A stretch of 64,000 bases of DNA from Escherichia coli (GTDB taxonomy: Bacteria; Pseudomonadota; Gammaproteobacteria; Enterobacterales; Enterobacteriaceae), in NCBI GenBank assembly GCA_025544715.1, contig GCA_025544715.1_4109.2; one strand, 5' to 3'. Positions within the stretch are counted from its first letter, which is position 1; the number at the start of each line of letters is the position of its first letter. The position numbers and the translations under genes are program-made. Below are positions 1 to 64,000 of this stretch, one piece after another. A model generated the notes under the pieces. That model searched no databases and had not been told where the DNA came from. It was given only the letters and a program-made list of their open reading frames with translations.

Positions 1-243
1 TCACCAGTTTTGATTTTTTCCAAAAGTACATCTAAATCAGATTTTACATTTTGTTTTTGACTTACTTCACCATTAAGAATTGAATTCAATTCTTTAGCAC
101 CTTCAACTGCTTCTTCATGTGTTTTAAATTCAACTGGTACATCAACACCATCCAGTACAATATTAAGCACTTTACCATCAACGTAGGCGTAGGAGTAAGA
201 TGCTTTTTTGAAAGAAATAGTTTTGAAGAAAATGTTGCTCATA
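1..243 (-). CDS. hypothetical protein, 3' end beyond window start
   Basis: Minus-strand ORF with ATG at 241-243 preceded by GGAG; runs off the window edge; not in the ORF track. Confidence 0.4.
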
Positions 244-255
244 TTGATATACTCC

Positions 256-597
256 TTAGTGCCCACTAGCTGGGAAGGTTTTAAACATATAGTGACATTG
301 TACTAAATCATCGAACTTCAATCCGAAATCTTTAGTACCCATCAGTGTGTGGTAAAAATAATGCGAAATTGTATTAGTTTCAGCGTCTTTAACATAGATA
401 CCAAATTCGGTACAGCAAAACTGAACAACTTCATTATAACTTTCTAACTTGGAAATTACAAGTACTTGATCATAAGAATTTTTATCAAATCCAATGATGT
501 ACATTTCCTCTGTTTCTGGGTGTACAATCATCCCACCGCGAGAAATAATTTTCTCGAAGTTACTGCTCAAGTACTGAATTGTTGAACTTAAGTTCAT
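256..597 (-). CDS. hypothetical protein
   Basis: 113-aa ORF in a co-directional minus-strand array; no recognisable motif. Confidence 0.45.
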   Translation of the reverse strand: MNLSSTIQYLSSNFEKIISRGGMIVHPETEEMYIIGFDKNSYDQVLVISKLESYNEVVQFCCTEFGIYVKDAETNTISHYFYHTLMGTKDFGLKFDDLVQCHYMFKTFPASGH

Positions 598-807
598 TTA
601 CAACTCCTTACGTATTACTCGTCCGGTAAGATGTTCATCTGTACAGAACTTCATTATAAATGCTTTTAGATGGAAGTCTTCTAAAATTCTATATGCTTGC
701 TTTTTCATAACGACTTCCTTCTTCTCCACATCAACAATTATATCATGTTTCTCGTGAAGTTCCTGGATCATTTGATATGAATTCAAACTTAGTACGCTCA
801 TAACCAC
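598..807 (-). CDS. hypothetical protein
   Basis: 69-aa ORF abutting the upstream gene. Confidence 0.35.
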   Translation of the reverse strand: MVMSVLSLNSYQMIQELHEKHDIIVDVEKKEVVMKKQAYRILEDFHLKAFIMKFCTDEHLTGRVIRKEL

Positions 808-1117
808 CTATGTCCTCCATCTCCCACAAAATTTGAACTGCCACTTCTAATTCGTGGTGAATTTGAAAATAACCATTACTTGCAGTGTAGATGTAGCCAT
901 TTTTAGTAATTGCATAACCCCACTTTTTACTTTGAGAATGCATCTCACGTTTCAACCCATAAGGGGAAGGTGGCTTCTTGACTGGTTCTGGTTCTCGGTT
1001 TTCGTTGTAAATCTCTTGTTCGATTCGCAACGCTTTATGATATGAGTATACATGAATCAGGCGACAAAGTACAATAGTAATGCAACAAATAATTGTAAAT
1101 GTGATCAAGCTCATCAA
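743..1117 (-). CDS. hypothetical protein, hydrophobic N-terminus
   Basis: 124-aa ORF; N-terminal hydrophobic stretch (LITFTIICCITIVLC); overlaps the 598-807 ORF so one start is probably wrong. Confidence 0.4.
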   Translation of the reverse strand: MMSLITFTIICCITIVLCRLIHVYSYHKALRIEQEIYNENREPEPVKKPPSPYGLKREMHSQSKKWGYAITKNGYIYTASNGYFQIHHELEVAVQILWEMEDIGGYERTKFEFISNDPGTSRET

Positions 1118-1533
1118 TTTGCCCTCTGCCTAGATACATATTCATTAATTGCATCTTCCAAATCATACCCTGACATTTTTACATTATCAATAGAAACATG
1201 ATATTTTTTCAGCACTTTTTGTCCAGCAGTGTTCTCCCATATCGACCCATCAGGTTCAATATGAACTTTATGGTTCAGGATGAAATCGAACATTTCTTCT
1301 TTTGATAAGTTTGCTTTACGGGTTTCAATGTGATTAGTATTAAGTAATTCACGAGTATGTTTAATGCCATATTCAGTGTGCTCACCAACACTACGATGCA
1401 AAACTTTTAACTGCTCGGCAGCAGTTTCTTCATCATAAACATGAATAGTTTCAGTACTATATAAAATATCCTGAATATTACCAGTACTTACTTCTGTCCA
1501 AGTGTCTTTGAAATGAATTTTGATTGTTTTCAT
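1114..1533 (-). CDS. hypothetical protein
   Basis: 139-aa ORF, 4-nt overlap with downstream gene. Confidence 0.45.
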   Translation of the reverse strand: MKTIKIHFKDTWTEVSTGNIQDILYSTETIHVYDEETAAEQLKVLHRSVGEHTEYGIKHTRELLNTNHIETRKANLSKEEMFDFILNHKVHIEPDGSIWENTAGQKVLKKYHVSIDNVKMSGYDLEDAINEYVSRQRAN

Positions 1534-1544
1534 AGAAGCTCGTA

Positions 1545-1991
1545 TTAGTTATATGCTGTGAATAGATCAATGTTTTTATCATCTACACTGATTAATTTGC
1601 CAGTTGAACTAACAAACACAATATTTCCACCTGGCGTTAGTTGAACACGCTGGTTTACTGAATATTGCCCATTAAGGTTGTAATCAGCCCATTCGACTAC
1701 ATAACGTTGAATAACACCGTTAGTATCATAAAGATAAACGTGTGTCACGTCACGCATTTTCAAACGTTCCAACAATGTAGAGTTATCCATGAAATCAGAT
1801 GGTGTATTGCTGCGTAAAGCAATACCAAACTCACCGATACCAGTACTAATTGTCAGTCCGTTTGAAAAACGGCTACAAAGAGTCTTCTCATCAGCAATAT
1901 GCATCCATAAAACATTCTTTACATCAATATCAACAAATTCACAGTTTTCAAAAACCAAACCTACTTTGGAAACTTTACCATTAAATTGCAT
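1545..1991 (-). CDS. hypothetical protein
   Basis: 148-aa ORF. Confidence 0.45.
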   Translation of the reverse strand: MQFNGKVSKVGLVFENCEFVDIDVKNVLWMHIADEKTLCSRFSNGLTISTGIGEFGIALRSNTPSDFMDNSTLLERLKMRDVTHVYLYDTNGVIQRYVVEWADYNLNGQYSVNQRVQLTPGGNIVFVSSTGKLISVDDKNIDLFTAYN

Positions 1992-2436
1992 TAGTAACTC
2001 CTATTTTTTTATATTTTAAAATTAAATCACTCACGGCTTTCATTAGATTATATGGAATAGCTAACTCTTTAACAGTACTATCCATAAAATGTTCTTCTTC
2101 GGTATCATAAAATGTTGAACTATAGTGTTCACAATCATTTATACTATCATAAAAAGAAGACGTAAGTTTATCGACAATGACAGTGATTTGTTTACCAGTT
2201 TTGGTATATCCTACCTGAACGGTTAATCCAATATCCTCAGCCTCTACACGAATTATAAACGAATTATTAGTATAGTTCAGCCAACAATCTTCACCAAAGT
2301 ATACAACACTGTGTTTCTTCTGAAATGAAGTAGCGGTGTTAAGAACACCAATAGCAACATCAACTGTTTTTTCATTTAAAATATTAGACATTTGTGTTCC
2401 TGCTTCGTATGTTTCGTGAAATCTCAAAAATACCAT
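1981..2436 (-). CDS. EE-FQ-S C-terminal-module family protein
   Basis: C-terminus TEEEHFMDSTVKEL...; shared motif with >=19 other ORFs in the window. Confidence 0.5.
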   Translation of the reverse strand: MVFLRFHETYEAGTQMSNILNEKTVDVAIGVLNTATSFQKKHSVVYFGEDCWLNYTNNSFIIRVEAEDIGLTVQVGYTKTGKQITVIVDKLTSSFYDSINDCEHYSSTFYDTEEEHFMDSTVKELAIPYNLMKAVSDLILKYKKIGVTNAI

Positions 2437-2812
2437 TCAACTGTTCAACAGTTAAACCCTGTAAATCATAAACAGTTGATAGTTGAAAGAAAAGTTCTGA
2501 ATCTATAGTATCATGTTCAATTGGAAGATTCAAGAGGTCTTTGTTAATAAAATAATCATATGTTCGAATTGTCAAAGAATCACCAAAGATATCAATGTAA
2601 AATTTCGGAACATTATGTAACGAAACATCTATTAATATGTTTTCAGCCTCTCTACAAGAAATTTTAGAATTATTTTTATAAGATTGGAATGAAAAATTAT
2701 AAGGTTCATCGACCGATGTGTATGATGAGGTATCACCTTCGGAAAATATTACACCACATTCAATAAGATGTGTTAACGACTTAGGTGGAATTTTTAACAT
2801 TTCACTTCCCAT
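2384..2812 (-). CDS. EE-FQ-S C-terminal-module family protein
   Basis: C-terminus DSELFFQLSTVYDLQGLTVEQLNGIF. Confidence 0.5.
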   Translation of the reverse strand: MGSEMLKIPPKSLTHLIECGVIFSEGDTSSYTSVDEPYNFSFQSYKNNSKISCREAENILIDVSLHNVPKFYIDIFGDSLTIRTYDYFINKDLLNLPIEHDTIDSELFFQLSTVYDLQGLTVEQLNGIFEISRNIRSRNTNV

Positions 2813-3221
2813 CCTTACTCATATTACTACGAATCACCCCACTAAGAAAACATATTTTCCTTAATGTATCATAACTGATATTTGTAAGATCATGTACAAA
2901 ATTCAACTGCAAGTACATTTCTTCAGTTAATTGATTAAATGTATCATCAACACAAATGTTAGTATGTTCCGTTATGTCTATTTCTATATTATTTTCCCAA
3001 ATATCAATGCTAACAGCATAGTCTGATGTATGCCTGGATTGAACTGAAATAAAAATATTATTACTGTTGTATAATGTCTCGGTGTACCCATTCAAAAATG
3101 ATCCAACGACAACATCAAAAATGCCATCTCTAATTGGGTTTTTTGTTTCAAACGTATCACTACAAACTTGACGGTATACAATGTCAACATACTTATCAAT
3201 TAAAGTAAACAAATAACTCAT
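2802..3221 (-). CDS. EE-FQ-S C-terminal-module family protein
   Basis: C-terminus TEEMYLQLNFVHDLTNISYDTL; start moved to ATG at 3219-3221 (GGTGA RBS) because the track start at 3230 is GTG. Confidence 0.5.
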   Translation of the reverse strand: MSYLFTLIDKYVDIVYRQVCSDTFETKNPIRDGIFDVVVGSFLNGYTETLYNSNNIFISVQSRHTSDYAVSIDIWENNIEIDITEHTNICVDDTFNQLTEEMYLQLNFVHDLTNISYDTLRKICFLSGVIRSNMSKDGK

Positions 3222-3239
3222 TACATTCACCTATATAAG

Positions 3240-3275
3240 AAAAAAGGCCGATTCATTGAATCAGCCTTAAGTATA
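3240..3275 (-). terminator. rho-independent terminator (hairpin + U-run)
   Basis: Minus-strand GGCTGATTCA-atg-AATCGGCC followed by TTTTTT. Confidence 0.45.
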
Positions 3276-3454
3276 ACATGTAAGAAGTTAAAATGTCAAC
3301 TTCTAAATTACAGCATCCAAGAGGAATAAAAAGATACTGTTAGAGGGTAACGAATATAATGAATTTGAGGGTAATATCATTATACGTAAAAAGTGATAGC
3401 TTCTATACATAAGGAGGAATCAGTACTGACTAGAAGCTATCGGGTTAAACGATT

Positions 3455-3739
3455 TCAGTACTGAGTGTTTAGTTTAGGATGAGTATTTCCATCTTCGATT
3501 TGTTTTAGAATCGAGTCACGAATTTCTACTGCCCCTTGATAACTATATTTATCTTTTGGGATCACCCATGTATATTCACCATCAGTGGTTTTAAAATCAA
3601 TACATGGATTATCCCTGTATTCAGATGCAATGATTGAAATAACATGTAATGAATTCAATGAATGATTTGTATAAGGATAATTGTTATTGTCTCTGAACGT
3701 GAATGTTTTTAGTTCATCAGGTGCAACAATGAATTCCAT
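3455..3739 (-). CDS. hypothetical protein
   Basis: 94-aa ORF. Confidence 0.45.
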   Translation of the reverse strand: MEFIVAPDELKTFTFRDNNNYPYTNHSLNSLHVISIIASEYRDNPCIDFKTTDGEYTWVIPKDKYSYQGAVEIRDSILKQIEDGNTHPKLNTQY

Positions 3740-3930
3740 TATTCATCCTCGTACTTCTTGAATGGTGGAACATCTACCTTGAAGTCTTTGCACATCTTAG
3801 TTGTACGAACTTCAGTATTGTTGTGATAATTTTTCTTAAATTCATAAGAAACATAATTACGAATACCAGGTGTATGAATAATAGCAAGAACCAATGTACG
3901 ACCAAACAAGCATAATAAATTCCAGAACAT
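3739..3930 (-). CDS. hypothetical small protein
   Basis: 63-aa ORF, 1-nt overlap with neighbour. Confidence 0.35.
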   Translation of the reverse strand: MFWNLLCLFGRTLVLAIIHTPGIRNYVSYEFKKNYHNNTEVRTTKMCKDFKVDVPPFKKYEDE

Positions 3931-3939
3931 ATGAATCTC

Positions 3940-4305
3940 CTAATTGTGGGTTTTAACTAAACGTGAGACAGCTAGTATAGCATTAACCTCATCCAATGTC
4001 AACCCACCAATGTCATTAATCATTGAGTACTGAAATAGTGATTCTTCAGTGTAATGGTAATCATGAGAAGCAATAAAGATTGCTGGTTTAGATGCATCCA
4101 AAATTATCTTTGTCATTGTACTATATATATCAAATTGATACAATAGATTTTCACTTGTATATGCTATGTAGATATTATTTGAATAGGCTGGATGTACCAT
4201 TGTAAAACCATCATAACATAATATTTTTATGTTCGGATCGTCAAAATTGCCTGTATAAAGGTTATTACAAACATCTTGCATTATACGTACTATTAGACTA
4301 GTCAT
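3940..4305 (-). CDS. EE-FQ-S C-terminal-module family protein
   Basis: C-terminus TEESLFQYSMINDIGGLTLDEVNAILAVSRLV. Confidence 0.5.
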   Translation of the reverse strand: MTSLIVRIMQDVCNNLYTGNFDDPNIKILCYDGFTMVHPAYSNNIYIAYTSENLLYQFDIYSTMTKIILDASKPAIFIASHDYHYTEESLFQYSMINDIGGLTLDEVNAILAVSRLVKTHN

Positions 4306-4729
4306 TTAATGGATTTAGTACCTCTTCTGGAATCAACTTTTGAACTTTAAGTATAGCTTTAATGTCATCAAATGTCAATCCACGTAGGTCGTTTAGGAGG
4401 CAGTACTGGAAGAATTTTTCTTCAGTATTTATATCGTCAATATTCATTTGGATTGATTCGTTATCATCATCATAATCATAATCTTCATTATCACAATAAT
4501 AACTTCTGAATATAACTCGTTCAAAATACACATCAAATGAATAAAAATGATTATCGATTTCATATCCAAGAAAAATATTAAAACATGTATTTAAATCTGT
4601 TGTTTCATTTAAATTTGTGTCAAAACAAAAAACTCGCACTTCACCAATATCATCTATATATTCATCTTTGAGTGACCATGTGTTGTTTTTTAATACATAG
4701 TTCACAAGTTCAACGATGTTGTATTTCAT
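4298..4729 (-). CDS. EE-FQ-S C-terminal-module family protein
   Basis: C-terminus TEEKFFQYCLLNDLRGLTFDDIKAILKVQKLI. Confidence 0.5.
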   Translation of the reverse strand: MKYNIVELVNYVLKNNTWSLKDEYIDDIGEVRVFCFDTNLNETTDLNTCFNIFLGYEIDNHFYSFDVYFERVIFRSYYCDNEDYDYDDDNESIQMNIDDINTEEKFFQYCLLNDLRGLTFDDIKAILKVQKLIPEEVLNPLND

Positions 4730-4741
4730 AGTGTACCTTTA

Positions 4742-4791
<50 letters not shown>

Positions 4792-4848
4792 TAATTGAGA
4801 AGTAAGATAACCAACAAGTCTCCATACTCTTTCGCATTGAGGGGAGGC

Positions 4849-4930
<82 letters not shown>

Positions 4931-4934
4931 AGCA

Positions 4935-4981
<47 letters not shown>

Positions 4982-5024
4982 ATTGGCCTCTTTATGTTAA
5001 AAACCCCAGTTTTCTTCTTGAACC

Positions 5025-5122
<98 letters not shown>

Positions 5123-5141
5123 GCATACTCGAAGTACCTCT

Positions 5142-5290
<149 letters not shown>

Positions 5291-5291
5291 G

Positions 5292-5765
<474 letters not shown>

Positions 5766-5777
5766 TTAAATACTCTC

Positions 5778-6457
<680 letters not shown>

Positions 6458-6463
6458 AACTTA

Positions 6464-7003
6464 TTAACGTTCATCATCATGAATCTCACGATGACAATTA
6501 GCACAAACCATAATACATTTATCTAGTTCTATTTTGATTTTTTCAAAAGAACGAGTTGAACCTTCTTGACTAATTGAAAAATCTTTCTGTGAAGGGTCAA
6601 TATGGTGAAATTCTAATGCCGCAATGCATTTATTATAACCACACTTTTCGCAGCAACCACCTTTGTATTCAACAGCTAATATTTTTAATTTTCTACGTCT
6701 ATCCGAAACACGTTGACTGTCACATTTTGAGCATTTCCATTTACCTTGTGAATTTAAATCATAATTCTTATTGTGTATTTCACAAAATCTCATTTCATTC
6801 GTTGACTTTGGTCGTTTAACACCATGTGATTCAATAATGTTATTGATTCTTGATCTATTACACTTATATTCTTTGGCTAAACCGTAAATTGGCATACCAT
6901 TTAAATACTTCTGAATTATTTCATTCTCTGGTAATTTAGAACTTTTCGCCTTTATTGCTTCGGCTATTTTGTTGCGTGTTTCTTCTGATTGTTTTCGTCC
7001 CAT
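6464..7003 (-). mobile_element. HNH homing endonuclease
   Basis: N-terminal EETRNKIAEAIK (NUMOD3-like), helix-turn-helix-like segment, Cys pairs, C-terminal EFHHID...CANCHREIH HNH motif; sits next to a tRNA cluster. Confidence 0.7.
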
Positions 7004-7069
7004 GAACCTTAGACCTCATAATATCCATTATGATATTATTTATTGTTCCAAGGTTCATAGTTAATTTGC

Positions 7070-7152
7070 TGGTAGTACTGGAGTCGAACCAGTCTTGTCA
7101 TTTCTGACACGGATTAACAGTCCGTTGCATAAGGCCGATATGCTAACTACCA
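7070..7152 (-). tRNA. type II tRNA (long variable arm), anticodon read as GTT
   Basis: 7-bp acceptor TGGTAGT/ACTACCA, D-stem GCAT/ATGC, anticodon stem ACGGA/TCCGT with loop CTGTTAA, variable hairpin GTCAGAAATGAC, T-arm ACTGG-TTCGACT-CCAGT; tRNA-Tyr-like body with an Asn anticodon. Confidence 0.55.
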
Positions 7153-7164
7153 TTTGTTTTAAAT

Positions 7165-7244
<80 letters not shown>

Positions 7245-7247
7245 GTA

Positions 7248-7741
<494 letters not shown>

Positions 7742-8103
7742 ATCACCAACTTTAATTAAAAAAATGGATGGTGACGCGTTTAAACGCCGCTGTTAATTCA
7801 GCTTTATAACCACCCGTTTTAACTTACCTTTCGGCTACCTTGACGTGGGGCGTACAGGCTACTAAAAGCAACTTCTGTAAACATATTTCCACGCCTTACC
7901 ATTTTAAATAAAAGTCCATCCGGTTTTCCAGTTTGGTGAAGGACTGTCACCTCTAGTTTCAACCTGCTAGTCAAGTAATAATTGCCTATCGTCCAATTAT
8001 CAAACCCGTCTAGGTTAACATTCACCACTTCCTAGAGTACCAGAGATCTTGTTCTGGATAGCATCGACGTAACTTACACCATATACGTCTGATTGTGGAA
8101 TTC

Positions 8104-8128
8104 ATTATATCAGTACTGAACTATTTAG

Positions 8129-8132
<4 letters not shown>
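8104..8132 (-). promoter_or_regulatory. early-type sigma70 promoter (TTGACT-17-TATAAT)
   Basis: Same architecture and spacer as 7345-7373 (TTGACTaaatagttcagtactgaTATAAT). Confidence 0.6.
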
Positions 8133-8541
<409 letters not shown>

Positions 8542-8554
8542 GCTTTTTTTTTAA

Positions 8555-8715
<161 letters not shown>

Positions 8716-8719
<4 letters not shown>

Positions 8720-8876
8720 ATTCGTACCAGTAGTTCAATTAAGTACATTTCATATGCTGGATCGTTGATAAGTTTATCATACAGATGTGGCTCTGAAATG
8801 AATTCCCAATGATACTCTAACCACTTACCAAAACCTGCATATCTAAAATTAATGTCATTCATCCATTCTTCATGTG

Positions 8877-8880
<4 letters not shown>
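8716..8880 (-). CDS. MTHEEW-family small protein (54 aa)
   Basis: Hand-translated MTHEEWMNDINFRYAGFGKW...; ATGA stop/start overlap on both sides. Confidence 0.55.
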
Positions 8881-9140
<260 letters not shown>

Positions 9141-9145
9141 TATTT

Positions 9146-9273
<128 letters not shown>

Positions 9274-9277
9274 TTAT

Positions 9278-9496
9278 TTATGCAAGTGCTTTAGATACAC
9301 CGACACCAATAATTCCAGTGATAGCGATATGGATATTGACAAGTTGATTACTATCATATGGGTTTGTTTCTGTAATAACCAATGTTGTATCATTGACTAA
9401 AACCACAGTGCCTTTTACACGATACCCATGTAGTAGTACTTGAACCTCATCTTCAGGTTTTAATGATTGAATAACTTCAAATAAAGTTGTTTCCAT
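9278..9496 (-). CDS. hypothetical small protein
   Basis: 72-aa ORF. Confidence 0.4.
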   Translation of the reverse strand: METTLFEVIQSLKPEDEVQVLLHGYRVKGTVVLVNDTTLVITETNPYDSNQLVNIHIAITGIIGVGVSKALA

Positions 9497-9512
9497 TTTT
9501 TATATTCCTTGT

Positions 9513-9695
9513 TTAGTTTTGATTATTTGATTTTCTAAATGCCAGTTCGCATATAAACCAAGGTTTTCTGGTATCCAAAACATATGACCTGAAAAGATTT
9601 TCATCTCTTAAGATATCATAATGTACCTGACGAATGCCATTTCCAAAGCAATCATGTTCTTTATGCTGTTTGGACATCCATTCTTCGTGTGTCAT
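9513..9695 (-). CDS. MTHEEW-family small protein (60 aa)
   Basis: Track ORF 9513-9713 contains MTHEEWMSKQHKEHDCFGNGIRQVHYD; start moved to the conserved MTHEEW ATG at 9695. Confidence 0.5.
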   Translation of the reverse strand: MTHEEWMSKQHKEHDCFGNGIRQVHYDILRDENLFRSYVLDTRKPWFICELAFRKSNNQN

Positions 9696-9696
9696 T

Positions 9697-10032
<336 letters not shown>

Positions 10033-10037
10033 TCTTA

Positions 10038-10214
10038 CTATTTTTTGTCTCTAATTGCAAGCTCATAGATGAACCAGTGGTTGCTATCCCCATCCAATAC
10101 AAATGATTTGAAAAGTTGTTTATCTTTTAACACATCATAATGACCTTGGCGTATACCAAAACCAAAAGGATTATGTTTGAATTTTAGTTCATCTAACCAT
10201 TCTTCATGTGTCAT
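10038..10214 (-). CDS. MTHEEW-family small protein (~58 aa)
   Basis: Hand-translated MTHEEWLDELKFKHNPFGFGIRQGHYDVLKD...; same conserved 5' nucleotide block. Confidence 0.45.
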   Translation of the reverse strand: MTHEEWLDELKFKHNPFGFGIRQGHYDVLKDKQLFKSFVLDGDSNHWFIYELAIRDKK

Positions 10215-10444
10215 CTCTTAATATCCATAACGGCTATACTAAAATATGTACTAAAATCATCACAGTGAATGATATTGTTATAGTACGATTCGGGATCATT
10301 TAACAATAAAAACAACTCCAACTTAAAAAAGTATACATCACCTGCATTTATATTGTAATGCATTTGATACCACTCGTCAAATGTTTTAGGCTGCACTGTA
10401 TTTACCTTTATAAAAATCCATAATTTTAGATAACAGTACTGCAA
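10211..10444 (-). CDS. possible degenerate MTHEEW-like paralogue
   Basis: Track ORF contains KTFDEWYQMHYNINAGD resembling MTHEEWMNDINFRYAGFG; track start is TTG and it overlaps the neighbour's 3' end, so it may be a decayed copy. Confidence 0.3.
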   Translation of the reverse strand: MQYCYLKLWIFIKVNTVQPKTFDEWYQMHYNINAGDVYFFKLELFLLLNDPESYYNNIIHCDDFSTYFSIAVMDIKR

Positions 10445-10790
10445 TAGTATAATCTAAATCTGGATAAAGTAAATTGTACTGAAATTCTTCCTCTACACTG
10501 TAGTTAGTGGTGCAGTACTGGTAGTCTTTATAACCTATTGAAAAATAATTCGGATACAATGTACAACGAAAACGATATGCTTCATCTGTCATATAATCAT
10601 TGTATTCAACACAGAAGTATAGTGATTTGGCATTTAATTCAATAAGCTCAACGAAACCATCTGGTAATGAATGGTTATAAATGACTGAATCTTCATTAAA
10701 CCATTCATAGTATTTTTCCAAAAAATCACTAATGGACACATCCAGACTTTGTATAGGTGGAGTTATGATAATTTGAACTTCGTTATTCAT
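10386..10790 (-). CDS. EE-FQ-S C-terminal-module family protein
   Basis: C-terminal region YSVEEEFQYNLLYPDLDYTIAVLL. Confidence 0.45.
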   Translation of the reverse strand: MNNEVQIIITPPIQSLDVSISDFLEKYYEWFNEDSVIYNHSLPDGFVELIELNAKSLYFCVEYNDYMTDEAYRFRCTLYPNYFSIGYKDYQYCTTNYSVEEEFQYNLLYPDLDYTIAVLLSKIMDFYKGKYSAA

Positions 10791-11335
10791 TTCGACCCCT
10801 TACTATATTTCACGTATGGGCTATCATACAGATCATAACTTTTTTGTGCACGTTCTTTTCGGCGTTCATACATGATTCTATCATACTCTTTAGCTTTCTG
10901 ATTTGCTTCATTATACAATTTTAAAATTAGCAAAAATGCATCAAGATCGGGATAGTTTGCTGGATTGATAGTACTCAGCATAAATCGTTCTTCTTCAGTT
11001 CTAGCTAAGTCAAATTCATACTTAATAGTTTTATACCCACTCCATTTATATATATGCGTTACTTTATTAGTAAGTACATTATATTCAACGAAGTCAGTAC
11101 TACCATCAAGTACACGAGTAATCTTAATAGATGTACCAATGACAATCTGTACAGAACTCATTTCTGAAGTTTTAAAGTAATAAATGTTATTACGGCGAAG
11201 ATTAACTTCTCGATCTCCAATGCGAACATGCTTAATAACTTCCATTAATGGTTCTGGTACACCACGAATTGGCATGTTAATGCTCCTTTTTAATTCTATA
11301 CATTTTAACAGCACTGGTTTCCCAAAAGTCACCAT
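10787..11335 (-). CDS. EE-FQ-S module family protein with C-terminal extension
   Basis: ARTEEERFMLSTINPANYPDLDAFLLILKLY followed by ~45 more residues. Confidence 0.45.
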   Translation of the reverse strand: MVTFGKPVLLKCIELKRSINMPIRGVPEPLMEVIKHVRIGDREVNLRRNNIYYFKTSEMSSVQIVIGTSIKITRVLDGSTDFVEYNVLTNKVTHIYKWSGYKTIKYEFDLARTEEERFMLSTINPANYPDLDAFLLILKLYNEANQKAKEYDRIMYERRKERAQKSYDLYDSPYVKYSKGSK

Positions 11336-11513
11336 CTAAGTTGCTGAATTTATATATAGTTTCGAGATTTTCACCATCAAACGAAAACAACACAACATCT
11401 TCTTGTACAGTGCCGTTATGTAACATGATATCATAAACTTCATTTCTTACAAATAATTCTTTGGCCTTAGAAATATCAAAATCAATAAATTTCATATATC
11501 CTCCTATTATCAT
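11277..11513 (-). CDS. hypothetical small protein
   Basis: 78-aa ORF. Confidence 0.35.
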   Translation of the reverse strand: MIIGGYMKFIDFDISKAKELFVRNEVYDIMLHNGTVQEDVVLFSFDGENLETIYKFSNLDGDFWETSAVKMYRIKKEH

Positions 11514-11543
11514 TATTTGTATTATATCAGAGTTTCATTGCAC

Positions 11544-11936
11544 TTACCAGCATGTTTTCATAACTTCTGTGATGTAAATCATTTTATCTTTTAGTGTGTA
11601 AGGGATGCAAATTTCACTAGGGCTTAACGTTGTGTTCTTTTGAAACTCATCTTCTTCGGAATCAGCCAGGTAAAATGGGTGCGTCACAAAGTTATCATCA
11701 ACAGGACGATTATGTGGTTTCATTAATGCATCATGATTTACAAAATAATATGCATCAATATCAGGACGGAAATATAAACAATCAACCTTTAAGCACGGGT
11801 GTAACCATAAGGACAAAGAATATGTTATTTGGTTACCAATTTGTCTTGGGCCTGATGCAATTGTATTGATGTTATTTTTATCTTGTACCATTTCATAAAT
11901 GAAATCTATCATTTCGTGTAGTTCTGATTCAGTCAT
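11544..11936 (-). CDS. EE-FQ-S C-terminal-module family protein (divergent)
   Basis: C-terminal region ADSEEDEFQKNTTLSPSEI. Confidence 0.45.
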   Translation of the reverse strand: MTESELHEMIDFIYEMVQDKNNINTIASGPRQIGNQITYSLSLWLHPCLKVDCLYFRPDIDAYYFVNHDALMKPHNRPVDDNFVTHPFYLADSEEDEFQKNTTLSPSEICIPYTLKDKMIYITEVMKTCW

Positions 11937-11946
11937 TTTATTTCCT

Positions 11947-11976
11947 TAAAAAAATACCCAGTACTTGACTGGGTAT
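11947..11976 (-). terminator. rho-independent terminator
   Basis: Perfect 9-bp stem ATACCCAGT/ACTGGGTAT, 5-nt loop, followed on the minus strand by a 7-nt U-run. Confidence 0.6.
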
Positions 11977-11990
11977 TTACAAAGTAACGT

Positions 11991-12140
11991 TTAATCAGAT
12001 TTCTTTTCGTAATCTGTAAAAACAGTCAGGATTGTTGCACATAGTGAATCAACTACTGATGCACGTGTGTTATCAAGGTCTTTAGCTAGTGCTTGAATCT
12101 CTTGAAGTTTTACTACTAAGTCGATTTTTTGATTACTCAT
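11991..12140 (-). CDS. hypothetical small protein (49 aa)
   Basis: Translated codon by codon: MSNQKIDLVVKLQEIQALAKDLDNTRASVVDSLCATILTVFTDYEKKSD; AGGAG RBS 5 nt upstream; not in the track. Confidence 0.45.
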   Translation of the reverse strand: MSNQKIDLVVKLQEIQALAKDLDNTRASVVDSLCATILTVFTDYEKKSD

Positions 12141-12162
12141 TACTTCTCCTATTGGATGTTTT

Positions 12163-12453
12163 TTAGATATTAATTTTTATACCACTAAGGTCTAGAACTT
12201 TTTTATTAGATACTGTTTCTGATTCTAATTTAGTTTCTTTTACCTCAGTGTTAATATTTACGTCATCTTTGAGAATATCAGGGATAATACCATGTTGAAT
12301 ATCATCGTACATAGAAACAACGGTTTCGGCACAAGATAACATTTCACGAACTTTGTACTGATAACCCTGTGGTAACTCATTGATGATTTCCATAATATCT
12401 AGTAATTTAGTTTGGACATCAATAAGAATTTTTCTTGATTTTTCTGGTTCCAT
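12163..12453 (-). CDS. hypothetical protein
   Basis: 96-aa ORF, 1-nt overlap with upstream gene. Confidence 0.45.
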   Translation of the reverse strand: MEPEKSRKILIDVQTKLLDIMEIINELPQGYQYKVREMLSCAETVVSMYDDIQHGIIPDILKDDVNINTEVKETKLESETVSNKKVLDLSGIKINI

Positions 12454-12959
12454 TACTCCAACTCCACAACATTACTTTTTTTGGATTTAATCACTGATGG
12501 TGGCTCATTAACGCTTGTTTGACCACGAAGTGATTTTTCCAACGCAATGATGCGTTTTAAAGTTTTTATTGATGGTCGCTTCTTCGTCAACTCAGCTTTT
12601 GCTTCTGAATAATATTTTCTTACATATCCATAGGCATAATATTTTGAACCAATGAAAATTTCAGCAACTACTGGATTTGAGTATTGTGTATCAATCCCAT
12701 TCTGTTCTGTCTCTACAGTGTAAAATGAAATATTTGTATCACATGCTGAAATTTTAGCCACCAAAAGATTTGCATCGAACTTATCTAAAATTAGAGAAAT
12801 TGTTTTTTCGGCATCAGCACTATATGGCATAGCAGACATTAAAAGTTGGAATGTCTTAAAGTACTTACTTCCACTAATCATGGTATTGAAAATCAATCCA
12901 ATGGTGATTAATGCAAGTGTACCAATACACACAAACAAAAACCAATATTCAACACTCAT
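12453..12959 (-). CDS. hypothetical membrane protein
   Basis: 168-aa ORF; N-terminal hydrophobic helix (WFLFVCIGTLALITIGLIF). Confidence 0.5.
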   Translation of the reverse strand: MSVEYWFLFVCIGTLALITIGLIFNTMISGSKYFKTFQLLMSAMPYSADAEKTISLILDKFDANLLVAKISACDTNISFYTVETEQNGIDTQYSNPVVAEIFIGSKYYAYGYVRKYYSEAKAELTKKRPSIKTLKRIIALEKSLRGQTSVNEPPSVIKSKKSNVVELE

Positions 12960-13024
12960 TTATAAATCCTCTTACTTTATATGATTAAAATGCCCCATCA
13001 AAAATGATGAGGCGGTAAGATAAA

Positions 13025-13234
13025 TTACTTACGATTTGCTTTACGCAGTTCAGATAGTTCTTCTTGAAGACTTTTCTTCCATGCAATCAAGTGAGCAAAA
13101 CGGATTGGCCTTGCACCAGTACCGTGGAATACTGCTAGAGCTTCTTCTGCTTGATGAATCTGGAATTGAATGTAGTTCACAGTGCGGTCGAAGTCGGTGA
13201 TATCTAGTACTTGTGCGTTAGTTTCTTTAGCCAT
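13025..13234 (-). CDS. hypothetical small protein
   Basis: 69-aa ORF downstream of the promoter-like element at 13318-13346. Confidence 0.45.
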   Translation of the reverse strand: MAKETNAQVLDITDFDRTVNYIQFQIHQAEEALAVFHGTGARPIRFAHLIAWKKSLQEELSELRKANRK

Positions 13235-13317
13235 TTTAATACCCTTTTATTTCTTTTTTATGAAAAACCCTCATCATTGAGGAATGGTTTGCATTTTAAT
13301 ATCTGCCGATAACAAAC

Positions 13318-13346
13318 ATTATATCACAATATCTGTTCTTGTCCAA
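13318..13346 (-). promoter_or_regulatory. promoter-like element (TTGGAC-17-TATAAT)
   Basis: Minus-strand TATAAT at 13323-13318, 17-nt spacer, TTGGAC at 13346-13341. Confidence 0.4.
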
Positions 13347-13349
13347 TTT

Positions 13350-13646
13350 TTAATTATTAGAAAGAACAATTTTTGAAACTGGTAAATCTGTATTATTTAC
13401 ACGTTGTTCATTATATCCATTCTGTACAAGAATGTCAATAACTTTAGACTTATCAATTGTAAATGATTCTAACATATCATATCGGTAATAACCAATAGTC
13501 TGACTGAACTCATATTTTCCTGGCTGTTGACGACAACACGTATTTGTTTCAGCCATAATCTTATTGATTAGGTAATATGTTTCAGTACTATCAATATTTG
13601 GAATATAGATCTTATCATCAAAATGAATTACTTCATGTTTATTCAT
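13350..13646 (-). CDS. hypothetical protein
   Basis: Track ORF 13350-13709 shortened to an internal ATG (MNKHEVIHF) to avoid a 70-nt overlap with the upstream gene. Confidence 0.4.
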   Translation of the reverse strand: MNKHEVIHFDDKIYIPNIDSTETYYLINKIMAETNTCCRQQPGKYEFSQTIGYYRYDMLESFTIDKSKVIDILVQNGYNEQRVNNTDLPVSKIVLSNN

Positions 13647-13908
13647 AGAGTGATTCAATCTCCGCTTTAAGAATGGAAATGATCTCTTTCTGAAGGCCAG
13701 TAATTTCACTGTTCAAAGATGATAGTCGCTTCGATAATGCCATGAATTGCTTTGCATCTTCTTTAGAACGGTCATTTCGTACTTTATCAGAACTCCAGTT
13801 AGCATATGATTGCTCATCTTTCCTGTTAAGGATATCCCAGTCTAAACGTACTAGTTTACGTTCTTTCTTCAGTTCGCTTAAGCGAGATTTCATTTCTTCT
13901 TTAGTCAT
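13639..13908 (-). CDS. hypothetical protein, charged and helical
   Basis: 89-aa ORF rich in K/E/R. Confidence 0.45.
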   Translation of the reverse strand: MTKEEMKSRLSELKKERKLVRLDWDILNRKDEQSYANWSSDKVRNDRSKEDAKQFMALSKRLSSLNSEITGLQKEIISILKAEIESLYE

Positions 13909-14198
13909 TAGATTGTTCCTTTCATGAAGTCTGGAATAACGATTACGATAGGAGGATTATACTCTACATAACCATTTTTTGTCAATAGACTTTTAATATC
14001 TGAAATCACATTATCATGCTGTTCAATATCTTTATCACAAAAGATTTCCAATTCTTTCTGAAACGGTTTTTTAACCGAGATGTTTTGAGTCAGTGTTTGG
14101 ATTCTCTGTAACATATCAATTGGATCTGGACTGAACTCATTACCAACATAAAGAGTACCAGATGCATCTTTTTCTAGCAAGACTTCTAAAATTTTCAT
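13908..14198 (-). CDS. hypothetical protein
   Basis: 96-aa ORF. Confidence 0.45.
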   Translation of the reverse strand: MKILEVLLEKDASGTLYVGNEFSPDPIDMLQRIQTLTQNISVKKPFQKELEIFCDKDIEQHDNVISDIKSLLTKNGYVEYNPPIVIVIPDFMKGTI

Positions 14199-15031
14199 TT
14201 CTTATCCTTCAATTTACTAAAGTTTTCTCGTGTAAATCCAGGAACTGGAAAATATACATCACAGTCAACATCAGGATTAATAATTACCATGTCATTACAT
14301 ATTATATCACGAATTTTACTACCGTCCACGATTTTTTGCATTAAATCATTCCATTTTTTACGAGAAATGACGAATGTACTAATTATACATAAATCATGTC
14401 CACGTTTTGAAATATATCCTAATACTTCATTATCGTAAACAACACGTATAGTAACTTTTCCAATTGTTACCCCTCTTACTGGATTAATACTAGTATCTTC
14501 AAAAATTAATTCTAATTTAAGTTTACCATTTGAAATAAGTGATGAAGTATATTTAGAAACCATTTTATCAATTTCTTGAGTCAAATCATCTCTACCTAGA
14601 TATTCAAATACCGAATAAGTTAATTCGTCTGCACATAACTGTTGGATAGTTGGAAGCTGGGCAACCATATCTAAAGATACAGGTTCGATATATATTCTTT
14701 CAATATCAGACGATTGTACAAATAGACAACCATCAGGTGTCGTATCTCTAACAATTTCGGCATAATATGTATAAAGATAAAAAACATTAGACTCTGATGA
14801 GTCAGTTTCTACCCAAATCTCAGATTGTTTCATTTCATCTTTATGAAGAATTCGTTGAGTAAATCCTATGTAAAAACCAAGATATAAATCATCATCAGTT
14901 TCAAACGGATTAAACATCAAATACGGATATTTGTCAAGGTACTCATTGAACTTACGCTGCACATCTCTATCACAATCCATGATATACTTTCGGAATTCAG
15001 AAATGATTATTTTTTCTAATGACATAATCAA
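14195..15031 (-). CDS. hypothetical protein
   Basis: 278-aa ORF; no recognisable motif. Confidence 0.55.
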   Translation of the reverse strand: MIMSLEKIIISEFRKYIMDCDRDVQRKFNEYLDKYPYLMFNPFETDDDLYLGFYIGFTQRILHKDEMKQSEIWVETDSSESNVFYLYTYYAEIVRDTTPDGCLFVQSSDIERIYIEPVSLDMVAQLPTIQQLCADELTYSVFEYLGRDDLTQEIDKMVSKYTSSLISNGKLKLELIFEDTSINPVRGVTIGKVTIRVVYDNEVLGYISKRGHDLCIISTFVISRKKWNDLMQKIVDGSKIRDIICNDMVIINPDVDCDVYFPVPGFTRENFSKLKDKK

Positions 15032-15225
15032 TCCTCAAGATGCATGTAGTACATAAACATCGCCAACCATATAAAAAAGCCGAAACAACGAAGTAAAATA
15101 TCAATTGTTGGATCTGTCCCACCATTAACTTGGTAAACAATTACTGGGATTAAAGCAATAGTAAGAGACACAGCACATAAGATGAATGCAACAAACACCT
15201 CAAATATAAACTTAATTGTTTCCAT
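15028..15225 (-). CDS. hypothetical small membrane protein
   Basis: 65-aa ORF with two hydrophobic segments. Confidence 0.45.
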   Translation of the reverse strand: METIKFIFEVFVAFILCAVSLTIALIPVIVYQVNGGTDPTIDILLRCFGFFIWLAMFMYYMHLED

Positions 15226-15784
15226 TATTATCCTTCAGTGTGTAGTGTAGTACATCTAAAAAGTTATACATTGATTCATTACGCATAACCTTGATTGTTA
15301 AATTACGACAACCCAACATACGTTTGAGGCGACGCTTCACCGCAGTTAAATCATGTGTACTATTCGTATACAGACCATTAACCTGACCTGGAACAGTTGG
15401 CACATGAAGAATGTAATCATAATTCATTAGTAAGCGTTGATTATATTTCTTTAATGCTTGCTTGTATTCTGAAATATTTTCAAAGAATGTACAATAACGG
15501 TCGTAACGATTCATTTTATTCAAAATTGAAATACGAAAAGCGTTACCACTATTCCAATCATCTTCAGTTGGGTTTGGGTTGATATGTGCCATGTTAGCTG
15601 TACTGTACCCACCACTTGTGAAAACTTCAGAATATCCATTCTCAAAAACATACAATGTTGCTTTGTGGCCTCGGAATTCTTTACGGTACTTTGACAGTAC
15701 TTGAATGTGATTACGCTTGGACTTGTACATCTCGTAACCTTCATAATCTGAACTGAATTCACAAATTTTATCAACACCAGCCAT
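15212..15784 (-). CDS. hypothetical protein
   Basis: 190-aa ORF. Confidence 0.5.
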   Translation of the reverse strand: MAGVDKICEFSSDYEGYEMYKSKRNHIQVLSKYRKEFRGHKATLYVFENGYSEVFTSGGYSTANMAHINPNPTEDDWNSGNAFRISILNKMNRYDRYCTFFENISEYKQALKKYNQRLLMNYDYILHVPTVPGQVNGLYTNSTHDLTAVKRRLKRMLGCRNLTIKVMRNESMYNFLDVLHYTLKDNNGNN

Positions 15785-16317
15785 TTCGTATATCCTCGTT
15801 TAATTAATATAGGAGTATTATATATACTCCATTTTCATTTGTCAAGCTTTATAATACGGAAGACTTTTTACTAAAGATTCAGACGTATTATTTTTTACCC
15901 ATGTACTACCGTTGTCATTAGATACGTATCCAGTACCATTAATAAATTTACGCATAATACCAGTAAAAATGTTAGTGTATACCATTATTCAGAATCCTTC
16001 GGTTTAGAATGCAAACCATACTTTTCATCATAACGATCATAGGTAGTGCCATTAGTACTGGCTTTGATGCTTTCGGTTCGATTGATTTTTTCAATCTTAA
16101 CACCACGATAACCAATCTCTTCTTTAAATTGTTCCCATGATTCACGTAGACTCATTTTTAGTCCCCTTTTGTTATTTCATACACTCACGTAGGTCAATCT
16201 TTTCTACTGACCCACCGAGTACTAGATAGTAAAAATTGGAATCTTTGTTAGCCATATTCAAAAGATCTGCTTTCTGTTGAAGCGTAAAGCGTGAAGTACT
16301 GTTACGTACTGGCATAG

Positions 16318-16761
16318 TTACTCCTTAAAGTAGATATCACGAATTTGCTTAATCATCTCTAACTCTTGAAGTCCTATCATACCAAAGTTTTCTTGTACTG
16401 TCAACTGTTGGAAGTACATTTCCTCTAAATTATTATAAGGAATATCCACTAATGATAAAGGAACACTTTCACCACGGTATAGCAGATCTTCAACGAAAAG
16501 TTTTAAAATCATGATAGAAAATGAATCTTTTTGGATATGAAATTTGTAAAATGTTTGGTTAGTACTGAACATTGTATTTGATGGATTGAAACCCATTTCA
16601 ACAAATACTGTATCTTTATCATTATGTTTGAAATATGTACATCTTGAATTCGCAAGAACTTTAGATTTTGGGAAATAAAAATCACCCATCAACTTCTGTC
16701 GTTTCCAATCCTCGTATACAACTGGATGCTTAACCTTCTTCAATTGGTGCAGTACTGTCAT
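16318..16761 (-). CDS. EE-FQ-S C-terminal-module family protein
   Basis: C-terminal region NNLEEMYFQQLTVQENFGMIGLQELEMIKQI. Confidence 0.5.
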   Translation of the reverse strand: MTVLHQLKKVKHPVVYEDWKRQKLMGDFYFPKSKVLANSRCTYFKHNDKDTVFVEMGFNPSNTMFSTNQTFYKFHIQKDSFSIMILKLFVEDLLYRGESVPLSLVDIPYNNLEEMYFQQLTVQENFGMIGLQELEMIKQIRDIYFKE

Positions 16762-17141
16762 AGTTTTTTCCAGTCCAATGAATCGAAATCGATTTGCTCA
16801 GGATTATCAACAGCGACAACTCGTGCATTATGAAGAGTTTCAAAGTAGCCGTTCCACGGTGTTCGTAATGGAACTGTCACATCGCCAACTTTAACCAAGA
16901 ATGAATATTCTGGTGATATTGGGTCAAACCACTCTTTTTGTTTAGCATTTTCAACGATAGTTTCGTGTTCTTTAGTATAGCAATTATCTTGCTTCATATA
17001 AAACACCCAATGCTCTTTTAGGCACTGTAAAGCAGCAACTGCTTCCTCTTTAGAAGACCATTGAATATCAATTGTATCAAGAACGTCATAACAATTTTCA
17101 GTGTCCCCTGTAGTGTAATGTACTTCAATGCTGTATTTCAT
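16758..17141 (-). CDS. hypothetical protein
   Basis: 127-aa ORF inside the family cluster but lacking the motif. Confidence 0.45.
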   Translation of the reverse strand: MKYSIEVHYTTGDTENCYDVLDTIDIQWSSKEEAVAALQCLKEHWVFYMKQDNCYTKEHETIVENAKQKEWFDPISPEYSFLVKVGDVTVPLRTPWNGYFETLHNARVVAVDNPEQIDFDSLDWKKL

Positions 17142-17596
17142 TAATCATCGCCTTTTAGTAATTTACAAATTTCAATCATATGATAATAACATGTATTCCA
17201 AAATTGTCCATTAGTACTTCCAACATCATGCACTGTACTTTGCTGGAACACATATTCATCGTTGAACATCATTTTAATATCATCAATGTAAAATTCTGGT
17301 TTTGAATCATTATTGTATTCAATACTCGTTTCACCATCTGGATCAAGTGAAATTGATGATATGTCGTGAATTCCTCTCGGATTTGTTGGATAAATTCTCA
17401 ACGTAAGAGGATAGAAGTCTGGATCGGTTTCATAAGTATATTCGATTATGTAATAACCATCACCAGTAATTGATTGATATTTAAATGTAGTTTCAATTGA
17501 ATTTGAGATGTTAAATCCCAGTTTCTTTATCTCATGTAGATGTGATAATATTTTATGTAAAGATCCTAAAACATGAATCAAATTATCAATTTTCAT
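17141..17596 (-). CDS. EE-FQ-S C-terminal-module family protein
   Basis: C-terminal region FNDEYVFQQSTVHDVGST. Confidence 0.5.
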   Translation of the reverse strand: MKIDNLIHVLGSLHKILSHLHEIKKLGFNISNSIETTFKYQSITGDGYYIIEYTYETDPDFYPLTLRIYPTNPRGIHDISSISLDPDGETSIEYNNDSKPEFYIDDIKMMFNDEYVFQQSTVHDVGSTNGQFWNTCYYHMIEICKLLKGDD

Positions 17597-18108
17597 TTAC
17601 GATCCTTTGAAAAGTTCAGTTTAAAAGTTTTACCAAATTCCATTGTAGCTTTACCCAGATTGTTAATATTTTCTTTCAACATTTCTTGCATCTTCCTAAT
17701 ACTTTCAATCCAGGTTTCTTCTTCGATACGAAGAATTGGTCGCAATCGTTCCTGAATATCGTTAAAACGTGTATTGAGTTCAACCAATGATTCATATGTG
17801 AAATCTTTCATATCGATAATAGTACTTCTTTGAAAGAATTCTTCTTCAGACAAATTACTTAAAATGATTTTATCACGACCAATAGATAATGTCAATTCAT
17901 CATCTTTATTTTTTTTAATTACAATACTAACAGGTGTTTTTAATGTAATGCAAATATCATGATTATTAAATGTTTCAGTTTGGTTTGACATTCTGAATTG
18001 AAGTTTCCCAGATAAAGCATGTACTGGTGATGGTTGCTTTTTACCAGTAATAACATCTTCCCATGAATCGAGAATATTATTAATAATTTTAACATAAGGA
18101 ATTGGCAT
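17593..18108 (-). CDS. EE-FQ-S module family protein with C-terminal extension
   Basis: LSEEEFFQRSTIIDMKDFTYESL...; start moved to ATG at 18106-18108 (AGGTG RBS), below the terminator hairpin. Confidence 0.5.
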   Translation of the reverse strand: MPIPYVKIINNILDSWEDVITGKKQPSPVHALSGKLQFRMSNQTETFNNHDICITLKTPVSIVIKKNKDDELTLSIGRDKIILSNLSEEEFFQRSTIIDMKDFTYESLVELNTRFNDIQERLRPILRIEEETWIESIRKMQEMLKENINNLGKATMEFGKTFKLNFSKDRK

Positions 18109-18120
18109 ATATGCACCTAT

Positions 18121-18147
18121 GAAAAATCCACGCAATGCGTGGATTTG
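18121..18147 (-). terminator. rho-independent terminator
   Basis: Stem AATCCACGC/GCGTGGATT followed on the minus strand by TTTT. Confidence 0.5.
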
Positions 18148-18150
18148 TAA

Positions 18151-18681
18151 TTATTCAAGTATAGTAATTTCAATTAAACGAATTTCGATAAACTCGTTTT
18201 CAGTTTCCCATGACGTGCCAAATTTCTTTTCAAGTTCAGATTTCACATCACTTTTAAATTTTCCCATAGTATTAGGAATAATTTGTTTGGTTAATTTGTC
18301 GTAACCACAATAAAACATAGGTTTCTCCCTTCGAGATATTAGCTGAACAAAATCTTTTGGATATGCAGGTATGTTATGCATCACTTCATGAATACACTCA
18401 GTACTTGAATCTTGTACTTTGTAGATTACATTAAGTTTACCTCTGAAATTTGCGGTCATATCAACAATAGTTCCTTTACCCGATTTAAGTAAAGTTCCAT
18501 TCTTTGAATGAGAGCAATAAAATACCTCATCACCAATATTAGGATAATACAAATTAAATTCTAATTCAGATTTTACAGCCAGCCGTTTGAAACTTTCTGT
18601 ACGTTTTATATAAGTTTGGTATTTGTTTATGTTCAAAAGAATATCTCTCTTAGTAAATGTGATATAACTGGCATAGTCCAT
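18151..18681 (-). CDS. hypothetical protein
   Basis: 176-aa ORF immediately downstream of the methyltransferase gene. Confidence 0.45.
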   Translation of the reverse strand: MDYASYITFTKRDILLNINKYQTYIKRTESFKRLAVKSELEFNLYYPNIGDEVFYCSHSKNGTLLKSGKGTIVDMTANFRGKLNVIYKVQDSSTECIHEVMHNIPAYPKDFVQLISRREKPMFYCGYDKLTKQIIPNTMGKFKSDVKSELEKKFGTSWETENEFIEIRLIEITILE

Positions 18682-19493
18682 CCATTCCCAAGCATTTTGT
18701 ATGCTTGTGTCTTACTAGACACTTTAAAGAAATCTTCAGGAACACCCTGTAATTTACAACATTCTACTACACTTAAGTGTCTATAGTCAATATTTCTTTT
18801 GCCATTCTCTAATAGATATTGACGATTAATCACTGGATCACGAAACACCAATTGTCGTCTGGATTTATTAAAGTACTGGTTACAATCACCACCTTTAAAA
18901 TAGTTAGCATCTATACAGTACGAAGCGGTTCTGTCAGTGTACCAACCATCTTCAATAATATCTTGAAGTTTAGGTGCATTGGATAATGCAGGTGGTATAA
19001 AAAGCTTATCAGTACTGTACCAGTAATATCTCTGCCTGAAGTGAGGCGTATAATGCTGGGAGTTTATCAGTACTGGCGTGATTCCTAAAATACTATTAAT
19101 GTATTCTTTGAAATCTTCCTTCATTTTGACATTTTCAAACAGAAATTTCAAGTTAGGATTGAGACTTTTGATATGATCAAAAATTTCAACCATTACTAAA
19201 AATAACTGCCCACGTATATCATTTAAACCACCCTGTTTACCTGCAACTGACCAGGCTTGGCATGGGAAACCACCCATTAATAAATCTATTTTGTCCCACT
19301 CAATATCCCATTCTCTCCACTTAGTTACATCACCCAATTGGATAATATCAGGAAAGTTAGATTGAGATTCAGCTATTGCGTACTTATCAATTTCGGATGA
19401 ATAATATTTTTCAACTGGGATACCAGCATCTTGCAATGCCATATATCCCACACTCATTCCATTAAAAAGAGAAAGTACTCGGATAGGTTTCAT
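18633..19493 (-). CDS. DNA (cytosine-5)-methyltransferase, Dcm-like
   Basis: Motif I LFNGMSVG, motif IV GFPCQAWS (catalytic Cys), motif VI FENV. Confidence 0.85.
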   Translation of the reverse strand: MKPIRVLSLFNGMSVGYMALQDAGIPVEKYYSSEIDKYAIAESQSNFPDIIQLGDVTKWREWDIEWDKIDLLMGGFPCQAWSVAGKQGGLNDIRGQLFLVMVEIFDHIKSLNPNLKFLFENVKMKEDFKEYINSILGITPVLINSQHYTPHFRQRYYWYSTDKLFIPPALSNAPKLQDIIEDGWYTDRTASYCIDANYFKGGDCNQYFNKSRRQLVFRDPVINRQYLLENGKRNIDYRHLSVVECCKLQGVPEDFFKVSSKTQAYKMLGNGWTMPVISHLLREIFF

Positions 19494-19545
19494 ATAAAAT
19501 CCTTTTTATATTGTTAAGGTACTATAATATATTATAGCATCTTAT

Positions 19546-19836
19546 TTAGAAATCTTCCAAACTTTTTTCATCACACCATCGTGATGTACAGATGATTGCA
19601 GATGCCAGAATTGAAGAACTTGCACGTCCTCCACCGAGTAAGTACTGGCTAATTACGCCAATCATATTGAACACTTTATCATACTCGGTTAGTTGTTCAA
19701 AACCTTTCTTCCAATGCTGATATTCTTCTTCTGTGATATTAAACTCACCATCAAGTTCCTTTAAAATCTTTTTAAGCACAGCACTATGTTCACTCATCAT
19801 CATCTCCATATCGTTCGTCATAAAAATCATCATCAC
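19546..19836 (-). CDS. hypothetical protein
   Basis: 96-aa ORF with Met-rich N-terminus. Confidence 0.4.
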   Translation of the reverse strand: MMMIFMTNDMEMMMSEHSAVLKKILKELDGEFNITEEEYQHWKKGFEQLTEYDKVFNMIGVISQYLLGGGRASSSILASAIICTSRWCDEKSLEDF

Positions 19837-19875
19837 GATCTAATGGTTCTTTTGGCTTTTCAGACATATATTTCC

Positions 19876-20136
19876 TCACATGGTAAATGTATTATCACCA
19901 TCCATATCTTCATCAGTTGCTTCAGCTAATGTCTTGATTGTAAGTAATCCACGCTTCACGTACAACATGAAGACCTTTTCATAATTACCAAACATAATCT
20001 CAGGTGACATGTAATTCTCTGTTACAATGACGATTGGACGGCCCTGTGAAAGCATACGAAACATAGTACGATATTTGTCAAATGTGCGAAATTCATCCAT
20101 GTTCATCATGTGGCGTTTACGAACTACTTTAGTCAT
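19876..20136 (-). CDS. hypothetical protein
   Basis: 86-aa ORF. Confidence 0.4.
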   Translation of the reverse strand: MTKVVRKRHMMNMDEFRTFDKYRTMFRMLSQGRPIVIVTENYMSPEIMFGNYEKVFMLYVKRGLLTIKTLAEATDEDMDGDNTFTM

Positions 20137-20150
20137 CTTATTACCTTTAG

Positions 20151-20591
20151 TTAATTGAACTCTACTTCTGGATAATGATTATAGAACATCTCACGAACTG
20201 CGTCAAGATGTTCTTTAAATTTCTCAATGTCATCGAGTGTTAATATAGTGTCACATATAGTACTTAACTGAAAGAGTGATTCTTCAGTACTGTTTAACTC
20301 CAAATCAAATGTAGATGACGATTCATCTGAGATAATATTACCACATATTTCAAATGTGTCAATATGAACATCATTCAGTTTATTACCAATATAATCATTA
20401 TATATGAACACAAAAATGTATGATGATTTTTTAGTATAGGTTTTAACATCATATGTTATGTAACATTTAAAGTCAAATGTATCATATTCCAATGATACAA
20501 TTCCAACATCACGATATTCGTTTGTTTCACTTGTTAAATCCGGTATAGATGTAATACCTAATAAATCAAAAAACTTTATTGGATTTAGCAT
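20151..20591 (-). CDS. EE-FQ-S C-terminal-module family protein
   Basis: C-terminal region NSTEESLFQLSTICDTILTLDDIEKF. Confidence 0.5.
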   Translation of the reverse strand: MLNPIKFFDLLGITSIPDLTSETNEYRDVGIVSLEYDTFDFKCYITYDVKTYTKKSSYIFVFIYNDYIGNKLNDVHIDTFEICGNIISDESSSTFDLELNSTEESLFQLSTICDTILTLDDIEKFKEHLDAVREMFYNHYPEVEFN

Positions 20592-21037
20592 TTGATTACC
20601 TTTGGATTTTGTTCGATTATGTCAAATAATGACAAAACCATTTCATTTATTTTTTCAAAACTTAAGACTATATAACTTAAATCTTTATAATCATAATTAA
20701 AATTTTGAATAAGTGATTCCTGGAAATATCCTTCTTCTGTTATGCATGTACTTGCATTATATATAGTTGTACAAGTCACATCAGTATAAGTTGAAATAAT
20801 TTCAATAATGTCAGATATAGTATTGTATATTAACATAACTGTTGTTGTTCTGATAAGTGGGTTGTAAAAGGATAACTCAGTACGGTCATAGGTCTTTTCA
20901 ATATGAACTATACATGAATGTGAATAAGAACTACTAATATGTATATACTCTTTAGGTGATACTACACTTTTGGTATCGAAATTACAAGATAATGCAATTT
21001 CAAAATGTTTTTTTATTTCGTCAACATTCATCCTCAC
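20585..21037 (-). CDS. EE-FQ-S C-terminal-module family protein
   Basis: C-terminal region CITEEGYFQESLIQNFNYDYKDLSYIVL. Confidence 0.5.
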   Translation of the reverse strand: MRMNVDEIKKHFEIALSCNFDTKSVVSPKEYIHISSSYSHSCIVHIEKTYDRTELSFYNPLIRTTTVMLIYNTISDIIEIISTYTDVTCTTIYNASTCITEEGYFQESLIQNFNYDYKDLSYIVLSFEKINEMVLSLFDIIEQNPKVIKC

Positions 21038-21405
21038 TCACCATTAATTTTTATATTTGTATAGTCTAATGCTTTTTTAACAATATCGATTTCTGTAATT
21101 CCTATTACATTTTTCTCAATCACTGACAATTGGAATAGTTCCTCTTCGGAAATATCAATACTGTGGATTCTTGTACAATAATCGTTGAAGTCATATACAT
21201 ATCGTATTGTATAGTCGTTTATAGAAACTGATACAATTGCAATCCCATCATGGATATAAGTTAGTTCATTTGAGTATCTATTAAAAATTAACCTATCTGG
21301 TGAACCTAATGGTAGTTGAAATGTATTTCTAGTATCTTGAACAATAACAAAATCATCATCTATATTTTTACTCAGAACACCCAAAATATCATATATAGTA
21401 GTCAT
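21034..21405 (-). CDS. EE-FQ-S C-terminal-module family protein
   Basis: C-terminal region DISEEELFQLSVIEKNVIGITEIDIVKKAL. Confidence 0.5.
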   Translation of the reverse strand: MTTIYDILGVLSKNIDDDFVIVQDTRNTFQLPLGSPDRLIFNRYSNELTYIHDGIAIVSVSINDYTIRYVYDFNDYCTRIHSIDISEEELFQLSVIEKNVIGITEIDIVKKALDYTNIKINGE

Positions 21406-21406
21406 G

Positions 21407-21811
21407 TTATTCTTTACCTTCAGCAGTTCTGATAATTTTCATAACTTCTCTGGATAGTGCATATACTTTTTTATAGTGCTCATACGTTACTGAACCAACA
21501 TTATTAATAGTACTTTCCATGAAGAAAGTTTCTTCTGTATACAGTTCATTTGACAATGCAACCAGTTCTTGGTGAAATTTTGAGTCCTTCCAATAACGAA
21601 ATTCAAAAACAAATTGTCCGTCATGTCCGACTCTACAACATTCAGAACGATCACTGTCTACACAGCTAATAACAATATCACTTTCTGAATCATACCAGAT
21701 ATTTCCCATATTTGTTTCAATAACAGCATAATCAATTTTTGTAGAATTGGGAATTAAACCTTTTTTCACCAGCACTAAACTGGTATTGTCAATATCTAGT
21801 AAACTTACCAT
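21407..21811 (-). CDS. EE-FQ-S C-terminal-module family protein
   Basis: C-terminal region LYTEETFFMESTINNVGSVTYEHYKKVYAL. Confidence 0.5.
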   Translation of the reverse strand: MVSLLDIDNTSLVLVKKGLIPNSTKIDYAVIETNMGNIWYDSESDIVISCVDSDRSECCRVGHDGQFVFEFRYWKDSKFHQELVALSNELYTEETFFMESTINNVGSVTYEHYKKVYALSREVMKIIRTAEGKE

Positions 21812-21812
21812 A

Positions 21813-22223
21813 TCAATTCCTCATTACTAAAGTGTTTTTAATCTCTAACAATTTACTATAAATCTTCTTGAATTGTAATATATCTTCAAAAGTAATACCA
21901 CCAAGATCATCAACTAATGAACGTTGGAATAAAGATTCACTTGTTTGTAATGTATCTAAATCGGTGATTTTTAATAAAGAACTTGGATTAAGTGTTTCGA
22001 CTAGTAGTATGTTTTTGTATGGTACATATGTAATCTTGATGTTCTTTTTATAATTAATCTTATAAAATCGCATAATTGACGATTCATCACTTAGTTGGAT
22101 AATTGGGTCGTCTTGTTCATTAGACCACCATACAGTACTAGTCATATGATTGACGTGGTGGTTCAATTCTGATATGTTCAAATCTAAAAAATATTTTATT
22201 TCATTGTGTAAATCTAAACTCAT
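21813..22223 (-). CDS. EE-FQ-S C-terminal-module family protein
   Basis: C-terminal region LQTSESLFQRSLVDDLGGITFEDILQF. Confidence 0.5.
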   Translation of the reverse strand: MSLDLHNEIKYFLDLNISELNHHVNHMTSTVWWSNEQDDPIIQLSDESSIMRFYKINYKKNIKITYVPYKNILLVETLNPSSLLKITDLDTLQTSESLFQRSLVDDLGGITFEDILQFKKIYSKLLEIKNTLVMRN

Positions 22224-22278
22224 AAATTTATCCTCAATGCAGCATCATCATGTATTGTAGGATAAACCCACAATAATG

Positions 22279-22674
22279 TCAAGATGTAAAATAATTATAC
22301 CAGTAATATAGTTCTTTTAATTCTTCAGTACTGAATAATACTTCTTCTATTGTAGATTGTTGAAAGTGATATTCATCATTAAGATACATAGAAATATTAC
22401 TATATACTTTCCTATTGTATTGACATAAAAAAGAAGTTTTTTTATTAATGTATTCAGTAAATGTTAATTTATCTAACTCAATATCGAAAGATAATCTAAT
22501 AATATTAATATTATCATTTACATACATTAGTTTCTTTGAAAAATGATCAATTGTAATATATTCTTTGTGAGAGAACTGAAATATATTATTAAATTTTTTA
22601 CCATTTGTGCTTCTAAATTTTTCAAGGTAATAAGAAAGTGGTTTAATTATTGAAGTTCCAATATTATTTTTCAT
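22279..22674 (-). CDS. EE-FQ-S C-terminal-module family protein
   Basis: C-terminal region LNDEYHFQQSTIEEVLFSTEELKELY; start moved to ATG at 22672-22674 so the terminator hairpin is not inside the gene. Confidence 0.45.
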   Translation of the reverse strand: MKNNIGTSIIKPLSYYLEKFRSTNGKKFNNIFQFSHKEYITIDHFSKKLMYVNDNINIIRLSFDIELDKLTFTEYINKKTSFLCQYNRKVYSNISMYLNDEYHFQQSTIEEVLFSTEELKELYYWYNYFTS

Positions 22675-22690
22675 ATATACTCGAATTTTA

Positions 22691-22719
22691 GATAATAAAA
22701 ATGCCCCGAAGATCGGGGC
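22691..22719 (-). terminator. rho-independent terminator
   Basis: Stem GCCCCGA/TCGGGGC with 3-nt loop, followed on the minus strand by ATTTTTATT. Confidence 0.5.
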
Positions 22720-22836
22720 AGTACTAAAATGATTTTGTACCAAAAGGGGAATAAGAACAAAATGAAAATATAATAACGCATCATTATTATGTAAAGGGAG
22801 GAAAGTAACATGATATGTTAACCATTTCTGGTATAT

Positions 22837-23388
22837 TTATTTATCATTTAATTCTTTAAGTTGGGTTTGTATATCTTTAGTTATATTGCGAATTTTCTTA
22901 AAGCAATAAACACTATCATCCAATTCGATTTTAAGTTCATGTGTAAATGCATACAGAAGTTCAGCAAATACTAAATCTTGTCGCATCCAGTTTCCATCTT
23001 TATATAAAGTCATTACACAATATGGGCATTCACTATTAGAAGTTTGCTTTCCAATAAAAACACTTTGAATTGATTCATGCTTAAAGCCAATAAAACTTTC
23101 ATTTATTTTTTTAATTTCAGTACTGATATCGAATTTAGCACTGGTGTTGATTGCAAAAATTTTATTCCCACTTTCATCAGTATTGATATTGAGTTCAATA
23201 TCACTACCTAGTTTACGTACTGCTAGAGTATAAAGAAGTAATTCATACATGTCGTAACTTGTTACATTACCATTTGGTGCAATTACATCAACACTAACAC
23301 CGTGCATTTTTACTTCTGTATTAAATCCATCTTTATCAGAAAGAAAATCAGTGATTTGCTTTGTAAGGATTTTAATTTGGTCTATCAT
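22837..23388 (-). CDS. hypothetical protein
   Basis: 183-aa ORF. Confidence 0.5.
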   Translation of the reverse strand: MIDQIKILTKQITDFLSDKDGFNTEVKMHGVSVDVIAPNGNVTSYDMYELLLYTLAVRKLGSDIELNINTDESGNKIFAINTSAKFDISTEIKKINESFIGFKHESIQSVFIGKQTSNSECPYCVMTLYKDGNWMRQDLVFAELLYAFTHELKIELDDSVYCFKKIRNITKDIQTQLKELNDK

Positions 23389-23410
23389 ATTTCATTTCCT
23401 TATGTGATAA

Positions 23411-23440
23411 AAGCCTCCATTATGGAGGCTTTTGTATTTA
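23411..23440. terminator. hairpin terminator, possibly bidirectional
   Basis: Perfect 9-bp stem AAGCCTCCA/TGGAGGCTT with 3-nt loop, T-runs on both sides. Confidence 0.55.
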
Positions 23441-23441
23441 C

Positions 23442-23870
23442 TTAGAGAGATTCTTCGTATTCAGCAACAATCCCAACCATTTCATTAATGAACTTGATGT
23501 GAGAATGTGTCACTGTACGGAAGTCGTAAACAAGTGACTGTTGGAAAAATACATCTTCATCAAGAGAACCATCAAAGTTCAAATCAATGTTTTCATCGTC
23601 ATTGCTTGGTGCAACTTTAATATTCAGAAGATTTTCATCAACTGCAAGTTTTACAACACAACCCAGTGCAATGGCAAGAACATATGCTGGTTTCTTAGCT
23701 TTTTCATTACGGAATGGTGCACGTAGAGCACAAAAAGTACTGCTAATCTCATCATTTGGTTCTTTGTATTTAACATTGACCATTAGTTCTTCGATTTTGA
23801 CGCTCTCAATAACACGACCAGTTTCTGGAGCGAAGAAAGAATGTTCACGGATAGTTTGTTCGATATTCAT
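23442..23870 (-). CDS. EE-FQ-S C-terminal-module family protein
   Basis: C-terminal region GSLDEDVFFQQSLVYDFRTVTHSHIKFINEMV. Confidence 0.5.
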   Translation of the reverse strand: MNIEQTIREHSFFAPETGRVIESVKIEELMVNVKYKEPNDEISSTFCALRAPFRNEKAKKPAYVLAIALGCVVKLAVDENLLNIKVAPSNDDENIDLNFDGSLDEDVFFQQSLVYDFRTVTHSHIKFINEMVGIVAEYEESL

Positions 23871-23873
23871 ATA

Positions 23874-24068
23874 TTATTCCTTATTTAGATTGCTAAAAAT
23901 ACGAAGATTGCGGTTTGCTTTAAACTGTTTCAAATCACCAAATCTATCATCAACGATGAAAGTTGCTGATTTCTTTGACTGACATATTGTACAAATCAAC
24001 ATACCTTGTATTGTATACTCAGTTGAGCAATTTGTACAGTACTTTTTTTCATAAAGTTCAGTACTCAT
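23874..24068 (-). CDS. small zinc-ribbon protein
   Basis: 64 aa with CTNC...CTIC. Confidence 0.45.
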   Translation of the reverse strand: MSTELYEKKYCTNCSTEYTIQGMLICTICQSKKSATFIVDDRFGDLKQFKANRNLRIFSNLNKE

Positions 24069-24400
24069 AAAACCTTCACATCAGTACGTTTTTCTCTTTG
24101 TTCTTTTTTAACCTCATCAGTTCTAGTATCTTCTAATTGTAACACAACTTCTTTTAGAATGTCAACATCAATTGTTGCTTCTACATATTGATAGTCGTTT
24201 ACACCAAAAACATACTTTACTGCAACCCATACACGGTTATACCATTTTAAAAAAGGATTTAAACGCATACTTATCAGACATTGACCAAGTTTATCATCTC
24301 CATATTCCTCTGTCAAGTCAAATTGTGCAATGTGAACGCAATGCTCCATTTTATCGCCACAAGAACAACGTAAAATATACTCTTTACTATCTTCACTCAT
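24065..24400 (-). CDS. hypothetical protein
   Basis: 111-aa ORF. Confidence 0.45.
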   Translation of the reverse strand: MSEDSKEYILRCSCGDKMEHCVHIAQFDLTEEYGDDKLGQCLISMRLNPFLKWYNRVWVAVKYVFGVNDYQYVEATIDVDILKEVVLQLEDTRTDEVKKEQREKRTDVKVL

Positions 24401-24819
24401 ACTGGATAAGCCTTTAAAAATTGTTTAAGAACTCCAAACTTAGATGAATCGTAATCGTATTGATAGTTAAGCTCTCGCTTATCATTCATACGATACACCA
24501 TATGAAAATTTGGATAACCAATTCTAACAGGTTTTTTAGGATTAGCAAGTAAAATTGCCCATTCTTTTACAGGAAATACGTTTTCAGACAGCATTTTGAT
24601 ATTTGTTTCAAAATACTTCATGGCTTGCTTTCCGTGCTTGTAATCTTCTTCACTAATCTCTTGACAATCAATTCTATGTGTTTCGGTATCTAACACCCAT
24701 TGTTGATCTTCGGTATATAAATCAATTACATCATCAATAGTATAACTATCAGGTAAATCATAAAATACCCAATGAGATAAACCAGAACTTACACCAATTC
24801 GAATTTTAAAGAACTTCAT
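24397..24819 (-). CDS. hypothetical protein
   Basis: 140-aa ORF. Confidence 0.45.
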   Translation of the reverse strand: MKFFKIRIGVSSGLSHWVFYDLPDSYTIDDVIDLYTEDQQWVLDTETHRIDCQEISEEDYKHGKQAMKYFETNIKMLSENVFPVKEWAILLANPKKPVRIGYPNFHMVYRMNDKRELNYQYDYDSSKFGVLKQFLKAYPV

Positions 24820-24977
24820 TCTTTATCACCTTTTACATAATTATAACACACGACACAGTGAATTACAAGAAGAATTATTTCCACAATATTAAGAGACAAT
24901 ACATGACTCTGCGGTGTGAAAAGTGCCGATAACAACATTATAGCAGGTATTGTGAATATTTTCCAAGTTTTTTTCAT
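24816..24977 (-). CDS. hypothetical small membrane protein
   Basis: Track ORF 24816-25121 shortened to the internal ATG (MKKTWKIFTIPAIMLLSALF) to abut the upstream gene. Confidence 0.35.
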   Translation of the reverse strand: MKKTWKIFTIPAIMLLSALFTPQSHVLSLNIVEIILLVIHCVVCYNYVKGDKE

Positions 24978-24978
24978 T

Positions 24979-25209
24979 TTATTCCTTTGTATATGCGTAT
25001 GGTAAAAATAAAACCTCTGCATTAGGAATGCATTGTGCCAATCCTTCAACAATAGATTTGTTTTTATTACATTGCCAAACTTTAGTAATTTTATGTCTAA
25101 ATACTTTTTTATCAACGACAATCCAGTACATGTCCATTTTAACAGTACTGTTATCAGATGGTGTTAGTAAAGTATCGATGTCATATGTATCAAAGATTTT
25201 GTCGTTCAT
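24979..25209 (-). CDS. hypothetical small protein
   Basis: 76-aa ORF. Confidence 0.4.
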   Translation of the reverse strand: MNDKIFDTYDIDTLLTPSDNSTVKMDMYWIVVDKKVFRHKITKVWQCNKNKSIVEGLAQCIPNAEVLFLPYAYTKE

Positions 25210-25468
25210 ATAATCTCCTAATAAAGTATTCTCGATTCTCTCTTATATACCCAGATACACAGTTAGTTGTGGCTTGGTTAGTGAATGAAATCTCACTATT
25301 GGACACACCATTTGAATCACACAAAGGACATATTCCCATGTACATGGGGGTCGGGTAGGTGTCCAATTTGTATTTTTCATTACACACCATGTACTGCTGT
25401 GGTAATACATCTAATATTATTTCATATTCTTCATCAAACACCTTGACACATACCCAACATTTATTCAT
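25190..25468 (-). CDS. Cys-rich small protein (putative Zn finger)
   Basis: 92 aa with CWVC and CPLC pairs. Confidence 0.45.
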   Translation of the reverse strand: MNKCWVCVKVFDEEYEIILDVLPQQYMVCNEKYKLDTYPTPMYMGICPLCDSNGVSNSEISFTNQATTNCVSGYIRENREYFIRRLYERQNL

Positions 25469-25952
25469 TATTGTTTTCCTTTAACACCGTTCTTATGTCT
25501 TCGAATGTTTTAACAAACCAATCATGTTCGTCGGATACATCTACAACTTTACCACCATATACATAGTAATGGTAAAAAGGCAATTTGCTTTTTCTTAATC
25601 TTTCGGCTAACTCTGGATTTTGAATTATCTTAGCACAAATAGCATCTTGGATTATTGAGATACAATCATCTGTCATTTCAATTCGATCATGCATATATTT
25701 GTTAGCGGCGGCCTTTGCTGCTGCCCCATATACTTTTCTAAGGTCATCATGTTTTTGACCAGTTAAAAACCAAAAGTAAAATGTTTCAACTGATGGGAAC
25801 CATCCATATGGTTCAAGTTTGAAGCTGTGCGAAGAAAAGTTAGATAGATCTCTACCTAACTTCGTTCTGGCTTTACTATAAATGTTAATATGTCGGTATC
25901 CATCATCAGTAGGGTCAATGAAGTTAAATGACTCTTCTGGGAATTCAAACAT
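25461..25952 (-). CDS. NADAR-domain (YbiA-like) protein, putative
   Basis: LSNFSSHSF resembles the FSNF motif of YbiA/NADAR N-glycosidases; similarity recalled from memory only. Confidence 0.4.
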   Translation of the reverse strand: MFEFPEESFNFIDPTDDGYRHINIYSKARTKLGRDLSNFSSHSFKLEPYGWFPSVETFYFWFLTGQKHDDLRKVYGAAAKAAANKYMHDRIEMTDDCISIIQDAICAKIIQNPELAERLRKSKLPFYHYYVYGGKVVDVSDEHDWFVKTFEDIRTVLKENNNE

Positions 25953-25954
25953 AA

Positions 25955-26308
25955 TTATTCTTCTTCTCCTGAAGGAGTTCCACGTAGTTTATCAAAATCA
26001 ACCCAAATACCATGCTGGTTTTTAAATCGACATTTCTCATAGTACCAACTATAGTCTGTTTCAACACCTTGTGAAATAGAACGTACACTACAATCATACA
26101 TATTATATAAATGTTCCCTGACAATATATGTATTAATCAGTACAACGAATAATACAATAATACCACAGATTTTAGGATGATCCATAATCAAGTCAAGTAC
26201 TGATCTAGTTTCAGAACTATCAATCTTACTTCTACAAATAGCAACAATTTTAAGAACAGCGAATGATACCAGTAACGAAATTACAATAACACTTAAATAA
26301 ATTAGCAT
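25955..26308 (-). CDS. hypothetical membrane protein
   Basis: 117-aa ORF with two hydrophobic helices. Confidence 0.45.
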   Translation of the reverse strand: MLIYLSVIVISLLVSFAVLKIVAICRSKIDSSETRSVLDLIMDHPKICGIIVLFVVLINTYIVREHLYNMYDCSVRSISQGVETDYSWYYEKCRFKNQHGIWVDFDKLRGTPSGEEE

Positions 26309-26311
26309 AAA

Positions 26312-26893
26312 TTACACTCCTACACCAAAACGTAAAATAATATTATTAACAAACACTAAATCAAAAGGTGACTTTGGTTCAGATACTGAGTACTGAAATG
26401 ATTCTGCTGCGAAATTTTCTCTATTATACCATGTTTCAGAATTTATTAGCATTTTTTTATCACCAATCGTCACTGAATGTAATGGAACATTTGAAGAAGA
26501 ATTTATTGAATATGCATTAAGATTTCCGTTTTCATCTAATGTTATACTAAGATAATATTTTTTCTCAATATCAGGAATAAGTGCTTTTGTATACGAATAG
26601 ATTGAATCAACCCATTCATCATGTACATTTTCTGCACCAACCAGGTGTCCGAATGACAAATTACGTTTAACTGGCTTTGTTCCAGGACGAGTTAGAATGA
26701 ATTGTTTTGTTAAGTAAAAATTATTATGTTTTACTTCAATATTAACATTTTTAAAATTCACCACTTTATCATATACATTTCGAAAAACTGTTATATCCCA
26801 AGTACTAATTTCATCCATAATACTTATCACCAGTTCTTCTAGTTCTTGTATAAATGGCAAATCATCTTGATGAAATCTAGTCATGGTTTTCAT
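26312..26893 (-). CDS. hypothetical protein
   Basis: 193-aa ORF. Confidence 0.5.
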   Translation of the reverse strand: MKTMTRFHQDDLPFIQELEELVISIMDEISTWDITVFRNVYDKVVNFKNVNIEVKHNNFYLTKQFILTRPGTKPVKRNLSFGHLVGAENVHDEWVDSIYSYTKALIPDIEKKYYLSITLDENGNLNAYSINSSSNVPLHSVTIGDKKMLINSETWYNRENFAAESFQYSVSEPKSPFDLVFVNNIILRFGVGV

Positions 26894-27464
26894 ATACCTT
26901 TTTAAAATTCATAATTTCAAGAATACTGTATTCTTTATCACCAATCAAATCTTCAGTGAATGCTGTGGGGTCGGAATCGCTATACAACTTACCATTGATG
27001 ATAACACAACCATTACTAAGATACAATGCACTCATGATCTGTTGTCCTTCTTTCACATTTTGTGATGGACTTGGATTTGTAGTAACAAATCCATTAGATA
27101 CTACAAATCCATTTCCTGCTAATGATGATGTTAGTTCTGACCATTCTACTGATATTAAGTCACGATAGTCCTTAGATACTTTTATATTCACAATACAAGC
27201 AACTCGTTTAATAGGTGGAGTGCTAATCGTGTACATTTGTGGTGTTTGAACAGCAGTTCCTGAATTTTGAGTCGATTTGGTAATTACTGGTTCTACACTG
27301 GGAACTGTTGTTCTTAGTGATATAATACGTCCAGTTTCATCCAATTTAAGGACTAAACGATGAGTTTCATCCTCAGAGTAATAGGGAAACAATCCACCTG
27401 AATTCATATTTTGAAGCATTTTAATTAATTCATAAGTATTTTTTAAAAACATAGTACACCCCAT
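26877..27464 (-). CDS. hypothetical protein
   Basis: 195-aa ORF. Confidence 0.5.
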   Translation of the reverse strand: MGCTMFLKNTYELIKMLQNMNSGGLFPYYSEDETHRLVLKLDETGRIISLRTTVPSVEPVITKSTQNSGTAVQTPQMYTISTPPIKRVACIVNIKVSKDYRDLISVEWSELTSSLAGNGFVVSNGFVTTNPSPSQNVKEGQQIMSALYLSNGCVIINGKLYSDSDPTAFTEDLIGDKEYSILEIMNFKKVYENHD

Positions 27465-27499
27465 AGAAAAGGGGAGTACAAAGTACTCCCAACATTTAA

Positions 27500-28054
27500 T
27501 TATAGTTTAATTGATTCTTGAATACCAGTATCCATTGCTTTCTTGGTACGTGTATCAGATACTACTGTACAAAGGTGTTCAATATTTTCACTTGGAAACG
27601 TATTCGAATCAAGAATTTTGGAATTCCAGAAGCCTTTGCGGAACTTAGCATAATCAGTACACTGGTCAATTTTCATTTTCTGAAGATTGTTGAACTTTGT
27701 ACGTCCTGTTTCAATTGTCACCATCAATTCCTGATAAATTTTAGGATCAAGATTTGGAACCTGTTGTTGAATCTGTGACATTACAAACTTCTGGTCAACA
27801 CCTTCACGCCCTTTAAAGTATGATTCAATCGTTTCTTTCAACGCATCTTTATACTTATCGGCTACTTGAACCTTATCTTGAATAGTAAGAGTATAATTGC
27901 TAAGTTGACTTTCTGATGCATCATAATACTTTTTAATGTTTCCTTCAAACTCAACTGCACGATCATGTGCACCAACATACATACTAATAGAACCAAACAC
28001 CATTAGTACGATAACTACCAAAATACCAATTAACGCAAGGAGTTTACCATTCAT
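27500..28054 (-). CDS. hypothetical membrane-anchored protein
   Basis: 184 aa with N-terminal TM helix (LLALIGILVVIVLMVF). Confidence 0.5.
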   Translation of the reverse strand: MNGKLLALIGILVVIVLMVFGSISMYVGAHDRAVEFEGNIKKYYDASESQLSNYTLTIQDKVQVADKYKDALKETIESYFKGREGVDQKFVMSQIQQQVPNLDPKIYQELMVTIETGRTKFNNLQKMKIDQCTDYAKFRKGFWNSKILDSNTFPSENIEHLCTVVSDTRTKKAMDTGIQESIKL

Positions 28055-29145
28055 AAATCGTTATCCCTCATATAAAGGCCAATAAAAATAGACAGAATCA
28101 ACAACACAATGGAAGCACCGATAAGAACATCTTTTCTAGGTTCCATTTTAACTGACAAGTACTCAAACTCTTTATTAGAGAGTCTCTCAAAATGTTTGTC
28201 AATATTATGTACTTCTTTAACTAGTAAGTCAAGAGTTAATTTTTCATTTAATGCATCAATACGCATCTTTGCATGTAACTCTTCATTCTTCATTCCTTGT
28301 GCAAATGATGTACTGTAAAATTTGACAACGTTACCATCATTGTCAATACCAAAGAACATAATAACATCATTCTTCTTACCACCACGCCACGATGCAAGGG
28401 TAGCATCAACAAAATCAACATCTTTGTAATCATAAACTAGTACTTGGATGTTTACCTGCTTACGTGCACCCATCGTTTTTAGCTCATTACGAAGGTATTC
28501 ATCGTAACCATCAACGTTGTAATTTGTAGTGTTAATTACGTGATGTGTTTTGTAATAATCAACTACACTTGGGTATTCTGGAATAGTACTAAGATACTTT
28601 TCATCATACATGTTGTGTAGTTCTTCAGGACTAAACAATGAGTTCTTATCAGCAAATAGATAGTTGATATATGAACTCTCTGCTGCGGCATAGTCACCAA
28701 TAATAACTTGCTGCCAACGTGGTGGTGTCATTGTACCTTGACGGTTCACACGTTCAATCTCAAACTCACCTACTGTACTTTTCACATACCAATCAACTTC
28801 ATATGAGTAATCAAAAACCTTATATGATTCACACTCACGATGTGATTTACCTTTACTATCATATCGCGTATGGCACTTCTCATGCCATGTATAGTGCTTA
28901 CATGAACTAGATTGTGTGCAATATTCTTTGTGGCTGTATTTTGAAGTTACTTGACCATTCAGAATCTCAACATCATAAAGCTGGCTATAGTTGATTGCGT
29001 ATGAAATACCAAGAACAAGAGCCGCACCAACTAGACAACAACCAATATGAATCAATAGTTCTTTAGTACTGATATGCTTATCGTACATGTATTTCATAAC
29101 GAATACAACGATAAGAGCAGGTATTAACAGAATAATGAAATTCAT
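28051..29145 (-). CDS. hypothetical membrane protein (N- and C-terminal TM, Cys-rich segment)
   Basis: 364 aa; TM helices at both ends; Cys/His-rich stretch CTQSSSCKHYTWHEKCH. Confidence 0.55.
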   Translation of the reverse strand: MNFIILLIPALIVVFVMKYMYDKHISTKELLIHIGCCLVGAALVLGISYAINYSQLYDVEILNGQVTSKYSHKEYCTQSSSCKHYTWHEKCHTRYDSKGKSHRECESYKVFDYSYEVDWYVKSTVGEFEIERVNRQGTMTPPRWQQVIIGDYAAAESSYINYLFADKNSLFSPEELHNMYDEKYLSTIPEYPSVVDYYKTHHVINTTNYNVDGYDEYLRNELKTMGARKQVNIQVLVYDYKDVDFVDATLASWRGGKKNDVIMFFGIDNDGNVVKFYSTSFAQGMKNEELHAKMRIDALNEKLTLDLLVKEVHNIDKHFERLSNKEFEYLSVKMEPRKDVLIGASIVLLILSIFIGLYMRDNDL

Positions 29146-29148
29146 GTA

Positions 29149-29910
29149 TTAATCCATTTTAAGCTTGTTTAGACAGAATGAAATCTGGATTGCTTCACGT
29201 GCTGCATCAAACAGTGGGTGATGTAACTCCAACCCATTAATCCCACACGTATTTGCATATGTGATAAATTTATCCAACTGTACCGAAACGATTTCATCCA
29301 TTTCAATACGAGCTTCTTCATTCAATAAACGTTTCAATGTGCGTGCATTTTCAGGTGCATCATACTTCCACAACTCACCAGCGTTCATTAGTTTTAAATG
29401 GTTTGCTTGTAAAATACTACAATCGAAGTTACATCCGTTGCCCCAGACTGAATGAGGAACTTCTTCACCATAATCATTGTAACGTAATTCTTTCCAGAAA
29501 TCAACAATACTACTGTATGCAAAAAATCGTCGTGATTGACCATTCGGTCCATACAGTTCAGGTGCTTTGAGTTTCATAGTACTGGAAACTTCACTATATG
29601 CATTAGGATATTCTTTCTGGCAGGTATTCATCCAAAAATCCATTGCACCTGCGTCTGATTTTAAACCAGCAGCAACTTGATCCTGGTATGGTAATTTAAT
29701 ATATAAGAACTGACGAATGTCATTTTCAGGTTTACTTGGAACTACTACTGCTGCGTAATTTGGGATAATAATATCATAACCTGAAAGTTCAGGTGTTCCA
29801 AGAGCTTCAATATCAACACTAATATGACGACGTTTCATAAGTTCGTTCCTTATCTGTACATTAAAAAGAGTGCGTTTCAATAATATTATTATATTAAAAA
29901 ACGCACTCAT
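29149..29910 (-). CDS. dexA: DexA-like 3'-5' exonuclease (DEDD family)
   Basis: ISVDIEALGT (Exo I D-x-E), WGNGCNFDCSIL and HHPLFDAAREA match the T4 DexA motifs as recalled; true start is probably the internal Met near 29838. Confidence 0.55.
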   Translation of the reverse strand: MSAFFNIIILLKRTLFNVQIRNELMKRRHISVDIEALGTPELSGYDIIIPNYAAVVVPSKPENDIRQFLYIKLPYQDQVAAGLKSDAGAMDFWMNTCQKEYPNAYSEVSSTMKLKAPELYGPNGQSRRFFAYSSIVDFWKELRYNDYGEEVPHSVWGNGCNFDCSILQANHLKLMNAGELWKYDAPENARTLKRLLNEEARIEMDEIVSVQLDKFITYANTCGINGLELHHPLFDAAREAIQISFCLNKLKMD

Positions 29911-29920
29911 ATGTCAACTA

Positions 29921-31057
29921 TTACTTGTTAGCTTTTTCGGCAATTTCACGAAGAGTGTCTTCCAGTTCATAGGAAAGTTGTGCAATTTCCTGTTTAGCAC
30001 GTTCACGTTCCAATTTACCTTTTTTCTCTTCCTCAATAACTGCTTCAATACTGTCAATCATCGTTTTATGTACATTACGCAAGGTTTTAATATCCACAAT
30101 ACCACGGTTGTTTGCCTTTGCTGCATCCAACATATTTGCTGCAACCATTTTAGAGTTAGTTTCCAAAAGACGGTTTGTCTCGTTGTCAATAAGATTACCC
30201 AGTTCATTATCCTTACGTTGACGCTCGGAAATCAACTGTTCAGCCAATTGAGACTTCCATGCTGGAATAACAACGGATTTTAAATCTTCAAACTTAGAAA
30301 CAGTGTTCAAGTTTACTTTTTTCATACTCATCAAGCGTGGACCACTTAGTTCGCACATCATGATAAGACGACGAATCTTATCTTCTTGTTTAGAAAGTGC
30401 TTCACAAATCATCTTTTGCTCTTGAATAGCAAAAGAGTCTACATTTTTGTCTGCTTGCATTTCTACTAGTAATGCATCTTGTGTTTTAGTTACTTCTTCT
30501 AAACCAACTAATGTATCACGTAATTCAAACAAATATTCTTTGTTTTCATTATATGCTTTATCAAGCCATTCACATTCTCCGTGCTGGCGATTAATACCAG
30601 TTTGAAGAGTTTTCATAATTTCATCAATTTGCTCTTTACTGTTTTTGTACTGATCACCGACTTTCTGTTGAGCATTAACAAAGAATTTCTTAATACGACC
30701 AACAATTGATTTATCTTCTTGAAGACTGTCAATATCAACTGCACGAGTCAACGTAAGAATTGTGGTGATTGATTTACCAAACTCGGTATTGTCATCTGTT
30801 ACATTAACTTTAGACATAATTTCATCAGCCAGACGCCCAACAGCAGCACCAGCAGTTGTACCAACAGTATTGATGTTTTGAACTGTTAGAGACATAGTAT
30901 TTCCCTTAACATCTTTCAGTACTGGTAGTGATTTTGTAGTTTGGTTAAAAATATCACTTGCATCAATTGTATGACCTTTAGTCGCAGTTTTAGTAGTACG
31001 TTTTGCTGATTTAGCTGCGGTGGATGCTTTTTTAGGATTGATTTCTTTCTCGGACAT
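29921..31057 (-). CDS. hypothetical protein, Lys/Thr-rich N-terminus, helical
   Basis: 378 aa; first gene downstream of the promoter at 31106-31134. Confidence 0.55.
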   Translation of the reverse strand: MSEKEINPKKASTAAKSAKRTTKTATKGHTIDASDIFNQTTKSLPVLKDVKGNTMSLTVQNINTVGTTAGAAVGRLADEIMSKVNVTDDNTEFGKSITTILTLTRAVDIDSLQEDKSIVGRIKKFFVNAQQKVGDQYKNSKEQIDEIMKTLQTGINRQHGECEWLDKAYNENKEYLFELRDTLVGLEEVTKTQDALLVEMQADKNVDSFAIQEQKMICEALSKQEDKIRRLIMMCELSGPRLMSMKKVNLNTVSKFEDLKSVVIPAWKSQLAEQLISERQRKDNELGNLIDNETNRLLETNSKMVAANMLDAAKANNRGIVDIKTLRNVHKTMIDSIEAVIEEEKKGKLERERAKQEIAQLSYELEDTLREIAEKANK

Positions 31058-31105
31058 TTAGTATTCCTCGTTTAATTTAATATGATGTGCTGCTCTGTGA
31101 TAAAC

Positions 31106-31134
31106 ATTATACGGGCAGCACGTATGATAGTCAA
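31106..31134 (-). promoter_or_regulatory. early-type sigma70 promoter (TTGACT-17-TATAAT)
   Basis: Minus-strand TTGACT at 31134-31129, 17-nt spacer, TATAAT at 31111-31106. Confidence 0.55.
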
Positions 31135-31145
31135 GTATTTTTTTT

Positions 31146-32273
31146 TTACTCTTTGTTACCATATGCCAGATTACGAATAATCTCTACAGTACTCTCATCT
31201 ACGGCTTTACCTGTCTGTGATTGTAAACGATTGATAATCAAAGGAATAGTAATAGTTTGAATATCTACCATACGATTCATATCAACTTGATATTGCTTAC
31301 TTGTTGCAATAATGCTCGTTTCAGTCATGGATGTGGTGATTCCCATTTTCATAATACGTTCTAATGTTAATTCATATTCAAACGCATCATCCACACAACG
31401 TAGTGCGTATTCACATCCCAACTTCCCATATTCAAGTTCATTTTTGATTTCATGAACTTCGTTTCTAAGTTCTGAAAACATCGTACTAAGACCACTAAAC
31501 TTATTAGTATCATACTTAACTGCTTCATTTAGTGCTTTCATCACTTTTGGCAAATCTGATGGTTGCACTTTGATATCGGTTTTACCAAACAATTTCTGCG
31601 TAAAGGTCGGCTTCAATGGGAACAACGTTTCCAACGCAACAGTAAGGTTATTCATAAGCATTCTAATATAATCACTATGCTGTTGTAATGCTGAGTTAAG
31701 ATCCAATTGACGTTCTGAAATTTGTTGAATCTTAGTTCCAATTTCTTGTGCACAAACTGGTAAGTTTACAAACCAGTCTAGTACTTTTACTGAATTCTTT
31801 TCAATAGTACTAGGGAATTCAACCCATCTTTCAATGTCATCAATTCTGCTATCGTCTGGGTTGATAGGTTTTTTCTTAAGAACAATAGGTGCAGGTACAT
31901 CTGGTGATGTTTGTACCAAGTCTAAACGTGGTTTAGCACGACCTTCTTTCCATTCACGATATTCACGCTCTAATGGCGGTACTGGCATGTTAGGATCAAT
32001 TCTAATATTACTAAAATGAATTTTATCCTTCATTAAATCAAGAACTTTCAGACGTTTATTATCAAAATAGATTTCATCCAATGACAGAGTTTTTACATCA
32101 AATAACGGATTACCCAATGAGTCATAGGTGCGGCGAACAATTACATTATAAATGTATTTTTTGTTTGATGAACGGTCATATTGTTTCAATAAAGAGTTCA
32201 GTACATAATTATAGTTAAATTCTTGAATCTCAACTTCTTTGCCATTTTCAATGAAAAAATATTTACCTTTCAT
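31146..32273 (-). CDS. hypothetical protein
   Basis: 375-aa ORF. Confidence 0.55.
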   Translation of the reverse strand: MKGKYFFIENGKEVEIQEFNYNYVLNSLLKQYDRSSNKKYIYNVIVRRTYDSLGNPLFDVKTLSLDEIYFDNKRLKVLDLMKDKIHFSNIRIDPNMPVPPLEREYREWKEGRAKPRLDLVQTSPDVPAPIVLKKKPINPDDSRIDDIERWVEFPSTIEKNSVKVLDWFVNLPVCAQEIGTKIQQISERQLDLNSALQQHSDYIRMLMNNLTVALETLFPLKPTFTQKLFGKTDIKVQPSDLPKVMKALNEAVKYDTNKFSGLSTMFSELRNEVHEIKNELEYGKLGCEYALRCVDDAFEYELTLERIMKMGITTSMTETSIIATSKQYQVDMNRMVDIQTITIPLIINRLQSQTGKAVDESTVEIIRNLAYGNKE

Positions 32274-32350
32274 TATAAAACCTCATAATCAATTAAAATT
32301 TACGCGATGGTGATATTGTACATACTTCGACTACACATGTCAACACCTGA

Positions 32351-32382
32351 AAAGAAAAAAGGACGCACCTTAGTGCATCCTT
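32351..32382 (-). terminator. rho-independent terminator
   Basis: Stem AAGGATGCAC/GTGCGTCCTT (one G-U), 5-nt loop, then TTTTTTCTTTTC on the minus strand; overlaps the stop of the upstream gene. Confidence 0.5.
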
Positions 32383-33188
32383 TTGTTACTTTTATCCTTG
32401 TACCATACAAATGTCTTGACAGGTGGATATTTTTCATTCTTTGGTGGTTCAGGCATGTCGTATACAGTTGCATTTCTAAACTTAAGAATGTATGTGTCCA
32501 TCAAACGGATTATACAATAGTTTAAACATTTTTGTGCTCTTTCTTTCCAAAAATGTTTATATGGTTCTGGACAACCAAGATAATCAAGTTTATACATACT
32601 CATTGCAACTTGCATAAATCTTTGGGCCGAGAATTTACGCTTGTCGATTTTACTTGCCCTATGTTGATCACAGGTCCAGCTTGATACTCCAGGTAAATGA
32701 CAAAACAAATCAAAACTAACCATACTATCAAAGTATTTGTTATGACCATGTAACTCACCATAAAATACTGCTTCAGATACTGTATCATATAATGAGAAAT
32801 TTGAATGTATATGCTCATTATCAAAAATACTTTTTAAATCTTTATAAGTTTCTGGAACTGGTGGTTCAGGTAATACTTCACCAAATACTTCAACACACCA
32901 TATCTTCCATAAACCTTTTGTAAATTTATTTTCTAAATCTCTATCACTATCTATATAAAAAGTTTTTTCATTTATGAAAACTTTTCTTGCCATGTATGCT
33001 TTAAAAATTGCATCTGGATCAATGTCTTCACGATTTACATCATCCCAGCCTTTACCAATTCTTGAAATTTCAAATCTACGCATATACATGCGACATGCTA
33101 AATCTTTAGTAAGGCTGCGACGATACTTTTCATCCTGATGTAATTTGGTTGTTTCATGAAGAGATTTAAGCATATTTAAAATTCTCAT
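32370..33188 (-). CDS. hypothetical protein
   Basis: 272-aa ORF. Confidence 0.55.
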   Translation of the reverse strand: MRILNMLKSLHETTKLHQDEKYRRSLTKDLACRMYMRRFEISRIGKGWDDVNREDIDPDAIFKAYMARKVFINEKTFYIDSDRDLENKFTKGLWKIWCVEVFGEVLPEPPVPETYKDLKSIFDNEHIHSNFSLYDTVSEAVFYGELHGHNKYFDSMVSFDLFCHLPGVSSWTCDQHRASKIDKRKFSAQRFMQVAMSMYKLDYLGCPEPYKHFWKERAQKCLNYCIIRLMDTYILKFRNATVYDMPEPPKNEKYPPVKTFVWYKDKSNKRMH

Positions 33189-33865
33189 CGCAACACCAAA
33201 TACTTCCCGTTTCTTCCAATTACATATTGATCACCACTTCGTAGTACTGTATAGCTTTCCCCTAGTATGGAACTAAGACGCGAAGTGTCTAATTGTGTAT
33301 CATTCTTTAATAACTTTTTCACATATGTTTCTGAAACAAAACCGCTTCCAGTACTGTAGTGTAATTTACCATATGCTGTTTTTAATGTCAACATGTTTCC
33401 TTCTTTGATTACTGAAACACCAGCATAATCAAGGAACTCACTAATTGAACTAGGAATGCCCAAATCAATTCTCTGCTGTATTTCTTCAAAATCAACATCG
33501 ATTGGGTCATTAACACCATATAGTTGTATTTTCCAACCTGGGTCTGGACAAATATTTTCAATAGTTTTAATTAAACGTAAAAGTTTTTCAGGGAATTCGG
33601 CATTTCGTTCCATTTCCACATAAACTTGATATCGACCATCTAAATTTGGTGTTTCTGCTGCTTCTGTATCAACTACATCAATAGGTGATTTTTCAATAAA
33701 AGAAGATAAATCATATGCTGCATCAAAATTGTTAAGAACCTGAAACATAATAACAATATTACTATCTTCAATTTTAGGAGTATATTCATCAACACTAATT
33801 ATAGGATGAATCAAATCTTTGAGAACTTGCGGACGTAAGCCTTGTTCATTTAATTTCTTTTTCAT
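33185..33865 (-). CDS. hypothetical protein
   Basis: 226-aa ORF. Confidence 0.5.
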   Translation of the reverse strand: MKKKLNEQGLRPQVLKDLIHPIISVDEYTPKIEDSNIVIMFQVLNNFDAAYDLSSFIEKSPIDVVDTEAAETPNLDGRYQVYVEMERNAEFPEKLLRLIKTIENICPDPGWKIQLYGVNDPIDVDFEEIQQRIDLGIPSSISEFLDYAGVSVIKEGNMLTLKTAYGKLHYSTGSGFVSETYVKKLLKNDTQLDTSRLSSILGESYTVLRSGDQYVIGRNGKYLVLR

Positions 33866-34428
33866 TACATTCCACCTTCTTGTGTCTCATCCGTTACTTC
33901 CACATCCAAATCTACATCATCACCAGTTACAGGTTCTTCAAAATTTTCTGGTGAATTCATTGGATTACTATTGAATTCTGCTGCCATTAGTTTATATTCA
34001 TCAAAACTTTCTGGATTAATTAAGTTTCGTGGAATCTGCACTCTAACCAATAGTACTGGGATTCTTTCATTTTTTGGTATACGTACCGACCCTGATTGTG
34101 TAGCAACACTTTTCATATCAGCTTGTCGATTAGGATCTTTGATAGGAGTTATTTCATAATCAGCTTTAACATACACTTTAGTACCATGCTTCTCCAAAAT
34201 AGAGAATGCTGTAGGATCAGGGAAATTTTCACGATAGTATTTGAATGTTACAGTACACCAATACTTACTTACAATTGGTCCCTCTACCAACTCACCCTCA
34301 ATAATTCCTTTATACGCATACAAATCATTATCATCGAAATATTTTTCTACAGCAAGAAGTATATCTAACATACCACTGTTATCATACAACTGCTGAATAG
34401 CATTATCTGTATAATCTAAATCGTCCAT
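33865..34428 (-). CDS. hypothetical acidic protein
   Basis: 187-aa ORF with acidic C-terminus. Confidence 0.5.
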   Translation of the reverse strand: MDDLDYTDNAIQQLYDNSGMLDILLAVEKYFDDNDLYAYKGIIEGELVEGPIVSKYWCTVTFKYYRENFPDPTAFSILEKHGTKVYVKADYEITPIKDPNRQADMKSVATQSGSVRIPKNERIPVLLVRVQIPRNLINPESFDEYKLMAAEFNSNPMNSPENFEEPVTGDDVDLDVEVTDETQEGGM

Positions 34429-34526
34429 ATTTTATATTATCCTTAAAAACTAGCACATATAATACTATTTACTACTTTTAAAAAACAACAAAAGGGGTTT
34501 GAATCAAACCCCCCAATTTAAAAGTT

Positions 34527-35171
34527 TTATTTGTAATATTTACCTAGTACTGAATAAATTTTCAATCTAAGATCTGTCCAATTCTCAATGTATTCAAAAT
34601 TACCAGTGTTCTTATACATTGAATTATGAGAACATCCCATCATAACTGACGGAATACCAAGTCCCATTGCAGTTTCAATATTATTGATATAATCATCAAT
34701 CATAAGTTTTACATCATATCTAGACTGTAAATCCTCTAGTGCTTGTTTCTTTGATTCGTTCATTTCGATAATAATAATCTCATCAAAACAGTTTTCACCA
34801 AATTCACGCATTAGGTTTACATTACGTAAAACTTCTCCATAACCTTTTTTGCCACATTTTGTTAGTACTACAAATTTTTCTTTATGAAAACGATCACGTA
34901 GCTCTTGTACAATATCAACTGTATTAGGTTCGACTGGTTTTAACAACCCAAACAAATATGATTGTTGGTTGAATTGTTCAAGAATTTTTTTAACTTCTTG
35001 TTGGGGGACACCCAACCAATCGGATAAATCATATTCTAATGGGTATGGTGTTGATGGTGTGATATTATAAGTTTGTTTTACGAACTCAGAAAGCATACCC
35101 ATATGGTCCAATAGAACTTCATCACAATCAAAAACTATACAACGTGGTTTCATTACATGTTCCCCGAACAA
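34527..35171 (-). CDS. HAD-superfamily hydrolase, putative 5'-nucleotidase
   Basis: N-terminal FDCDEVLLD (DxDx[TV] motif I) and later MIDDY aspartate motif. Confidence 0.55.
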   Translation of the reverse strand: MFGEHVMKPRCIVFDCDEVLLDHMGMLSEFVKQTYNITPSTPYPLEYDLSDWLGVPQQEVKKILEQFNQQSYLFGLLKPVEPNTVDIVQELRDRFHKEKFVVLTKCGKKGYGEVLRNVNLMREFGENCFDEIIIIEMNESKKQALEDLQSRYDVKLMIDDYINNIETAMGLGIPSVMMGCSHNSMYKNTGNFEYIENWTDLRLKIYSVLGKYYK

Positions 35172-36142
35172 ATTAGGTCAATCTCGCACAGAAGTGCACT
35201 GAGATTCATTTCACGGTCAGATACAGTTGCTTGTTTTACAACAGCATCACGAATCTTAACCTTGATTTTCATAAGAGTAATTTCATCAGTACTGAACATT
35301 TCAGCATTACGATACAGATAAGAAAAGAATGCATCCATCTCATCATCAGGGATATTTTGTACAATTTGTTCACGCATTTGGCGAATGTTTCCTGCCTTTA
35401 ATGCTTCAACAATTGCAGTACGATACCCTGCTGAATTTTCAATACTATCTTCAAGTTTTACTAGCTTACCATCAACAACTGAACTTTGCAATACGTTTAG
35501 TGTTTTACGGAAATCAGGATAGGAAGCATTGATATACTTTTGAACTTGTTCAACACTATCATCACTACTCAAATCAACACCTTCTGCTAGAAGAATATTA
35601 TAAATTCGAGTCATGAATTGTTCCATATCATGCTTTTCAATTGTAATAACTTGAACACGAGAAATGATAGGTTTTTGAATTTTATGTGGTTCGTTACTTG
35701 TTAAAATAAAGCGAGCGTTTTCATGGTAGTCTTCCATTACACGTTTCAAACTACCTTGTGCTTTATGGTTCATCTGCTCCATTTCTTCAAGAACAAAGAT
35801 ACGATACCTACCAAAACATGATAACTTTGCTGCGGCATCGATTTTATCACGAACTGCATCAATACCCTCATCTGACATGTTAAGTGTAGTTACATCACTT
35901 GGGTCAAGGTGTCCATTCTGTACCAATCCATTAATGAGAACTTTGATCGCAGATGTTTTACCAGTTCCTGCTGGGCCAAAAAACCCAATATGTGGAATGT
36001 CACCAGTTTTAATCCATTCTTCCATTTTCTGGCGTAGTGCATCATTTTTTGATACATAATCTTCCATTGATTGTGGGCGATATTTTTCAGTCCATAGTGT
36101 GGTCATTTTTATTTCCTTATGTGTACGTGTTATAGAATCCAA
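35153..36142 (-). CDS. 44: sliding-clamp loader large subunit (T4 gp44 / RFC-like AAA+ ATPase)
   Basis: RFC box WTEKYRP, Walker A GPAGTGKTS, overall collinear with T4 gp44 as recalled. Confidence 0.85.
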   Translation of the reverse strand: MDSITRTHKEIKMTTLWTEKYRPQSMEDYVSKNDALRQKMEEWIKTGDIPHIGFFGPAGTGKTSAIKVLINGLVQNGHLDPSDVTTLNMSDEGIDAVRDKIDAAAKLSCFGRYRIFVLEEMEQMNHKAQGSLKRVMEDYHENARFILTSNEPHKIQKPIISRVQVITIEKHDMEQFMTRIYNILLAEGVDLSSDDSVEQVQKYINASYPDFRKTLNVLQSSVVDGKLVKLEDSIENSAGYRTAIVEALKAGNIRQMREQIVQNIPDDEMDAFFSYLYRNAEMFSTDEITLMKIKVKIRDAVVKQATVSDREMNLSALLCEIDLICSGNM

Positions 36143-36402
36143 TCGGCTGAATTATATAATAAAGCCGTGAAAAGTTCTTCTGTCATTTCCAATTGATTTA
36201 ATAAAAAATTAAAAGAATTTGCCTTATTTTTAATCCCAGTACTTTCAGCTTGGGCCGATGCAACTAATAAAACTTTAAACATATCATGTGAAACTTCATA
36301 TACATATTTTGTATTTTTTCTATCTTCAAACATGAATCTTCCGTTTTTTGATACTAATGTTACATCTTTGAAACTAAATTTTCCATCATCCGTTATCATC
36401 AA
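36130..36402 (-). CDS. hypothetical protein
   Basis: 90-aa ORF overlapping the start of the clamp-loader gene. Confidence 0.4.
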   Translation of the reverse strand: MMITDDGKFSFKDVTLVSKNGRFMFEDRKNTKYVYEVSHDMFKVLLVASAQAESTGIKNKANSFNFLLNQLEMTEELFTALLYNSADWIL

Positions 36403-36455
36403 AATGTGTCCAAATAAAAAGCCCAGATATTAATCCGAGCTTTAATTATATTTTA

Positions 36456-36782
36456 TCAACGTCCAAAGGTTAGCATTTTAGTGCGTGGGTCTTCATCAGA
36501 TACTAAACTAACAGCGGCAGGGTAATCAACTAGGTTTAGTTCAATACCATCAACCTCAATCGTTCTTGACCAACGACCATGATCAATTAAAATCCATTGA
36601 CCTTCTTTAATATCAGTAATGTCTTCGCCTACTGAATATACTTTAGCCCAGCGAGAACGAATACCTCTAATTTTACCGTCATCGTTTGTTAAAACGATTC
36701 CACCTGCTGTTTTGCGTTCACCATGTTCCAGTTCAGTGACTAGTACTTTACCTTTACATGCAGTCATTACTTTATTAGACAT
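36456..36782 (-). CDS. GroES-like co-chaperonin (Cpn10)
   Basis: GKVLVTELEHGERKTAGGIVLT parallels GroES [21 protein letters not shown]; 108 aa. Confidence 0.7.
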   Translation of the reverse strand: MSNKVMTACKGKVLVTELEHGERKTAGGIVLTNDDGKIRGIRSRWAKVYSVGEDITDIKEGQWILIDHGRWSRTIEVDGIELNLVDYPAAVSLVSDEDPRTKMLTFGR

Positions 36783-36790
36783 TTAATACA

Positions 36791-37135
36791 TTACTCCTGA
36801 TCTTTAGTTTTTGCTCGACGTGGGGCTTTCTTCTCTTCAGAAACCTCAGCTTCTTGTGATTCGGGCTTAACTTCAAAACTTTCATCATCCCATACTTCCT
36901 CAGAACTATGTTCAGTACTATGAAGTTGGTGTTCAGGGATATAATCAGGAATTTGCATTTCTCTTTCTTTTTCTTGTATCAACTCTTCACGAGTTTTGAT
37001 AATTGTTCCACCTGAACCAATTTTATCACCACGTGCGTTTAGATTAGCATTACCCAATGCTACCTGATGTTGATTTTGGTACTTGAGCATATCCATGTCA
37101 ATTGTTGTACCACGATAAGTTGTATGTTTAGACAT
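36791..37135 (-). CDS. hypothetical protein, acidic C-terminus
   Basis: 114-aa ORF. Confidence 0.45.
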   Translation of the reverse strand: MSKHTTYRGTTIDMDMLKYQNQHQVALGNANLNARGDKIGSGGTIIKTREELIQEKEREMQIPDYIPEHQLHSTEHSSEEVWDDESFEVKPESQEAEVSEEKKAPRRAKTKDQE

Positions 37136-37198
37136 ATCAAAATCCTTTTATTGTATGTGTGATATAAGCCTACAATAAACATTATATCACATGTTTTG

Positions 37199-37741
37199 CT
37201 ACCATTTCAAAAATTCATTAACATCGAGTTCGTATTTCAATGAATCTACCATGTGTAGACCAATCAAAAACAAACAGTATGATGCAACCGAGCTTCCACG
37301 CCCTAGACCCCAAAAGATCTCATTTTCTTCCATATAATCAACAAGCCATATCATACATCTTAATAGCTTTGTCATATTATAATATTCATATAAATCTAGT
37401 TCATACTCAACACGCTTTCGTGCTTCATCTGATGTACATTTTTGTAAGAAAAAGTCACGTAGATTTATATTGTCGTATACTGGATCATAACGCCAAAGTT
37501 CATGATTTTTATCATGCTCGATAGTATAATCCAGCATACGTTGTTCTAAGCCAAATTTTTTACAGTTATCATTGAATTTCAACCTTTCAGGTTCATCAAT
37601 TTCCTGCAATTGTAAGTACTGGATATCCGCACCGCAATTGATTGCATAAACTACTGCGTTAAGATTACATTTTACATCACCATTGGGACTTATAAATCTG
37701 TTTCCTTGTACTTTCATTTTTCTTTTTCTGGGCCTCTTCAT
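37199..37741 (-). CDS. hypothetical protein with a DnaE-palm-like GxGRGS segment
   Basis: C-terminal FWGLGRGSSVASYCLFLIGLHMVDSLKYELDVNEFL resembles E. coli DnaE [35 protein letters not shown] (from memory); ORF ends before the catalytic aspartates. Confidence 0.45.
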   Translation of the reverse strand: MKRPRKRKMKVQGNRFISPNGDVKCNLNAVVYAINCGADIQYLQLQEIDEPERLKFNDNCKKFGLEQRMLDYTIEHDKNHELWRYDPVYDNINLRDFFLQKCTSDEARKRVEYELDLYEYYNMTKLLRCMIWLVDYMEENEIFWGLGRGSSVASYCLFLIGLHMVDSLKYELDVNEFLKW

Positions 37742-37988
37742 TGTCAGTTAGATAAGAATCCATGTCGAAGATACATGAGTCTTCTTCATCATAAACAGAT
37801 TTTTCTTTTTGTCCTTGACGAAGTTCTAGTTCAGCATAACATTGATTTAACACAGTTTGCATATTACCAATAATCATATCACTCATACCAGCGGCACGGG
37901 CTGAAGTTATACGCATTGACTGTTCATTAATTTTCAACTGTAGTTCTTTCTCCGTCATCCCAGACGGGTCAAAAAACGGATTAAACAT
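37677..37988 (-). CDS. hypothetical protein
   Basis: 103-aa ORF. Confidence 0.4.
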   Translation of the reverse strand: MFNPFFDPSGMTEKELQLKINEQSMRITSARAAGMSDMIIGNMQTVLNQCYAELELRQGQKEKSVYDEEDSCIFDMDSYLTDNEEAQKKKNESTRKQIYKSQW

Positions 37989-37989
37989 A

Positions 37990-40383
37990 TTAACCTCCTA
38001 TGTTATTGTTTTGCAATGTAATCACAAATGTATCTGGTACATAATTTACTGATTCATGTGAAAAGTACCCGAATTCGACAGATGTGATTTCAAACTCTAG
38101 ACCTACCATTGTACCATGTTCATTATTCTGAAGTAAAGTGTTGAAAAATGCTTCACCTTTACCTGGCTGACAAAATGCGACTGGGATAATAGGCATGAAT
38201 TTTTTCTGTATACCATCTTCAATGTATGGGTGATTCATAAATCTTGGAACGGTATCAAGCATTTCATCGCTGATACTTGGTATAGCATCAACGTATAGAC
38301 CACGATTTTGTAAATCAGTTGGATCTTTTACCAAGTTTGTTGTGTCTTCACCAATAGCTTGAAAGATATTTTGACGTAGACCAAACAGTTCACCAAGCTG
38401 ACCATTATCTATTTGAGTATACATACGAGGATTTTTGGATACAGATACTAAAGAACCTTCAGGTAAAACTTCTCTATATAATAAATCATATTGCAAATTG
38501 CCTTGATTGTCAAGTGCTGATATCAATTTATAATTACCCATTACCATTTTAAATTTTCCATTTGGTATAGTAGAGCCATTTGGATTAATGATACTATTTC
38601 GTAATACTTTTTTGATATCCGAAAGATTAGTATATGGGTACGTTTGACTTAGAAAGTTTTCTTTCAATAACATCCTAGGAACTTTCTGAAGACCATACCT
38701 ATTATCAGATTGACGGAAAAAAAGTTGATTAGTAAATGATGAAGTACTGATACATTTAAACCACTCTCGCTCAAATGCAACAGACGGTAGTACATGTGCA
38801 CTCAAATAATTCTGACCGAACCCTCTTACAATCTTAAGGTTAAATATTTTCCTTGCTTCGCCACCTTCAGTACTAAATGCTTTAACATAAAACGATAGTT
38901 TAATGTCATCGTTTTCACTAAAGTCAATACTTTTGGCATATGCAGTTCCAACAAGATATCCGTCAGGTGTCAAATCTATTCCATACTTCCTAATATCATC
39001 ACCACCATCTAAAACATACGAAACCTGATTTGAACTATCAGTTTCTATTCTAGGATAGGTACTGTCTCCAAAATATTCACCAACATGTATAGTTCCTAAA
39101 TCACTATCAGTAACAAAGTTTATATTATTACCTTCTTCAGCGTTAATCAAAACCCTGAACATTTTCTGCATACCAATGATATTATCACCAAGAGTAGAGT
39201 CATAATATCCCAAATCAATCCAATCACTACTATCATAAACTGGTTTAATTGACCCATTGTCGTACTCACCACTAATCACATAGGGATATACAACGTTATC
39301 TTTTAATTGATATAAATGATTCGGTAGTGGTTTGTCTGCTATAGAATATATAGTGTCAATATCTTCAGGACAAACCCACATTTGATATGCCTTATATCTT
39401 TGATTGATAGCAAACCTTTCGCTTTCTTCTGTGTATGTACTTAATATATCAACAATTTCAACTTTGAAATATGCATCACACGCATCTGAATCATATAAAA
39501 ATGTTTGTAGTAATTGTCCATTAGGGTTAAAAACCATACCTGAATCAATTAAATTACCATTTCTATTTTGAATATTAACTTTTACTTCTTTGTTTATGCC
39601 AGAAATAGGCCATGTTGGTTGTGCTGGTTTAAATACGGCATAATCATTAGTAATATGTTTATCTGGAACTTCAGATATATCCATGTCAATCAAACGATAT
39701 GCAGGAAAGAATACACGAGGGGTAATATCGGTAGTCATGTCAGTACCGAGTATAAAAGGTCTTCTTCTCCCAAACCCTTGAACAAACAATGTACTGTTCG
39801 AACCATACTCAACATCACCAATACAATAAAGTTTTTTGTCATCACCAATCTCAACTCCAGGTGTAACCCAAACTTCCTGACTATCATATGTTATTGAAGT
39901 ATCTGTTAATCCTAAAACTCCACTTGGTGAAATATTCCCAAAATACATAACATTTACTGCTTGTAAATAAAAATTTATATTTTCAGTATTATTATATGTT
40001 CCGTCATTTTTACAATGAATTTTTATAAAATAAACATCTTCAGTATTAGTACTTGAGGATAAGTTAAATTCTGTTTTGCTAATCTTACACTTATGCTTAC
40101 CATTTACTAGTTTATTTCCAGTTGTTCCATCTGAAATAGGAATAAAACTATTTTCGTCATTACCAACATAAAAAGTATAATGTGGTTCTGGATCAAATAC
40201 AGCACCTGAACTATCCAAGCATTGTATATTAAGAATCATCTCTAAGTATTCATCTTCGTTTAATACATAGCTATCATCCGTTGTGCTTTCTTTATTGATA
40301 CTCAAACGCACAAGAATGTCTTGTCCTTCTTGTATATATCGAGCATCGGCTTTTATATCCCAACGTGGGGTAAAAGTTGTCAT
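37990..40383 (-). CDS. late-expressed large protein, probable virion component
   Basis: Track ORF 37990-40410; start moved to ATG at 40381-40383 with GGAG RBS; T4-type late promoter TATAAATA ~40 nt upstream; no enzymatic motif recognised. Confidence 0.6.
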   Translation of the reverse strand: MTTFTPRWDIKADARYIQEGQDILVRLSINKESTTDDSYVLNEDEYLEMILNIQCLDSSGAVFDPEPHYTFYVGNDENSFIPISDGTTGNKLVNGKHKCKISKTEFNLSSSTNTEDVYFIKIHCKNDGTYNNTENINFYLQAVNVMYFGNISPSGVLGLTDTSITYDSQEVWVTPGVEIGDDKKLYCIGDVEYGSNSTLFVQGFGRRRPFILGTDMTTDITPRVFFPAYRLIDMDISEVPDKHITNDYAVFKPAQPTWPISGINKEVKVNIQNRNGNLIDSGMVFNPNGQLLQTFLYDSDACDAYFKVEIVDILSTYTEESERFAINQRYKAYQMWVCPEDIDTIYSIADKPLPNHLYQLKDNVVYPYVISGEYDNGSIKPVYDSSDWIDLGYYDSTLGDNIIGMQKMFRVLINAEEGNNINFVTDSDLGTIHVGEYFGDSTYPRIETDSSNQVSYVLDGGDDIRKYGIDLTPDGYLVGTAYAKSIDFSENDDIKLSFYVKAFSTEGGEARKIFNLKIVRGFGQNYLSAHVLPSVAFEREWFKCISTSSFTNQLFFRQSDNRYGLQKVPRMLLKENFLSQTYPYTNLSDIKKVLRNSIINPNGSTIPNGKFKMVMGNYKLISALDNQGNLQYDLLYREVLPEGSLVSVSKNPRMYTQIDNGQLGELFGLRQNIFQAIGEDTTNLVKDPTDLQNRGLYVDAIPSISDEMLDTVPRFMNHPYIEDGIQKKFMPIIPVAFCQPGKGEAFFNTLLQNNEHGTMVGLEFEITSVEFGYFSHESVNYVPDTFVITLQNNNIGG

Positions 40384-40422
40384 TATAATTCTCCATAGCC
40401 AAGCTGCCATTATCTATAGATT

Positions 40423-40430
40423 ATTTATAT
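40423..40430 (-). promoter_or_regulatory. T4-type late promoter TATAAATA
   Basis: Only exact minus-strand TATAAATA in the window, directly upstream of the 797-aa gene and downstream of a terminator hairpin. Confidence 0.55.
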
Positions 40431-40447
40431 AAAGGACAAGGAAGACC

Positions 40448-40469
40448 CAGTAAGGTCTTCCATAAAATA
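40448..40469 (-). terminator. terminator hairpin
   Basis: Perfect 8-bp stem GGAAGACC/GGTCTTCC with 6-nt loop, immediately after the gp52-like gene. Confidence 0.45.
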
Positions 40470-40471
40470 TA

Positions 40472-41884
40472 TCAATTGTCTGATTTAGGAGTAAAATCAA
40501 TCTTTCTTAGTTCTTTAAGTTCAGATTTATAAATGTCCCAAATTAGGTCATGATTAGATAATAGTTCATTATACTTATCCATCAAATCAAGATTATCTTG
40601 AATATCTTGTAGTACTGATTGATAATTATCTTGTGTCCAGCGATATGATGGGAAGTTTACAATGCTTTGAATATTCTCGTCAGTTGCTTCAATTTCTGCA
40701 TTTAATGATTTAACAAATTCCACCATTTCTGCACGGTTTGCAAACCCTTTCACCTTAGCAATCATATCATTATCAAAGCATTCCTTGATTAGAATTTTGT
40801 ATCGAACCTCAGCGGCACAATCATCAAGTTTCTTTTCATAACGCTTGATGTAATACTTGAAACGAAAATCAACGAAGTCTTTAATCAAATCCATTGTTGT
40901 ATCGTAAACTTTTACTTTACCATTTTCACCAAGAACCGTTAAATGTTGAGTCATTTTTTTGTTAATACCAAAATACTCAATAACATCCATTTCTGACCAT
41001 TTAGCTGATGTACCACGAGGAAGTTTAATGGTGATATCAATTATATCAGTACTGTCATTGTCATAGTCACGAATCTCACCATCATCACTCATTTTAATGA
41101 GTTTTTCGATGAATTTCTCAATACTATAATTAGGTGGTAAACCTGTCACCTTAACCGTACTTGCATCGATTACTTCAGCTTTACCATAAAACTCATACTT
41201 ATTTTCATCCAGTTTTGTTACTACATCACTTGCCCCACATGATACATAATATGGTGTCATTTCTTTTAGTGGTTTTTTATCAATAGCACGAATACAATTA
41301 TCAATAATATCTTCAATTTTATGTGGTAGAATTGTACTCTTATACCCTACTGACATACTATCATTACCAAATAATGACAGTGGGATAATAGGTAAAAAGT
41401 GAACAGGTTCAAATGTGGTCCCGTCATAGTTCTCTTTCATTGGGATAATGTCAGCATCACGTAAAACGAGCATTTCAGTACTCTTATTCTTTTTAACATA
41501 AGTGTAACGAGCAGATGCTGGGGTACTGTTTACTTGTGTACCAAAACCACCACGTTTTCCAATAAGAGGATAGTTGTTGGCTACTGGAGATGCTAGATTC
41601 TGAAGTGTTCCAGATGCTGACGTGTCCCCATGAAGATAGATACCATCACTAATCATTTTTCCAGCACATGATACTGTTTTAATTTCCCCACTAATTTTAG
41701 ATAATGTGAAGATTGCTTTACGTTGTGAACTCTTTAGACCATCAATTCCAGGAATAGCACGGTCTAGTGTATACATCGAATATTCTAGTGATGTTGTATT
41801 CACATAATCAGAACTGTTATAATCTAGTAGAGTTAGTGTTTGGTTATCGATATTATGATTTTCTGTTTTTTTACTTTTAGCCAT
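40472..41884 (-). CDS. 52: DNA topoisomerase II medium subunit (T4 gp52-like, GyrA N-terminal homologue)
   Basis: YSMYTLDRAIPGIDGLKSSQRKAIF parallels the T4 gp52 / GyrA active-site region; 470 aa. Confidence 0.8.
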   Translation of the reverse strand: MAKSKKTENHNIDNQTLTLLDYNSSDYVNTTSLEYSMYTLDRAIPGIDGLKSSQRKAIFTLSKISGEIKTVSCAGKMISDGIYLHGDTSASGTLQNLASPVANNYPLIGKRGGFGTQVNSTPASARYTYVKKNKSTEMLVLRDADIIPMKENYDGTTFEPVHFLPIIPLSLFGNDSMSVGYKSTILPHKIEDIIDNCIRAIDKKPLKEMTPYYVSCGASDVVTKLDENKYEFYGKAEVIDASTVKVTGLPPNYSIEKFIEKLIKMSDDGEIRDYDNDSTDIIDITIKLPRGTSAKWSEMDVIEYFGINKKMTQHLTVLGENGKVKVYDTTMDLIKDFVDFRFKYYIKRYEKKLDDCAAEVRYKILIKECFDNDMIAKVKGFANRAEMVEFVKSLNAEIEATDENIQSIVNFPSYRWTQDNYQSVLQDIQDNLDLMDKYNELLSNHDLIWDIYKSELKELRKIDFTPKSDN

Positions 41885-41934
41885 TCCATTGTCTCTTGGT
41901 AAAAGGGGAACACCATGTTCCCCATTAGTCTATA

Positions 41935-43899
41935 TTATTCCATCCAGTTCTTACGATCATCTGCACGTTTCTTGTTGAAAATCAAATCAAGAGTTTCACC
42001 AAGACGTCCATCATCGGTGATCGCTACTGCAACACTGTTAGTGAATGCATCACGGAAGTTTGCTTTTTCTAACGTACCCAATCCTTTAGCACGGGTTGCT
42101 TTCCAGCCTTTCCAATCATCTGGGTTATATTCATGCACATTATGACCATAGTAGTATTTTGATTCTTTACCTTTCTCAAGAATGATAAATGGTGTTTTGA
42201 ATACATACACAAATGGATTTTCTGGGTCTTGAAACAATTCAGGCCAGAATTTAAATAAGAAGTTACACACTAGAGCACCAATGTTCTTCCCATCTTCATC
42301 TTCATCAGCACAGATGTAAAGCTTACCATAGTTTAGTTCTGAACGTTCTGCTTTAACACCTGGAACTAAGTTGATACTAGCCATTATATCATGCAACGCC
42401 ATTGAATCCATTAATTCTTTGGTTTTCTCAGTACCACTGACGTTCATAATTTTCCCACGCAATGGTAGAATACCATGAATACTTGGTATACGAGCACTAG
42501 CCATGTTGGAAATTGCAGAGTCACCTTCTGCAATCAATAGAATACACTGTGAACGGTCTGTTCCAGTACTATCCAATAGTTTTGCAACTTTACCTTTCAG
42601 TAGTTTCTTTGCTAGACGGCGGTCTTCTTCTGCATCTTTCTTATTTGTACGGGCAGCACAACGTTCAAAGATTTCATCAACCCATTCCTTGTTCTTCTTA
42701 ACTAATTCATCAAACCATTCGGTATTCATAGCTTGTTGAATAGGACGGATTACGTTTTCATTAGTTAGTTTAGATTTAATCTGTGAGTTGAATGAAGGTG
42801 CTTTCATAGTTGTGACATTATAAATCAACAAACCTTCTTCAATATCAGAACGATTAGGTTTCATCCTACGTTTCTTAGATTCTTTCTCTAGTGCAGTTCC
42901 TACACCGAGTGAGAAGAATTTCTTGAATGTATCAAGATGTGTACCACCATCAAATGCAGGAGCATTGTTAACCAACCCATGCATATGGAAATTTGTGTTC
43001 ATGCCAGCTACTGCATTAGGAACAATATAAAAAGTACTGTTAAAATTGAATGAATCATCTTTAACATTCAACTGCATTAATTTAGATGCATTGAAGAGTG
43101 CTTTTTCAGTGTTCCCTTTAATAGCAATACGTTTCCCGTTCAGAAAGATTTTATAAGTTGGGTTAGCTGCTGCCATTTCTTTAAGAATACTATAAAGTAA
43201 TTCGGTTGGTAGTTTTCTGTTTGGAAAAACTTCTTTACTCAAAGTAAAACGAATTGTTGTTCCAGTTTTATCGGTTTGTACCTTTCTAATAGTAGGTTCA
43301 TGTACATGAAGCTCAGGGAACATAATAGTTCCTTCCTCAAACTTCTGATTGAACTTATAAAACCCATCATAACCATCATTACTACTTTGTGTTTTATACG
43401 GACGACCTTGGCGATGAATTTCCAACTCTGCCTTAGAACTGACAATCATTGCAACAGAACCACCTAAACCATTCTGACCAATCGTTTCATCACGTTTTGA
43501 ATCGTCAAAGTTACGGCCTGTTTTTGTTTCAGTCATTACCATAGTACACAAGTTTTTCTGATACTCTGGAACATAATCAATTGGAATACCACGTCCATTG
43601 TCACTAATTTCAAATGATAGTTCTTCTTCATTGAAATCAACTTTCAAAACAGGTTCTTTGGTTCCAGCTTTTTTAAATTCATCTAAGCTGTTATCAATAA
43701 TTTCACGTGTAGCAGTAAGAATTGCAGGAACCCATTCTACGTTCTTAACCTCATATCCTGATTCGCCAAAAATCAGTACTTGACTTTCATGTACTGAACG
43801 AGAACCAAGGTACATCTCGGTACGTAAACGAGCATGTTGATAATCATTTAGTCGTTGAACATCATGTTCCTGTAGAACAGCACTTTCTTTTTTAGCCAT
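41935..43899 (-). CDS. 39: DNA topoisomerase II large subunit (fused T4 gp39+gp60-like, GyrB homologue)
   Basis: GHKL ATPase motifs (EIIDNSLDE, GLGGS) and Toprim EGDSA; 654 aa is consistent with an unsplit gp39/gp60. Confidence 0.85.
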   Translation of the reverse strand: MAKKESAVLQEHDVQRLNDYQHARLRTEMYLGSRSVHESQVLIFGESGYEVKNVEWVPAILTATREIIDNSLDEFKKAGTKEPVLKVDFNEEELSFEISDNGRGIPIDYVPEYQKNLCTMVMTETKTGRNFDDSKRDETIGQNGLGGSVAMIVSSKAELEIHRQGRPYKTQSSNDGYDGFYKFNQKFEEGTIMFPELHVHEPTIRKVQTDKTGTTIRFTLSKEVFPNRKLPTELLYSILKEMAAANPTYKIFLNGKRIAIKGNTEKALFNASKLMQLNVKDDSFNFNSTFYIVPNAVAGMNTNFHMHGLVNNAPAFDGGTHLDTFKKFFSLGVGTALEKESKKRRMKPNRSDIEEGLLIYNVTTMKAPSFNSQIKSKLTNENVIRPIQQAMNTEWFDELVKKNKEWVDEIFERCAARTNKKDAEEDRRLAKKLLKGKVAKLLDSTGTDRSQCILLIAEGDSAISNMASARIPSIHGILPLRGKIMNVSGTEKTKELMDSMALHDIMASINLVPGVKAERSELNYGKLYICADEDEDGKNIGALVCNFLFKFWPELFQDPENPFVYVFKTPFIILEKGKESKYYYGHNVHEYNPDDWKGWKATRAKGLGTLEKANFRDAFTNSVAVAITDDGRLGETLDLIFNKKRADDRKNWME

Positions 43900-43961
43900 T
43901 TGAATTCCTTATCATGTCTCTTTGTCATAAAACATTGTATCACCAATGTTTTGTTTGTCTC

Positions 43962-43994
43962 AAAAAAAAATATCGGAACGATTTGTCCCGATAT
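43962..43994 (-). terminator. rho-independent terminator
   Basis: Stem ATATCGG/CCGATAT with 11-nt loop followed on the minus strand by an 8-nt U-run. Confidence 0.5.
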
Positions 43995-43998
43995 ATTA

Positions 43999-44789
43999 TT
44001 ATTTTACTAACATAAGTTGAAGTTCAGCACTCGGACTTGATTCATCATCACTCCAGTACTTATGAACTTTATCTGGACTCGCCTTAGCAAGAACTTCACC
44101 ACCACCAACAATATAAACTTGGTGTGAACCAATTAAACGGGTCCAGAATTTAATTGCATCATCAGTATGAAGACTATCACTAAGCACTTTAATACCATGT
44201 GATACCATATCCATAAAGATATTATAAATTATACCTTTAGTGCCTGTTTTAGAGGCAGTAGCAGCAATCTCGAAGACGTTTTGAACTCCAAGTACTGCAT
44301 CATTAGATAAATGCCCACTGACGATAGCAAGCTGTTTACCAGCCTTATCGTAAGCAATAAAACCAGTACCATTTTTATTCATATACACATCATAATCTTT
44401 GTGTTCAGCGAACTTAACCATATTGTGTTTACCAGTCATTTCAGCAGTTTTATCAACAAACTCATCTCTATTTTGACCTTGAAAACTATCGAAACGTTGT
44501 GGCATTTCATTCAATTTATCTTTATCGTCTTCACATGAATCCATTATATCACAAGTTCGGTCTTCAGTATCAGCTAATTCTGCATCTTGAACAATATCAA
44601 CTAAACTACGCATACTTGCTTCTTTTACTTTATTAGGAAGTTTAGAACTTTTTTTAAGATTACCTTCCTTTTCATCAGCGGCATTCCACTCTTTCGCTGC
44701 ACTTTGGGAAATTCCAGCTTTTTTTGCAAATTCTGGATTATGTGCTGCTGCGGCAAAGAATTTGGCTTGACTTTTACTTTTACTTGGCA

Positions 44790-44790
<1 letters not shown>
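43999..44790 (-). CDS. hypothetical protein with DUF3008-like N-terminus
   Basis: N-terminal MPSKSKSQAKFFAAAAHNPEFAKKAGISQSAAKEWN. Confidence 0.5.
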
Positions 44791-46952
<2,162 letters not shown>

Positions 46953-46967
46953 TTTTAAGTCTATATT

Positions 46968-48030
<1,063 letters not shown>

Positions 48031-48099
48031 GTAATAAAAGCTCCAATATGATTTTAATGTTTTGTTCGATAGTAATTATAGGATAGAACATTAGTTCTG

Positions 48100-48294
48100 T
48101 CAAGCACTATCATTGTGTTTTTTAATTGCTTCACAGATTGCTTGAACTTGAACAAGATAAGTTTTTGCAAATTCTGCTTGGGTTCGCACACGTGGATTTG
48201 GTGCGTCTTTGATCATAAGTTCTAGGTCATAAACTACCTTATCAAAAACTCCCTTGTCTTCAATAATACGATCATAAAATGTTTTGTCAGTCAT
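48100..48294 (-). CDS. hypothetical small protein
   Basis: 64-aa ORF. Confidence 0.4.
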   Translation of the reverse strand: MTDKTFYDRIIEDKGVFDKVVYDLELMIKDAPNPRVRTQAEFAKTYLVQVQAICEAIKKHNDSA

Positions 48295-48317
48295 GTCAAG
48301 AACTCCATGTTATAAAA

Positions 48318-48908
48318 TTATAATTTAACGTAAGATACTACTGATGCATCAGTAACTGAAGGAACATTAAGATACACGTTCTCATATTCAATAAAATCAA
48401 CAGTACTTGTAGTAAGTGCGTTCTTGATTCTCTGAATGGTTTTTTGTACAGTTATTTCTTCATTTACGATAGCATTAGTACCGTCACCTTTCAATGAATC
48501 ATTGATTAGTTTTTGAATTATTTCAGCAGCTTTTGCAGTTTTCATATCTTCAGTAGTTAGTGCAGCTTGGTCAGCAACACTCAAAGTACTAAGAAAAGGT
48601 TGATAACTAATATATCCAACGGTGATTGTTGCACCAGTTGGAATCGTTTTTGCAGTTCCTGGTGTAGCAAATTCAACATTGCTATAAACTGGTACTGAAT
48701 AAGTTGAAAGCAAACGAGAAAGTTGTAGGTAACGCAAAAGTGCAATTGACTTATCAATAGTTTGCTGGTCAGTCGGTGCGGTTGTTGGGGAAGATGAATC
48801 ATAATCACCATACATATAATATGGGATATTATCTAGGTTCGTCCCTGCAACTTCAATTTTAAATACTTGTAGTAGATTGTTCATTGTATATTCTTCTCCA
48901 TAATACAA
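48318..48908 (-). CDS. hypothetical protein
   Basis: 196-aa ORF. Confidence 0.5.
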   Translation of the reverse strand: MYYGEEYTMNNLLQVFKIEVAGTNLDNIPYYMYGDYDSSSPTTAPTDQQTIDKSIALLRYLQLSRLLSTYSVPVYSNVEFATPGTAKTIPTGATITVGYISYQPFLSTLSVADQAALTTEDMKTAKAAEIIQKLINDSLKGDGTNAIVNEEITVQKTIQRIKNALTTSTVDFIEYENVYLNVPSVTDASVVSYVKL

Positions 48909-48967
48909 AACACTTTTGATTATTTATTATTAAAAATCAAAAATATTTACGTATAACATTTAGTCTT

Positions 48968-50311
48968 TTAGAATCGTGCATTTTGCCTCAACATAACACT
49001 ATAGCGTGGGCGTGTCATGGCAGTGTATAAAATTCTACACTTAGTATCATTTGTACCAATACGTTCAATAAAATCAGTATCAAACCAAATGTTATCAAAA
49101 GTACTTCCTTGTGATTTATGAACAGTGGTTGCATAAGGATAATTGATGATATGTAATTTGTTCTTAATTACATAGTAATCCTGCCACATATATGGTTTCT
49201 TTGTCAATGGATTTATTTCTTTTTTCTCAATATCCTTAACAAGTTTATCAAGTTTTTCGTCCATTGCAATTCTTGTTTCTGGTCCTACACCTAAAATATA
49301 ACTACCATTAGGTAAACGGAATTGCCAACAATCTATTCCCATGAAACTTTCACGTTTTACTTCAGGACATTGTATAATTTGTTGTACTACATATGGACTA
49401 TTCTCAGTTATGCTTTCAAAAACAATTGGCTCACCTTTAGTAAATTCATCTGGTACTTCAAATAGTTGACTTCTAATGTAGATATTAGCTAAATTAACTC
49501 TATAGTTAGTATATGCTAAGATTTTATTTTCATTTACGAAATCAAATATTTTTTTAGATGACCCCTTGTTTTCCATAATGAATTCACGATAAACATTCAA
49601 AAACAAATCTTCATCATCAATAGGTGTAATAGTGCTTAAACCATATGTTTGGTGCATAATATCAAATGGATTTTTACTAGTTCCAATACACTCACGAATA
49701 GCAGTTGCAACTGCCAGAATCGGATTATCTAATGCTTGTCGTAAAACCTCAGTTAACTCATATTGAACAGGTACATCAAACGTAGGAGACAATTTAGTCT
49801 CGCCCATTGTTCCTTCTGACTCAACTGGAGGCAATTGACAACGATCACCAATGAATAAAACTGCTCGACGGACACGCCACAATTGGTCTTGTATGTGCTG
49901 GAATAGTTCATCTGAAATCATACTACACTCATCAACAATAAGAATGTCAACGTTAGTATTACTAACTTTACTTTGTGGATCATGCTTCAGTACTTGACGA
50001 TTCTTTTCATATACTAATTTTAATCCTAAAAAAGAGTGTATTGTACTTACTTGTGCATCTTCCTTAGTAAGACCAGCATTATTGATTAGCATATTACGAA
50101 TAACAGCATTGGCTTTATGTGTAGGTGAAGTTACTGCAATATTATAGTTTTTACATAGTGCTTTTACAATCTCAGCAGTAGTGAATGTTTTTCCAGTTCC
50201 TGCTGGAGCAGATAAAACCGAAATTGTCTTACCTGCATAGTTGTAAACACGATCTATAAAATCATCAAAGATTTCTTGTTGCTTATCCGTAAGCTTAATT
50301 TTACTCATCAT
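48968..50311 (-). CDS. dda: Dda-like SF1B DNA helicase
   Basis: Walker A APAGTGKTF, DEC-type Walker B (VDECSM), C-terminal helicase motifs; collinear with T4 Dda as recalled. Confidence 0.8.
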   Translation of the reverse strand: MMSKIKLTDKQQEIFDDFIDRVYNYAGKTISVLSAPAGTGKTFTTAEIVKALCKNYNIAVTSPTHKANAVIRNMLINNAGLTKEDAQVSTIHSFLGLKLVYEKNRQVLKHDPQSKVSNTNVDILIVDECSMISDELFQHIQDQLWRVRRAVLFIGDRCQLPPVESEGTMGETKLSPTFDVPVQYELTEVLRQALDNPILAVATAIRECIGTSKNPFDIMHQTYGLSTITPIDDEDLFLNVYREFIMENKGSSKKIFDFVNENKILAYTNYRVNLANIYIRSQLFEVPDEFTKGEPIVFESITENSPYVVQQIIQCPEVKRESFMGIDCWQFRLPNGSYILGVGPETRIAMDEKLDKLVKDIEKKEINPLTKKPYMWQDYYVIKNKLHIINYPYATTVHKSQGSTFDNIWFDTDFIERIGTNDTKCRILYTAMTRPRYSVMLRQNARF

Positions 50312-50338
50312 TCCCTCGACTGATTTTTACATTTCAAG

Positions 50339-51641
<1,303 letters not shown>

Positions 51642-51726
51642 ATTACTTCTTTCTCCATATAAACTATGTAAAACGTAAAATTGGGTAAATACTTTATAAA
51701 AATAACAATAAGATTGGAGATTAACA

Positions 51727-53164
<1,438 letters not shown>

Positions 53165-53165
53165 A

Positions 53166-54641
<1,476 letters not shown>

Positions 54642-54777
54642 CTAGTACCATCACTTAAGATTATACCATTATCACAAACATCAATCACAGTACCAGTTAC
54701 CTTCACACCACCAGTAAGATAAAAATCATATATGACATTAGCATCTATCGTAAAAATATCTTTCATACATTATACCC

Positions 54778-54797
54778 ATAAGAAAAGGGATTCATAG
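54778..54797 (-). terminator. rho-independent terminator
   Basis: Perfect 7-bp stem GGGATTC/GAATCCC with 3-nt loop, followed on the minus strand by TTTTCTT; lies after nrdB. Confidence 0.5.
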
Positions 54798-54816
54798 AAT
54801 CCCTGATAGTTTGAAT

Positions 54817-55941
54817 TTATAGTTTGAATGGTGAGAATGTATCTACTTGGATATCATTCACAATACCACCAATGATGTAAGAACTTATTTCAGTTTCTTG
54901 TGGTGCAACTTGTACTGAACCACCACTAACCCAATGCTCAGTCCAAGGTAGTGGGTTACTCTTAGATACGGTATATGGACATTTAATTCCTAGTGCAGTC
55001 ATACGCTTAGAACCAATCCAACGAACATATTGTTTTAGAATTTCTGCATTCAGTCCAATGATTGAACCATCTTTAAAGAGGAAGTCTGCCCAAGCTTCTT
55101 CTTGACGGATAGCAGACATAAACATTTCCAGTACTTCATCATAACACTCTTCTGCTATTTTTACCATATCTGGATCTTCTTTTTTGAGAAGACGTAGAAT
55201 CATTTGGGTTGCTGCTAGGTGTAGGTTTTCATCACGACAGATTAGACGGATAATCTTAGCATTACCTTCCATTAGATTGTTTTCAGCAAACGCCCAAGAA
55301 CACGCAAAGCTTGCATAAAAACGAACACCTTCAAGAATGTTAATACTATTCAGACACAACCATAGTTTTTTCTTTAGTTCGTATAAACTAATTTCGACTG
55401 TTTCACCATTGATTGTATGTGTACCAACACCTAATGCACGGTATAGAGTACCTAGTACATCAAGATCATCATAGTATTTGGAAACATCAGCAGCACAATC
55501 AGTGATTTCTGGAATGTCCAACATAGTATCAAATACTTCAGAAGGATTAGGATAAATGTTACGAATAATATGAGTGTATGATTTACTATGAATCGCACCT
55601 TCGAAGAATGCCCATGTCTCAATGAAGTTCTCTAGTTCAGGTAGAGATGCATAGGGAAGTAGCATTAAGTTAGGACCACGACCTTGTACGGAATCAAGAA
55701 GAATTTGACGTTTCAAGTTAGAGGTAAAAATGTGCTTCTCGGAATCATTAAGGTTGGCAAAATCAATTTTATCTTTAGATACGTCAACTTCACCAGGAGT
55801 CCAGAAGAAACTTTTCTGTTGCTCTGTTAGTTTTTCAAGTGTAGAGTATTTGTTACTTTCAAAGCGTTGGATATCAACACTTTCATCAAAAAACATATTT
55901 TTTTCTAGGTGAGACTTCTCGTTAATTTTGAAAACTGACAT
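54817..55941 (-). CDS. nrdB: ribonucleotide reductase class Ia small (beta) subunit
   Basis: 374 aa, assigned as NrdB by overall resemblance to class Ia beta subunits (memory only); contiguous with no intron. Confidence 0.85.
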   Translation of the reverse strand: MSVFKINEKSHLEKNMFFDESVDIQRFESNKYSTLEKLTEQQKSFFWTPGEVDVSKDKIDFANLNDSEKHIFTSNLKRQILLDSVQGRGPNLMLLPYASLPELENFIETWAFFEGAIHSKSYTHIIRNIYPNPSEVFDTMLDIPEITDCAADVSKYYDDLDVLGTLYRALGVGTHTINGETVEISLYELKKKLWLCLNSINILEGVRFYASFACSWAFAENNLMEGNAKIIRLICRDENLHLAATQMILRLLKKEDPDMVKIAEECYDEVLEMFMSAIRQEEAWADFLFKDGSIIGLNAEILKQYVRWIGSKRMTALGIKCPYTVSKSNPLPWTEHWVSGGSVQVAPQETEISSYIIGGIVNDIQVDTFSPFKL

Positions 55942-55971
55942 ATATATTCCTTTATATATTTTGAAATAATA

Positions 55972-55989
55972 ATCCCGCCGAAGCGGGAT
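55972..55989 (-). promoter_or_regulatory. intercistronic hairpin between nrdA and nrdB
   Basis: Stem ATCCCGC/GCGGGAT with loop CGAA; weak U-run on the minus strand. Confidence 0.4.
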
Positions 55990-55995
55990 CTTAAA

Positions 55996-58314
55996 TTAGA
56001 TTTTACAACTATCACAATCACCTTCATCTAAATCAGGAAGTGATGGTAATACAAATTGTCCAGATTCTGGTTTGGCAGCTTCTTTCAGTACTTTTTCAAC
56101 GTCAACTTCATCAGAACCATCATTGGTATTATGATAATAAAGATTTTTCAAACCAACCTTATATGCATACATAAGTTCAGTTAGAAGAGTTGACATTGGC
56201 AACTTACCATCAGGGAAGTGTATTGGGTTATAGCTAGTATTAACACTGATACTTTGGTCAATGTATTTTTGTAGAACACCACAGATTTGTAGATAACCAA
56301 TGTTATCTTTCTGATCCCATAGTAAATCATATTTGTTTTTCAACTTATTGATTTCTGGAACTACTTGTTTAAGAATACCATCCTTAGATAGTTTCTTAGT
56401 TACAAGAGAACGTGGCTTTTCAATACCGTTAGTACTGTTACTGATTTGTGCACTTGTTTCTGCTGGCATTAATGCCATTGTTGTTGCGTTACGAATACCA
56501 TATTCTTTGATATCTGCACGTAAGGATTCCCAATCTTGTTTTAGTTCTTTAGTTACTAATTCATCAATGTCAGATTTATAAGTATCAATTGGAAGAATAC
56601 CTTTGGCATATTTTAGATTATCAAATCCTTCACACTTACCTTTCTCTTTAGCAAGCTGTACAGAAGATTTAATTAGATAGTACGACCATGCTTCAGCCCA
56701 CTCGTTAACTGTTTCTAGTGCTGCTTCATTATAACGTAAACCACGTTTAGCAAGGAAGTATGCAAAGTTAATAATACCAACACCTAGTGGACGATACATT
56801 TTTGTTGCTCGGTCCGCATGAACTACTGGGTAGTCTTGATAGTCCAATAGTGAATCAAGAGCACGAACAGAAAGATCACATGCAGTTTCCATATCTTCTG
56901 GTTTATCAAAGTTACCCCAGTTAATTGCACTCAACGTACATAGGCTAATCAAACCTTCACCAGTATTAATATCATCAAATGGAACAGATGGTAGTGCGAT
57001 TTCTTGACACAAGTTGGATTGTTCGATAGGAGCAATTGATTCAATAAATGTTGAGTGAGTGTTTGCATGGTCAATATTTTGAATATAGATACGACCAGTT
57101 TCTGCACGTTCAGTCATTAGAGTACTGAATACTTCAACAGCAGGTACGGATTTTTTACGGATGCTTTGGTCAGCTTCGTATTTTTTATATAGTTTTTCAA
57201 ATTCTTTTTGGTCAGAACAGAATGCTTCATATAGCCCAGGAACTTCATTAGGACTAAAGAATGTAATGTTCTTTCCATCAACCAAACGTTTATATAAAGT
57301 TTTGTTTACTTGGAAACAATAGTCTAGTTGACGTACACGGTTAAACTCTGTACCTTTGTTATTTTTAAGTACTACTAGGTTATCAAACTCCAAATGCCAC
57401 AATGGGAAGTGAACAGTTGCTGCACCACCACGCACACCACCCTGTGAGCAGCTTTTAACGGTCTTAGCAGTTGCTGCGATAAAAGGAATCAACCCAGTAT
57501 GTACTGCATCACCTGAACGAATCTCAGAGTCTAGAGCACGAATACGGCCCATATTAATACCTAGTCCAGCTTTACGTGAGATATAGCGTAGAATAGCGTG
57601 ATTTGATGAACCAATACTATCTAAACTATCACCAACGTTCAGTACTACACAAGAACTAAACTGACGTGTGTTAGTACGTAGACCTGCCATAATAGGTGTT
57701 GGAAGACTGATGTCAAAATTACTTACTGCGTCATAAAACTTTTTAACATATGACATACGTACAGAACGATCATACTCCATAAAGATGATTGCTGCAATAG
57801 TCATATATGCCATTTGTGGGGTTTCATAAATTTTCTTAGTGACTCGGTTTTTATAAAGATACTTTCCTTCCCACTGACGCATAGCAACATAAGTAAATTT
57901 GTCGTCACGCTTATGTTTGATATAACGCCCAAGCTCTTCTATTTCTTGAAGAGTATATTTCTCCAAAATTTCAGGATCATATATTTTAGTATCTACCATT
58001 TCTTGAAGATGAGCAGTATACTTAATTGGGTCATACTGTCCATATACTTGCTTACGAATACTATAGTTTAATAATCTTCCAGCAACGTATTGATAGTTTG
58101 GCGTATCTTCAGAAATAAGTTCTGCTGCTGCTTTTATTAGAATATCATGAATAGTACTGGTTTCAATACCTTCATAAAACTGAAGCTGTGCACGGATTTC
58201 AATTTCAGAAACGGAAATACCACTTAACCCTTCAGCAGCGAAAAATAAAATTTGATGGATCTTATCCAATGATAACGGCTCTTTCATTCCATTACGCTTG
58301 GTTACGTTAATCAT
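55996..58314 (-). CDS. nrdA: ribonucleotide reductase class Ia large (alpha) subunit
   Basis: 772 aa, assigned as NrdA by overall resemblance; C-terminal CDSCKI redox-cysteine tail like E. coli CESGACKI; no intein-sized insertion. Confidence 0.9.
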   Translation of the reverse strand: MINVTKRNGMKEPLSLDKIHQILFFAAEGLSGISVSEIEIRAQLQFYEGIETSTIHDILIKAAAELISEDTPNYQYVAGRLLNYSIRKQVYGQYDPIKYTAHLQEMVDTKIYDPEILEKYTLQEIEELGRYIKHKRDDKFTYVAMRQWEGKYLYKNRVTKKIYETPQMAYMTIAAIIFMEYDRSVRMSYVKKFYDAVSNFDISLPTPIMAGLRTNTRQFSSCVVLNVGDSLDSIGSSNHAILRYISRKAGLGINMGRIRALDSEIRSGDAVHTGLIPFIAATAKTVKSCSQGGVRGGAATVHFPLWHLEFDNLVVLKNNKGTEFNRVRQLDYCFQVNKTLYKRLVDGKNITFFSPNEVPGLYEAFCSDQKEFEKLYKKYEADQSIRKKSVPAVEVFSTLMTERAETGRIYIQNIDHANTHSTFIESIAPIEQSNLCQEIALPSVPFDDINTGEGLISLCTLSAINWGNFDKPEDMETACDLSVRALDSLLDYQDYPVVHADRATKMYRPLGVGIINFAYFLAKRGLRYNEAALETVNEWAEAWSYYLIKSSVQLAKEKGKCEGFDNLKYAKGILPIDTYKSDIDELVTKELKQDWESLRADIKEYGIRNATTMALMPAETSAQISNSTNGIEKPRSLVTKKLSKDGILKQVVPEINKLKNKYDLLWDQKDNIGYLQICGVLQKYIDQSISVNTSYNPIHFPDGKLPMSTLLTELMYAYKVGLKNLYYHNTNDGSDEVDVEKVLKEAAKPESGQFVLPSLPDLDEGDCDSCKI

Positions 58315-58354
58315 GTGTCATCCTTGTTTATTGATATAAATTTCTTTTTTTAGT

Positions 58355-58376
58355 GGAAGAAAAAGGCGGGACGCCT
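58355..58376 (-). terminator. rho-independent terminator
   Basis: Stem GGCG/CGCC with 3-nt loop followed on the minus strand by TTTTTCTT. Confidence 0.45.
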
Positions 58377-58377
58377 T

Positions 58378-58959
58378 TTAAGGTTTGTCCCACCCACGAT
58401 ATACAAATTCTATATGATATCCTGAATTTAAATAATCCGAGTTAACTATGTTAAATTGCATATTTCCAGTTATTGAATCATATGCAGGATCTTCAAATGA
58501 GATAGATATAATTGCATCAGTACGATTTGTGTTATTAGACTGTGCAATCATTGTGTTTGAACCAGCGGCTACTAGTTGAATAGTTCCTGATTCTAAAACC
58601 GTTTCTGTATCATCATATGCAATATAATCGATGAATACTCTGCTTTCACTTTCAAGAATAACTTCTATACTTTCTTGATTTTGTGGAAGATCAACTTTAA
58701 ACGGTCTATTAATTATTTTTGATACCGTTCTCCACGGTGAAAATTCTGTAATTATTTCTACGTTTTCTTTACCTGAATTTGGATCAGTAGTCCAAGTTCT
58801 TCCAGCGACTAAGCTGGCTGGGTCAGATGATGATGGAAGGCCAATAAAAACACGACCCACATCAGTACTGAATCCTATCTGACCTTTTTCTAATGCATCA
58901 GGTAAGTCTCTCTGTTTACCAGTTCTTACTTGTTGTAAAGCAATTTGTTGTTGTGCCAT
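58378..58959 (-). CDS. hypothetical protein
   Basis: 193-aa ORF. Confidence 0.5.
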   Translation of the reverse strand: MAQQQIALQQVRTGKQRDLPDALEKGQIGFSTDVGRVFIGLPSSSDPASLVAGRTWTTDPNSGKENVEIITEFSPWRTVSKIINRPFKVDLPQNQESIEVILESESRVFIDYIAYDDTETVLESGTIQLVAAGSNTMIAQSNNTNRTDAIISISFEDPAYDSITGNMQFNIVNSDYLNSGYHIEFVYRGWDKP

Positions 58960-58987
58960 AAAAACTATCTCCTATAGTATTATAGGA

Positions 58988-59560
58988 TTATTTAGCTTTT
59001 TCTTTAACTTCCGCAATACGCTCATTAATTAGTTGAGATACAACTGAGCTATCTACAGAAGATAGAATTTGTTCTGGTACTAAAGATTTTAAATGTTTAA
59101 CATAATTGGAAACACTTTTTAATTCTTTAGTTTGCAATGCTTCTTTGATAATGTCCAAATCTTCTTTAGATGAAACAACACGCTCAATAACAACTTCATC
59201 TTCTTCCAATTCAGGAGCAAGTTCTTCTGCAATAATTTCTACTTCTTCAGAAACTTTAACTTGTTCTTCACTATCAACAACATACTCTTGAATAACTTCT
59301 GGTGGTACATTGCGTGATACTTCATCAACACTAATATCTTGTGCAATTTGTTCTTTAATTTCTTCAACAGGTTTAGCACCACGTTGTTTATAATCTTTGA
59401 TATTTAGAATTAGCTTATTTGATAAATCCAGTTTATCAATCTCTTCTTCACTAAGTTTAATTACTTCTTCTAAATCATAACCTTTACTTACTAGTGCACG
59501 AATTGTATATAGATCTTGTTTCATTTTTTTATGCTGCTCCATTTGATTCAATTTCTCCAC
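58988..59560 (-). CDS. hypothetical acidic protein
   Basis: 190 aa, Glu/Val-rich, predicted helical. Confidence 0.5.
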   Translation of the reverse strand: MEKLNQMEQHKKMKQDLYTIRALVSKGYDLEEVIKLSEEEIDKLDLSNKLILNIKDYKQRGAKPVEEIKEQIAQDISVDEVSRNVPPEVIQEYVVDSEEQVKVSEEVEIIAEELAPELEEDEVVIERVVSSKEDLDIIKEALQTKELKSVSNYVKHLKSLVPEQILSSVDSSVVSQLINERIAEVKEKAK

Positions 59561-60248
59561 GTAAAATATAGTATTGTTCTACACGTTCAATCCACATATT
59601 GACTGCATCTTTGAAGTCTTGTCCTTCTATGACAAACTCTTGATATTGTAGATTGTTAGGATCTTTTCTTACACAGATGAAAATCACACCACGTTCTATA
59701 TTAGTTCCAAACATTTGATTATGGGCTAATGCATATGCTGCAATTTGCATACGATAATTTTCGATTTGTCCCCACTTCTTAACTTTACGGGAATTTTTAT
59801 AATCCATAATGGTTGGGATTCCATCATGAACACCTACTAAATCAGTTGTTCCGGCCCATAAACCTTCATAGTACAATGGGACTTCCTGTCCCCATACTTC
59901 ATTAATTTTAGGCCATGCTTCTTGCTGAATTTTGTCAGCCATTCTACGTGCAAGAACTCGAATTGGCATACCACCTTCATGATCTGGCTTTCCTTCCAAT
60001 CTAAATTCCAAGTTCTCATGCATAAAAGTACCAACTGTACATGCTTCTAATGTAATCTCATTAGCCTTTTCTTCACCAACAAATTCTCTCCATTTCTTTA
60101 AACCTTCGTCATTCGAGGTCGCACTTAGAATTGTTGTTACTGACGGCAGATTACCTGTTGGAGTTGAATAAAGGCGACCTTCTGGGCCGCCTTCAATTCT
60201 ATTGTAACCAACATATGTATATCTGCTAACAATTGGTGGTGTGTACAT
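59529..60248 (-). CDS. PD-(D/E)xK nuclease (lambda-Exo / RecB-like fold), putative
   Basis: TDLVG (D), MDYK (D/E-x-K) and QIAAY (QxxxY) arranged as in PD-(D/E)xK nucleases. Confidence 0.5.
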   Translation of the reverse strand: MYTPPIVSRYTYVGYNRIEGGPEGRLYSTPTGNLPSVTTILSATSNDEGLKKWREFVGEEKANEITLEACTVGTFMHENLEFRLEGKPDHEGGMPIRVLARRMADKIQQEAWPKINEVWGQEVPLYYEGLWAGTTDLVGVHDGIPTIMDYKNSRKVKKWGQIENYRMQIAAYALAHNQMFGTNIERGVIFICVRKDPNNLQYQEFVIEGQDFKDAVNMWIERVEQYYILRGEIESNGAA

Positions 60249-60287
60249 CCGTGTACTCCTAATTATAGCATTATATTTTAATTTGTC

Positions 60288-60623
60288 TCAGTTTTTTTGT
60301 TTATTTGCTGTCACAGCAGCTTTTGTGGCCCAATCTTCAACTTGCTCTTCAGAATCTTGCTCGACTTCTTCTGAACCTTCTGCTGAATTTCCTGCAAAAG
60401 TTACAACATCAGAATTAGCATCCTGTACAAAAGGAAGGGAATTCAAAATGTCCATCATTACATTGTATGGAACATCGATGTTGGTTCTCTTTTTAATTTC
60501 AGAAATCAAAGATTGAACATTTACTTCTTCTCGACCCGTGGACACTAAAGACAACGCAATAGTAGTAATCATATTGCGTATATCTTTACCAGGAGCCTCT
60601 TCAGTAAGATCACGAAATCTCAT
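60288..60623 (-). CDS. hypothetical acidic protein
   Basis: 111-aa ORF. Confidence 0.45.
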   Translation of the reverse strand: MRFRDLTEEAPGKDIRNMITTIALSLVSTGREEVNVQSLISEIKKRTNIDVPYNVMMDILNSLPFVQDANSDVVTFAGNSAEGSEEVEQDSEEQVEDWATKAAVTANKQKN

Positions 60624-60639
60624 GTAGAATTGTCCTTAA

Positions 60640-61296
60640 TTATTTTTTAACGTATCCTAGAACACGTTTAACTTTCTTTTCATTCTCAGAAAGCCATGTT
60701 TTCATTTCTTCTTTTGAACTAAAGTATTTAGTACCCACAGTTCCGCGAATACTTTCCATTTTTACACCAACTTTACTTGGTTTAACAGATTCTTTCATTT
60801 CACGTTCAGTTGGTACGGGTTCAGAGATAATGTCTTCTTCAAAGTCTGCGTCTGCATCCATATCAAAAGTTGGGGTATCTGCTGCAATATCAATATCAAC
60901 ATCTTCACTTCCAATATCAGAAACATCTGGACCGTCAGTGATATCACCAGTTAGTTTAAGTGTTTCAGTACTGATTTTGTCTTTTACATCCATTAAGGTA
61001 GTAACTGCATGTTGTAGTAGATGGCGAACATTATCACTAAAATTTTGTGCAGCATCTAGACCTTGCTCGGCTTTAATACGGTCAAGTAGTGGGCCTAGTA
61101 CGTCAACACCCATGTTGTTAATAACCTCAGATTGACGTTGGAGTTTATCAACAATCTCACCTTTCACTGAAAGAACAATTTCTGCTTTTTCAATATTAGA
61201 TTCATTTAATTGAATAAACTTCATAGCTTCTGCACGAGAAGCTGCTTCCATTAGTTTTTTATATTTTGACATTTGTATTTCCTTATAAAATATCAC
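60640..61296 (-). CDS. hypothetical acidic protein
   Basis: 218 aa with D/E-rich segment. Confidence 0.5.
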   Translation of the reverse strand: MIFYKEIQMSKYKKLMEAASRAEAMKFIQLNESNIEKAEIVLSVKGEIVDKLQRQSEVINNMGVDVLGPLLDRIKAEQGLDAAQNFSDNVRHLLQHAVTTLMDVKDKISTETLKLTGDITDGPDVSDIGSEDVDIDIAADTPTFDMDADADFEEDIISEPVPTEREMKESVKPSKVGVKMESIRGTVGTKYFSSKEEMKTWLSENEKKVKRVLGYVKK

Positions 61297-61305
61297 TCAT
61301 TTTAT

Positions 61306-61983
61306 TTACTTTATATAACCTTCGCCTTTTAGAAAGTTTAATACACGCTCTTTTAATTTATACGCTTCAGCTTTCTTTTCTGCAATAATTATATCTAAAT
61401 CTTTTGCTTCATCATACTTAGATTCATTAAGTACGCGTTGACGTTTCTGGGCTGCTTTCAATGCTTCACTAATCACATTCGTATATTGAAGACCCGAACT
61501 GATTATACCAAGTACTTTTGCATCTGTCAACATTCTTCCTTCATTGAGAAGGTTAACTAATGTAAGTGCTGCTTCATACATCATAATATTATTCATAATA
61601 ATTTGTGAACTATGATTACACTTAATGCTATAAACTTTAGTAGATTTAGTACCTTGTACTTTTTCTTCCACTAAACTCCAATTAGTTTTTGGTTTAGCTG
61701 GAGTTCGTTGAACCACAGGTTGTACTGATTGATGTCCAAGCATATGTTCGTTGTATGGTGCATAGTATGGAACAACTTGTGGGTGTTGTTGCTCTGGGTC
61801 AACCCCATAATCCATACCTGCTTCATTTAATGAAGTTAAAATAGAAGCCATAGCACCGATATCACCACCAGTTTTATATGGAACCCCTGATGCGTTATGT
61901 GTTTCACCAGCTTCAATGTCATTCAATCCACTTAACAAATCAGCCATCTGATTAACTGATTGTTGATCATATTCGTAATTCAT
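61306..61983 (-). CDS. hypothetical protein
   Basis: 225-aa ORF. Confidence 0.5.
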   Translation of the reverse strand: MNYEYDQQSVNQMADLLSGLNDIEAGETHNASGVPYKTGGDIGAMASILTSLNEAGMDYGVDPEQQHPQVVPYYAPYNEHMLGHQSVQPVVQRTPAKPKTNWSLVEEKVQGTKSTKVYSIKCNHSSQIIMNNIMMYEAALTLVNLLNEGRMLTDAKVLGIISSGLQYTNVISEALKAAQKRQRVLNESKYDEAKDLDIIIAEKKAEAYKLKERVLNFLKGEGYIK

Positions 61984-62198
61984 TTACTACTCCTAACTGT
62001 TTGGTAAGATTCAGTACCGTCATCATTTTCTATTTTATTTAGAACACCACGTGATACCATTTTATCAGCTAATTCCTGATAATATTCATTTACCTTTTCA
62101 ACTGGAACAGTACCGCGTGCTTTTATCTTTTGTAATAGTTTATATTCTTCATTAGAAACCATTGTATTGTGACCATGCACATTTAGTACTGTTCTCAT
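61980..62198 (-). CDS. hypothetical small protein
   Basis: 72-aa ORF with 4-nt overlaps on both sides. Confidence 0.45.
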   Translation of the reverse strand: MRTVLNVHGHNTMVSNEEYKLLQKIKARGTVPVEKVNEYYQELADKMVSRGVLNKIENDDGTESYQTVRSSK

Positions 62199-63196
62199 TA
62201 ACGACCTCGCATACGATGACAGAAATCGATAATTTGATCTACCATGTCATCATTATCAGATTGTGATGTGTTTGCCATAACACTTTCATCACCATAGATA
62301 TCATCTTCTTTTTCAATATCAGAAATTGCATGTATCATTTCACCCATACCAGGTGCATGATGTGACAATGGTGATGGTGTATCAGGATTACTATCAGGCT
62401 CTAAACTGGAATTAGCCATAAGTTCACTGTTAATTTCTTGCGGAGATTTTTCTTCACGAATTGGATTATTTTGATTATCAATAGGATTAACATCACTCAA
62501 AGGAAAAACGTTCAACTCATTTGGCTTGGTCCCACTTTTAGTAATAACTAATGACTGCTCCGGTGTTTGTCCTGGGTCAACACCAACTACAGGTTCAACC
62601 GAATCGGTCCCGCTTTGTGTACCTGGAACACTAACTTTCATATTATTAGCATTTCTTTGCAACTCAGCTTGTTTCATTTTAGCTTGAGTTTGTGGATTGA
62701 CTTGTTGTTGACCCTGAGAAACATTCATTTTAGCAATTTGTTTTGCTTGTATTTGTGTGGCTTGATTTTGTAAATCTTCAAATACAATTGCTTTTAATTC
62801 TTGTGTGGTTAGTTTTGTTATATCTGAATATGTATAGTTTTTATGATACTCTTCTGCTAATTGCGTTAGTGACATTGAATCAACAATACTATGAAGTTCA
62901 GTGCTTTCATTAATATGTTTGTTAATATTTTTAGTACTAAAATAATTATAACATTCACTCATCTGTGCTTTGTATTTTTGTAAAATTTGGAATATTTCAC
63001 GATTGTCAGAATTATCAATCGCAGAATTTAAAGTGATAAAATCACCTGCATCCATATTATCAAGAATAACAGAAACATCAACATTCAAATTATGTGCATC
63101 TGCGAACTTTTGAAGTTCAGTTGCTGTTTGGTTTATATCCATAATTTCTCCATATAAAATAAAAAGACCTCTGTCTTGCTTTATGATATTTATCAC
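62198..63196 (-). CDS. hypothetical protein, Q/N/S-rich
   Basis: 332-aa ORF. Confidence 0.5.
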   Translation of the reverse strand: MINIIKQDRGLFILYGEIMDINQTATELQKFADAHNLNVDVSVILDNMDAGDFITLNSAIDNSDNREIFQILQKYKAQMSECYNYFSTKNINKHINESTELHSIVDSMSLTQLAEEYHKNYTYSDITKLTTQELKAIVFEDLQNQATQIQAKQIAKMNVSQGQQQVNPQTQAKMKQAELQRNANNMKVSVPGTQSGTDSVEPVVGVDPGQTPEQSLVITKSGTKPNELNVFPLSDVNPIDNQNNPIREEKSPQEINSELMANSSLEPDSNPDTPSPLSHHAPGMGEMIHAISDIEKEDDIYGDESVMANTSQSDNDDMVDQIIDFCHRMRGR

Positions 63197-63198
63197 AA

Positions 63199-63591
63199 TT
63201 AAGAAAAGGTCTGTTTGCTGATGCTAATGTTAATATCATCACCAGATGTGATAAATTTTGTTATTCGTTTTCCATTTAATTCGGTTGGTAGAACCAATGG
63301 TATACCATTCAAACGGAGTTCGACATCCATTGGTAATGCGAATTTGAATGTGCTTATGGTACATTTTCCCCAAGAAATTGGCATGTTATAAAAAGATGAA
63401 TTATTATCTTTATATAAATCGACTTCATTTTTAACAACGCTTACCATCATTGGATAGTCATATACCATAATAGCTTCCAACAACCTAGACAAGTTCATAG
63501 CACCAGTGAACTTAGAATCTATGATTGTTGGGGTTTTACCATCACCAATATCTACTACAGTATGAATTGTGTAGAATGTATATGGTTTCAT
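63199..63591 (-). CDS. hypothetical protein
   Basis: 130-aa ORF. Confidence 0.45.
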   Translation of the reverse strand: MKPYTFYTIHTVVDIGDGKTPTIIDSKFTGAMNLSRLLEAIMVYDYPMMVSVVKNEVDLYKDNNSSFYNMPISWGKCTISTFKFALPMDVELRLNGIPLVLPTELNGKRITKFITSGDDINISISKQTFS

Positions 63592-63782
63592 TCTTTGTCC
63601 TTATCTTTTTTCTCTACGACTTTGTATCCAAAGAAGTTAGTAGGAGGCAATCTACGATGTAATGGATAATGTAAACCAGTACTGACTGATGCAATAGCAC
63701 CTGCGGAAGTAGCTCCAGAAGATGCATTTTCTTTGATATTCTTTTTCTTCATATTAATTTCCTTTATTACGTTTTTCATCAA
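63588..63782 (-). CDS. hypothetical small protein
   Basis: 64-aa ORF. Confidence 0.4.
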   Translation of the reverse strand: MMKNVIKEINMKKKNIKENASSGATSAGAIASVSTGLHYPLHRRLPPTNFFGYKVVEKKDKDKE

Positions 63783-63783
63783 G

Positions 63784-64000
63784 TGCTATATTCTCTAACC
63801 CTTTTTGAAACTTTTTATAATCTCGGTTTTTTATACTTAGAAATAAGCGTTTTTTTAAATCTTCAGCATCAGTTTGGTTAAACTCATCTTCAATGCTCTC
63901 CAATAAATGAATCACAGAGTTTATTGCGTGGTCAGCACGATTACTAAAACTCTGTAATGTATCTTTCTCTGGCGTATAGTCAACTATACTATCAAGTAGA
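63784..64000 (-). CDS. hypothetical protein, 5' end beyond window
   Basis: Open minus-strand frame from the window end to TAA at 63784-63786, read by hand; not in the track. Confidence 0.4.

Follow-up and report, generated by a model that had tools for sequence, protein, structure and literature searches.

Twenty small open reading frames (ORFs) in the window, which is the whole 64,000-nucleotide stretch of DNA analysed here and part of an Asteriusvirus jumbo phage of the 121Q/PBECO4 type, raise the question of why proteins with seemingly unrelated N-terminal regions should share one short motif, and what that motif does. A preliminary description had regarded it as a module of about 35 residues attached to diversified bodies, possibly a docking, packaging or degradation tag. 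All 20 ORFs were found on the minus strand (Table 1), and each contains the motif, robustly in 18 cases and at a borderline level in two, as judged by leave-one-out scoring.

Table 1. Family members in the window, with scores from the 40-residue HMM
Position	Strand	Assignment	Motif segment	Score (bits)	Leave-one-out E	Remarks
1981..2436	-	member	TEEEHFMDSTV	43.9	1.6e-5	start probably 2391, as in 121Q gene 148; PHROG match begins at residue 16; ortholog in TH47
2384..2812	-	member	DSELFFQLSTVYD	48.4	8.4e-8	
2802..3230	-	member	TEEMYLQLNFVHD	48.6	9.1e-4	divergent core
3940..4305	-	member	TEESLFQYSMIND	52.4	1.6e-9	protein modelled
4298..4729	-	member	TEEKFFQYCLLND	47.3	8.2e-8	
7370..7741	-	member	DEEDEFQKRTVYE	43.2	9.2e-5	
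8129..8482	-	member	TEEEYFQMSTVQE	49.6	5.8e-8	
10386..10790	-	probable member	SVEEEFQYNLLYP	31.0 (itself in model)	0.95	degenerate core; size fits family, Gln at residue ~103, located within array
10787..11335	-	member	TEEERFMLSTINP	41.5	7.8e-4	long basic tail; pI 9.4
11544..11936	-	probable member	SEEDEFQKNTTLS	31.9	0.038	degenerate core; 8.8 bits with three-genome HMM
16318..16761	-	member	LEEMYFQQLTVQE	43.5	5.1e-4	
17141..17596	-	member	NDEYVFQQSTVHD	50.7	4.7e-4	
17593..18135	-	member	SEEEFFQRSTIID	44.6	1.8e-5	long helical tail; start probably 18108 (121Q gene 93, 516 nt)
20151..20591	-	member	TEESLFQLSTICD	46.0	6e-8	
20585..21037	-	member	TEEGYFQESLIQN	42.9	2e-5	
21034..21405	-	member	SEEELFQLSVIEK	35.3	1.5e-3	
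21407..21811	-	member	TEETFFMESTINN	51.9	3.7e-10	
21813..22223	-	member	TSESLFQRSLVDD	43.9	7.2e-8	
22279..22743	-	member	NDEYHFQQSTIEE	40.5	1.7e-6	start probably 22674 (121Q gene 83, 396 nt)
23442..23870	-	member	DEDVFFQQSLVYD	47.3	5.9e-5	

For three members the longest-ORF start is probably too long, and the shorter starts in Table 1 follow the 121Q annotation.

The similarity lies well beyond chance and is not low-complexity noise. When an HMM built from the 40-residue C-terminal segment was scored against the 568 six-frame ORFs of the window, the 20 members reached 31-52 bits and the best other ORF 7 bits. Leave-one-out scoring recovered 17 members at E < 1e-3 and one more just above that value, and the two probable members retain only EE[ED]EFQ. 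The expression [DE][DE]..F[QM].[SN][TL][VIL] has 10 matches among the window ORFs and none in 200 shuffles, and 107 of the 6,516 ORFs of three genomes reach at least 12 bits, a score attained by none of their reversed or shuffled copies. The module and its fold have no match in PDB, Pfam, NCBIfam or PADLOC, and PHROGs matches are confined to families of unknown function. Since the similarity exceeds chance and no named domain with a function was matched, neither of the two outcomes that the preliminary description had named as damaging to it, a known domain or a low-complexity artefact, was obtained.

The original estimate of at least 20 paralogues proved to be an understatement. Whole-genome scans counted no fewer than 61 members in a coliphage relative of the same genus and 44 in a Klebsiella RaK2-like phage, and the 20 genes of the window form one of the two tandem arrays in which this single multigene family is organized. 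With ~45-61 or more copies per genome, the family accounts for ~10% of the genes of RaK2/121Q-like jumbo myoviruses (genomes ~350 kb). Its carriers are jumbo phages from nine host genera, and as members were found nowhere else, the family is specific to one phage clade. A search of 1.84 billion proteins returned 73 significant representatives, all of 62-176 residues; the full-length ones have the motif around residue 85-125, and in none is it on another architecture. Member proteins have a median length of 145 residues and a median pI of 4.7, lack membrane segments, and are annotated throughout as "hypothetical protein". The family is genuine and previously undescribed.

Its conserved part is shorter than the ~35 residues first proposed, comprising a 14-residue core from -7 to +6 around the Gln, L-[TS]-E-E-E-[LYF]-F-Q-x-S-[TL]-[VIL]-[YH]-D. 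Across 82 non-redundant lineages, F is present in 96%, Q in 93%, S in 79%, and two of the E in 71% and 69%, and the flanks are at background conservation; the invariant residues include polar ones (E, E, Q, S, D) beside hydrophobic ones. The extension DL-x-GLT-x-[DE][DE]-I, described earlier as often following the motif, is present in the window's subfamily but is not a family-wide feature. A DNA- or RNA-level element (a promoter, recombination site or RNA structure), with the amino-acid motif as a by-product, could also produce such recurrence; nothing beyond the recurrence itself favors this explanation, and the codon data refute it, leaving it practically no probability. Ser at +2 is encoded by AGT/AGC in 41 cases and by TCN in 24, Gln by CAG in 46 and CAA in 31, and Phe by TTT in 60 and TTC in 19, while core Leu and Thr each use several codons and third positions carry little information. 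Because synonymous codons vary, selection on the core acts at the protein level. Between the window and TH47 orthologs, dN/dS is 0.07 for the core versus 0.30 for the N-terminal part and 0.29 for the tail, which makes the constraint on the core roughly fourfold that on the remaining protein; each orthologous lineage appears to be under purifying selection.

The N-terminal parts could not be aligned by BLASTP, iterated HMMs, or hhalign of ortholog-group profiles compared with a reversed control, with the exception, among window paralogues, of a weak N-terminal BLASTP match between 4298-4729 and 3940-4305 (E 0.009). Their layout is nevertheless constant: the Gln lies at a median residue of 104, the tail has a median of 43 residues, and total size is likewise constant. 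In the AlphaFold model of the 3940-4305 protein (pLDDT 88.6, pTM 0.83), the motif forms the helix at residues 87-96 within a compact alpha+beta domain consisting of a helix, a five-strand meander, the motif helix and a further helix. A second, weaker model has an identical order of secondary-structure elements, and BFVD matches are to clade paralogues only (TM 0.5-0.77, 14-29% identity). Together with the constant size and motif position, these models and matches point to a single, highly diverged domain underlying all the bodies, of which the motif is a built-in helix, the second of three. The regions previously called unrelated are unalignable in sequence, but constant architecture and models argue against unrelated domains fused to a tag. 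A common fold is supported by the confident model, the weaker one and TM-scores of moderate size, against which stands the absence of any profile-profile signal between the N-terminal parts.

Another reading is proteolytic processing, in which a phage or host protease would cut after the Gln of a 3C/NIa-type site and free a ~104-residue body from a ~43-residue tail. A linear motif with sharp borders, set in sequences that are otherwise unrelated, has the look of a cleavage or targeting signal, and E-E-x-[LYF]-F-Q/x-S (the slash marking the cut) resembles TEV ENLYFQ/S and HRV-3C LEVLFQ/GP in E-x-x-[YLF]-F-Q and in a Ser no more than two residues further on (P6 Glu 71%, P3 L/Y/F, P2 Phe 96%, P1 Gln 93%). 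Unlike those sites, however, P1' is bulky (Tyr 32%, Leu 19%, Gln 13%) rather than Gly, Ser or Ala, and the segment is predicted with confidence to be a helix packed into the domain, which would be a poor protease substrate. A crude scan of two genomes for GxCGG/GDSGG-type active sites found no cognate protease, the sole hits being a Nudix box and a single match that is not conserved and lacks a protease family hit, and the ~85 kb portion of annotated record consulted (121Q, phAPEC6, CBB) and the parts of the clade literature covered name no protease besides the T4-type prohead protease. We regard the likeness as a resemblance only, and processing as decidedly unlikely.

A strong rival is that the motif is purely structural, its capping box, hydrophobic staple, core Phe and Val/Ile serving as the folding nucleus of a fast-evolving scaffold, whose paralogues would have no common partner and would act independently or be largely dispensable. 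The first six core residues are a canonical helix N-capping box with hydrophobic staple (phi-[ST]-x-x-E-phi), the modelled helix begins exactly at this textbook L-[TS]-E-E-E-[LYF] signature, and GLT-x-[DE][DE] in the window's subfamily provides another capping box where the third helix begins. As half of the motif is such a signature, part of its conservation may be structural; Met as the sole common replacement of Gln (4-7% of members) suggests a partly buried position, the L/Y/F, T/L and V/I/L substitutions are likewise typical of packing positions, and the motif is integral to the modelled compact domain rather than a tail. However, outside the motif helix none of the fold's helices or strands is conserved, near-invariant F, Q and S over 82 otherwise mutually random lineages would be unusual for fold maintenance alone, and the low dN/dS is restricted to the core. 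We consider a purely structural role possible, with about one chance in three. Alternatively, the two C-terminal helices could be a conserved interface for homo- or hetero-oligomers in mixed assemblies, as the helix-loop-helix is conserved on more than one helical face and many co-expressed paralogues would be mutually available. Yet past +6 the family as a whole is weakly conserved, the third helix included, and self-association needs no conservation between paralogues, which makes oligomerization unlikely.

Gene context fits early cytoplasmic genes; the preliminary description had noted short overlaps, with tRNAs, a homing endonuclease and early promoters interspersed. Among the ten pairs of neighbouring members with a gap below 60 nt, seven share 4-11 nt and two others are separated by a single nucleotide; the tRNAs are present, as is an HNH ORF at 6464-7003. 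All 12 of the best sigma-70-like sites (consensus matches) are on the coding strand, although the total of promoter-like sites shows no excess over shuffles; one such site (8541-8514) is directly upstream of 8129..8482, and a terminator-like hairpin (22720-22702) lies within 22279..22743. The authors of the CBB paper regard the RpoD-promoter-rich region CBB_390-546 as early (PMC5259590), and CBB_371, the one CBB member that we located, is just outside it. None of the 20 members is a virion component: between gp078c and gp149c, an interval covering the whole family region of the window, no protein is listed in the virion proteome of phAPEC6, gp037c is not a member, and none of the 20 carries a virion-structural label in 121Q. 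A packaging tag had been among the earlier suggestions, and one version of it would be capsid targeting as in T4 internal proteins: the motif does contain L-x-E, and L-[TS]-E would be a T4-type prohead protease site (L/I-x-E) in a clade that has a T4-like prohead protease. The phAPEC6 proteome contradicts and, for the window's members, largely refutes a packaging role, and since the proteins are also acidic and encoded in a promoter-rich region of small genes, we consider packaging very unlikely.

What endures of the earlier interpretation is a non-chance, unnamed module on unalignable bodies in a context that fits early genes; a tag on unrelated domains does not. The reading that we tentatively prefer, at a probability of roughly 45%, is that of a clade-specific, hugely expanded early cytoplasmic family whose invariant helix is a shared functional surface while the remainder diversifies. 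One early gene would have undergone repeated tandem duplication, the sheet and other helices diverging past sequence recognition and the motif helix becoming frozen. With this helix, all paralogues would bind one common, conserved partner, which might be a core protein of the phage or a universal machine of the host, and individual copies would owe a target or specificity of their own to the diversified remainder. A common partner is plausible, and the family would then be an early host-takeover or anti-defence repertoire on a single scaffold.

Unnamed paralogues noted in the RaK2 and CBB genome papers (PMC3622015, PMC5259590), 22 ORFs in the case of CBB, come from the same genomes and presumably include partly the same genes, but neither paper defines this family, its motif, size (44-61 per genome), fold or clade spread. 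PHROGs contains these proteins (phrog_17453, 24941, 21500, 24510 and ~19 others), the 20 window members matching 23 separate families, none with a function, so that the unifying motif is not captured. Bacillus phage G, with ~35 zinc-ribbon copies, offers a parallel in which a single jumbo-phage lineage has greatly multiplied one small domain (PMC7824862). Unlike phage G, the present family has a different, uncharacterized fold and more copies, extends over a whole clade that infects nine host genera, and is marked by one invariant helix in place of a recognizable domain signature. Repertoires combining a motif with a variable body include poxvirus ankyrin/PRANC (F-box-like) proteins, oomycete RxLR-WY effectors, whose fold is kept without sequence similarity, and T4 internal proteins with a capsid-targeting sequence; in these, many fast-evolving paralogues keep one short constant element for a common machine. 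By analogy, the phage family may work in the same way, although its constant element, unlike theirs, is an internal helix of a folded domain rather than a terminal tag or separate domain.

The 20 small ORFs on the minus strand of the window are members of a multigene family, not described before, that is confined to one phage clade and encodes small, acidic proteins that are not part of the virion (median pI 4.7, net charge -9, no hydrophobic segments). All window genes discussed here share that strand, and the phages matching the window are Asteriusvirus jumbo myoviruses of ~350 kb, among which Escherichia phages CRJP21, 121Q, G17, PBECO4 and phAPEC6 show 95-97% identity to window bases 16000-24000. 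The 20 ORFs that the preliminary description had grouped by a common C-terminal module are all present as described, and every one of their equivalents in 121Q (genes 80-148) is annotated as a hypothetical protein. A profile HMM built from 40-residue C-terminal segments separates them, at 31-52 bits, from the best non-member among 568 six-frame window ORFs, at 7 bits. Since this test is circular, it was repeated with each member left out, which gave E < 1e-3 for 17 of the 20 and E = 1.5e-3 for one more; the two marginal cases, 11544-11936 and 10386-10790, retain EE[ED]EFQ alone. Matches to a regular expression for the core number 10 in the window ORFs, against none in 200 shuffles, and together with the leave-one-out E values this establishes that the similarity is real. 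We define the family as proteins of ~110-200 aa in which a core [TS]-E-E-x-x-F-Q-x-S-[TL]-[VIL]-x-D has ~100 residues before it and 30-70 after it; 18 of the window ORFs clearly have this form and two have it marginally.

The family is much larger than the "at least 20" members first counted. All ORFs of two unannotated complete genomes, those of coliphage TH47 (MT446416.1), a phage of the same genus, and of a Klebsiella RaK2-like phage (OU509535.1), were scanned with the HMM. Over 6,516 ORFs from three genomes, 107 reach 12 bits, whereas no reversed or shuffled ORF does. After model iteration the census stands at 61 members in TH47 and 44 in the Klebsiella phage, both of which are lower bounds because degenerate copies exist below the threshold: TH47 ORFs at 61342-62447, 64665-65276 and 135843-136415 (minus strand) carry degenerate cores (SVMFQHMLIH, AENYFQQSLL, NEEEYFQESIV), and their N-terminal parts match family members. 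Within each genome the members are confined to one strand. TH47 has two big arrays, of which the one at 156.8-181.3 kb (20 members) is the window's set, in collinear order; the larger array, at 53.5-81.1 kb in TH47 (34 members) and 51-81 kb in OU509535.1 (26 members), sits outside the window and contains subfamilies whose tails differ, such as PW[DG]SEEYYFQQST...WYFK and MQ[DE]DELFQYSL. Relative to the 551 predicted genes of phAPEC6, the family accounts for about one gene in ten, in agreement with the report that nearly 10% of RaK2 products are paralogous to each other, which was left unexplained there (PMC3622015).

When 82 non-redundant lineages were aligned on the central Gln (position 0), information was limited to 14 columns (-7 to +6), L-[TS]-E-E-E-[LYF]-F-Q-[YLQ]-S-[TL]-[VIL]-[YH]-D, in which Phe reaches 96%, Gln 93% (Met in most other cases), Ser 79% and the two Glu 71% and 69%. 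Upstream columns are at background and downstream columns show a weak amphipathic pattern only. The conserved module is these 14 columns, not the ~35 aa first proposed; the DL-x-GLT-x-[DE][DE]-I extension is a trait of the subfamily found in the window. Columns -16 to -12 are hydrophobic and follow a polar stretch, which fits a conserved last strand. Synonymous codons vary (Ser AGY 41, TCN 24; Gln CAG 46, CAA 31; Phe TTT 60, TTC 19), which indicates that the motif is selected at the protein level; this codon usage rules out the alternative that a DNA- or RNA-level element is the conserved entity. Comparison of the window genes with their TH47 orthologues puts dN/dS at 0.07 for the core, against 0.30 for the N-terminal part and 0.29 for the tail after the motif, indicating purifying selection on every part of the protein, with the core ~4x more constrained. 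Identity to the TH47 orthologues is itself uneven, at 44-87% in the outer clusters (1981-4729, 20151-23870) and 89-99% in the middle (10386-18135), a pattern that suggests mosaic or hypervariable sub-regions.

The preliminary description could match the module to no named domain, and the searches agree: the module has no significant match in Pfam, NCBIfam, PADLOC or PDB sequences. The best Pfam-A E value was 0.0024, within scattered, unrelated matches to six families by one member each; NCBIfam and PADLOC gave no match for the 20 window members; and the best E against PDB sequences was 1.1. The same 20 members match 23 separate PHROGs, none of which has a function. A strict back-translated DNA pattern (~41 bits) was found in seven IMG/VR contigs only, all of 345-378 kb and including RaK2 and CBB, and at 18 metagenome loci, of which 15 hold family members, often several in tandem; the other three have higher GC and are likely chance matches. 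With tblastn, one module retrieved 71 phage records, all jumbo (320-385 kb, except one partial record), from hosts in Escherichia, Klebsiella, Salmonella, Erwinia, Yersinia, Cronobacter, Pectobacterium, Serratia and Xanthomonas. When 1.84 billion representative proteins were searched exhaustively with the HMM, 73 matches were significant; all are of 62-176 aa and bear the motif, which lies at about residue 85-125 in full-length proteins, and none is fused to another domain. Ten divergent matches were traced to metagenome assemblies; two lie on ~350 kb contigs, one of them also found in phage JNE01, and one traced match stands in a tandem trio amid T4-like jumbo-phage genes. Taken together, the protein, tblastn and DNA-pattern searches show that the module is specific to the family and the clade of RaK2/121Q-like jumbo myoviruses.

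The N-terminal regions, initially called unrelated, are unalignable in sequence but alike in architecture and predicted structure. Pairwise BLASTP found no significant similarity among them; 125 N-terminal parts fell into 86 clusters with phmmer and still 82 after iterated HMM searches; and hhalign of 16 ortholog-group profiles did no better than a reversed control (3 of 120 pairs above the control maximum; Mann-Whitney p = 0.10). Database searches with full-length alignments returned mainly orthologues. The Gln nevertheless follows the first Met at a median distance of 104 residues (interquartile range 92-117) and precedes the end by a median of 43. In an AlphaFold model of the 3940-4305 protein, made with orthologues in the alignment (pLDDT 88.6, pTM 0.83), helix 4-15 leads into five strands within residues 26-79, after which come helix 87-96, which is the motif (EESLFQYSMI), and helix 104-114, with pLDDT 82-93 in blocks around the motif helix; in a weaker model, of the 1981-2436 protein, the elements come in the same order and the module is confident. 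In BFVD, all Foldseek matches are to uncharacterised proteins from phages of this clade (UB, CBB, GAP32, RaK2, fHe-Yen9-04), at TM 0.5-0.77 and 14-29% identity over most of the length. The family probably has one new-looking alpha+beta fold.

Helix N-caps with a capping box and hydrophobic staple combine a hydrophobic N', Ser/Thr at N-cap, Glu at N3 and a hydrophobic N4, and the first six residues of the motif form such a canonical cap, phi-[S/T]-x-x-E-phi, at the first helix turn: across the 82 lineages, -7 is hydrophobic in 65% (Leu 32%), -6 is T/S in 59%, -3 is Glu in 42% and -2 is hydrophobic in 82%. The modelled helix starts at -5, exactly at this cap, with T86 as N-cap, and in the window's subfamily GLT-x-[DE][DE] forms a second capping box that opens the last helix. 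Substitution of Gln by Met hints that the Gln is partly buried. These features favour a strong rival reading, namely that the helix is merely a folding nucleus, which we consider a serious though lesser possibility; against it, no other fold element is conserved at all, and five polar residues hardly vary between lineages whose sequences are otherwise random with respect to each other.

The motif also resembles the protease sites of TEV (ENLYFQ|S) and HRV-3C (LEVLFQ|GP), sharing with 3C/NIa-type sites Gln at P1 (93%), Glu at P6 (71%) and L/Y/F at -2 (P3). Cleavage there is very improbable as its role: such sites have a small P1' (Gly/Ser/Ala) in an accessible extended segment, whereas the family has bulky residues at +1 (Tyr 32%, Leu 19%, Gln 13%) and a confident helix within a domain, and a crude active-site regex for 3C-like proteases in the two genomes returned only a Nudix box and one non-conserved GDSGS without a protease family match. 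The latter lies in phrog_11259, a conserved ~200-aa protein of unassigned function (OU509535.1 198178-198783, plus strand; TH47 296395-297009, minus strand), whose GDSGSP occurs in the Klebsiella phage only and is probably a coincidence. Bacterial beta-clamp-binding motifs (QL[SD]LF, in a disordered terminus or loop) share Gln and Ser, but in the family position 5 holds V/I/L, with Phe never predominating, Thr occupies position 4 in 50%, and the motif sits in an internal helix, so this candidate was rejected. A helix-turn-helix was likewise rejected, given one weak HxlR match in one of 20 members (E 0.069), only ~10 residues after the last helix and the low pI, and an EF-hand-like reading was dropped on sequence and structure grounds. 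An oligomerisation module, formed by the two C-terminal helices, is a minor, improbable alternative.

The phAPEC6 virion proteome has no entry between gp078c and gp149c, the interval that by coordinates holds the whole window family region, and its virion protein gp037c is not a family member; in 121Q, neighbours are marked as virion structural and none of the members is. These data contradict the packaging function offered initially and reject a packaging tag for the window's members. T4-type internal proteins are found in the virion and carry an N-terminal targeting peptide; no member is among the phAPEC6 virion proteins in the window's region, and the motif is C-proximal, unlike a capsid-targeting sequence.

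Promoters were scanned over window 1500-12500 and 15500-24500. Of the sigma-70-like sites, every one of the 12 that match at 11 or more of 12 positions lies on the coding strand, as do 26 of the 30 that match at 10 or more, and a perfect TTGACA-17-TATAAT is present at 15845-15817. The total of weak sites is not above shuffles, and the promoter evidence is therefore suggestive only. A region rich in RpoD promoters, CBB_390-546, was proposed as early by the CBB authors (PMC5259590), and the sole CBB member located, CBB_371, is just outside it. Among neighbouring genes (see table), the HNH ORF has no counterpart at the equivalent place in 121Q, where gene 134 directly follows the tRNA, and is probably a strain-specific homing-endonuclease insertion. 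tRNA calls differ between the 121Q annotation, tRNA-Leu(taa), and ARAGORN in the window, tRNA-Arg(tct); the stretch equivalent to 121Q tRNA-Thr(tgt) is the ~600-bp window gap 4730-5327 (about 4740-5070), where no tRNA was called. The motif-less array ORFs may be genes unrelated to the family, or else copies from which the helix has been lost.

Features in and around the family arrays of the window
Feature	Position	Strand	Remark
Sigma-70-like promoter sites	8541-8514; 3299-3270; 22795-22767	-	just upstream of members
Terminator-like hairpins	3268-3244; 22720-22702		
HNH endonuclease ORF, 179 aa	6464-7003	-	adjoins tRNA-Asn
Six tRNA genes	7068-7338, 9064-9234, 9938-10010	-	interleaved with arrays
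C5-cytosine DNA methyltransferase gene	18633-19493	-	between two family clusters; so annotated in 121Q (gene 91)
Similar-sized ORFs without motif	16758-17141, 22837-23388, 18151-18681	-	inside arrays; HMM < 7 bits

Our preferred reading, to which we give a probability of about 45%, is that the motif helix would serve all paralogues as one functional surface towards a common partner as the rest of the protein diversifies, which would make the family an early host-takeover or anti-defence repertoire. More than 80% of genes in these 350-kb phages have no known function, and therapeutic use against E. coli, Klebsiella, Salmonella, Erwinia and other bacteria is under consideration for several of them. 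One family with one invariant helix makes up about a tenth of the gene count throughout the clade, and some 60 hypothetical proteins in each genome thereby reduce to one tractable problem, that of what reads the helix. A common partner, if there is one, would mark a node at the centre of host takeover or counter-defence for this clade, and motif mutants or the partner itself would offer a means of disabling the entire repertoire together. Should the role of the helix be structural only, the family would still be a striking example from nature of one nucleating helix preserving a fold as everything else drifts, and would supply annotation with a useful new family model. A bolder and unlikely extension of the shared-surface reading is that the invariant E-E-x-phi-F-Q-x-S-T helix is an address label for one dedicated machine, making the ~60 proteins per genome a co-regulated, motif-tagged effector repertoire; that machine might be a protease, an unfoldase or degron reader, a receptor for a compartment or for transport, or a hub protein of the phage. 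Such a repertoire, built on a fold without known relative, would be to bacteriophages what RxLR or PEXEL effectors are to eukaryotic pathogens and ANK/PRANC adaptors to poxviruses.

Follow-up and report, generated by a model that had tools for sequence, protein, structure and literature searches.

An over-represented AGTACT palindrome held by selection in jumbo coliphage DNA and shared with lambda-like prophages

Results

Palindrome copies along the window

The window, the whole 64,000-nucleotide stretch analysed here, comes from a jumbo coliphage (Asteriusvirus) that shares 98% identity with 121Q. It carries 11 exact copies of the palindromic 10-mer TCAGTACTGA (Table 1), all of which are kept in a 96%-identical relative and some also in RaK2. 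The first-pass annotation had listed nine, each exact at its position, but had missed those at 58862 and 60965. For the shorter 9-mer TCAGTACTG, its positions 19067 and 20284 stand and ~19010 is 19009, whereas ~41041 is in fact 41046, and copies at 30916 and 54018 were left out. Its statement that most copies outside promoters are intergenic proved only marginally true: the copy at 3420 is intergenic, that at 3455 coincides with a stop codon and those at 5176 and 5297 fall in a region with few ORFs, but the other five are inside ORFs. These five all lie in minus-strand ORFs in the frame xTC-AGT-ACT-GAx, encoding [F/I]-S-T-[D/E].

Table 1. Features of the window discussed in the text (kept, 10-mer retained in the phage named).
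Feature	Position	Strand	Context
AGTACT array	1..64000		116 sites; 26 extend to CAGTACTG, 11 to TCAGTACTGA, 3 to TTCAGTACTGAA
10-mer	3420..3429		Intergenic; in 25-nt loop of 11-bp inverted repeat (3395-3405/3431-3441); 26 nt downstream of stop codon of ORF 3455-3739(-)
10-mer	3455..3464		Its last three minus-strand bases are the TGA stop of ORF 3455-3739(-) (...T-Q-Y-stop)
16-bp perfect palindrome TATTCAGTACTGAATA	5173..5188		10-mer at 5176-5185; ORF-poor stretch 4729-5328
14-bp perfect palindrome ATTCAGTACTGAAT	5295..5308		10-mer at 5297-5306; 121 bp from the 5176 copy
Sigma-70-type promoter AGTAC|TTGACT-N17-TATAAT	7345..7378	-	10-mer at 7351-7360; upstream of tRNA-Ser/Met/Asn cluster; 11/12 matches, TG present
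Second copy of 29-bp promoter cassette	8104..8132	-	10-mer at 8110-8119; upstream of ORF 7819-8028(-); 11/12 matches
C5 methyltransferase	18633..19493		286 aa; PF00145
10-mer	22325..22334		In ORF 22279-22743(-), F-S-T-E; part of 12-mer TTCAGTACTGAA; kept in ECO103, TH47
10-mer	23117..23126		In ORF 22837-23388(-), I-S-T-E; kept in ECO103, altered in TH47
10-mer	35286..35295		In ORF 35153-36142(-) (clamp-loader homologue by synteny with RaK2 gp44), F-S-T-D; kept in ECO103, TH47, RaK2
T4-type topoisomerase II	40472..43899
10-mer	58862..58871		In ORF 58378-58959(-), F-S-T-D; kept in ECO103, RaK2
10-mer	60965..60974		In ORF 60640-61296(-), I-S-T-E; kept in ECO103

AGTACT is the unit of over-representation

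Dinucleotide-preserving shuffles gave an expectation of 0.12 copies of TCAGTACTGA (maximum 2), and none of 100 shuffles reached 11, which bears out the earlier estimate of ~0.1 by chance and the far over-representation claimed from it. With one mismatch allowed, 29 matches were found against 2.7 expected. For the central hexamer, 116 AGTACT sites (mean spacing 550 bp) were found against 16.3 ± 4.1 in the shuffles, and CAGTACTG occurred 26 times against ~0.6. When the expectation for TCAGTACTGA was computed from its own 9-mers and 8-mer, it rose to 7.85, compared with the 11 observed. The 10-mer therefore has no excess of its own, because the counts of AGTACT and CAGTACTG already predict ~7.9 copies, and the real unit is the AGTACT core, extending to CAGTACTG. 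The flanks of AGTACT were symmetric, with C at -1 (47–51%) and G at +1 (44–46%). We tentatively regard TCAGTACTGA as the most informative extreme of a graded recognition element in duplex DNA, which has two-fold symmetry, the invariant core AGTACT and the lineage consensus ATTCAGTACTGAAT.

The excess acts on DNA

We found 104 AGTACT sites in ORFs, compared with 29 ± 4.8 after synonymous-codon shuffling and 21 after codon-order shuffling. By reading frame, 56, 14 and 34 sites were observed against 15.5, 3.4 and 10.2 in the synonymous shuffle, an excess of ~3.5-fold in each, and the density in the 4.7 kb of non-coding window DNA was at least that in ORFs. Since the excess persists in all three frames after synonymous shuffling, it acts on DNA and not on coding. 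An artefact of codon usage or of the Ser-Thr dipeptide might have been suspected from the 56 of 104 coding sites that read AGT-ACT (Ser-Thr) and from the uniform peptide of the five coding 10-mers; it is refuted by the shuffles, by the equal enrichment in the other two frames and in non-coding DNA, and by the use of AGTACT at 56 of 114 Ser-Thr pairs where codon usage predicts ~14%.

A signal in mRNA, in which an RNA-binding protein or RNase would recognise or cleave AGUACU, or its copies would pair, with the DNA palindrome incidental, is improbable. Transcription does cover nearly all sites, and a palindrome gives the transcript the same word whichever strand codes. Moreover, an 8-kb gene block of Asteriusvirus excludes AGTACT entirely and carries 45 AGTACA instead, strictly on the coding strand (45 vs 0), as expected of an mRNA signal; the block is not predicted by a simple symmetric-reader model. 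However, the flanks mirror each other as reverse complements (C at -1 and G at +1, each ~45–57%) despite genes running almost all one way, which counts against an RNA signal because a single-strand reader gives no reason for symmetry. Outside the AGTACA block, non-palindromic variants showed no coding-strand excess, and enrichment extended to non-coding and promoter DNA.

Promoter copies and cassette duplication

A promoter scan confirmed the earlier reading that two copies lie in early-promoter spacers: on the minus strand, both 7373-7345 and 8132-8104 read TTGACT-17-TATAAT and have a TG upstream of the -10. In each, the 10-mer occupies the 3'-terminal 10 nt of the spacer and supplies the TG of the extended -10, and at the first promoter a second AGTACT (7373-7378) adjoins the -35, 20 bp from the 10-mer. 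In the early region of a relative, ~29 related cassettes carry the motif beside the -10 and/or the -35. The published sigma-70 promoters of CBB contain no AGTACT, so this placement is specific to the Asteriusvirus cassette.

The identity of the two cassettes over 29 bp, together with the ~29 related cassettes, is what would be produced if a single promoter cassette had spread, as raised in the first-pass annotation, or if a small repeat had done so. That origin holds for these two window copies and is refuted as a general explanation: the flanks are unrelated at the other 9 of 11 10-mers and at essentially all 116 AGTACT sites, 104 of the 116 are inside ORFs, and a ~6-fold excess persists outside the early region. 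One duplicated cassette thus accounts for only 2 of the 11 copies.

Even spacing and retention across the clade

The genome-wide excess over a dinucleotide-preserving null, on which the first-pass annotation had staked its motif, was overwhelming and marks a real feature. In ECO103, the 96%-identical phage (350 kb), AGTACT occurred 918 times against 119 expected and the commonest 8-mer was CAGTACTG (204 copies); over the first 280 kb, AGTACT was the commonest hexamer. There its spacing was also the most even, with a coefficient of variation (CV) of 0.868, the lowest among 125 frequent hexamers (null 0.999 ± 0.039; median of the others 1.09). The window gave a CV of 0.79 against 0.98 (p = 0.0045). 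The largest gap between sites was ~2 kb, and density peaked in the promoter-rich early region.

Every RaK2-like lineage sampled showed the excess (observed/expected: RaK2, 105/16; Serratia BF, 118/17; XbC2, 129/16.5; EJP2, 60/8.2; SE_PL, 53/8.3), while phi92 (0/8.9), PA5oct (1/10) and a 50-kb sample of E. coli K-12 (3/4.5) did not. XbC2 is recorded with a Xanthomonas host, which we count against our preferred explanation below. Flanks differed by genus, being C...G in Asterius-, Alcyoneus- and Mimasvirus and A/T-rich and asymmetric in BF and SE_PL.

Retention of individual sites was compared with that of control hexamers of the same composition (Fisher test). AGTACT sites were retained 2–2.8 times as often: 69% vs 37% in TH47 (p = 3e-8), 35% vs 13% in RaK2 (p = 6e-5) and 26% vs 11% in BF (p = 6e-3). 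A recombination or homing target, another early suggestion, found no support, as copies were not tied to endonuclease genes or insertion boundaries and 11 of 11 were kept in the 96%-identical relative. Collectively, these data show that selection on DNA holds AGTACT ~5–8 times above compositional expectation in every frame and in non-coding DNA, spaces it more evenly than every other frequent hexamer and preserves individual sites between genera. The phage therefore has a site every 380–550 bp, compared with ~1 per 17 kb in the K-12 sample of 50 kb.

The same motif in lambda-like prophages

An unrelated family of lambda-like prophages found in the Enterobacteriaceae Leclercia, Enterobacter, Phytobacter and Escherichia contained 144 AGTACT against 10 expected in a 32.7-kb composite (14-fold), with 4–5-fold enrichment in all reading frames, and 40 copies of CAGTACTG against 0.5 in 20 kb. 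The flanks were C...G, as in the jumbo phage. Zero sites were found in the host DNA flanking the prophage, an Atlantibacter relative had no excess (2 vs 2.5), and even spacing was absent in the small prophage (CV 1.04). Within the sensitivity of blastp and phmmer, applied to one jumbo genome and ~33 kb of prophage, no shared protein apart from a lysozyme was detectable. Sharing the motif and its flanks but only a lysozyme, the two lineages suggest that the reader is less likely to be a protein specific to the jumbo-phage lineage than one encoded by the host or by a small portable gene.

A role in titrating or activating SlmA, the host nucleoid-occlusion factor, to block host division was considered here, as a host factor would fit two unrelated phage lineages and the SlmA site GTGAGTACTCAC shares the AGTACT core (PMC3020112). 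SlmA binding requires G1, T2, a purine at position 3, A4 and G5 (PMC3020112), but the phage flank has C at position 3, and G there is depleted (56/918 vs 16% background, p = 2e-19). GAGTACTC had 4 copies against 204 of CAGTACTG, GTRAGYRCTYAC had none in 350 kb, and no SlmA homologue was found in the phage. This role is not supported and is very unlikely.

Discussion

Our preferred explanation, to which we give a probability of about 0.4 jointly with the graded-element reading of TCAGTACTGA, is that AGTACT is a selected docking site on duplex DNA for a putative symmetric reader. The dense sites would be bound by a symmetric, probably dimeric, DNA-binding factor acting on the whole phage DNA, which might mark, organise or protect that DNA or load something onto it. 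At the two window promoters and the ~29 early cassettes of the relative, occupancy would gate sigma-70 transcription. Among the three early ideas, a regulator binding site came closest: the motif is symmetric, selected and operator-like in two sigma-70 promoters, but with ~900 sites per genome, mostly in genes, the array is not a gene-specific operator. To serve so many sites, the protein would have to be very abundant or the reader catalytic, which weighs against docking, and the first 25 of the 31 listed Pfam families for the 98 window ORFs included no helix-turn-helix family. The absence of AGTACT from the CBB promoters, the AGTACA block and the uneven spacing in the small prophage also count against it. 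The flanks are not conserved among genera, and strict hexamer specificity looks more like that of a restriction-modification-type enzyme than of a transcription factor.

ScaI recognizes AGTACT (cut AGT^ACT), and restriction targets are avoided in phage genomes. AGTACT could be the exact target of a restriction-modification-type enzyme (methyltransferase, nickase or Vsr/MutH-like repair endonuclease), its abundance arising from Dam/GATC-like housekeeping or from biased repair turning near-sites into sites. This is rather unlikely. In its favour, exactly a 6-bp palindrome is invariant and its flanks vary between genera, the even spacing with its ~2-kb maximum gap resembles the need of a strand-discrimination or nicking signal, and phi92 avoids AGTACT as phages avoid restriction targets. 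An enzyme target or drive has likewise been proposed for HIP1. This cyanobacterial palindrome is a precedent for such hyper-abundance and is described as being of unknown function (PMC5861425). On the other side, just two methyltransferases were found, the C5 enzyme, whose best solved-structure matches are DNMT3 catalytic domains, and a Dam-family enzyme (PF05869); the RaK2 counterpart of the former goes with CpG methylation by bisulfite (PMC3622015). AGTACT holds neither CpG nor GATC, and these methylases are not supported as its readers. A 51% homologue of the C5 enzyme is present in phi92, yet phi92 has zero AGTACT. AGTATT/AATACT, the deamination neighbour, shows no depletion (ratio 1.0–1.3), although VSP-type drive would cause it, so repair-type drive is not supported as the source of the excess. 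Finally, the prophage uses the host replication machinery, yet its host flank lacks AGTACT.

A catalytic reader, for which site number is no problem, is also offered by type IIA topoisomerases. AGTACT would then be a preferred gate site of the phage T4-type topo II or of host gyrase/topo IV, cleaved A^GTAC^T with a 4-nt stagger, and dense strong sites would untangle a large, heavily transcribed genome. The determinants recognized by type IIA enzymes have two-fold symmetry and cover ~12 bp around a 4-bp stagger (PMC3814380), a form that the GTAC centre and decaying symmetric flanks fit. T4-type topo II is encoded by all RaK2-like phages sampled around this locus, and site density is greatest in the promoter-rich early region. 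However, no topoisomerase-like protein was seen in the ORF list and partial Pfam scan of the 32.7-kb composite of the motif-bearing prophage, the E. coli gyrase motif is ~130 bp and degenerate with no sharp hexamer (PMC6379681), and pneumococcal topo IV preferences (-1 T, -2 A) mismatch the A and C here (PMC3814380). We consider this explanation unlikely, though a little less so than the mRNA signal.

Known systems offer partial parallels. HIP1 (GCGATCGC), the highly iterated palindrome of cyanobacteria, is likewise described as short, hyper-abundant genome-wide, present in genes beyond codon usage and conserved between relatives above background (PMC5861425). AGTACT differs in sequence, in sitting in a phage rather than a cellular genome, in the lower fold-excess of its core (5–14x, though CAGTACTG reaches 45–80x), in having no overlapping methyltransferase target found and in spanning two unrelated phage lineages, whereas HIP1 is inherited within one phylum. 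Dam GATC in E. coli is a dense, fairly even palindrome, present in some promoters and read genome-wide by MutH, SeqA and regulators. AGTACT shares this shortness, density and fair evenness and the presence in some promoters, but GATC is not several-fold over-represented (0.55 of expectation in this phage) and is defined by a cognate methylase, none being evident for AGTACT. The ScaI target is the same hexanucleotide, avoided by phi92 as restriction sites are by phages, but here it outnumbers all other hexamers, with no cognate methylase detected. SlmA sites have the identical central hexamer in a palindrome for a dimeric host protein and are scattered along the chromosome (PMC3020112). The phage sites lack the outer positions that SlmA requires, with G at position 3 selected against, and number ~900 per genome compared with tens per host chromosome.

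Chi and USS/DUS are over-represented oligomers, asymmetric and orientation-biased, by which a given machine recognizes DNA as 'self'. AGTACT is also over-represented and may likewise serve as a label, but it is palindromic with symmetric flanks and has no associated cognate helicase-nuclease or uptake machine. SPO1 TF1 and phi29 p6 are abundant phage DNA-binding proteins that cover the phage genome and repress early promoters, and may be functional analogues of the factor proposed for the docking array. To our knowledge, neither reads a sharp 6-bp palindrome, and the motif-bearing prophage lineage argues against a jumbo-phage-specific reader. In summary, hyper-abundant AGTACT is the commonest six-letter word in a giant phage and is common to two unrelated phage groups.

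AGTACT is the unit of the repeated palindrome

The window matches Asteriusvirus jumbo coliphages: a 24-kb alignment in reverse orientation is 98.2% identical to 121Q, and identity to PBECO4 and its relatives is about 96%. It has a GC content of 33%, and its open reading frames (ORFs), called as crude picks, lie nearly all on the minus strand. Among them are replication and nucleotide-metabolism genes, a T4-type topoisomerase II, TelA, NrdAB and a C5 cytosine methylase. Six tRNAs are also encoded, and an Rfam search returned tRNAs only. A tRNA-like piece, GCCGACTTAGCTCAGTAGGTCACCAGTTCGATTCCGGTAGTCGGCACA, which has the acceptor stem, D-arm and T-arm and lacks the anticodon arm, was called by neither ARAGORN nor Rfam.

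The first-pass annotation had reported nine copies of a palindromic 10-mer, TCAGTACTGA, as far more than chance would give. We found that this was an understatement: the listed copies are all present, two more had been overlooked, and the total of 11 compares with 0.12 expected from dinucleotide-preserving shuffles. Matches with one mismatch numbered 29 against 2.7 expected. The motif had also been placed in the spacer of two early promoters, and both were confirmed as sigma-70-type, TTGACT-17-TATAAT with an upstream TG that the 10-mer itself provides. This constant placement between a good −35 and a good −10 element holds for two of the 11 copies and not for the other nine. Likewise, spread by a duplicated promoter cassette or repeat would cover two copies only, since flanks are unrelated except in that promoter pair. 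Five copies are within ORFs, every one framed xTC-AGT-ACT-GAx; one copy terminates in a stop codon and another lies between the arms of an 11-bp inverted repeat, in its loop. Elsewhere, two perfect palindromes of 16 bp and 14 bp centred on the motif flank a 107-bp ORF-free segment in an ORF-poor stretch, which may encode a small RNA or be the scar of an insertion.

When sub-words were compared, 7.85 copies of TCAGTACTGA were expected from its own 9-mers and 8-mer, and the 10-mer as such is therefore not in excess. The excess resides in AGTACT, the true unit, with 116 copies in the window (16.3 ± 4.1 expected, dinucleotide shuffles). Its inner tetramer GTAC occurs 359 times, the 8-mer CAGTACTG 26 times (about 0.6 expected) and TTCAGTACTGAA three times. 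The flanks of AGTACT are reverse-complement symmetric, with information falling outward, and give the consensus ATTCAGTACTGAAT. General palindrome enrichment was rejected, because AGTACT alone stands out: its enrichment in the window far exceeds that of any other 6-bp palindrome, and many GC-rich palindromes are missing. Eight 6-bp palindromes (CGATCG, CCGCGG, CCCGGG, CCATGG, CAGCTG, AGGCCT, AGCGCT and ACCGGT) have no copy in the window, and in a relative the ratios to expectation are 0.55 for GATC and 0.74 for CpG; such avoidance of restriction sites is ordinary and coexists with the AGTACT excess. Helical phasing or pairing of sites was also rejected, as periodicity was not clear and a slight excess was seen at 18–21 bp only.

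Coordinates of the features described (L-numbers are loci of this analysis)
Feature	Record	Coordinates	Strand	Remark
Early promoter with 10-mer	window	7373-7345	minus	flanks shared with next
Early promoter with 10-mer	window	8132-8104	minus	flanks shared with previous
Promoter laid out as the early-region cassettes	window	7345-7378
10-mer copy	window	35286		kept in ECO103, TH47 and RaK2
10-mer copy	window	58862		overlooked earlier; kept in ECO103 and RaK2
10-mer copy	window	60965		overlooked earlier; kept in ECO103
Palindromes of 16 bp and 14 bp	window	5173-5308
ORF-poor stretch	window	4729-5328
tRNA-like piece	window	4760-4812	minus
C5 cytosine methylase, 286 aa	window	18633-19493	minus
9-mer motif copies in methylase gene	window	19009, 19067
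About 29 early promoter cassettes	OR844650.1	300-326 kb		L009 1-26000
Direct repeats bordering early region	L009	21337-21488
AGTACT-free 8-kb block	OR844650.1	285378-293664		L008 35378-43664
AGTACT-free 8-kb block	MT446416.1	about 73-80 kb		L015
Second paralogous family	OR844650.1	296-301 kb
465-aa prophage protein	L140	1679-3076
Prophage family	IMG/VR	L064, L066, L078, L149, L162 and others
Prophage family	genome	L140-L145

AGTACT is selected at the DNA level

The ORFs of the window contain 104 AGTACT sites, compared with 29 ± 4.8 when synonymous codons were shuffled with proteins and overall codon usage kept. In the same-protein shuffle CAGTACTG was expected 1.5 times in ORFs and observed 21 times. 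Each of the three frames showed an excess of about 3.5-fold (observed 56/14/34; expected 15.5/3.4/10.2), half of the Ser-Thr dipeptides (56 of 114) are spelled AGT-ACT, and site density in non-coding DNA is at least that in coding DNA. Codon or dipeptide bias was ruled out by the synonymous and codon-order shuffles. The signal is thus in the DNA and not in the coding.

Retention of the sites was then compared with that of same-composition hexamers in codon-aligned orthologues of three more distant phages, using Fisher tests. The results revealed that 69% of sites were retained in TH47 (controls 37%, p = 3e-8), 35% in RaK2 (13%, p = 6e-5) and 26% in BF (11%, p = 6e-3). Furthermore, 11 of the 11 10-mer copies are kept in ECO103, a closer relative. 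Over 47 kb of alignment, the window lineage has lost 11 sites that both relatives keep, compared with three losses in ECO103, and recent gains numbered two per lineage (window compared with OR844650.1 and MT446416.1).

A genome-wide array in ECO103 and an AGTACT excess across RaK2-like jumbo phages

We analysed 350 kb of ECO103 4-12-1, an unannotated record 96% identical to the window. It contains 918 AGTACT sites against 119 expected and 48 copies of TCAGTACTGA, and its commonest 8-mer is CAGTACTG (204 against 3.4 expected). In its first 280 kb AGTACT is the most frequent hexamer, and its spacing is the most even, with a coefficient of variation (CV) of 0.868 that is the lowest among 125 frequent hexamers (null 0.999 ± 0.039; median of the others 1.09). 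Under-dispersed spacing was likewise found in the window and in Serratia phage BF (CV 0.79 in each).

Site density in ECO103 is about three times higher in an early region of 25 kb made up of small ORFs. This region carries about 29 promoter cassettes with AGTACT against the −35 element and/or CAGTACTG against the −10 element, a layout shared by a window promoter; in CBB promoters the motif is not at a fixed position relative to −35 and −10. Directly after the −10 element of the cassettes is a GC-rich hairpin of the GGGGAGAA...TTCTCCCC type in which a T-run is absent, and it is a 5′ stem-loop on each early transcript, not a terminator. Bordering the region are about nine 8-bp-periodic direct repeats resembling CGTCTAGC.

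The excess was found across related phages, most of them sampled as 25–50-kb segments: RaK2 (Alcyoneusvirus; 105 observed, 16 expected), Serratia BF (Eneladusvirus; 118, 17), XbC2 (Mimasvirus; 129, 16.5), EJP2 (60, 8.2) and Salmonella SE_PL (53, 8.3). Among hexamers AGTACT holds first place in each RaK2-like lineage sampled, apart from RaK2, in which it is fifth. A preference for C...G flanks is present in Asterius-, Alcyoneus- and Mimasvirus and absent in BF and SE_PL. There is one site in PA5oct of Pseudomonas (10 expected) and none in the unrelated coliphage phi92 (8.9 expected). A 50-kb sample of E. coli K-12 has three; avoidance by this host, suggested by a base-composition expectation of 11.6, was rejected because the dinucleotide-preserving null of 4.5 makes the count normal. 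Phage DNA carries about 2–2.6 sites per kb compared with 0.06 in the host sample.

One part of the Asteriusvirus genome departs from this pattern. An 8-kb block immediately downstream of the early region consists of small paralogous genes, whose products share an E-E-x-F-Q-x-S-x-V motif, and contains no AGTACT. It contains AGTACA 45 times on the coding strand, in all three frames, and never on the opposite strand. TH47, at 85% identity, has kept this arrangement: 29 of 44 AGTACA sites are conserved there and none is AGTACT. The block was found in Asteriusviruses only (34 records). Selection in the block is against the full palindrome and keeps a strand-specific one-off variant, a state predicted by none of our models. 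Close by, a second paralogous family encoding 70–100-aa proteins with an L-G-T-N-Y-Q-E motif forms a gap of 5 kb that lacks AGTACT; the TGTACTG copies of this family fall at one conserved protein position (xVLxGT) and are therefore inherited, not independent.

The same motif recurs in lambda-like prophages

When IMG/VR was scanned with the 14-mer form of the motif, we found RaK2-like contigs and a family of 16–35-kb contigs with a GC content of 0.41–0.43 and a 13–19-fold AGTACT excess. These have C...G flanks as in the jumbo phage, and their top 8-mer is also CAGTACTG. These contigs belong to lambda-like siphoviruses that encode a gpA terminase, a portal of the lambda type, a fused protease and capsid, and a lambda tail tube; their prophages reside in Leclercia, Enterobacter, Phytobacter and one Escherichia species. 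The family is poorly characterised, and its GC content is about 0.42 against about 0.55 in its hosts.

At an Enterobacter locus the site density drops to zero where the host begins. A 32.7-kb prophage composite contains 144 AGTACT sites against 10 expected; all three frames are enriched 4–5-fold, and the excess survives control for protein and codon usage. In a 20-kb prophage stretch CAGTACTG occurs 40 times against 0.5 expected. An Atlantibacter relative is neutral (two sites, 2.5 expected).

Comparison of the prophage ORFs with the jumbo genome by blastp, tblastx and phmmer, which have limited sensitivity, returned a lysozyme and noise-level matches only. About 10 kb of the prophage left arm gave no significant Pfam match. 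A contrast of genes between AGTACT-rich and AGTACT-poor members singled out a 465-aa protein, the sole left-arm gene common to the three rich members compared, which also had no significant Pfam match; the contrast is weak, as the upstream genes are all different. That one extended motif recurs in two lineages with no gene found in common beyond a lysozyme points to a common reader, that is, a DNA-binding factor recognising AGTACT, which would be host-encoded or small and portable. The two-lineage pattern argues against readers specific to the jumbo phage, such as its topoisomerase II.

Candidate readers

We considered SlmA, the host nucleoid-occlusion factor, whose site has an AGTACT core. 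The site is a 12-bp palindrome with G1, T2, purine 3, A4, G5 and pyrimidine 6 (PMC3020112). SlmA was rejected: at position 3 the phage flank is C and G is depleted (p = 2e-19), the full site GTRAGYRCTYAC has no match in 350 kb, and no SlmA homologue was found in the phage. No helix-turn-helix family was among the Pfam matches listed for the window proteins. Reading at the RNA level would leave the symmetric flanks and the absent strand bias of variants unexplained.

The main rival to a DNA-binding reader is that AGTACT is the target of an enzyme. AGTACT is the recognition sequence of ScaI. For a type II restriction-modification target a cognate methyltransferase is expected; a motif-based screen, which an atypical enzyme could escape, found only the CpG-type C5 methylase and one Dam-family enzyme, and none for AGTACT. 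The C5 methylase resembles short-recognition enzymes, its best solved-structure matches are DNMT3 catalytic domains, and CpG methylation has been reported for RaK2, which has a counterpart (PMC3622015); restriction results for RaK2 are given there as 'data not shown'. It was rejected as the reader because it is of the CpG type, as judged from the literature and structural relatives, and because phi92 has a homologue yet no AGTACT. The methylase gene itself bears two 9-mer copies of the motif. A VSP-like deamination-repair drive was also rejected, since it should deplete AGTATT, which is not depleted. Type IIA topoisomerases have symmetric determinants of about 12 bp with a 4-bp stagger, a form compatible with that of the motif. 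AGTACT matches neither the host gyrase motif, a long and degenerate one, nor the preferences of pneumococcal topoisomerase IV.

Discussion

AGTACT is best seen as a DNA word with two-fold symmetry that is hyper-abundant and under selection, an analogue of HIP1, the highly iterated palindrome of cyanobacteria. Like HIP1, it is a short palindrome many-fold over-represented genome-wide, its excess persists within genes in all frames after protein and codon usage are controlled, and related genomes share its sites more often than background would give. It differs in that HIP1 is GCGATCGC in cyanobacterial genomes, and AGTACT, another word in phages, is an analogue and not a member. Chi and uptake signals (USS) are polar, asymmetric and strand-biased, whereas AGTACT is palindromic and its variants lack strand bias outside the 8-kb block; copies of REP- or MITE-like repeats share homologous flanks, whereas those of AGTACT, save one pair, do not. 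No report of such a word in phages was found, and the motif is unmentioned in the literature found for these phages.

With modest confidence, we propose that the sites are an array of docking sites for a symmetric DNA-binding reader that acts on the phage DNA as a whole; copies in promoters would double as operators. The phage DNA-binding proteins TF1 and p6 offer analogies. A more far-reaching and, in our estimate, unlikely proposal is that the arrays are a sequence-encoded identity label for phage DNA in enterobacterial cells. A symmetric reader, host-encoded or portable, would then tell phage DNA, with a site every few hundred bp, from that of the host, with about one site per 17 kb, and would steer nuclease sparing, protection, transcription or replication to match. 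In that case the low-GC prophages, although unrelated, would have arrived at the label by convergence or would mimic it. The block that has strand-specific AGTACA and no AGTACT would be a region left unlabelled on purpose or read in another way. By analogy, T4 marks its DNA chemically with hydroxymethylcytosine, and Chi serves to mark that of the host.

Phage genomes are noted for their avoidance of short palindromes, yet the most common hexamer in the AT-rich, 350-kb genome studied here is a 6-bp palindrome and a restriction-enzyme target as well. It is maintained by selection in at least four genera and is also found in prophages of an unrelated family whose hosts belong to the same bacterial family. 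In practice, ScaI-type sites, synonymous recoding and synthetic-genome design of these therapeutic-candidate phages would be affected. AGTACT also provides a small, experimentally tractable counterpart to the long-unsolved HIP1 problem. The pattern implies a cis-acting system working on whole phage genomes and a reader, if one exists, would open a new way to study how giant phages that lack both a nucleus-like shell and modified bases distinguish their own DNA from that of the host.

Follow-up and report, generated by a model that had tools for sequence, protein, structure and literature searches.

A predicted HNH homing-endonuclease gene linked to tRNA-Asn in the tRNA island of a RaK2-like jumbo coliphage

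What role might an HNH nuclease gene play directly behind a run of phage tRNA genes, and what could account for its presence there in some phages and not in others? The question is raised by an ORF in a 64,000-nucleotide stretch of DNA from an Escherichia coli assembly (the window), whose features are collected in Table 1. A 4-kb query around this ORF against phage records indicates that the window derives from a RaK2-like jumbo coliphage (Asteriusvirus), with the best match in WPEC5 (92% over the full length) and further matches in the group that includes 121Q, PBECO4, and G17. The ORF starts 64 nt past the end of a tRNA-Asn gene, and a trio of genes for tRNA-Ser, tRNA-Met, and tRNA-Asn (Rfam tRNA scores of 47.5 to 58.9 bits) lies directly upstream on the same strand; the ORF is a single copy, with no second copy or paralogue in the window. 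A prior sequence-only reading had placed it immediately downstream of three tRNA genes, in what it termed the classic position of free-standing homing endonucleases in T4-like tRNA regions. The position is indeed as described, but the region belongs to a RaK2-like Asteriusvirus rather than to a T4-like phage. On the other side, the gene listed at 6188-6457 on the minus strand probably begins at 6445 (MAYFLIQ..., which gives the 258-nt length seen in 121Q and G17) and not at the ATG of the ORF list at 6457; 18 nt separate the HNH stop codon from the start codon at 6445. We propose that the ORF is likely to be a functional free-standing HNH homing-endonuclease gene, lodged in what is, in relatives without it, a spacer of 20 to 28 nt between tRNA-Asn and the next gene.

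Table 1. Features of the HNH locus, in window coordinates
Feature	Position	Strand	Remarks
HNH endonuclease ORF	6464..7003	-	179 aa, ATG start; coordinates include the stop codon
NUMOD3-like N-terminal motif, aa 2-18	6950..7000	-	sub-threshold in Pfam; matched by 9/24 relatives
Three-helix HTH-like DNA-binding region, aa 26-59	6827..6928	-	predicted; model helices 26-34, 39-45, 50-59
Zinc ribbon, invariant C74, H77, C91, C94	6722..6784	-	from the alignment
HNH (His-Me finger) core	6476..6661	-	C118/C121/C167/C170 zinc site, H133-H134, N169, H171, H175
RNA hairpin	7000..7060	-	predicted; pairs the start codon and the bases immediately preceding it; GAGG Shine-Dalgarno in internal loop
tRNA-Asn(GUU), 85 nt, 15-nt variable arm	7068..7152	-	appears to travel with the HNH gene
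tRNA-Met(CAU)	7166..7244	-	allele unlike that of 121Q and G17
tRNA-Ser(GCU)	7249..7338	-	121Q and G17 have Ser(ACU) in its place
Sigma-70-like promoter (TTGACT, 17 nt, TATAAT preceded by TG)	7345..7373	-	11/12 consensus positions plus TG
Segment common to the window and Klebsiella phage Muenster (HNH, spacer, tRNA-Asn)	6470..7162		78.5% identity
Hypervariable slot between conserved flanking genes (homologues of 121Q genes 134 and 130)	6446..7345

The motifs EFHHID (aa 131-136) and CANCHREIH (aa 167-175) of the encoded protein had suggested a C-terminal HNH domain, and its start had been taken as NUMOD-like. Profile searches bear out both assignments, with differing strength: PHROG 2255 ("HNH endonuclease") is matched strongly over most of the protein (E = 3.1e-33, aa 31-177), but the protein's own Pfam scores fall under the cut-offs for HNH (PF01844; 15.7 bits against 21.4; E = 0.018) as well as for NUMOD3 (PF07460; 18.2 bits against 20.4; E = 0.0024, aa 2-18). 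HTH_23 is matched at E = 0.041, and a search of NCBIfam returned nothing useful. Among 24 close relatives, 14 match Pfam HNH at E <= 0.01 (best 7.4e-6), 9 match NUMOD3, and several match HTH_7 or HTH_23; 3637 homologues are found at E <= 1e-5 in a large protein collection. Alignment of 24 full-length relatives shows that the four cysteines of the HNH zinc site (C118, C121, C167, C170), the residues H133, H134, N169, H171, and H175, and a further CxxH..CxxC ribbon (C74, H77, C91, C94) are all invariant. An additional N-terminal zinc ribbon, present in relatives of about 184 to 223 aa, is missing from the window protein.

Searches of PDB sequences with the single protein and with the family profile gave marginal matches only, to McrA, the LtrA endonuclease domain, and a resolvase HTH; the alignments to McrA and LtrA, marginal as they are, display the layout CxxC..HH..CxxCH..H. 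In the marginal McrA alignment, Asp161-Lys162, both invariant in the family, fall at the Asp-Asn of McrA that supplies the middle Asn of H-N-H. In the AlphaFold model (pLDDT 84.8), four N-terminal helices are followed by a long helix (92-113) and then by a beta-beta-alpha unit (130-178) whose core is formed by strands 130-134 and 163-167 and helix 168-178. With this model, Foldseek recovers 39 matches at E <= 1e-3 among the viral structures of BFVD, nearly all of those listed being named HNH endonucleases, and only weak matches in the PDB (Cap5, Cas9 HNH, and Gme HNH nickase; E about 0.1-0.2). We conclude that the product is an active-looking HNH nuclease with predicted DNA-binding modules.

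The distribution of the gene is what might be expected of an element that comes and goes. Full-length copies at the nucleotide level are confined to 5 of 50,697 phage records: WPEC5 (93% nucleotide identity over the gene), Muenster and phiKp_21 (76% each), and RCIP0023 and KP13-7, whose copies match partially in nucleotides and are 64-65% identical in amino acids. At the protein level, the homologues of WPEC5, Muenster, and fHe-Yen9-04 are 94%, 76%, and 45% identical, respectively. The comparison of this locus that had been suggested on the basis of the sequence alone shows a presence/absence polymorphism, in place of universal presence: WPEC5 has the gene, and 121Q, G17, WPEC3, and JP4 lack it at the same spot, where tRNA-Asn adjoins the next gene. 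The spacer between tRNA-Asn and the gene-134 homologue is 28 nt in 121Q and 20 nt in G17, and the HNH gene is inserted downstream of the tRNA-Asn 3' end and ahead of the ribosome-binding site of the gene-134 homologue, both neighbors being intact. Where present, the gene is maintained; its ORF is intact in 7 of 7 close relatives, and dN/dS is 0.08-0.23 against six relatives, or 0.08-0.18 when only the five with informative divergence are taken (WPEC5, Muenster, RCIP0023, and the loci L093 and L095). These last values argue that the protein is under purifying selection.

The neighborhood of the gene is sharply mosaic. Identity to 121Q and G17 is 98-100% at 6400-6439, collapses across 6440-7359, and is at least 92% again from 7360; such a collapse between conserved flanks indicates that the tRNA trio and the HNH gene together form a replaceable slot. 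In transcription order, the slot of the window reads Ser(GCU), Met, Asn (an 85-nt allele that we call type A), HNH; that of 121Q and G17 reads Ser(ACU), Met, Asn (75 or 73 nt); and that of WPEC3 and JP4 reads Ser(GCU), a different HNH gene of the NUMOD4 type, Ser(ACU), Met, Asn. In the equivalent island of RaK2 and K64-1, a third, I-HmuI-like HNH gene lies between tRNA-Met and tRNA-Asn. The tRNA island is thus a hot spot for several endonuclease families in sister phages, the NUMOD4-type gene lying between two tRNA-Ser genes (L006 2334-2858 in WPEC3; L007 2110-2634 in JP4) and the I-HmuI-like gene at L180 1690-2397 (RaK2) and L181 1734-2441 (K64-1). Smaller differences are also seen: WPEC5 has about 150 bases more than the window between tRNA-Met and tRNA-Ser (L001 2744-2897), a tRNA-Ser with the anticodon ACT occurs in 121Q (L002 2632-2723), G17, WPEC3, and JP4, and the tRNA-Met(CAU) of G17 (L003 1781-1870) is 90 nt long with a long variable arm.

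Signs of movement come from comparisons with the Klebsiella phage Muenster, which belongs to another genus, Alcyoneusvirus. The segment that the window has in common with Muenster comprises exactly the HNH gene, the spacer, tRNA-Asn, and 10 nt, and its flanks are unrelated. Muenster and RCIP0023 are 98-100% identical on both flanks, but with the exception of one 40-nt bin their identity is only 45-80% over tRNA-Asn, the spacer, and the greater part of the HNH gene. Judging from these alignments, tRNA-Asn and the HNH gene are evidently exchanged among Klebsiella phages as one patch between flanks of 98-100% identity. The tRNA-Asn of RCIP0023 is of the 121Q type, and the type-A allele is found only beside this HNH gene. 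The tRNA alleles differ exactly around the HNH gene, a sequence signature that fits co-conversion of flanking markers, and these patterns clearly point to short-range co-transfer of tRNA-Asn with the HNH gene. The suggestion of the sequence-only reading that the nuclease may explain the local mosaicism is supported for the tRNA set; it had been extended to the duplicated promoter cassettes, and there it fails.

An identical 29-nt sigma-70-like promoter (TTGACTAAATAGTTCAGTACTGATATAAT) occurs on the minus strand at 7345-7373 and at 8104-8132, with a weaker copy within 8508-8550. The same duplication is present in 121Q, G17, WPEC3, and JP4, all of which are without this HNH gene, so that its insertion is ruled out as the cause. 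WPEC5 shows the 29-nt promoter only once across the region examined. Farther along, at 8555-9041 on the minus strand, are three tandem overlapping paralogous ORFs of 165 nt (54 aa each) starting with MTHEEW; two more genes, with related starts at 9642-9695 and 10161-10214, have the same N-terminal coding motif.

The promoter copy just upstream of tRNA-Ser probably drives the tRNA genes and the HNH gene together; we infer this co-transcription because the promoter is near consensus and a search of the coding strand from there to the HNH gene found no terminator-like site. Translation might be subject to a separate control. The 64-nt spacer is predicted to fold into a two-tier hairpin (-26.4 kcal/mol, z = -7.5; 0 of 200 shuffled sequences fold as well), in which the AUG and the bases preceding it pair with the upstream CAUGAACC segment. 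The same shape is obtained when the sequences of WPEC5, Muenster, RCIP0023, L093, and L095 are folded independently (-21.6 to -24.0 kcal/mol), with compensatory changes in the outer stem in Muenster and a different inner stem in RCIP0023. Preservation of the hairpin with compensatory changes implies regulated expression, and masking of the start site is a known restraint on homing-endonuclease genes of T4 (established knowledge cited in PMC2330249). We also considered whether the conserved ATAAATA in the hairpin could serve as a T4-type late promoter and rejected this candidate: TATAAATA shows no enrichment, with 3 occurrences in the window where 11.4 would be expected. A second candidate, an internal sigma-70-like match (TTAACT, 18 nt, AATAAT), is weak (9/12), and, given both findings, a transcript start inside the hairpin stays speculative.

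Is the proximity to tRNA-Asn a peculiarity of this locus? A scan of IMG/VR with the family alignment yielded 80 loci, which collapse into 68 clusters at 90% protein identity. Of these non-redundant viral loci, 63 have tRNA genes within 3 kb, 54 have one within 150 bp of the HNH ORF, and 32 have a tRNA-Asn within 150 bp, upstream in 15 cases and downstream in 18. Asn accounts for 33 of 77 flanking tRNAs (43%), against 8.8% of all 580 tRNAs in the loci (binomial p = 2e-15), with tRNA-Arg being the second commonest neighbor. In many short members, the ORF runs into the tRNA-Asn gene, such that its stop codon is formed by tRNA positions 8-10 (TAG). Adjacency to tRNA-Asn is repeated in the GenBank phages fHe-Yen9-04, XbC2, and 4_4572 and in metagenomic close relatives; the homologue in PAK_P4 lies between tRNA-Arg and tRNA-Lys. 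As a control, we used 80 homologues from bacterial and archaeal assemblies, which match the HNH core only; any tRNA is found within 3 kb in just 10 of these loci and adjacent in 6. The cellular genes (L099-L178) are mostly away from tRNAs and come mainly from Omnitrophota, CPR, and Acidobacteriota, and in most of these loci the HNH core of the window protein (aa 99-175) is 60-73% identical to a match within an ORF of about 100-140 aa, a degree of conservation between cells and phages that is very high for a nuclease. The new observation here is this family-wide linkage of the viral homologues to tRNA-Asn, together with cellular homologues that have no such link; a search of open-access text found no paper on a tRNA-Asn bias of this HNH family.

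The linkage could reflect a passenger or a landing site. Across the family, how similar two HNH cores are bears no relation to how similar their adjacent tRNA-Asn genes are (Spearman r = -0.03, Mantel p = 0.70), which argues that tRNA-Asn is not a fixed long-term passenger, and members upstream and downstream of tRNA-Asn, which are about equally frequent, do not form separate clades of the HNH core. By these comparisons, the data favor tRNA-Asn as a landing site over a permanent passenger. Part of the association with arrays in general could nevertheless be tolerance rather than targeting, because tRNA arrays are dispensable and serve many endonuclease families as hot spots.

The tRNA-Asn allele of the window is itself distinctive. 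It has a 15-nt variable arm with a stem-loop, a 10-nt expansion; such an arm is probably unusual for tRNA-Asn. In a direct alignment with E. coli asnT, the anticodon arm is identical and the T arm differs by one base, and BLAST of the window tRNA-Asn against E. coli genomes, at that database size, gave no match. Besides this allele, twelve distinct long-arm tRNA(GUU) genes of 82-91 nt, mostly with discriminator G, were observed in unrelated phage tRNA arrays (L012, L032, L047, L051, L055, L058, L061, L064, L067, L079, L086, and L091), and no paper on such genes was found. The RCIP0023 allele, otherwise of the 121Q type, reads CTCAAAC in the variable loop against CTTAGAC in 121Q. Both carrier alleles, type A and that of RCIP0023, therefore differ from the empty 121Q allele in the variable loop, in what amounts to two comparisons only.

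Taking these findings together, we propose the following cycle, all steps of which beyond a polymorphic, tRNA-Asn-linked HNH nuclease gene we infer. A single transcript from the early sigma-70-like promoter would cover tRNA-Ser, tRNA-Met, tRNA-Asn, and the HNH gene; tRNA processing would free the HNH mRNA, whose hairpin might hold translation low. In a mixed infection, the NUMOD3, HTH, and zinc-ribbon parts would bind the DNA of a co-infecting HNH-less relative, and the HNH core would nick or cut it, presumably in or beside the recipient's tRNA-Asn gene. Recombinational repair would then copy the HNH gene, and often the donor tRNA-Asn and neighboring tRNA alleles as well, into the recipient. 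A broader version, tentative and on balance doubtful, is that the viral branch of the family comprises homing endonucleases that recognize tRNA-Asn genes and act as a main driver of array mosaicism, with changes in the variable loop protecting the carrier. If this were true, the target would be conserved across unrelated phages and even the host, which would allow the family to shuttle itself, and at times tRNA alleles, between phage genera; the 10-nt expansion and the CTCAAAC/CTTAGAC difference would shield the carrier's own copy from cutting; and there would be convergence on the same isotype with SegB, an unrelated GIY-YIG enzyme.

Other roles for the nuclease have to be weighed against homing. 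One is that it has been domesticated to the benefit of the phage, by excluding rivals, by degrading host DNA at tRNA-Asn, or by promoting the amplification or exchange of tRNA genes against host defenses that target tRNAs, as reported for SegB. The strong purifying selection (dN/dS of 0.08-0.18), the HNH core that is 60-73% identical even to cellular proteins, the tight linkage to tRNA-Asn across very different phages, and the restriction of type-A tRNA-Asn to carriers of the gene could all be read in this manner, and SegB has been reported to amplify tRNA-Tyr to escape Septu (PMC13096335). However, most close relatives lack the gene, which argues against an important benefit, and the single copy in the window gives no sign of amplification. 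We hence regard domestication as unlikely, though it is compatible with homing and would add to it. Another notion is that of an inactive homing-endonuclease relic that is passively carried. The sub-threshold Pfam scores, the absence of the N-terminal zinc ribbon seen in relatives of about 184-223 aa, and a strong hairpin over the start codon would suit such a relic, but the intact ORF in 7 of 7 close relatives with the same low dN/dS, the invariance of all catalytic and zinc ligands, and the conservation of the hairpin through compensatory changes do not; on grounds of selection we reject it as very improbable.

Two other possibilities concern the substrate and the context of the gene. The isotype-specific adjacency in both gene orders raises the prospect of an RNA-acting pair, in which the HNH protein cuts the tRNA-Asn of the host or a rival and the linked phage tRNA-Asn, with its expanded variable arm, is a resistant replacement; in keeping with this, the anticodon and T arms of the long-arm tRNA-Asn still resemble those of E. 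coli asnT, and long-arm tRNA(GUU) genes recur in these loci. Against it, the NUMOD3 and HTH modules, like the McrA/Cas9-type HNH core, are DNA directed, the tRNA-Asn genes beside HNH genes are mostly of normal length and show no clear enrichment of long arms (about 9 of 34, against 3 of 18 for those not adjacent), and no known HNH anticodon nuclease was found, leaving this pairing with only a slim chance of being correct. Finally, the HNH protein might assist terminase in packaging, like HK97 gp74; small phage HNH proteins of similar size exist, and some of the BFVD matches are such proteins. The present gene, by contrast, lies in a tRNA island with an early promoter, away from terminase and portal genes, is absent from most relatives, and encodes DNA-binding modules typical of homing endonucleases; we therefore reject a packaging role on gene context and give it hardly any credence.

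Homing remains our preferred explanation, although the sub-threshold Pfam scores for HNH and NUMOD3 speak against it, as does Lys162, which apparently takes the place of the canonical middle Asn (Asn169 being invariant). The gene itself is an ordinary selfish element, and its 94%-identical copy in WPEC5 is already annotated as an HNH endonuclease. Of modest interest beyond this are the tRNA-Asn linkage, the swapped patch of tRNA-Asn and HNH gene, and the conserved start-site hairpin. The family pattern, in which the viral HNH genes occur almost only in phage tRNA arrays and lie against tRNA-Asn in nearly half of the loci, yields a concrete guess at the target site and suggests how tRNA sets might be reshuffled between phages, which matters because phage tRNAs counter tRNA-cutting host defenses.

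Among known systems, the closest relatives of the window protein are the PHROG 2255 members of WPEC5, Muenster, and fHe-Yen9-04, which are direct homologues, all beside tRNA-Asn, and carry names from annotation only. More distant likenesses are found in McrA (6ghc), the Gme HNH nickase (4h9d), Cas9 HNH, and Cap5, which have the same CxxC..HH..CxxCH..H core and beta-beta-alpha-metal fold; these matches are weak (sequence E about 0.05-0.1), and the other domains and roles differ. I-HmuI and other NUMOD-bearing HNH_3 enzymes are likewise homing endonucleases of modular build, in which NUMOD or HTH parts bind DNA, and the HNH genes of RaK2 and K64-1 share the tRNA island, that of RaK2 at the equivalent locus. 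They nonetheless belong to another His-Me subgroup, with an N-terminal nuclease and no CxxC zinc site, and BLASTP similarity between the window protein and the RaK2-type HNH is limited to the HTH region (E = 0.05). [quoted passage not shown]

The most telling parallel is SegB of T4, a characterized homing endonuclease of a tRNA cluster that is unrelated to the family described here and also prefers a tRNA-Asn gene. Its 27-bp site lies inside the tRNA-Asn gene of T2L and includes the T-arm motif, and its homing replaces about 1250 bp of tRNA genes (PMC2330249). Like the present gene, segB encodes a free-standing endonuclease and lies within a cluster of phage tRNA genes. Its ORF abuts tRNA-Arg, and processing of the tRNA severs the last sense codon from the stop codon (PMC2330249); the short members of the HNH family, with a stop codon borne by tRNA-Asn, are comparably tight. 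The two nevertheless differ in fold, GIY-YIG in SegB and HNH here, with no sequence homology, and SegB homologues, which co-localize with tRNAs across phages, reportedly do so without isotype preference (PMC13096335), in contrast to the tRNA-Asn bias of the HNH family. By this analogy, the best reading of the gene is as a probable functional counterpart of T4 SegB, anchored at tRNA-Asn genes.

Follow-up and report, generated by a model that had tools for sequence, protein, structure and literature searches.

Can a tRNA that has the long variable arm of a class II tRNA and the anticodon GUU be a genuine tRNA-Asn, or is it an altered or decaying tRNA of another kind? In textbooks and recent reviews, long variable arms are restricted to tRNA-Leu, tRNA-Ser, tRNA-Tyr and tRNA-Sec. 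The question is raised by a gene in the window (here, the whole stretch of 64,000 nt that was analyzed), which has a GC content of 33% and belongs to a jumbo coliphage of the 121Q/PBECO4/E9.1 group, the closest matches being 91-93% identical over the tRNA region.

Architecture of the tRNA gene

ARAGORN predicts six tRNA genes in the window, all on the minus strand (Asn(gtt), Met, Ser(gct), Arg(tct), Ser(tga) and Gly(tcc)), and places the tRNA-Asn(gtt) at 7068-7152. The stretch 7069-7152 also matches the full length of the Rfam tRNA model (RF00005, model positions 1-71) with a score of 47.5 bits against a gathering score of 29 and an E-value of 4e-8. The minus-strand RNA reads UGGUAGU-UA-GCAU-AUCGGCCUU-AUGC-A-ACGGA-CUGUUAA-UCCGU in its 5' half and GUCAGAAAUGACAAG-ACUGG-UUCGACU-CCAGU-ACUACCA-G in its 3' half, with every stem paired and a T loop of UUCGACU. 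The minimum-free-energy fold of this 84-nt RNA (-28 kcal/mol) is a cloverleaf that includes the GUCA/UGAC hairpin, and none of 200 shuffled sequences is as stable (z-score of -3.1). A sequence-only reading of this locus had proposed a type II fold with a 7-bp acceptor stem, an anticodon stem-loop and a GTCA-GAAA-TGAC hairpin, all of which are confirmed by ARAGORN, Rfam and the fold. Its anticodon, GTT, likewise stands, as the ARAGORN run places GUU and no other triplet at positions 34-36, and so does its remark that the anticodon loop is one base away from that of tRNA-Tyr (CUGUAAA in E. coli tyrT). With a variable region of 15 nt that holds a 4-bp hairpin, the molecule departs from type I architecture, which has a variable loop of 4-5 nt and is presupposed in every description of tRNA-Asn. 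The A that had been taken for the discriminator was misplaced, since the nucleotide at 7070 is A72, which closes the acceptor stem as the pair U1-A72, and the discriminator is a G. Directly 3' of the discriminator is CAA, so that this gene does not encode CCA, unlike its Met and Ser neighbors in the cluster. The features of the gene and of its surroundings are listed in Table 1.

Table 1. The tRNA-Asn gene, its parts and its neighbors, in coordinates of the window
Feature	Position	Strand	Basis
Class II-like tRNA-Asn(GUU), 84 nt	7069..7152	-	ARAGORN, Rfam, fold, direct sequence reading
Acceptor stem, 7 bp, UGGUAGU/ACUACCA	5' strand 7152-7146, 3' strand 7076-7070	-	
D arm, GCAU-AUCGGCCUU-AUGC	7127..7143	-	Rfam alignment, fold
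Anticodon stem, ACGGA and UCCGU	7125-7121 and 7113-7109	-	
Anticodon loop, CUGUUAA	7114..7120 (anticodon GUU at 7118-7116)	-	
Variable region, 15 nt	7094..7108	-	Minimum-free-energy fold, covariation
Variable stem GUCA, loop GAAA, stem UGAC, unpaired AAG	7108-7105, 7104-7101, 7100-7097, 7096-7094	-	
Discriminator G73	7069	-	Direct reading
tRNA-Met(CAU), upstream neighbor in the cluster	7166..7244	-	ARAGORN, Rfam
tRNA-Ser(GCU), first gene of the Ser-Met-Asn cluster	7249..7338	-	ARAGORN, Rfam
Sigma-70-type promoter match, TTGACT-17-TATAAT	7345..7373	-	Consensus scan, 11/12, TG extension
179-aa ORF (putative homing endonuclease), directly downstream of tRNA-Asn	6464..7003	-	ORF list

Exchange of a short for a long tRNA-Asn at one locus

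The promoter match ends 7 nt upstream of the tRNA-Ser(GCU) gene and, judging from its agreement with the consensus, likely drives a Ser-Met-Asn transcript. The 179-aa ORF on the other side of the cluster has an N-terminal NUMOD3 motif (Pfam E-value of 0.0024, with a score short of the gathering threshold) and, at its C-terminus, an HNH-type motif (EFHHID...CANCHREIH), and is therefore a putative homing endonuclease; it is 76% identical in amino acids to an annotated HNH endonuclease that adjoins the long tRNA-Asn of the Klebsiella jumbo phage Muenster. In the related phage E9.1, the tRNA-Met gene is directly followed by a canonical tRNA-Asn of 73 nt (GACUCUG...CAGAGUC-G), then by a 61-aa ORF and an ORF beginning with MAYFLIQ. 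The same short tRNA-Asn is found beside tRNA-Met in A4, vB_Ec-M-J, PBECO4, G17, Sharanji and at least 15 other relatives. In the window and in Escherichia phage WPEC5, it is the long tRNA-Asn and the 179-aa ORF that occupy this slot, and the shared MAYFLIQ ORF comes next. From the comparison of these genomes, the short tRNA-Asn allele is seen to have been exchanged for the long allele together with the putative homing endonuclease, and such an exchange within one slot argues that both tRNAs do the same job. Asn codons make up 60.6 per 1000 codons (6.1%) of the ORFs of the window, about 1.5 times the frequency in E. coli, with AAU (41.7) 2.2-fold over AAC (18.9).

Among the marks that the window tRNA shares with short tRNA-Asn (asnT of E. 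coli and that of E9.1) are the anticodon GUU, G73 and U1-A72. Its anticodon arm (CGGACUGUUAAUCCGU) is identical to that of asnT and its T arm differs from that of asnT at a single loop base. However, asnT has a 5-nt variable loop (AUGUC) in place of the 15-nt hairpin-bearing region, the D loop of the window tRNA is longer (9 nt) and the sequences of the acceptor stems are unrelated. An origin from the host was considered and rejected, as the resemblance to asnT is confined to the anticodon and T arms and a blastn search against 5,426 E. coli genomes gave no match.

A conserved family of long tRNA-Asn

The 84-nt sequence is present with 100% identity in WPEC5, where it is unannotated, and with about 90% identity in two jumbo phages of Klebsiella, Muenster and phiKp_21, under the annotation tRNA-Asn. 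Homologues that are more distant, of 81-85 nt and with the anticodon GUU, are carried by T4-like phages of Serratia (CHI14), Enterobacter (CC31 and PG7), Erwinia (FBB1), Klebsiella (Shark_ER15 and AmPh_EK29) and Morganella (vB_Mm5) and by the T5-like Proteus phage Stubb. T5 itself was discarded as a carrier, its tRNA-Asn being 78 nt and not extended. GenBank records name these more distant homologues simply tRNA-Asn, with one 'tRNA-Asx' among them; one Lys/Asn chimera among the homologues is annotated as tRNA-Lys. A full-text search that took in reviews of tRNA identity and of non-canonical tRNAs and papers on tRNA arrays and phage tRNAs, with most subscription journals outside its scope, found no published class II tRNA-Asn.

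Scanning IMG/VR with a pattern consisting of the Asn anticodon arm followed by GGTTCGA at the spacing of a long arm, with verification by ARAGORN, retrieved at least 103-108 distinct long tRNA-Asn(GUU) sequences of 79-94 nt among the matches listed, which are highly diverse in the sequences of their acceptor, D, T and variable stems. Covariation was counted in an alignment of 30 divergent members using a five-helix structure with 24 pairs. Standard pairs occupy 99.2% of the cells, a share that drops to 34-46% on sliding the partners by 1-3 columns and is 70.7% in shuffles, and at 17 of the 24 pairs both partners have changed. In the variable helix, 98.2% of the cells are paired, with compensatory changes at all four pairs (for example, GUCA/UGAC, GAGC/GCUC, GAUC/GAUC and GUUC/GAAC). 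Three pairs of the D stem were tested (columns 10-12 with 25-27); pairing is 100% at each, and two of them have changed on both sides. Over the whole set, the best hairpin of the variable region averages 3.5 bp, compared to 2.5 bp upon shuffling, and GAAA is the commonest loop of the variable arm. The long tRNA-Asn is thus a conserved family and not a one-off mutant, and its Tyr-type variable hairpin is under purifying selection. Its presence in phages and mobile tRNA arrays is best explained by an old and diverse lineage.

These observations also dispose of several readings that the sequence alone had suggested. The identical copy in WPEC5 and the more than 100 homologues with GUU speak against a sequencing error in the anticodon. 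The same evidence, along with the separate, ordinary tRNA-Tyr(GUA) that is present in most phages with a long tRNA-Asn, excludes a one-base Tyr-to-Asn anticodon mutant. A decaying pseudo-tRNA was likewise rejected, given the intact stems, the retained T loop, the complete conservation in WPEC5 and the compensatory changes in each stem within the family.

Distribution in viruses and cells

In a scan open to either spacing, short or long, ARAGORN verified 110 viral tRNA-Asn matches, of which 20 were long (18%); within tRNA clusters, the long form accounts for 12 of 43 matches (28%) among the first 80 matches listed. A scan of cellular genomes, which covered the long-arm pattern only, found the pattern at 30 places in 185,579 bacterial and archaeal species (one genome each), about 20 of which are real long tRNA-Asn. 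Four of these cellular cases lie in arrays of 23-36 tRNAs in Micromonospora or Verrucosispora, and several are on contigs of metagenome-assembled genomes that carry 7-26 tRNAs; in the remaining cases, the long tRNA-Asn is the sole tRNA in the stretch fetched. The frequency in viruses and the few places in cells, many of them in dense arrays, make the long tRNA-Asn look characteristic of viruses and mobile tRNA arrays. Some contigs hold both a long and a short tRNA-Asn, a hint that the two are not fully redundant. Other non-canonical isotypes with long arms apparently exist beside the long tRNA-Asn, as viral loci contain long-armed Thr(UGU) (13/70), Ile(UAU) (13/20), Cys (7/57), Trp (5/55) and Lys(UUU) (1/67).

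Identity elements and relationship to tRNA-Tyr

According to a review of tRNA identity, bacterial Asn identity resides in the three anticodon bases and G73. Tyr identity depends critically on A73 and U35, with G1-C72 as a bacterial element, and A73 is crucial for Leu identity. Ser identity lies in the variable arm and tertiary shape, G1-C72 and G2-C71 being absolutely conserved in bacteria, and in tRNA-Ser, G73 acts as an antideterminant against LeuRS and TyrRS. The window tRNA has both determinants of AsnRS (GUU and G73). Where tRNA-Tyr has A73, G1-C72 and the anticodon GUA, it has G73, U1-A72 and GUU (U36 and not A36), and although it shares G2-C71 with tRNA-Ser, it has U1-A72 in place of G1-C72 and an arm of 4 bp with a 3-nt linker. 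On paper, GUU, G73 and U1-A72 make it a substrate of AsnRS that is insulated from TyrRS and LeuRS. Misincorporation or recoding, which had been envisaged for a Tyr-derived tRNA decoding AAC and AAU, is therefore not expected.

The family as a whole conforms to this picture. G73 is found in 99 of 108 long tRNA-Asn (92%), in which the 1-72 pair is U-A in 73 and G-C in 28, and in 17 of 19 short tRNA-Asn from the same loci. In these loci, tRNA-Tyr has A73 in 55 of 57 cases and G1-C72 in 52, whereas tRNA-Ser has G73 in 58 and G1-C72 in 87 of 98. The geometry of the arm is alike in long tRNA-Asn and tRNA-Tyr (a stem of 3-4 bp and 3-4 unpaired nt on the 3' side, before the T stem), and bacterial tRNA-Tyr(GUA) shares the tetraloop as well. 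The arm of tRNA-Ser in the same loci has 5-7 bp and a 3' linker of 0-1 nt, and the linker of tRNA-Leu is about 1 nt. The difference in geometry from tRNA-Ser and tRNA-Leu argues against recognition by SerRS. A long arm together with G73 is also part of serine identity, an observation that counts against reading the molecule as an Asn decoder.

The tRNAs of these loci also served to build profile HMMs, in which the anticodon was masked. Of these, the one for Tyr gives a mean of 27.9 bits for the long Asn family and 22.4 bits for the window tRNA, and the short-Asn profile, which is favored by a search pattern that fixes the anticodon arm, gives 26.2 and 21.0 bits, respectively. Scores are lower with the Ser profile (21.9 and 15.6 bits) and the Leu profile (18.1 and 7.4 bits), and the Lys, Ile, His, Thr and Asp profiles reach at most 15.2 bits for the family and 13.3 bits for the window tRNA (Thr gave no match to the latter). 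Thus, of the Tyr-like body that the sequence-only reading had described, the arm geometry and the masked-anticodon score, as high for Tyr as for Asn, hold up, whereas G73 and U1-A72 are marks of Asn. A recent origin from a resident tRNA-Tyr was rejected, as a separate tRNA-Tyr(GUA) is kept and the identity of long tRNA-Asn to tRNA-Tyr is no higher on the same contig (0.588) than on other contigs (0.591). Across contigs, the identity of long tRNA-Asn among themselves is 0.635 and that of tRNA-Tyr is 0.626. An old switch of identity from Tyr to Asn would fit, and so would convergence on the one arm geometry, apart from those of Ser and Leu, that is already accepted in bacterial translation.

Proposed function and alternatives

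We consider it probable, from the conserved sequence elements described above, that the window tRNA is a functional, Asn-charged decoder of AAU and AAC on a class II scaffold. It would be transcribed together with tRNA-Ser(GCU) and tRNA-Met from the strong sigma-70-like promoter and trimmed, after which CCA would be added by the CCA-adding enzyme of the host, which is needed because CCA is not encoded. Host AsnRS would then charge it by way of G34-U35-U36 and G73, as their conservation suggests, and the charged tRNA would supplement the host tRNA-Asn in decoding AAU and AAC, or replace it if the host copy is depleted. Bacterial tRNA-Asn may otherwise obtain its Asn through a non-discriminating AspRS plus GatCAB. 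Class II synthetases, including AsnRS, approach the tRNA from the side of the variable loop, and a long arm might hinder charging. The lack of CCA in a gene whose cluster neighbors encode it likewise counts against this reading. The variable hairpin may perhaps alter how the tRNA is seen by host factors other than AsnRS, for instance by defense nucleases that target tRNAs, a guess in which we place little confidence.

The Tyr-like geometry and the parity of the Tyr and Asn profile scores would be accommodated also if the tRNA were charged by TyrRS or SerRS, delivering Tyr or Ser at AAU and AAC as deliberate mistranslation or recoding. A Tyr-type arm, G34 and U35 are indeed available to TyrRS; SerRS relies chiefly on the variable arm and does not depend on the anticodon, with a contribution from G73, and C11-G24 and G2-C71 are both in place. 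However, A73 is critical for Tyr and the G73 that predominates in the family is an antideterminant for TyrRS, whereas recognition by SerRS would have to contend with an arm that is shorter in its stem and longer in its linker than that of tRNA-Ser in the same loci and with the loss of a 1-72 pair that is otherwise absolutely conserved. Moreover, charging independent of the anticodon would not require that G73 and U1-A72 be retained, close relatives have an ordinary tRNA-Asn in the same slot, and a systematic substitution at codons as frequent as AAY would hit nearly every protein. We therefore hold mischarging to be very improbable. The suggestion that the gene is a selfish passenger, spreading by linkage to the HNH gene with little benefit to the phage and with an arm that may protect its allele from cleavage, appears hardly credible. 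It draws on the module of long tRNA-Asn and HNH gene common to the window, WPEC5, Muenster and phiKp_21, which in the window's group replaces the short tRNA-Asn and a small ORF. Of 136 long tRNA-Asn genes, 16 have an HNH homologue within 1 kb, but this does not differ significantly from 4 of 74 short ones (Fisher p = 0.15), the same HNH family adjoins many other isotypes in tRNA clusters, and in most of the tRNA-Asn family (CC31, CHI14, Stubb and others) no HNH gene is adjacent. The arm as a means of immunity to a homing endonuclease found no support on the same counts, and the covariation points to selection on the tRNA itself.

Phage tRNAs are known to counteract defense systems that cleave host tRNAs, as in the case of tRNA-Lys, tRNA-Thr and tRNA-Asn of T5 against PARIS AriB, tRNA-Tyr of T5 against PtuAB of retron-Eco7, and tRNA-Lys against PrrC. 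AriB cleaves the Lys(UUU) and Thr(UGU) tRNAs of E. coli and, more weakly, its tRNA-Asn(GUU) at 40/41 in U36AAUC/N41, the site in tRNA-Asn(GUU) being U36AAUC/C41, and also contacts U16-U17 of the D loop. The Lys, Thr and Asn tRNAs of T5 jointly neutralize it, and phage tRNAs, including the tRNA-Asn of T5, rescue infection once defense nucleases have destroyed the host tRNAs. The window tRNA resembles these cases in being a phage-borne counterpart of a documented AriB target, and T5 likewise has a tRNA cluster interspersed with HNH genes. Unlike the known escape variants, whose point substitutions fall in the anticodon stem-loop, at the cleavage site or close to it, it keeps the host sequence at the cleavage site and has an added arm instead. 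The AriB authors raise the idea that viral tRNAs, when overexpressed, may serve as inhibitors, and the window tRNA might accordingly be imagined as a non-translational decoy or competitive inhibitor of a host nuclease or modifier of tRNA-Asn, with an arm that aids binding or blocks cleavage and with charging being unimportant. Its exact UAAUC/C site, from which the variable arm emerges 3 nt away, and the coexistence of long and short Asn genes in some phages are in keeping with such a role. A decoy would nonetheless need less than the strict G73, the paired acceptor stem and the T loop, all of which serve charging or the ribosome, and in the phage lineage of the window the long allele replaces the short one and is not added to it. 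Further, the AriB motif UAAUC is kept equally in long and short tRNA-Thr(UGU) (6/13 versus 28/57), a result that also led us to reject the arm as an alternative to mutation of the AriB site. On balance, a decoy seems to us quite unlikely.

A further view retains the charged, decoding tRNA and regards the arm as an adaptive shield. Class II tRNA-Asn would then be a distinct lineage maintained by viruses and mobile tRNA arrays, accounting for roughly a fifth of viral tRNA-Asn and all but missing from the core tRNA sets of cells. Its arm would sterically block nucleases docking on the anticodon stem and D loop (e.g. AriB) while leaving GUU and G73 untouched, and viral Thr(UGU), Ile(UAU), Cys and Trp tRNAs may make use of the same device. 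Of the AriB targets, viral Thr(UGU) does show long arms, but so equally do Ile(UAU), Cys and Trp, and Lys(UUU) hardly does. As both the HNH link and the AriB-motif proxy are unsupportive, we offer the shield as a tentative hypothesis that is, on present evidence, rather unlikely.

Comparison with other non-canonical tRNAs and significance

Combinations of a class II shape with an unexpected anticodon are not without parallel. Hamashima et al. are said to have described nematode nev-tRNAs of class II shape with anticodons outside Leu, Ser and Tyr. Bacterial allo-tRNAs (Mukai et al. 2017, as summarized in a review) likewise combine a class II shape with 'wrong' anticodons. Nev- and allo-tRNAs are similar to the window tRNA in joining a long variable arm to an anticodon outside Leu, Ser and Tyr, but differ in keeping a Leu, Ser or Ala identity and being charged against their anticodon. 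In the window tRNA, on the contrary, the marks at the acceptor end agree with the anticodon (Asn), and the acceptor and T stems have the standard 7/5 bp.

The existence of a conserved, virus-enriched tRNA-Asn family with both a long arm and Asn marks runs against the restriction of such arms to four isotypes. It would mean that a class II tRNA body is tolerated by a class IIb synthetase system, or that the system was made to tolerate it. If the shield were true, it would break the textbook rule by which class II is confined to Leu, Ser, Tyr and Sec tRNAs, and would constitute a structural route of defense evasion beside the known route of point mutation. For annotation pipelines the family is a warning, since its members go under the labels tRNA-Asn, tRNA-Asx and, for the chimera, tRNA-Lys, or are unannotated. 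It also provides a natural test of the roles of the variable arm beyond aminoacylation, such as nuclease evasion, modification and behavior on the ribosome. For phage biology, the swap of short and long tRNA-Asn at one locus of similar jumbo phages is a ready-made isogenic comparison. The result of interest is the broader pattern, that of a virus-enriched class II tRNA-Asn lineage and, apparently, of other non-canonical isotypes with long arms.

Genomic setting of the long tRNA-Asn gene

The long tRNA-Asn gene of the window is followed immediately downstream by an ORF with NUMOD3 and HNH-type motifs, which shares 76% identity with the HNH endonuclease of the Klebsiella jumbo phage Muenster. 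E9.1-type relatives carry a short tRNA-Asn together with a 61-aa ORF, whereas the window has instead the long tRNA-Asn and this 179-aa ORF; HNH homologues in viral tRNA clusters are dispersed among many isotypes. A candidate near-consensus sigma-70 promoter ends 7 nt upstream of the tRNA-Ser(GCU) gene. The weakest tRNA in the window cluster is tRNA-Gly(UCC), the anticodon stem of which has one flagged non-standard pair; its discriminator is U, CCA is not encoded, and it is missing from the Rfam matches obtained when the whole window was run.

Locations of the features discussed
Feature	Location	Strand	Description
HNH ORF	window 6464-7003	(-)	179 aa, NUMOD3 + HNH-type
Candidate sigma-70 promoter	window 7345-7373	(-)	TTGACT-17-TATAAT with TG extension, 11/12 match
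tRNA-Gly(UCC)	window 9938-10010	(-)	41.7 bits
Long Trp(cca)	L111 (IMG/VR locus)		87 nt
Long Cys(gca)	L078 (IMG/VR locus)		84 nt
Long Thr(tgt)	L140 (IMG/VR locus)		87 nt
Long Lys(ttt)	L182 (IMG/VR locus)		88 nt
Long Ile(tat)	L170 (IMG/VR locus)		95 nt
Long tRNA-Asn, phage phiKp_21	L013:2008-2091		T-stem mismatch
Lys/Asn chimera, phage Ursula (PQ589834.1)	L012:1985-2063		79 nt
tRNA-Asn, Azoarcus sp. L1K30	L211:114-200		87 nt, chromosomal

Variable-region length in other isotypes

Hairpin-forming long variable regions also occur in isotypes besides Asn in viral contigs, being present in 13 of 20 Ile(UAU), 13 of 70 Thr(UGU), 7 of 57 Cys and 5 of 55 Trp genes. Such non-Asn long-arm tRNAs are about twofold more frequent in loci with a long tRNA-Asn (57/1137) than in others (11/456). 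The reverse case is seen in tRNA-Leu, for which 64 of the 160 distinct ARAGORN-called genes in viral loci are short and type I-like (74-77 nt). Comparable short tRNA-Leu genes are found in actinobacterial arrays on Verrucosispora and Micromonospora chromosomes (L184, L185, L189 and L208), which hold 23-36 tRNA genes and carry an 89-90-nt tRNA-Asn as well.

Unusual tRNA-Asn gene sequences

In the long tRNA-Asn copy of Klebsiella phage phiKp_21, the T stem (ACUUG/CCAGU) contains a U-C mismatch, which represents either a damaged allele or a sequencing error. In Citrobacter phage Ursula, a gene annotated as tRNA-Lys(TTT) is a chimera of a tRNA-Lys 5' half and a long-arm tRNA-Asn 3' half, with the junction lying within the anticodon arm, which is almost the same in the two tRNAs. 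It probably originated by deletion between neighbouring Lys and Asn genes; its acceptor strands (GGGAUAC and ACGGCCC) cannot pair, and the gene is probably non-functional.

The tRNA-Asn of Azoarcus sp. L1K30 is canonical apart from an 11-nt tandem duplication (two copies of ATCCGTAGGTC) that takes in the anticodon stem's 3' strand together with the variable loop. By a duplication of this kind, a long variable region could arise in a single step.

Follow-up and report, generated by a model that had tools for sequence, protein, structure and literature searches.

Stable RNAs whose function is unknown have been recognized in the tRNA regions of phage genomes since the early work on T4 and T5. The T4 and T5 RNAs are small to mid-sized, lie among the phage tRNA genes and are presumably released by the tRNA-processing enzymes (PMC3014915; GenBank annotations); those of T5 are listed in its record as RNAI, RNAIII, RNAIV, RNA1, RNA2, RNA2H, RNA3 and RNAX. 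The large ROOL and GOLLD RNAs are found in phages and prophages, often near tRNA islands; they are rich in pseudoknots and have neither a known protein partner nor a known function (PMC12286853). In the cholera phage ICP1, a vibriophage that has no tRNAs, the gap between genes gp139 and gp140 gives rise to an ~800-nt non-coding RNA that RNA-seq shows to be the most abundant phage transcript (PMC7567579). A Northern blot confirms this RNA, which is reported to be conserved in all 67 ICP1 isolates (bioRxiv 10.1101/2022.04.08.487710) but has been assigned no function (PMC9040626). The motifs in a 2023 catalogue, which lists about 10,000 candidate viral RNAs, are at most 151 nt long (PMC10690425).

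The locus described here is a small minus-strand RNA operon in a jumbo coliphage of the Asteriusvirus type (121Q/PBECO4-like). Within the 64,000-nucleotide stretch of DNA that was analysed (the window), it forms a unit of ~350 nt in a tRNA region, between two small hypothetical ORFs that have no Pfam match and with tRNA genes on the same strand to either side (7068–7338 and 9064–9234), and its minus-strand order is promoter (8132–8104), module A (8102–7908), module B (~7900–7816) and a terminator-like element (7815–7758). It very probably holds two genuine structured non-coding RNA genes, one of the module A and one of the module B kind, and encodes no protein. The initial annotation had proposed one promoter-driven structured small RNA; a fold is indeed kept by compensatory changes, but it belongs to two separable modules plus a terminator-like element and not to a single RNA. 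The raised GC content that it reported is confirmed, with values of 0.38–0.41 in 200-nt intervals across 7700–8099 compared with 0.28–0.31 in the flanking ORFs and ~0.33 in the whole window.

The promoter that had been placed at 8104–8132 is present on the minus strand, and is of the sigma-70 type (TTGACT-17-TATAAT, 11 of 12 consensus matches) with the TG of an extended -10 element 5' of the -10 hexamer. The window contains its 29-bp sequence twice; the second, identical copy, where none would be expected by chance, lies at 7373–7345, directly 5' of the genes for tRNA-Ser, tRNA-Met and tRNA-Asn. The -10 hexamer in the window ends one base 5' of AAUUCCAC, and transcription starting at the usual seventh base would cut away most of the 5' strand of helix P1 (below), so the 5' end of the RNA in the window is uncertain; in the metagenomic contig L017 the corresponding spacing fits exactly. 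From this promoter, and from the behavior of the ICP1 relative discussed below, the RNAs of the window would be expected to be expressed.

Module A (7908–8102, minus strand) is a 195-nt structured RNA of eight helices with two pseudoknots, which is recognized by covariance models R1 (218 bits) and R2 (213 bits) and supported by homologues and covariation. All of its elements are on the minus strand, where RNA position p lies at coordinate 8103-p of the window. P1 is itself pseudoknot 1, in which 8098–8095 pair with 8028–8025 (plus an AUU/AAU pairing) so that it reaches into the loop of P4; it is followed by P2 (8089–8066), P3 (8057–8040), P4 (8036–8009), a CGGG junction (8008–8005), P5 with its invariant loop GACGAUA (8001–7977), P6 (7976–7962), pseudoknot 2 (7970–7967 with 7956–7953), P7 (7951–7935), P8 (7931–7920) and an invariant AUGGA (7919–7915). 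About 35–55 of the nucleotides are invariant, depending on the alignment, and many of these are in junctions and loops; the invariant unpaired motifs are CGGG, GACGAUA, UUGAC, AAAC, CCU and AUGGA.

The comparative alignment that had been suggested as a way of telling compensatory from codon-position change shows compensatory change. Across 53 pairs in 11 helices and 14 homologues, 90.1% of the cells are paired, compared with 25–43% when the partners are slid; both sides have changed in 35 of the 53 pairs, and none of 500 shuffles reached the observed value of any measure. P4 and pseudoknot 2 are 100% paired, with compensatory changes, even though they were absent from the model that made the alignment. 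G-U is the commonest pair at several positions and would become an A-C mismatch on the opposite strand, which identifies the minus strand as the RNA strand. Single-sequence folding is weak and not decisive (z-scores of -1.0 for module A, -1.6 for module B and -1.4 for the whole region), and the minimum free energy fold disagrees with the covariation-supported fold because of the pseudoknots. The signal that exceeds chance is thus conservation and covariation across unrelated phages, not single-sequence folding.

These observations bear directly on the possibility that the conservation is a coding constraint and that the region encodes a 69-aa protein. The GTG-started ORF of that length is present as first described (7819–8028, minus strand), and in some related phages the depositors annotated the stretch as a "hypothetical protein". 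However, the doubt that the initial annotation expressed about it is borne out: most of the 14 homologues have stops or frameshifts, with in-frame stops in PM2, Pm5461, SdyM006, RaK2 and L018, a frame broken after two codons in PM2, Pm5461 and SdyM006, and stops or loss of frame in L017, the Aeromonas phages 65/avDM6, L009, L022 and L088. An open frame maintained by synonymous-site changes is therefore not what the homologues display, and the substitutions are compensatory in helices rather than concentrated at third-codon positions. The ORF covers the 3' portion of module A and the greater part of module B, two modules that are found separately elsewhere and that have a promoter between them in RaK2; it has no match in Pfam, and no good ribosome-binding site was seen in the initial annotation. 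We therefore reject a coding gene, a reading that is close to refuted, and regard the ORF as an accidental open frame.

Module B is ~85 nt long and combines a three-tier hairpin with a motif that contains a GAAA-loop hairpin. Its core hairpin, GGCGUGG ... UACAG [GUUGCU-UUU-AGUAGC] CUGUA ... CCACGUC (7842–7895, minus strand; RNAalifold and model R3), has 20 pairs in alignment A7, of which four show compensatory changes (RNAalifold), and the evidence for the module comes from seven sequences in about four lineages. Model R3 scores 105 bits on RaK2, 100 bits on L017 and 73 bits on Kuravirus, all three of which are part of its training alignment. The 3' motif, which we call B2, is AAGGUA-GCC-GAAA-GGU-AAGUUAAAAC (7816–7841, minus strand), and it includes the GAAA-loop hairpin noted in the initial annotation, GCC-GAAA-GGU, which lies on the minus strand at 7835–7826.

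The two modules are portable, separable RNA cassettes, which are found together in Asteriusvirus, RaK2-type phages and L017. Module A occurs without B in EJP2 and module B without A in JNE01; module B has its own promoter in RaK2, where it lies between the two modules, and in L017, where each module has a separate promoter, and in Kuravirus module B opens a larger unannotated RNA region that an endonuclease gene adjoins.

The 3' element of the unit (7758–7815, minus strand) is a terminator-like three-way junction followed by a U run, and 5 of its 15 pairs show compensatory changes among six copies. Its outer stem, GGGUGGU/ACCAUCC, surrounds the hairpins GCUG..CAGC and GGCG..CGUC and is followed by AUUUUUUU. 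The 12-bp palindrome GCGTTTAAACGC, reported at about 7786–7797, does exist as a single copy, but ten bases away at 7776–7787, where it forms the top of the second inner hairpin. As in Rho-independent terminators, the unit closes with a GC-containing stem that leads directly into a U run, and the element also lies 3' of other RNA genes in RaK2-type genomes; it differs from them in being a conserved three-way junction and not a single hairpin, and in that one RaK2 copy overlaps the -35 and -10 elements of the next promoter. It was not listed by a simple terminator scan because its stem is branched.

A terminator-like end in a segment that lies between a promoter and an ORF is also the layout of an attenuator, and the region could in principle be a cis-acting leader (attenuator or riboswitch) for the downstream 123-aa ORF that starts at 7741. 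We consider this extremely unlikely, since elsewhere module A precedes a tRNA gene or another promoter, or in vibriophages lies within long ORF-less gaps, and is followed by no related ORF, and since the terminator-like element also stands after other RNA genes in RaK2-type genomes. In addition, G17-type phages have cleanly deleted modules A and B and kept the 123-aa ORF behind the same promoter.

Module A is present in about eleven phage lineages, which include jumbo, T4-like, T5-like, phi92-like and Aeromonas phages, and the vibriophage copies are more distant. The hosts of phages with its core are E. coli, Klebsiella, Proteus, Shigella, Morganella and Aeromonas, to which the host of ICP1 is added. 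RaK2-type phages share the complete A+B block at ~81% identity, and module A, over query positions 2–188 only, is 91% identical to the copy in Bragavirus (T4-like) and 85% identical to that in Novosibvirus (T5-like); it thus moves between unrelated phages at 85–91% identity. In T4-like, T5-like, phi92-like and Aeromonas phages its slot is a gap of ~190–280 nt between tRNA genes; the RaK2 copy also lies in a tRNA region, and the homologous stretches are unannotated in the relatives. All carriers of module A are virulent phages of gamma-proteobacteria, and no protein gene accompanies it. Neither 5,426 E. coli genomes nor PLSDB gave a blastn match that would point to a host or plasmid origin. Loose DNA patterns run against IMG/VR gave 120 loci each, mostly by chance, of which L088 alone was retained after screening with nhmmer and the covariance model; marine and metagenome-assembled genome matches (L014, L015, L019, L020, L023 and L024, and also L064/L130) were rejected as chance matches.

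The natural deletions in sister phages show that the A and B RNAs are not essential, and tolerance of such deletions together with very high identity between unrelated phages is what would be seen if the cassette were a selfish passenger, spread by the homing endonucleases of phage tRNA regions without benefit to the phage. Homing-endonuclease-like genes do adjoin the RNA clusters, namely a NUMOD3/HNH-type ORF at 6464–7003 in the window, a segD-like gene in SdyM006 and the endonuclease gene of Kuravirus. Endonuclease-driven spread would account for the mobility but not for the fold: compensatory changes in eleven helices across phages of Enterobacterales, Aeromonas and Vibrio indicate long-term selection on the RNA structure, and the ICP1 RNA is reported to have been kept in all 67 isolates (bioRxiv 10.1101/2022.04.08.487710). 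A purely selfish element thus appears very unlikely.

An Rfam scan, proposed in the initial annotation, was run with Rfam 15 on the window and eight homologous loci, and at the gathering thresholds only tRNAs matched; lowering the threshold to E-values up to 10 for 7600–8250 gave no match, and up to 1 for the vibriophage gaps gave nothing relevant. The initial annotation had also drawn an analogy with the stable RNAs of T4-like tRNA regions, which holds in kind. Like T4 rnaC and rnaD (the species 1 and 2 RNAs), the window unit lies in a phage tRNA cluster on the same strand as the tRNAs. Its homologues usually lie between tRNA genes, and in Bragavirus and Novosibvirus module A fills a slot like those of the T4 and T5 RNAs. 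Nevertheless, no homology to rnaC/rnaD was detected: models R1 and R2 found no match in the T4 tRNA region (L025), and inspection found no similarity there. Models R2 and R3, run with filters off on T5 24000–46000 (which covers the stable RNAs including RNAX), gave best E-values of 0.34–0.55, and BLAST from the window gave no Tequintavirus match. The 3' end of T4 rnaC is a tRNA-like T-arm, and RNA1 and RNA2 are described as tRNA-like in the T5 record, whereas module A has no tRNA-like arm. Several features noticed by eye were not conserved across the family and were set aside: GGA motifs of the CsrA type, the sequence AGAGGUGA as a mimic of a Shine-Dalgarno element, pairing of GUUUG with CAAAC over a long range, a resemblance of GACGGGAUUUG to tmRNA, and a group-I-like P3/P7 topology.

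Module A combines its two pseudoknots with numerous invariant nucleotides that are unpaired, a pattern typical of ribozymes and riboswitch aptamers, and it sits where transcripts need cutting. It might therefore be catalytic or bind a ligand, for instance as a self-cleaving or processing ribozyme inside polycistronic tRNA transcripts, or as an aptamer. We think this improbable, given that no known Rfam ribozyme or riboswitch is resembled even at E-values up to 10, that RNase P and RNase E already cover the processing of tRNA clusters, that a cis-cleaving ribozyme needs no very high abundance of the kind seen in ICP1, and that ICP1 has no tRNAs to process (PMC7567579). About equally improbable, in our estimate, is an RNA-only assembly in which module A would be a small functional relative of the multimeric ROOL/GOLLD cages. 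The two share a phage tRNA-island habitat, "ornate" pseudoknots and the lack of a partner protein gene (PMC12286853 / bioRxiv 10.1101/2024.12.08.627333), the same comparison has been drawn by the ICP1 authors (PMC7567579), and several paired segments of module A are palindromic (CUAG) and could pair between molecules. Yet the CUAG palindrome is not kept, being replaced by CUGG/CCAG in KP13-16 and L088 and by CUGUG/CACAG in ICP1; the ROOL and GOLLD Rfam models give no match; and module A, at 195 nt, is several times smaller than these RNAs of 500 to more than 800 nt, which are found mostly in other host groups. Their cages have been shown experimentally.

The closest described relative proved to be the ICP1 RNA, since module A is a domain found also in the long non-coding gaps of ICP1 and of the vibriophage henriette. 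Model R1 was built from 13 close sequences, with no vibriophage and without L088, and its distant matches were L088 with 23.8 bits (E 4e-5), ICP1 with 20.6 bits (E 3e-4) and henriette with 17.7 bits (E 1.5e-3), while R2 gave 27.3 bits (E 6e-5) on the ICP1 locus; the ICP1 and henriette scores, at 18–27 bits, are modest and the E-values of the models are rough. Identity between the window and ICP1 is too low for BLAST, so the link requires either a covariance model or the intermediate L088, from which BLAST reaches ICP1 with E 4e-3 against 2.3 Gb. The ICP1 domain lies in the gp139–gp140 gap (about 1909–2115 of locus L272; about 80750–80960 of HQ641347), where every helix can be redrawn in the same order with a different (covarying) sequence.

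The domain in the ICP1 gap, which encodes the long non-coding RNA (Barth et al. 2020, PMC7567579; Boyd et al. 2021, PMC9040626), shares with module A the order P1 to P7, both pseudoknots and the invariant motifs CGGG, GACGAUAUG, AAAC, the CCU loop and AUGGA. The ICP1 gap also carries the B2 motif of module B, with 18 of 19 positions matching; the B2 matches in the vibriophage gaps, at 2532–2563 of L272 in ICP1 and at 1123–1173 of L273 in henriette, have E-values of only ~0.009 and ~0.013. Like the window unit, the ICP1 RNA is non-coding and absent from Rfam, and it is highly expressed. It is unlike the unit in being a single ~800-nt transcript, encoded upstream of the lysis genes by a phage that has no tRNAs, whereas the window unit is ~350 nt long, belongs to a tRNA region and is divided into cassettes that other phages carry singly. 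A role of the ICP1 relative as an origin of replication is unlikely, since the ICP1 origins map elsewhere (PMC9040626).

Because module A is a domain within the gap that produces the ICP1 RNA, the proposal made for that RNA, a base-pairing regulator or sponge for phage, satellite or host transcripts, has to be considered for module A too. Hi-GRIL-seq recovered chimeras of the ICP1 RNA with many ICP1 and PLE transcripts, and its authors suggested a sponge (bioRxiv 10.1101/2022.04.08.487710). The chimeras may, however, reflect abundance, and non-specific ligation was raised by the authors themselves. Moreover, the nucleotides conserved across unrelated phages and hosts are in a compact pseudoknotted core and not in an accessible seed, and common mRNA targets are improbable across jumbo, T4-like and T5-like phages and vibriophages. 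Base pairing with transcripts therefore seems to us an unlikely primary function of the core.

The most likely reading of module A, which we hold tentatively and at somewhat less than even confidence, is that it binds or sequesters a conserved, abundant component of the host, as a decoy or a scaffold. We favor it because module A moves at 85–91% identity without a partner protein, only among virulent gamma-proteobacterial phages, and is dispensable. The very strong host-type promoter, the same 29-mer that serves the adjacent tRNA genes, would transcribe module A, then module B and then the terminator-like element, and both RNAs would be made in large amounts. They would be freed by the tRNA-processing nucleases (RNase P, RNase E and 3' trimming) or, in the window phage, would instead be delimited by a start at module A and termination after module B. 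Each would act in trans through its folded core, with no coding and no control of neighboring genes.

A broader possibility, which we regard as rather doubtful, is that module A represents the functional core of a phage RNA class that is both new and widespread, a portable double-pseudoknot fold passed as a cassette among virulent gamma-proteobacterial phages. Its target would be conserved host machinery, such as the ribosome, an RNase or a defence directed against tRNAs, or it would itself be catalytic or self-assembling. If true, this would explain the function of the ICP1 RNA and that of a share of the stable RNAs of phage tRNA regions that have no known function. The ICP1 region and the phages of the hosts named above have in common a compact, covariation-supported core of ~190 nt. 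This core offers a minimal domain for mutagenesis, which can be carried out in tractable E. coli phages, and natural deletion variants are available for comparison. The model can also serve to annotate many phage genomes that now leave the stretch empty or miscall it a hypothetical protein, and the distribution of module A indicates that RNA genes travel between unrelated phages as cassettes, just as protein genes do.

The feature that the initial annotation proposed as a promoter-driven structured small RNA at 7745-8097 is real and was correctly sensed there, except that the single RNA it assumed is two modules. When 8103..7745 (minus strand) was used as a blastn query against 50,697 phage records, conservation was found to begin at the promoter end and to cease just before the start codon of the next ORF, and the conserved block divides into module A (query 1 to ~190; a 195-nt structured RNA at 8102-7908) and module B (query ~200 to 359; ~7900-7816, followed by a 3′ element at 7815-7758). 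The locus thus comprises two genes for structured RNAs under a promoter of tRNA type: module A represents a new structured RNA family, module B a second and smaller one, and the 3′ element is a putative terminator specific to the family. The Rfam scan that had been advised matched no family in the RNA region, and complete E. coli genomes and plasmids gave no match to it.

By blastn the window belongs with 121Q, PBECO4 and related jumbo coliphages (the Asteriusvirus group; 97–99% identity), and the RNA locus lies on the minus strand within a region rich in tRNA genes (minus strand: tRNA-Asn, tRNA-Met and tRNA-Ser at 7068-7338, tRNA-Arg and tRNA-Ser at 9064-9234, and tRNA-Gly at 9938-10010). The GC content is raised as had been noted, being 0.38–0.41 across 7700-8099 compared with 0.28–0.31 in the flanking ORFs and ~0.33 in the window. 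The promoter placed at 8104-8132 was found upstream of module A as TTGACT-17-TATAAT with a TG upstream of the -10 (8132..8104, minus strand), and it is real and strong. Exactly one further copy of its 29-bp sequence is present in the window (7373..7345, minus strand), where it serves tRNA-Ser/Met/Asn; six bases lie between that -10 and tRNA-Ser, whose mature 5′ end is base seven counted from the -10. This places the RNA region under a duplicate of a tRNA-gene promoter. A third promoter of similar sequence is at 8541-8514 (minus strand), and three tandem overlapping 54-aa ORFs that each start with MTHEEW (8555-8719, 8716-8880 and 8877-9041, minus strand) form a small paralogous gene array at 8555-9041 between two tRNA clusters; one of the three was searched against Pfam and had no match.

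The absence of a convincing ORF was borne out. The 69-aa GTG-start frame is as it had been described, but it is rejected as a protein gene: it begins within the 3′ strand of helix P1 of module A, crosses A and enters B, has no Pfam match, and contains stops or loses frame in homologues. Read in the same frame from the same alignment column, PM2, Pm5461 and SdyM006 give VV-stop, RaK2 and L018 reach a stop at codon 17, and in L017 (a metagenome contig), the Aeromonas phages, L009, L022 and L088 (a 259 kb IMG/VR contig) the frame is out of register or has stops.

Alignment of 13, then 14, homologues gives module A eight helices (P1–P8) and two pseudoknots, the first between the 5′ end AUUCCAC and the P4 hairpin loop and the second between CUAG of the P6 loop and a CUAG eleven bases downstream, and this pseudoknotted fold is conserved. 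Pairs were counted on the alignment made by the covariance model (53 pairs, 11 helices), in which 90.1% of cells are paired, compared with 25–43% after shifting all partners by one to three columns. The compensatory changes that a comparative alignment was meant to reveal are present, with 35 of the 53 pairs changing on both sides, and none of 500 shuffles reached the observed value for any of five measures. P4 (six pairs, 100% paired, compensatory changes in all six) and the P6-loop pseudoknot (100% paired) lie outside the model that made the alignment and are therefore not fitted. P1 is CCAC/GUGG in the window, CCUCA/UGAGG in Klebsiella phage KP13-16, AGCAC/GUGCU in Aeromonas phage 65, CUACA/UGUAG in L009 and ACUCAU/AUGAGU in L088, and pseudoknot 2 is CUAG/CUAG in the window, CUGG/CCAG in KP13-16 and L088, and CUGUG/CACAG in Vibrio phage ICP1. 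G-U is the commonest pair at several positions, which fits an RNA made from the minus strand and not from the opposite strand. Single-sequence folding did not recover the covariation-supported fold (z = -1.0), and thermodynamics alone would not settle module A as an RNA. Depending on which alignment is used, about 35–55 nucleotides do not vary, many of them in junctions and loops (CGGG, GACGAUA, UUGAC, AAAC, a CCU loop and AUGGA); that module A is a catalytic or ligand-binding RNA nevertheless seems improbable to us.

The -10 hexamer ends one base before AAUUCCAC in the window, and in L017 the promoter spacing puts the start at the first A of AAUUCCAC. A start at the usual seven bases past the window's -10 would fall within the 5′ strand of P1, so either transcription starts unusually near the -10, or this copy is without a full P1, or the 5′ end is processed from a longer transcript.

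The core of module B is a predicted three-tier hairpin (7895-7842, minus strand) with compensatory changes in 4 of its 20 predicted pairs among only seven sequences, for example GGCG.../...CGUC in the window versus GGUG.../...CAUC in L017. On its 3′ side lies AAGGUA-GCC-GAAA-GGU-AAGUUAAAAC, whose GAAA hairpin, already noticed in the sequence, is at 7835..7826. A three-way junction follows (7815-7766; whole element 7815-7758, minus strand), with an outer stem GGGUGGU/ACCAUCC, two inner hairpins and a seven-U run directly after it. The palindrome GCGTTTAAACGC reported at ~7786-7797 exists within the second inner hairpin, ten bases away at 7776-7787. Six copies of the junction, some of them placed after other RNA genes in genomes of RaK2 type, have compensatory changes in 5 of 15 pairs, and the element is best taken as a putative transcription terminator particular to this family. 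In RaK2 one copy (L004 2436-2499) overlaps the -35 and -10 of module A's promoter, with TTGACA within the first hairpin and TATTAT within the outer stem; it therefore doubles as that promoter, a composite terminator-promoter.

By blastn, module A is 91% identical in Bragavirus (T4-like Proteus and Morganella phages), 85% in Shigella phage SdyM006 and Novosibvirus (T5-like Proteus phages) and 71% in KP13-16 (Stephanstirmvirinae), and its core can still be made out in Aeromonas phage 65 and that phage's relatives. RaK2-type Klebsiella jumbo phages carry module B, of which some Kuravirus phages have the first 55 bases. EJP2 has only A and JNE01 only B; in RaK2 a promoter-bearing 45-nt insertion separates them, and the order in L017 is module A, another 165-nt RNA, tRNA-Arg and module B, with the same type of promoter before each. 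That unannotated RNA of L017 (JACCDR011713278, minus ~768-605) has its ends joined by a 23-bp closing stem, UUUAUCAACGGUGAGUAACAUUG / CAAUGUUACUCACCAUUGAUAAA. At the A/B junction, where true promoters stand in RaK2 and L017, the window has a weak promoter-like site (TGGAAA-18-TAAAAT, 9/12 matches, 7930-7901, minus strand), which could provide a separate start for module B; sites at this match level are no more frequent than in shuffled sequence.

Module A, unannotated in all these records, occupies the tRNA-Gly/tRNA-Asp gap in PM2 and SdyM006, is flanked by tRNA-Leu and tRNA-Ser in Proteus phage 1 and KP13-16 and by tRNA-Pro and tRNA-Thr in the Aeromonas phages, and lies immediately 3′ of tRNA-Leu in L088. 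It starts two or three A residues past the CCA of the upstream tRNA, and in PM2 ~ten A/U-rich bases separate its end from the next tRNA. The jumbo-phage contig L088 (3300031087_000527) also has at 1096-1169 an ARAGORN tRNA with anticodon CUA, labelled tRNA-Pyl, which may be an amber suppressor and a hint of stop-codon recoding. A 790-nt unannotated gap in Escherichia phage 1-6bf (Kuravirus; L008 2014-2804) is a mosaic of RNA-like modules that occur piecemeal in 168 records, from Gamaleyavirus, Klebsiella and other phages: a module-B-type hairpin comes first, then GACGAUAU...AAAC...AGAUGGA, reminiscent of module A, and at the 3′ end a tRNA-like T-arm and ACCUGUAACCA acceptor-like end, for which ARAGORN gives no call; part of such a gap is labelled tRNA-Undet in one record.

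With the distant member L088 as query, blastn gave matches in 84 records of Vibrio phage ICP1, at an unannotated, ORF-less gap of ~1 kb between gp140 and gp139. Covariance model R2 finds module A there (L272 1923-2115; 27.3 bits, E 6e-5 on the locus), and R1, trained only on enterobacterial, Aeromonas and L009 sequences, scores 20.6 bits on ICP1 (E 3e-4), 17.7 on vibriophage henriette 12B8 (E 1.5e-3) and 23.8 on L088 (E 4e-5). Every helix can be drawn in ICP1 in the same order with different sequence: P1 CUCGA/UCGAG, P2 CCUGA/UCAGG, P3 CUCAC/GUGAG, P4 CUACACA/UGUGUAG, P5 GCUACC/GGUAGU around GAAGACGAUAUGGAAU, P6 GUUG/CAAC and P7 UCUAG-CAAUCCU-CUAGA, with the 3′ motif AUGGAU. The GAAA-hairpin motif of module B also occurs in the ICP1 and henriette gaps (model R3, E ~0.01 each; 18 of 19 bases identical in ICP1), and by eye a B-core-like hairpin lies directly 3′ of the ICP1 A domain. 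These individually weak points suggest that A and B are one functional set, one long RNA in vibriophages and short cassettes elsewhere. Henriette 12B8, 11895-B1, 1.084.O and 1.193.O (L273–L276) each have an unannotated 0.9–1.4 kb gap sharing differing pieces with the ICP1 region; that of 1.193.O follows tRNA genes, and two of the four hold an extra unannotated tRNA by Rfam.

The ICP1 lncRNA, a highly expressed homologue, is expressed throughout infection with function unknown, and in related vibriophages an lncRNA upstream of the lysis genes is a conserved feature of highly divergent sequence (Boyd et al., PMC9040626). Barth et al. describe a non-coding RNA of ~800 nt from this gap as the most abundant transcript of ICP1, liken it to GOLLD and ROOL and report ICP1 to be without tRNAs (PMC7567579); for the present family we think an RNA-only assembly improbable. 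The lncRNA was confirmed by Northern blot, is present in 67/67 ICP1 isolates and forms many ligation chimeras with other transcripts, from which a sponge role was suggested (2022 preprint, 10.1101/2022.04.08.487710); for the RNA described here a base-pairing sponge is, in our estimate, unlikely.

In at least five Asteriusvirus genomes (G17, phAPEC6, Sharanji and others) the promoter remains with the first 37 nt of A, after which the sequence passes straight to a point shortly before the next ORF; the remainder of A and the whole of B are cleanly deleted (seen at L271 1501-1552 in Escherichia phage G17, MK327931), and the RNAs are thus dispensable in these phages. Identity of 85–91% across jumbo, T4-like and T5-like phages, limited to the RNA, indicates recent horizontal transfer; the RNA is portable without a partner gene and limited to virulent phages of gamma-proteobacteria. 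Homing-endonuclease-like genes adjoin the RNA clusters in the window (6464-7003), SdyM006 and Kuravirus and are a plausible vehicle for its spread. The window's 179-aa ORF (minus strand), with a weak N-terminal NUMOD3 motif and an HNH-like C-terminus (CxxC...CANCHxxIH), is probably a homing endonuclease adjoining the tRNA cluster, which fits cassette exchange in the region. Copies embedded among tRNAs would be released by RNase P, RNase E and 3′ trimming, and the RNA would act in trans via its folded core; the mechanism we rank first, if tentatively, is that it binds or sequesters a conserved, abundant host factor.

The likeness to T4-type stable RNAs drawn in the initial annotation holds for kind and habitat and fails for homology. 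No match came from the tRNA region of T4, which includes rnaC and rnaD, and neither R2 nor R3 matched the stable-RNA region of T5, in whose tRNA region eight "stable RNAs with unknown functions" are annotated, including the 719-nt RNAX near the endolysin gene; with no match in Rfam, T4 or T5, this is thus a separate family. RNAX (L277, NC_005859, 16849-17567; record coordinates 40848-41566) has its own promoter, a tRNA-Arg after it and the endolysin gene ~700 bases away, a layout resembling that of the ICP1 lncRNA, which lies upstream of lysis genes, although R2 and R3 found no homology. The RNA family falls within the phage stable RNAs, a category known but unexplained, and connects them with the lncRNA of ICP1.
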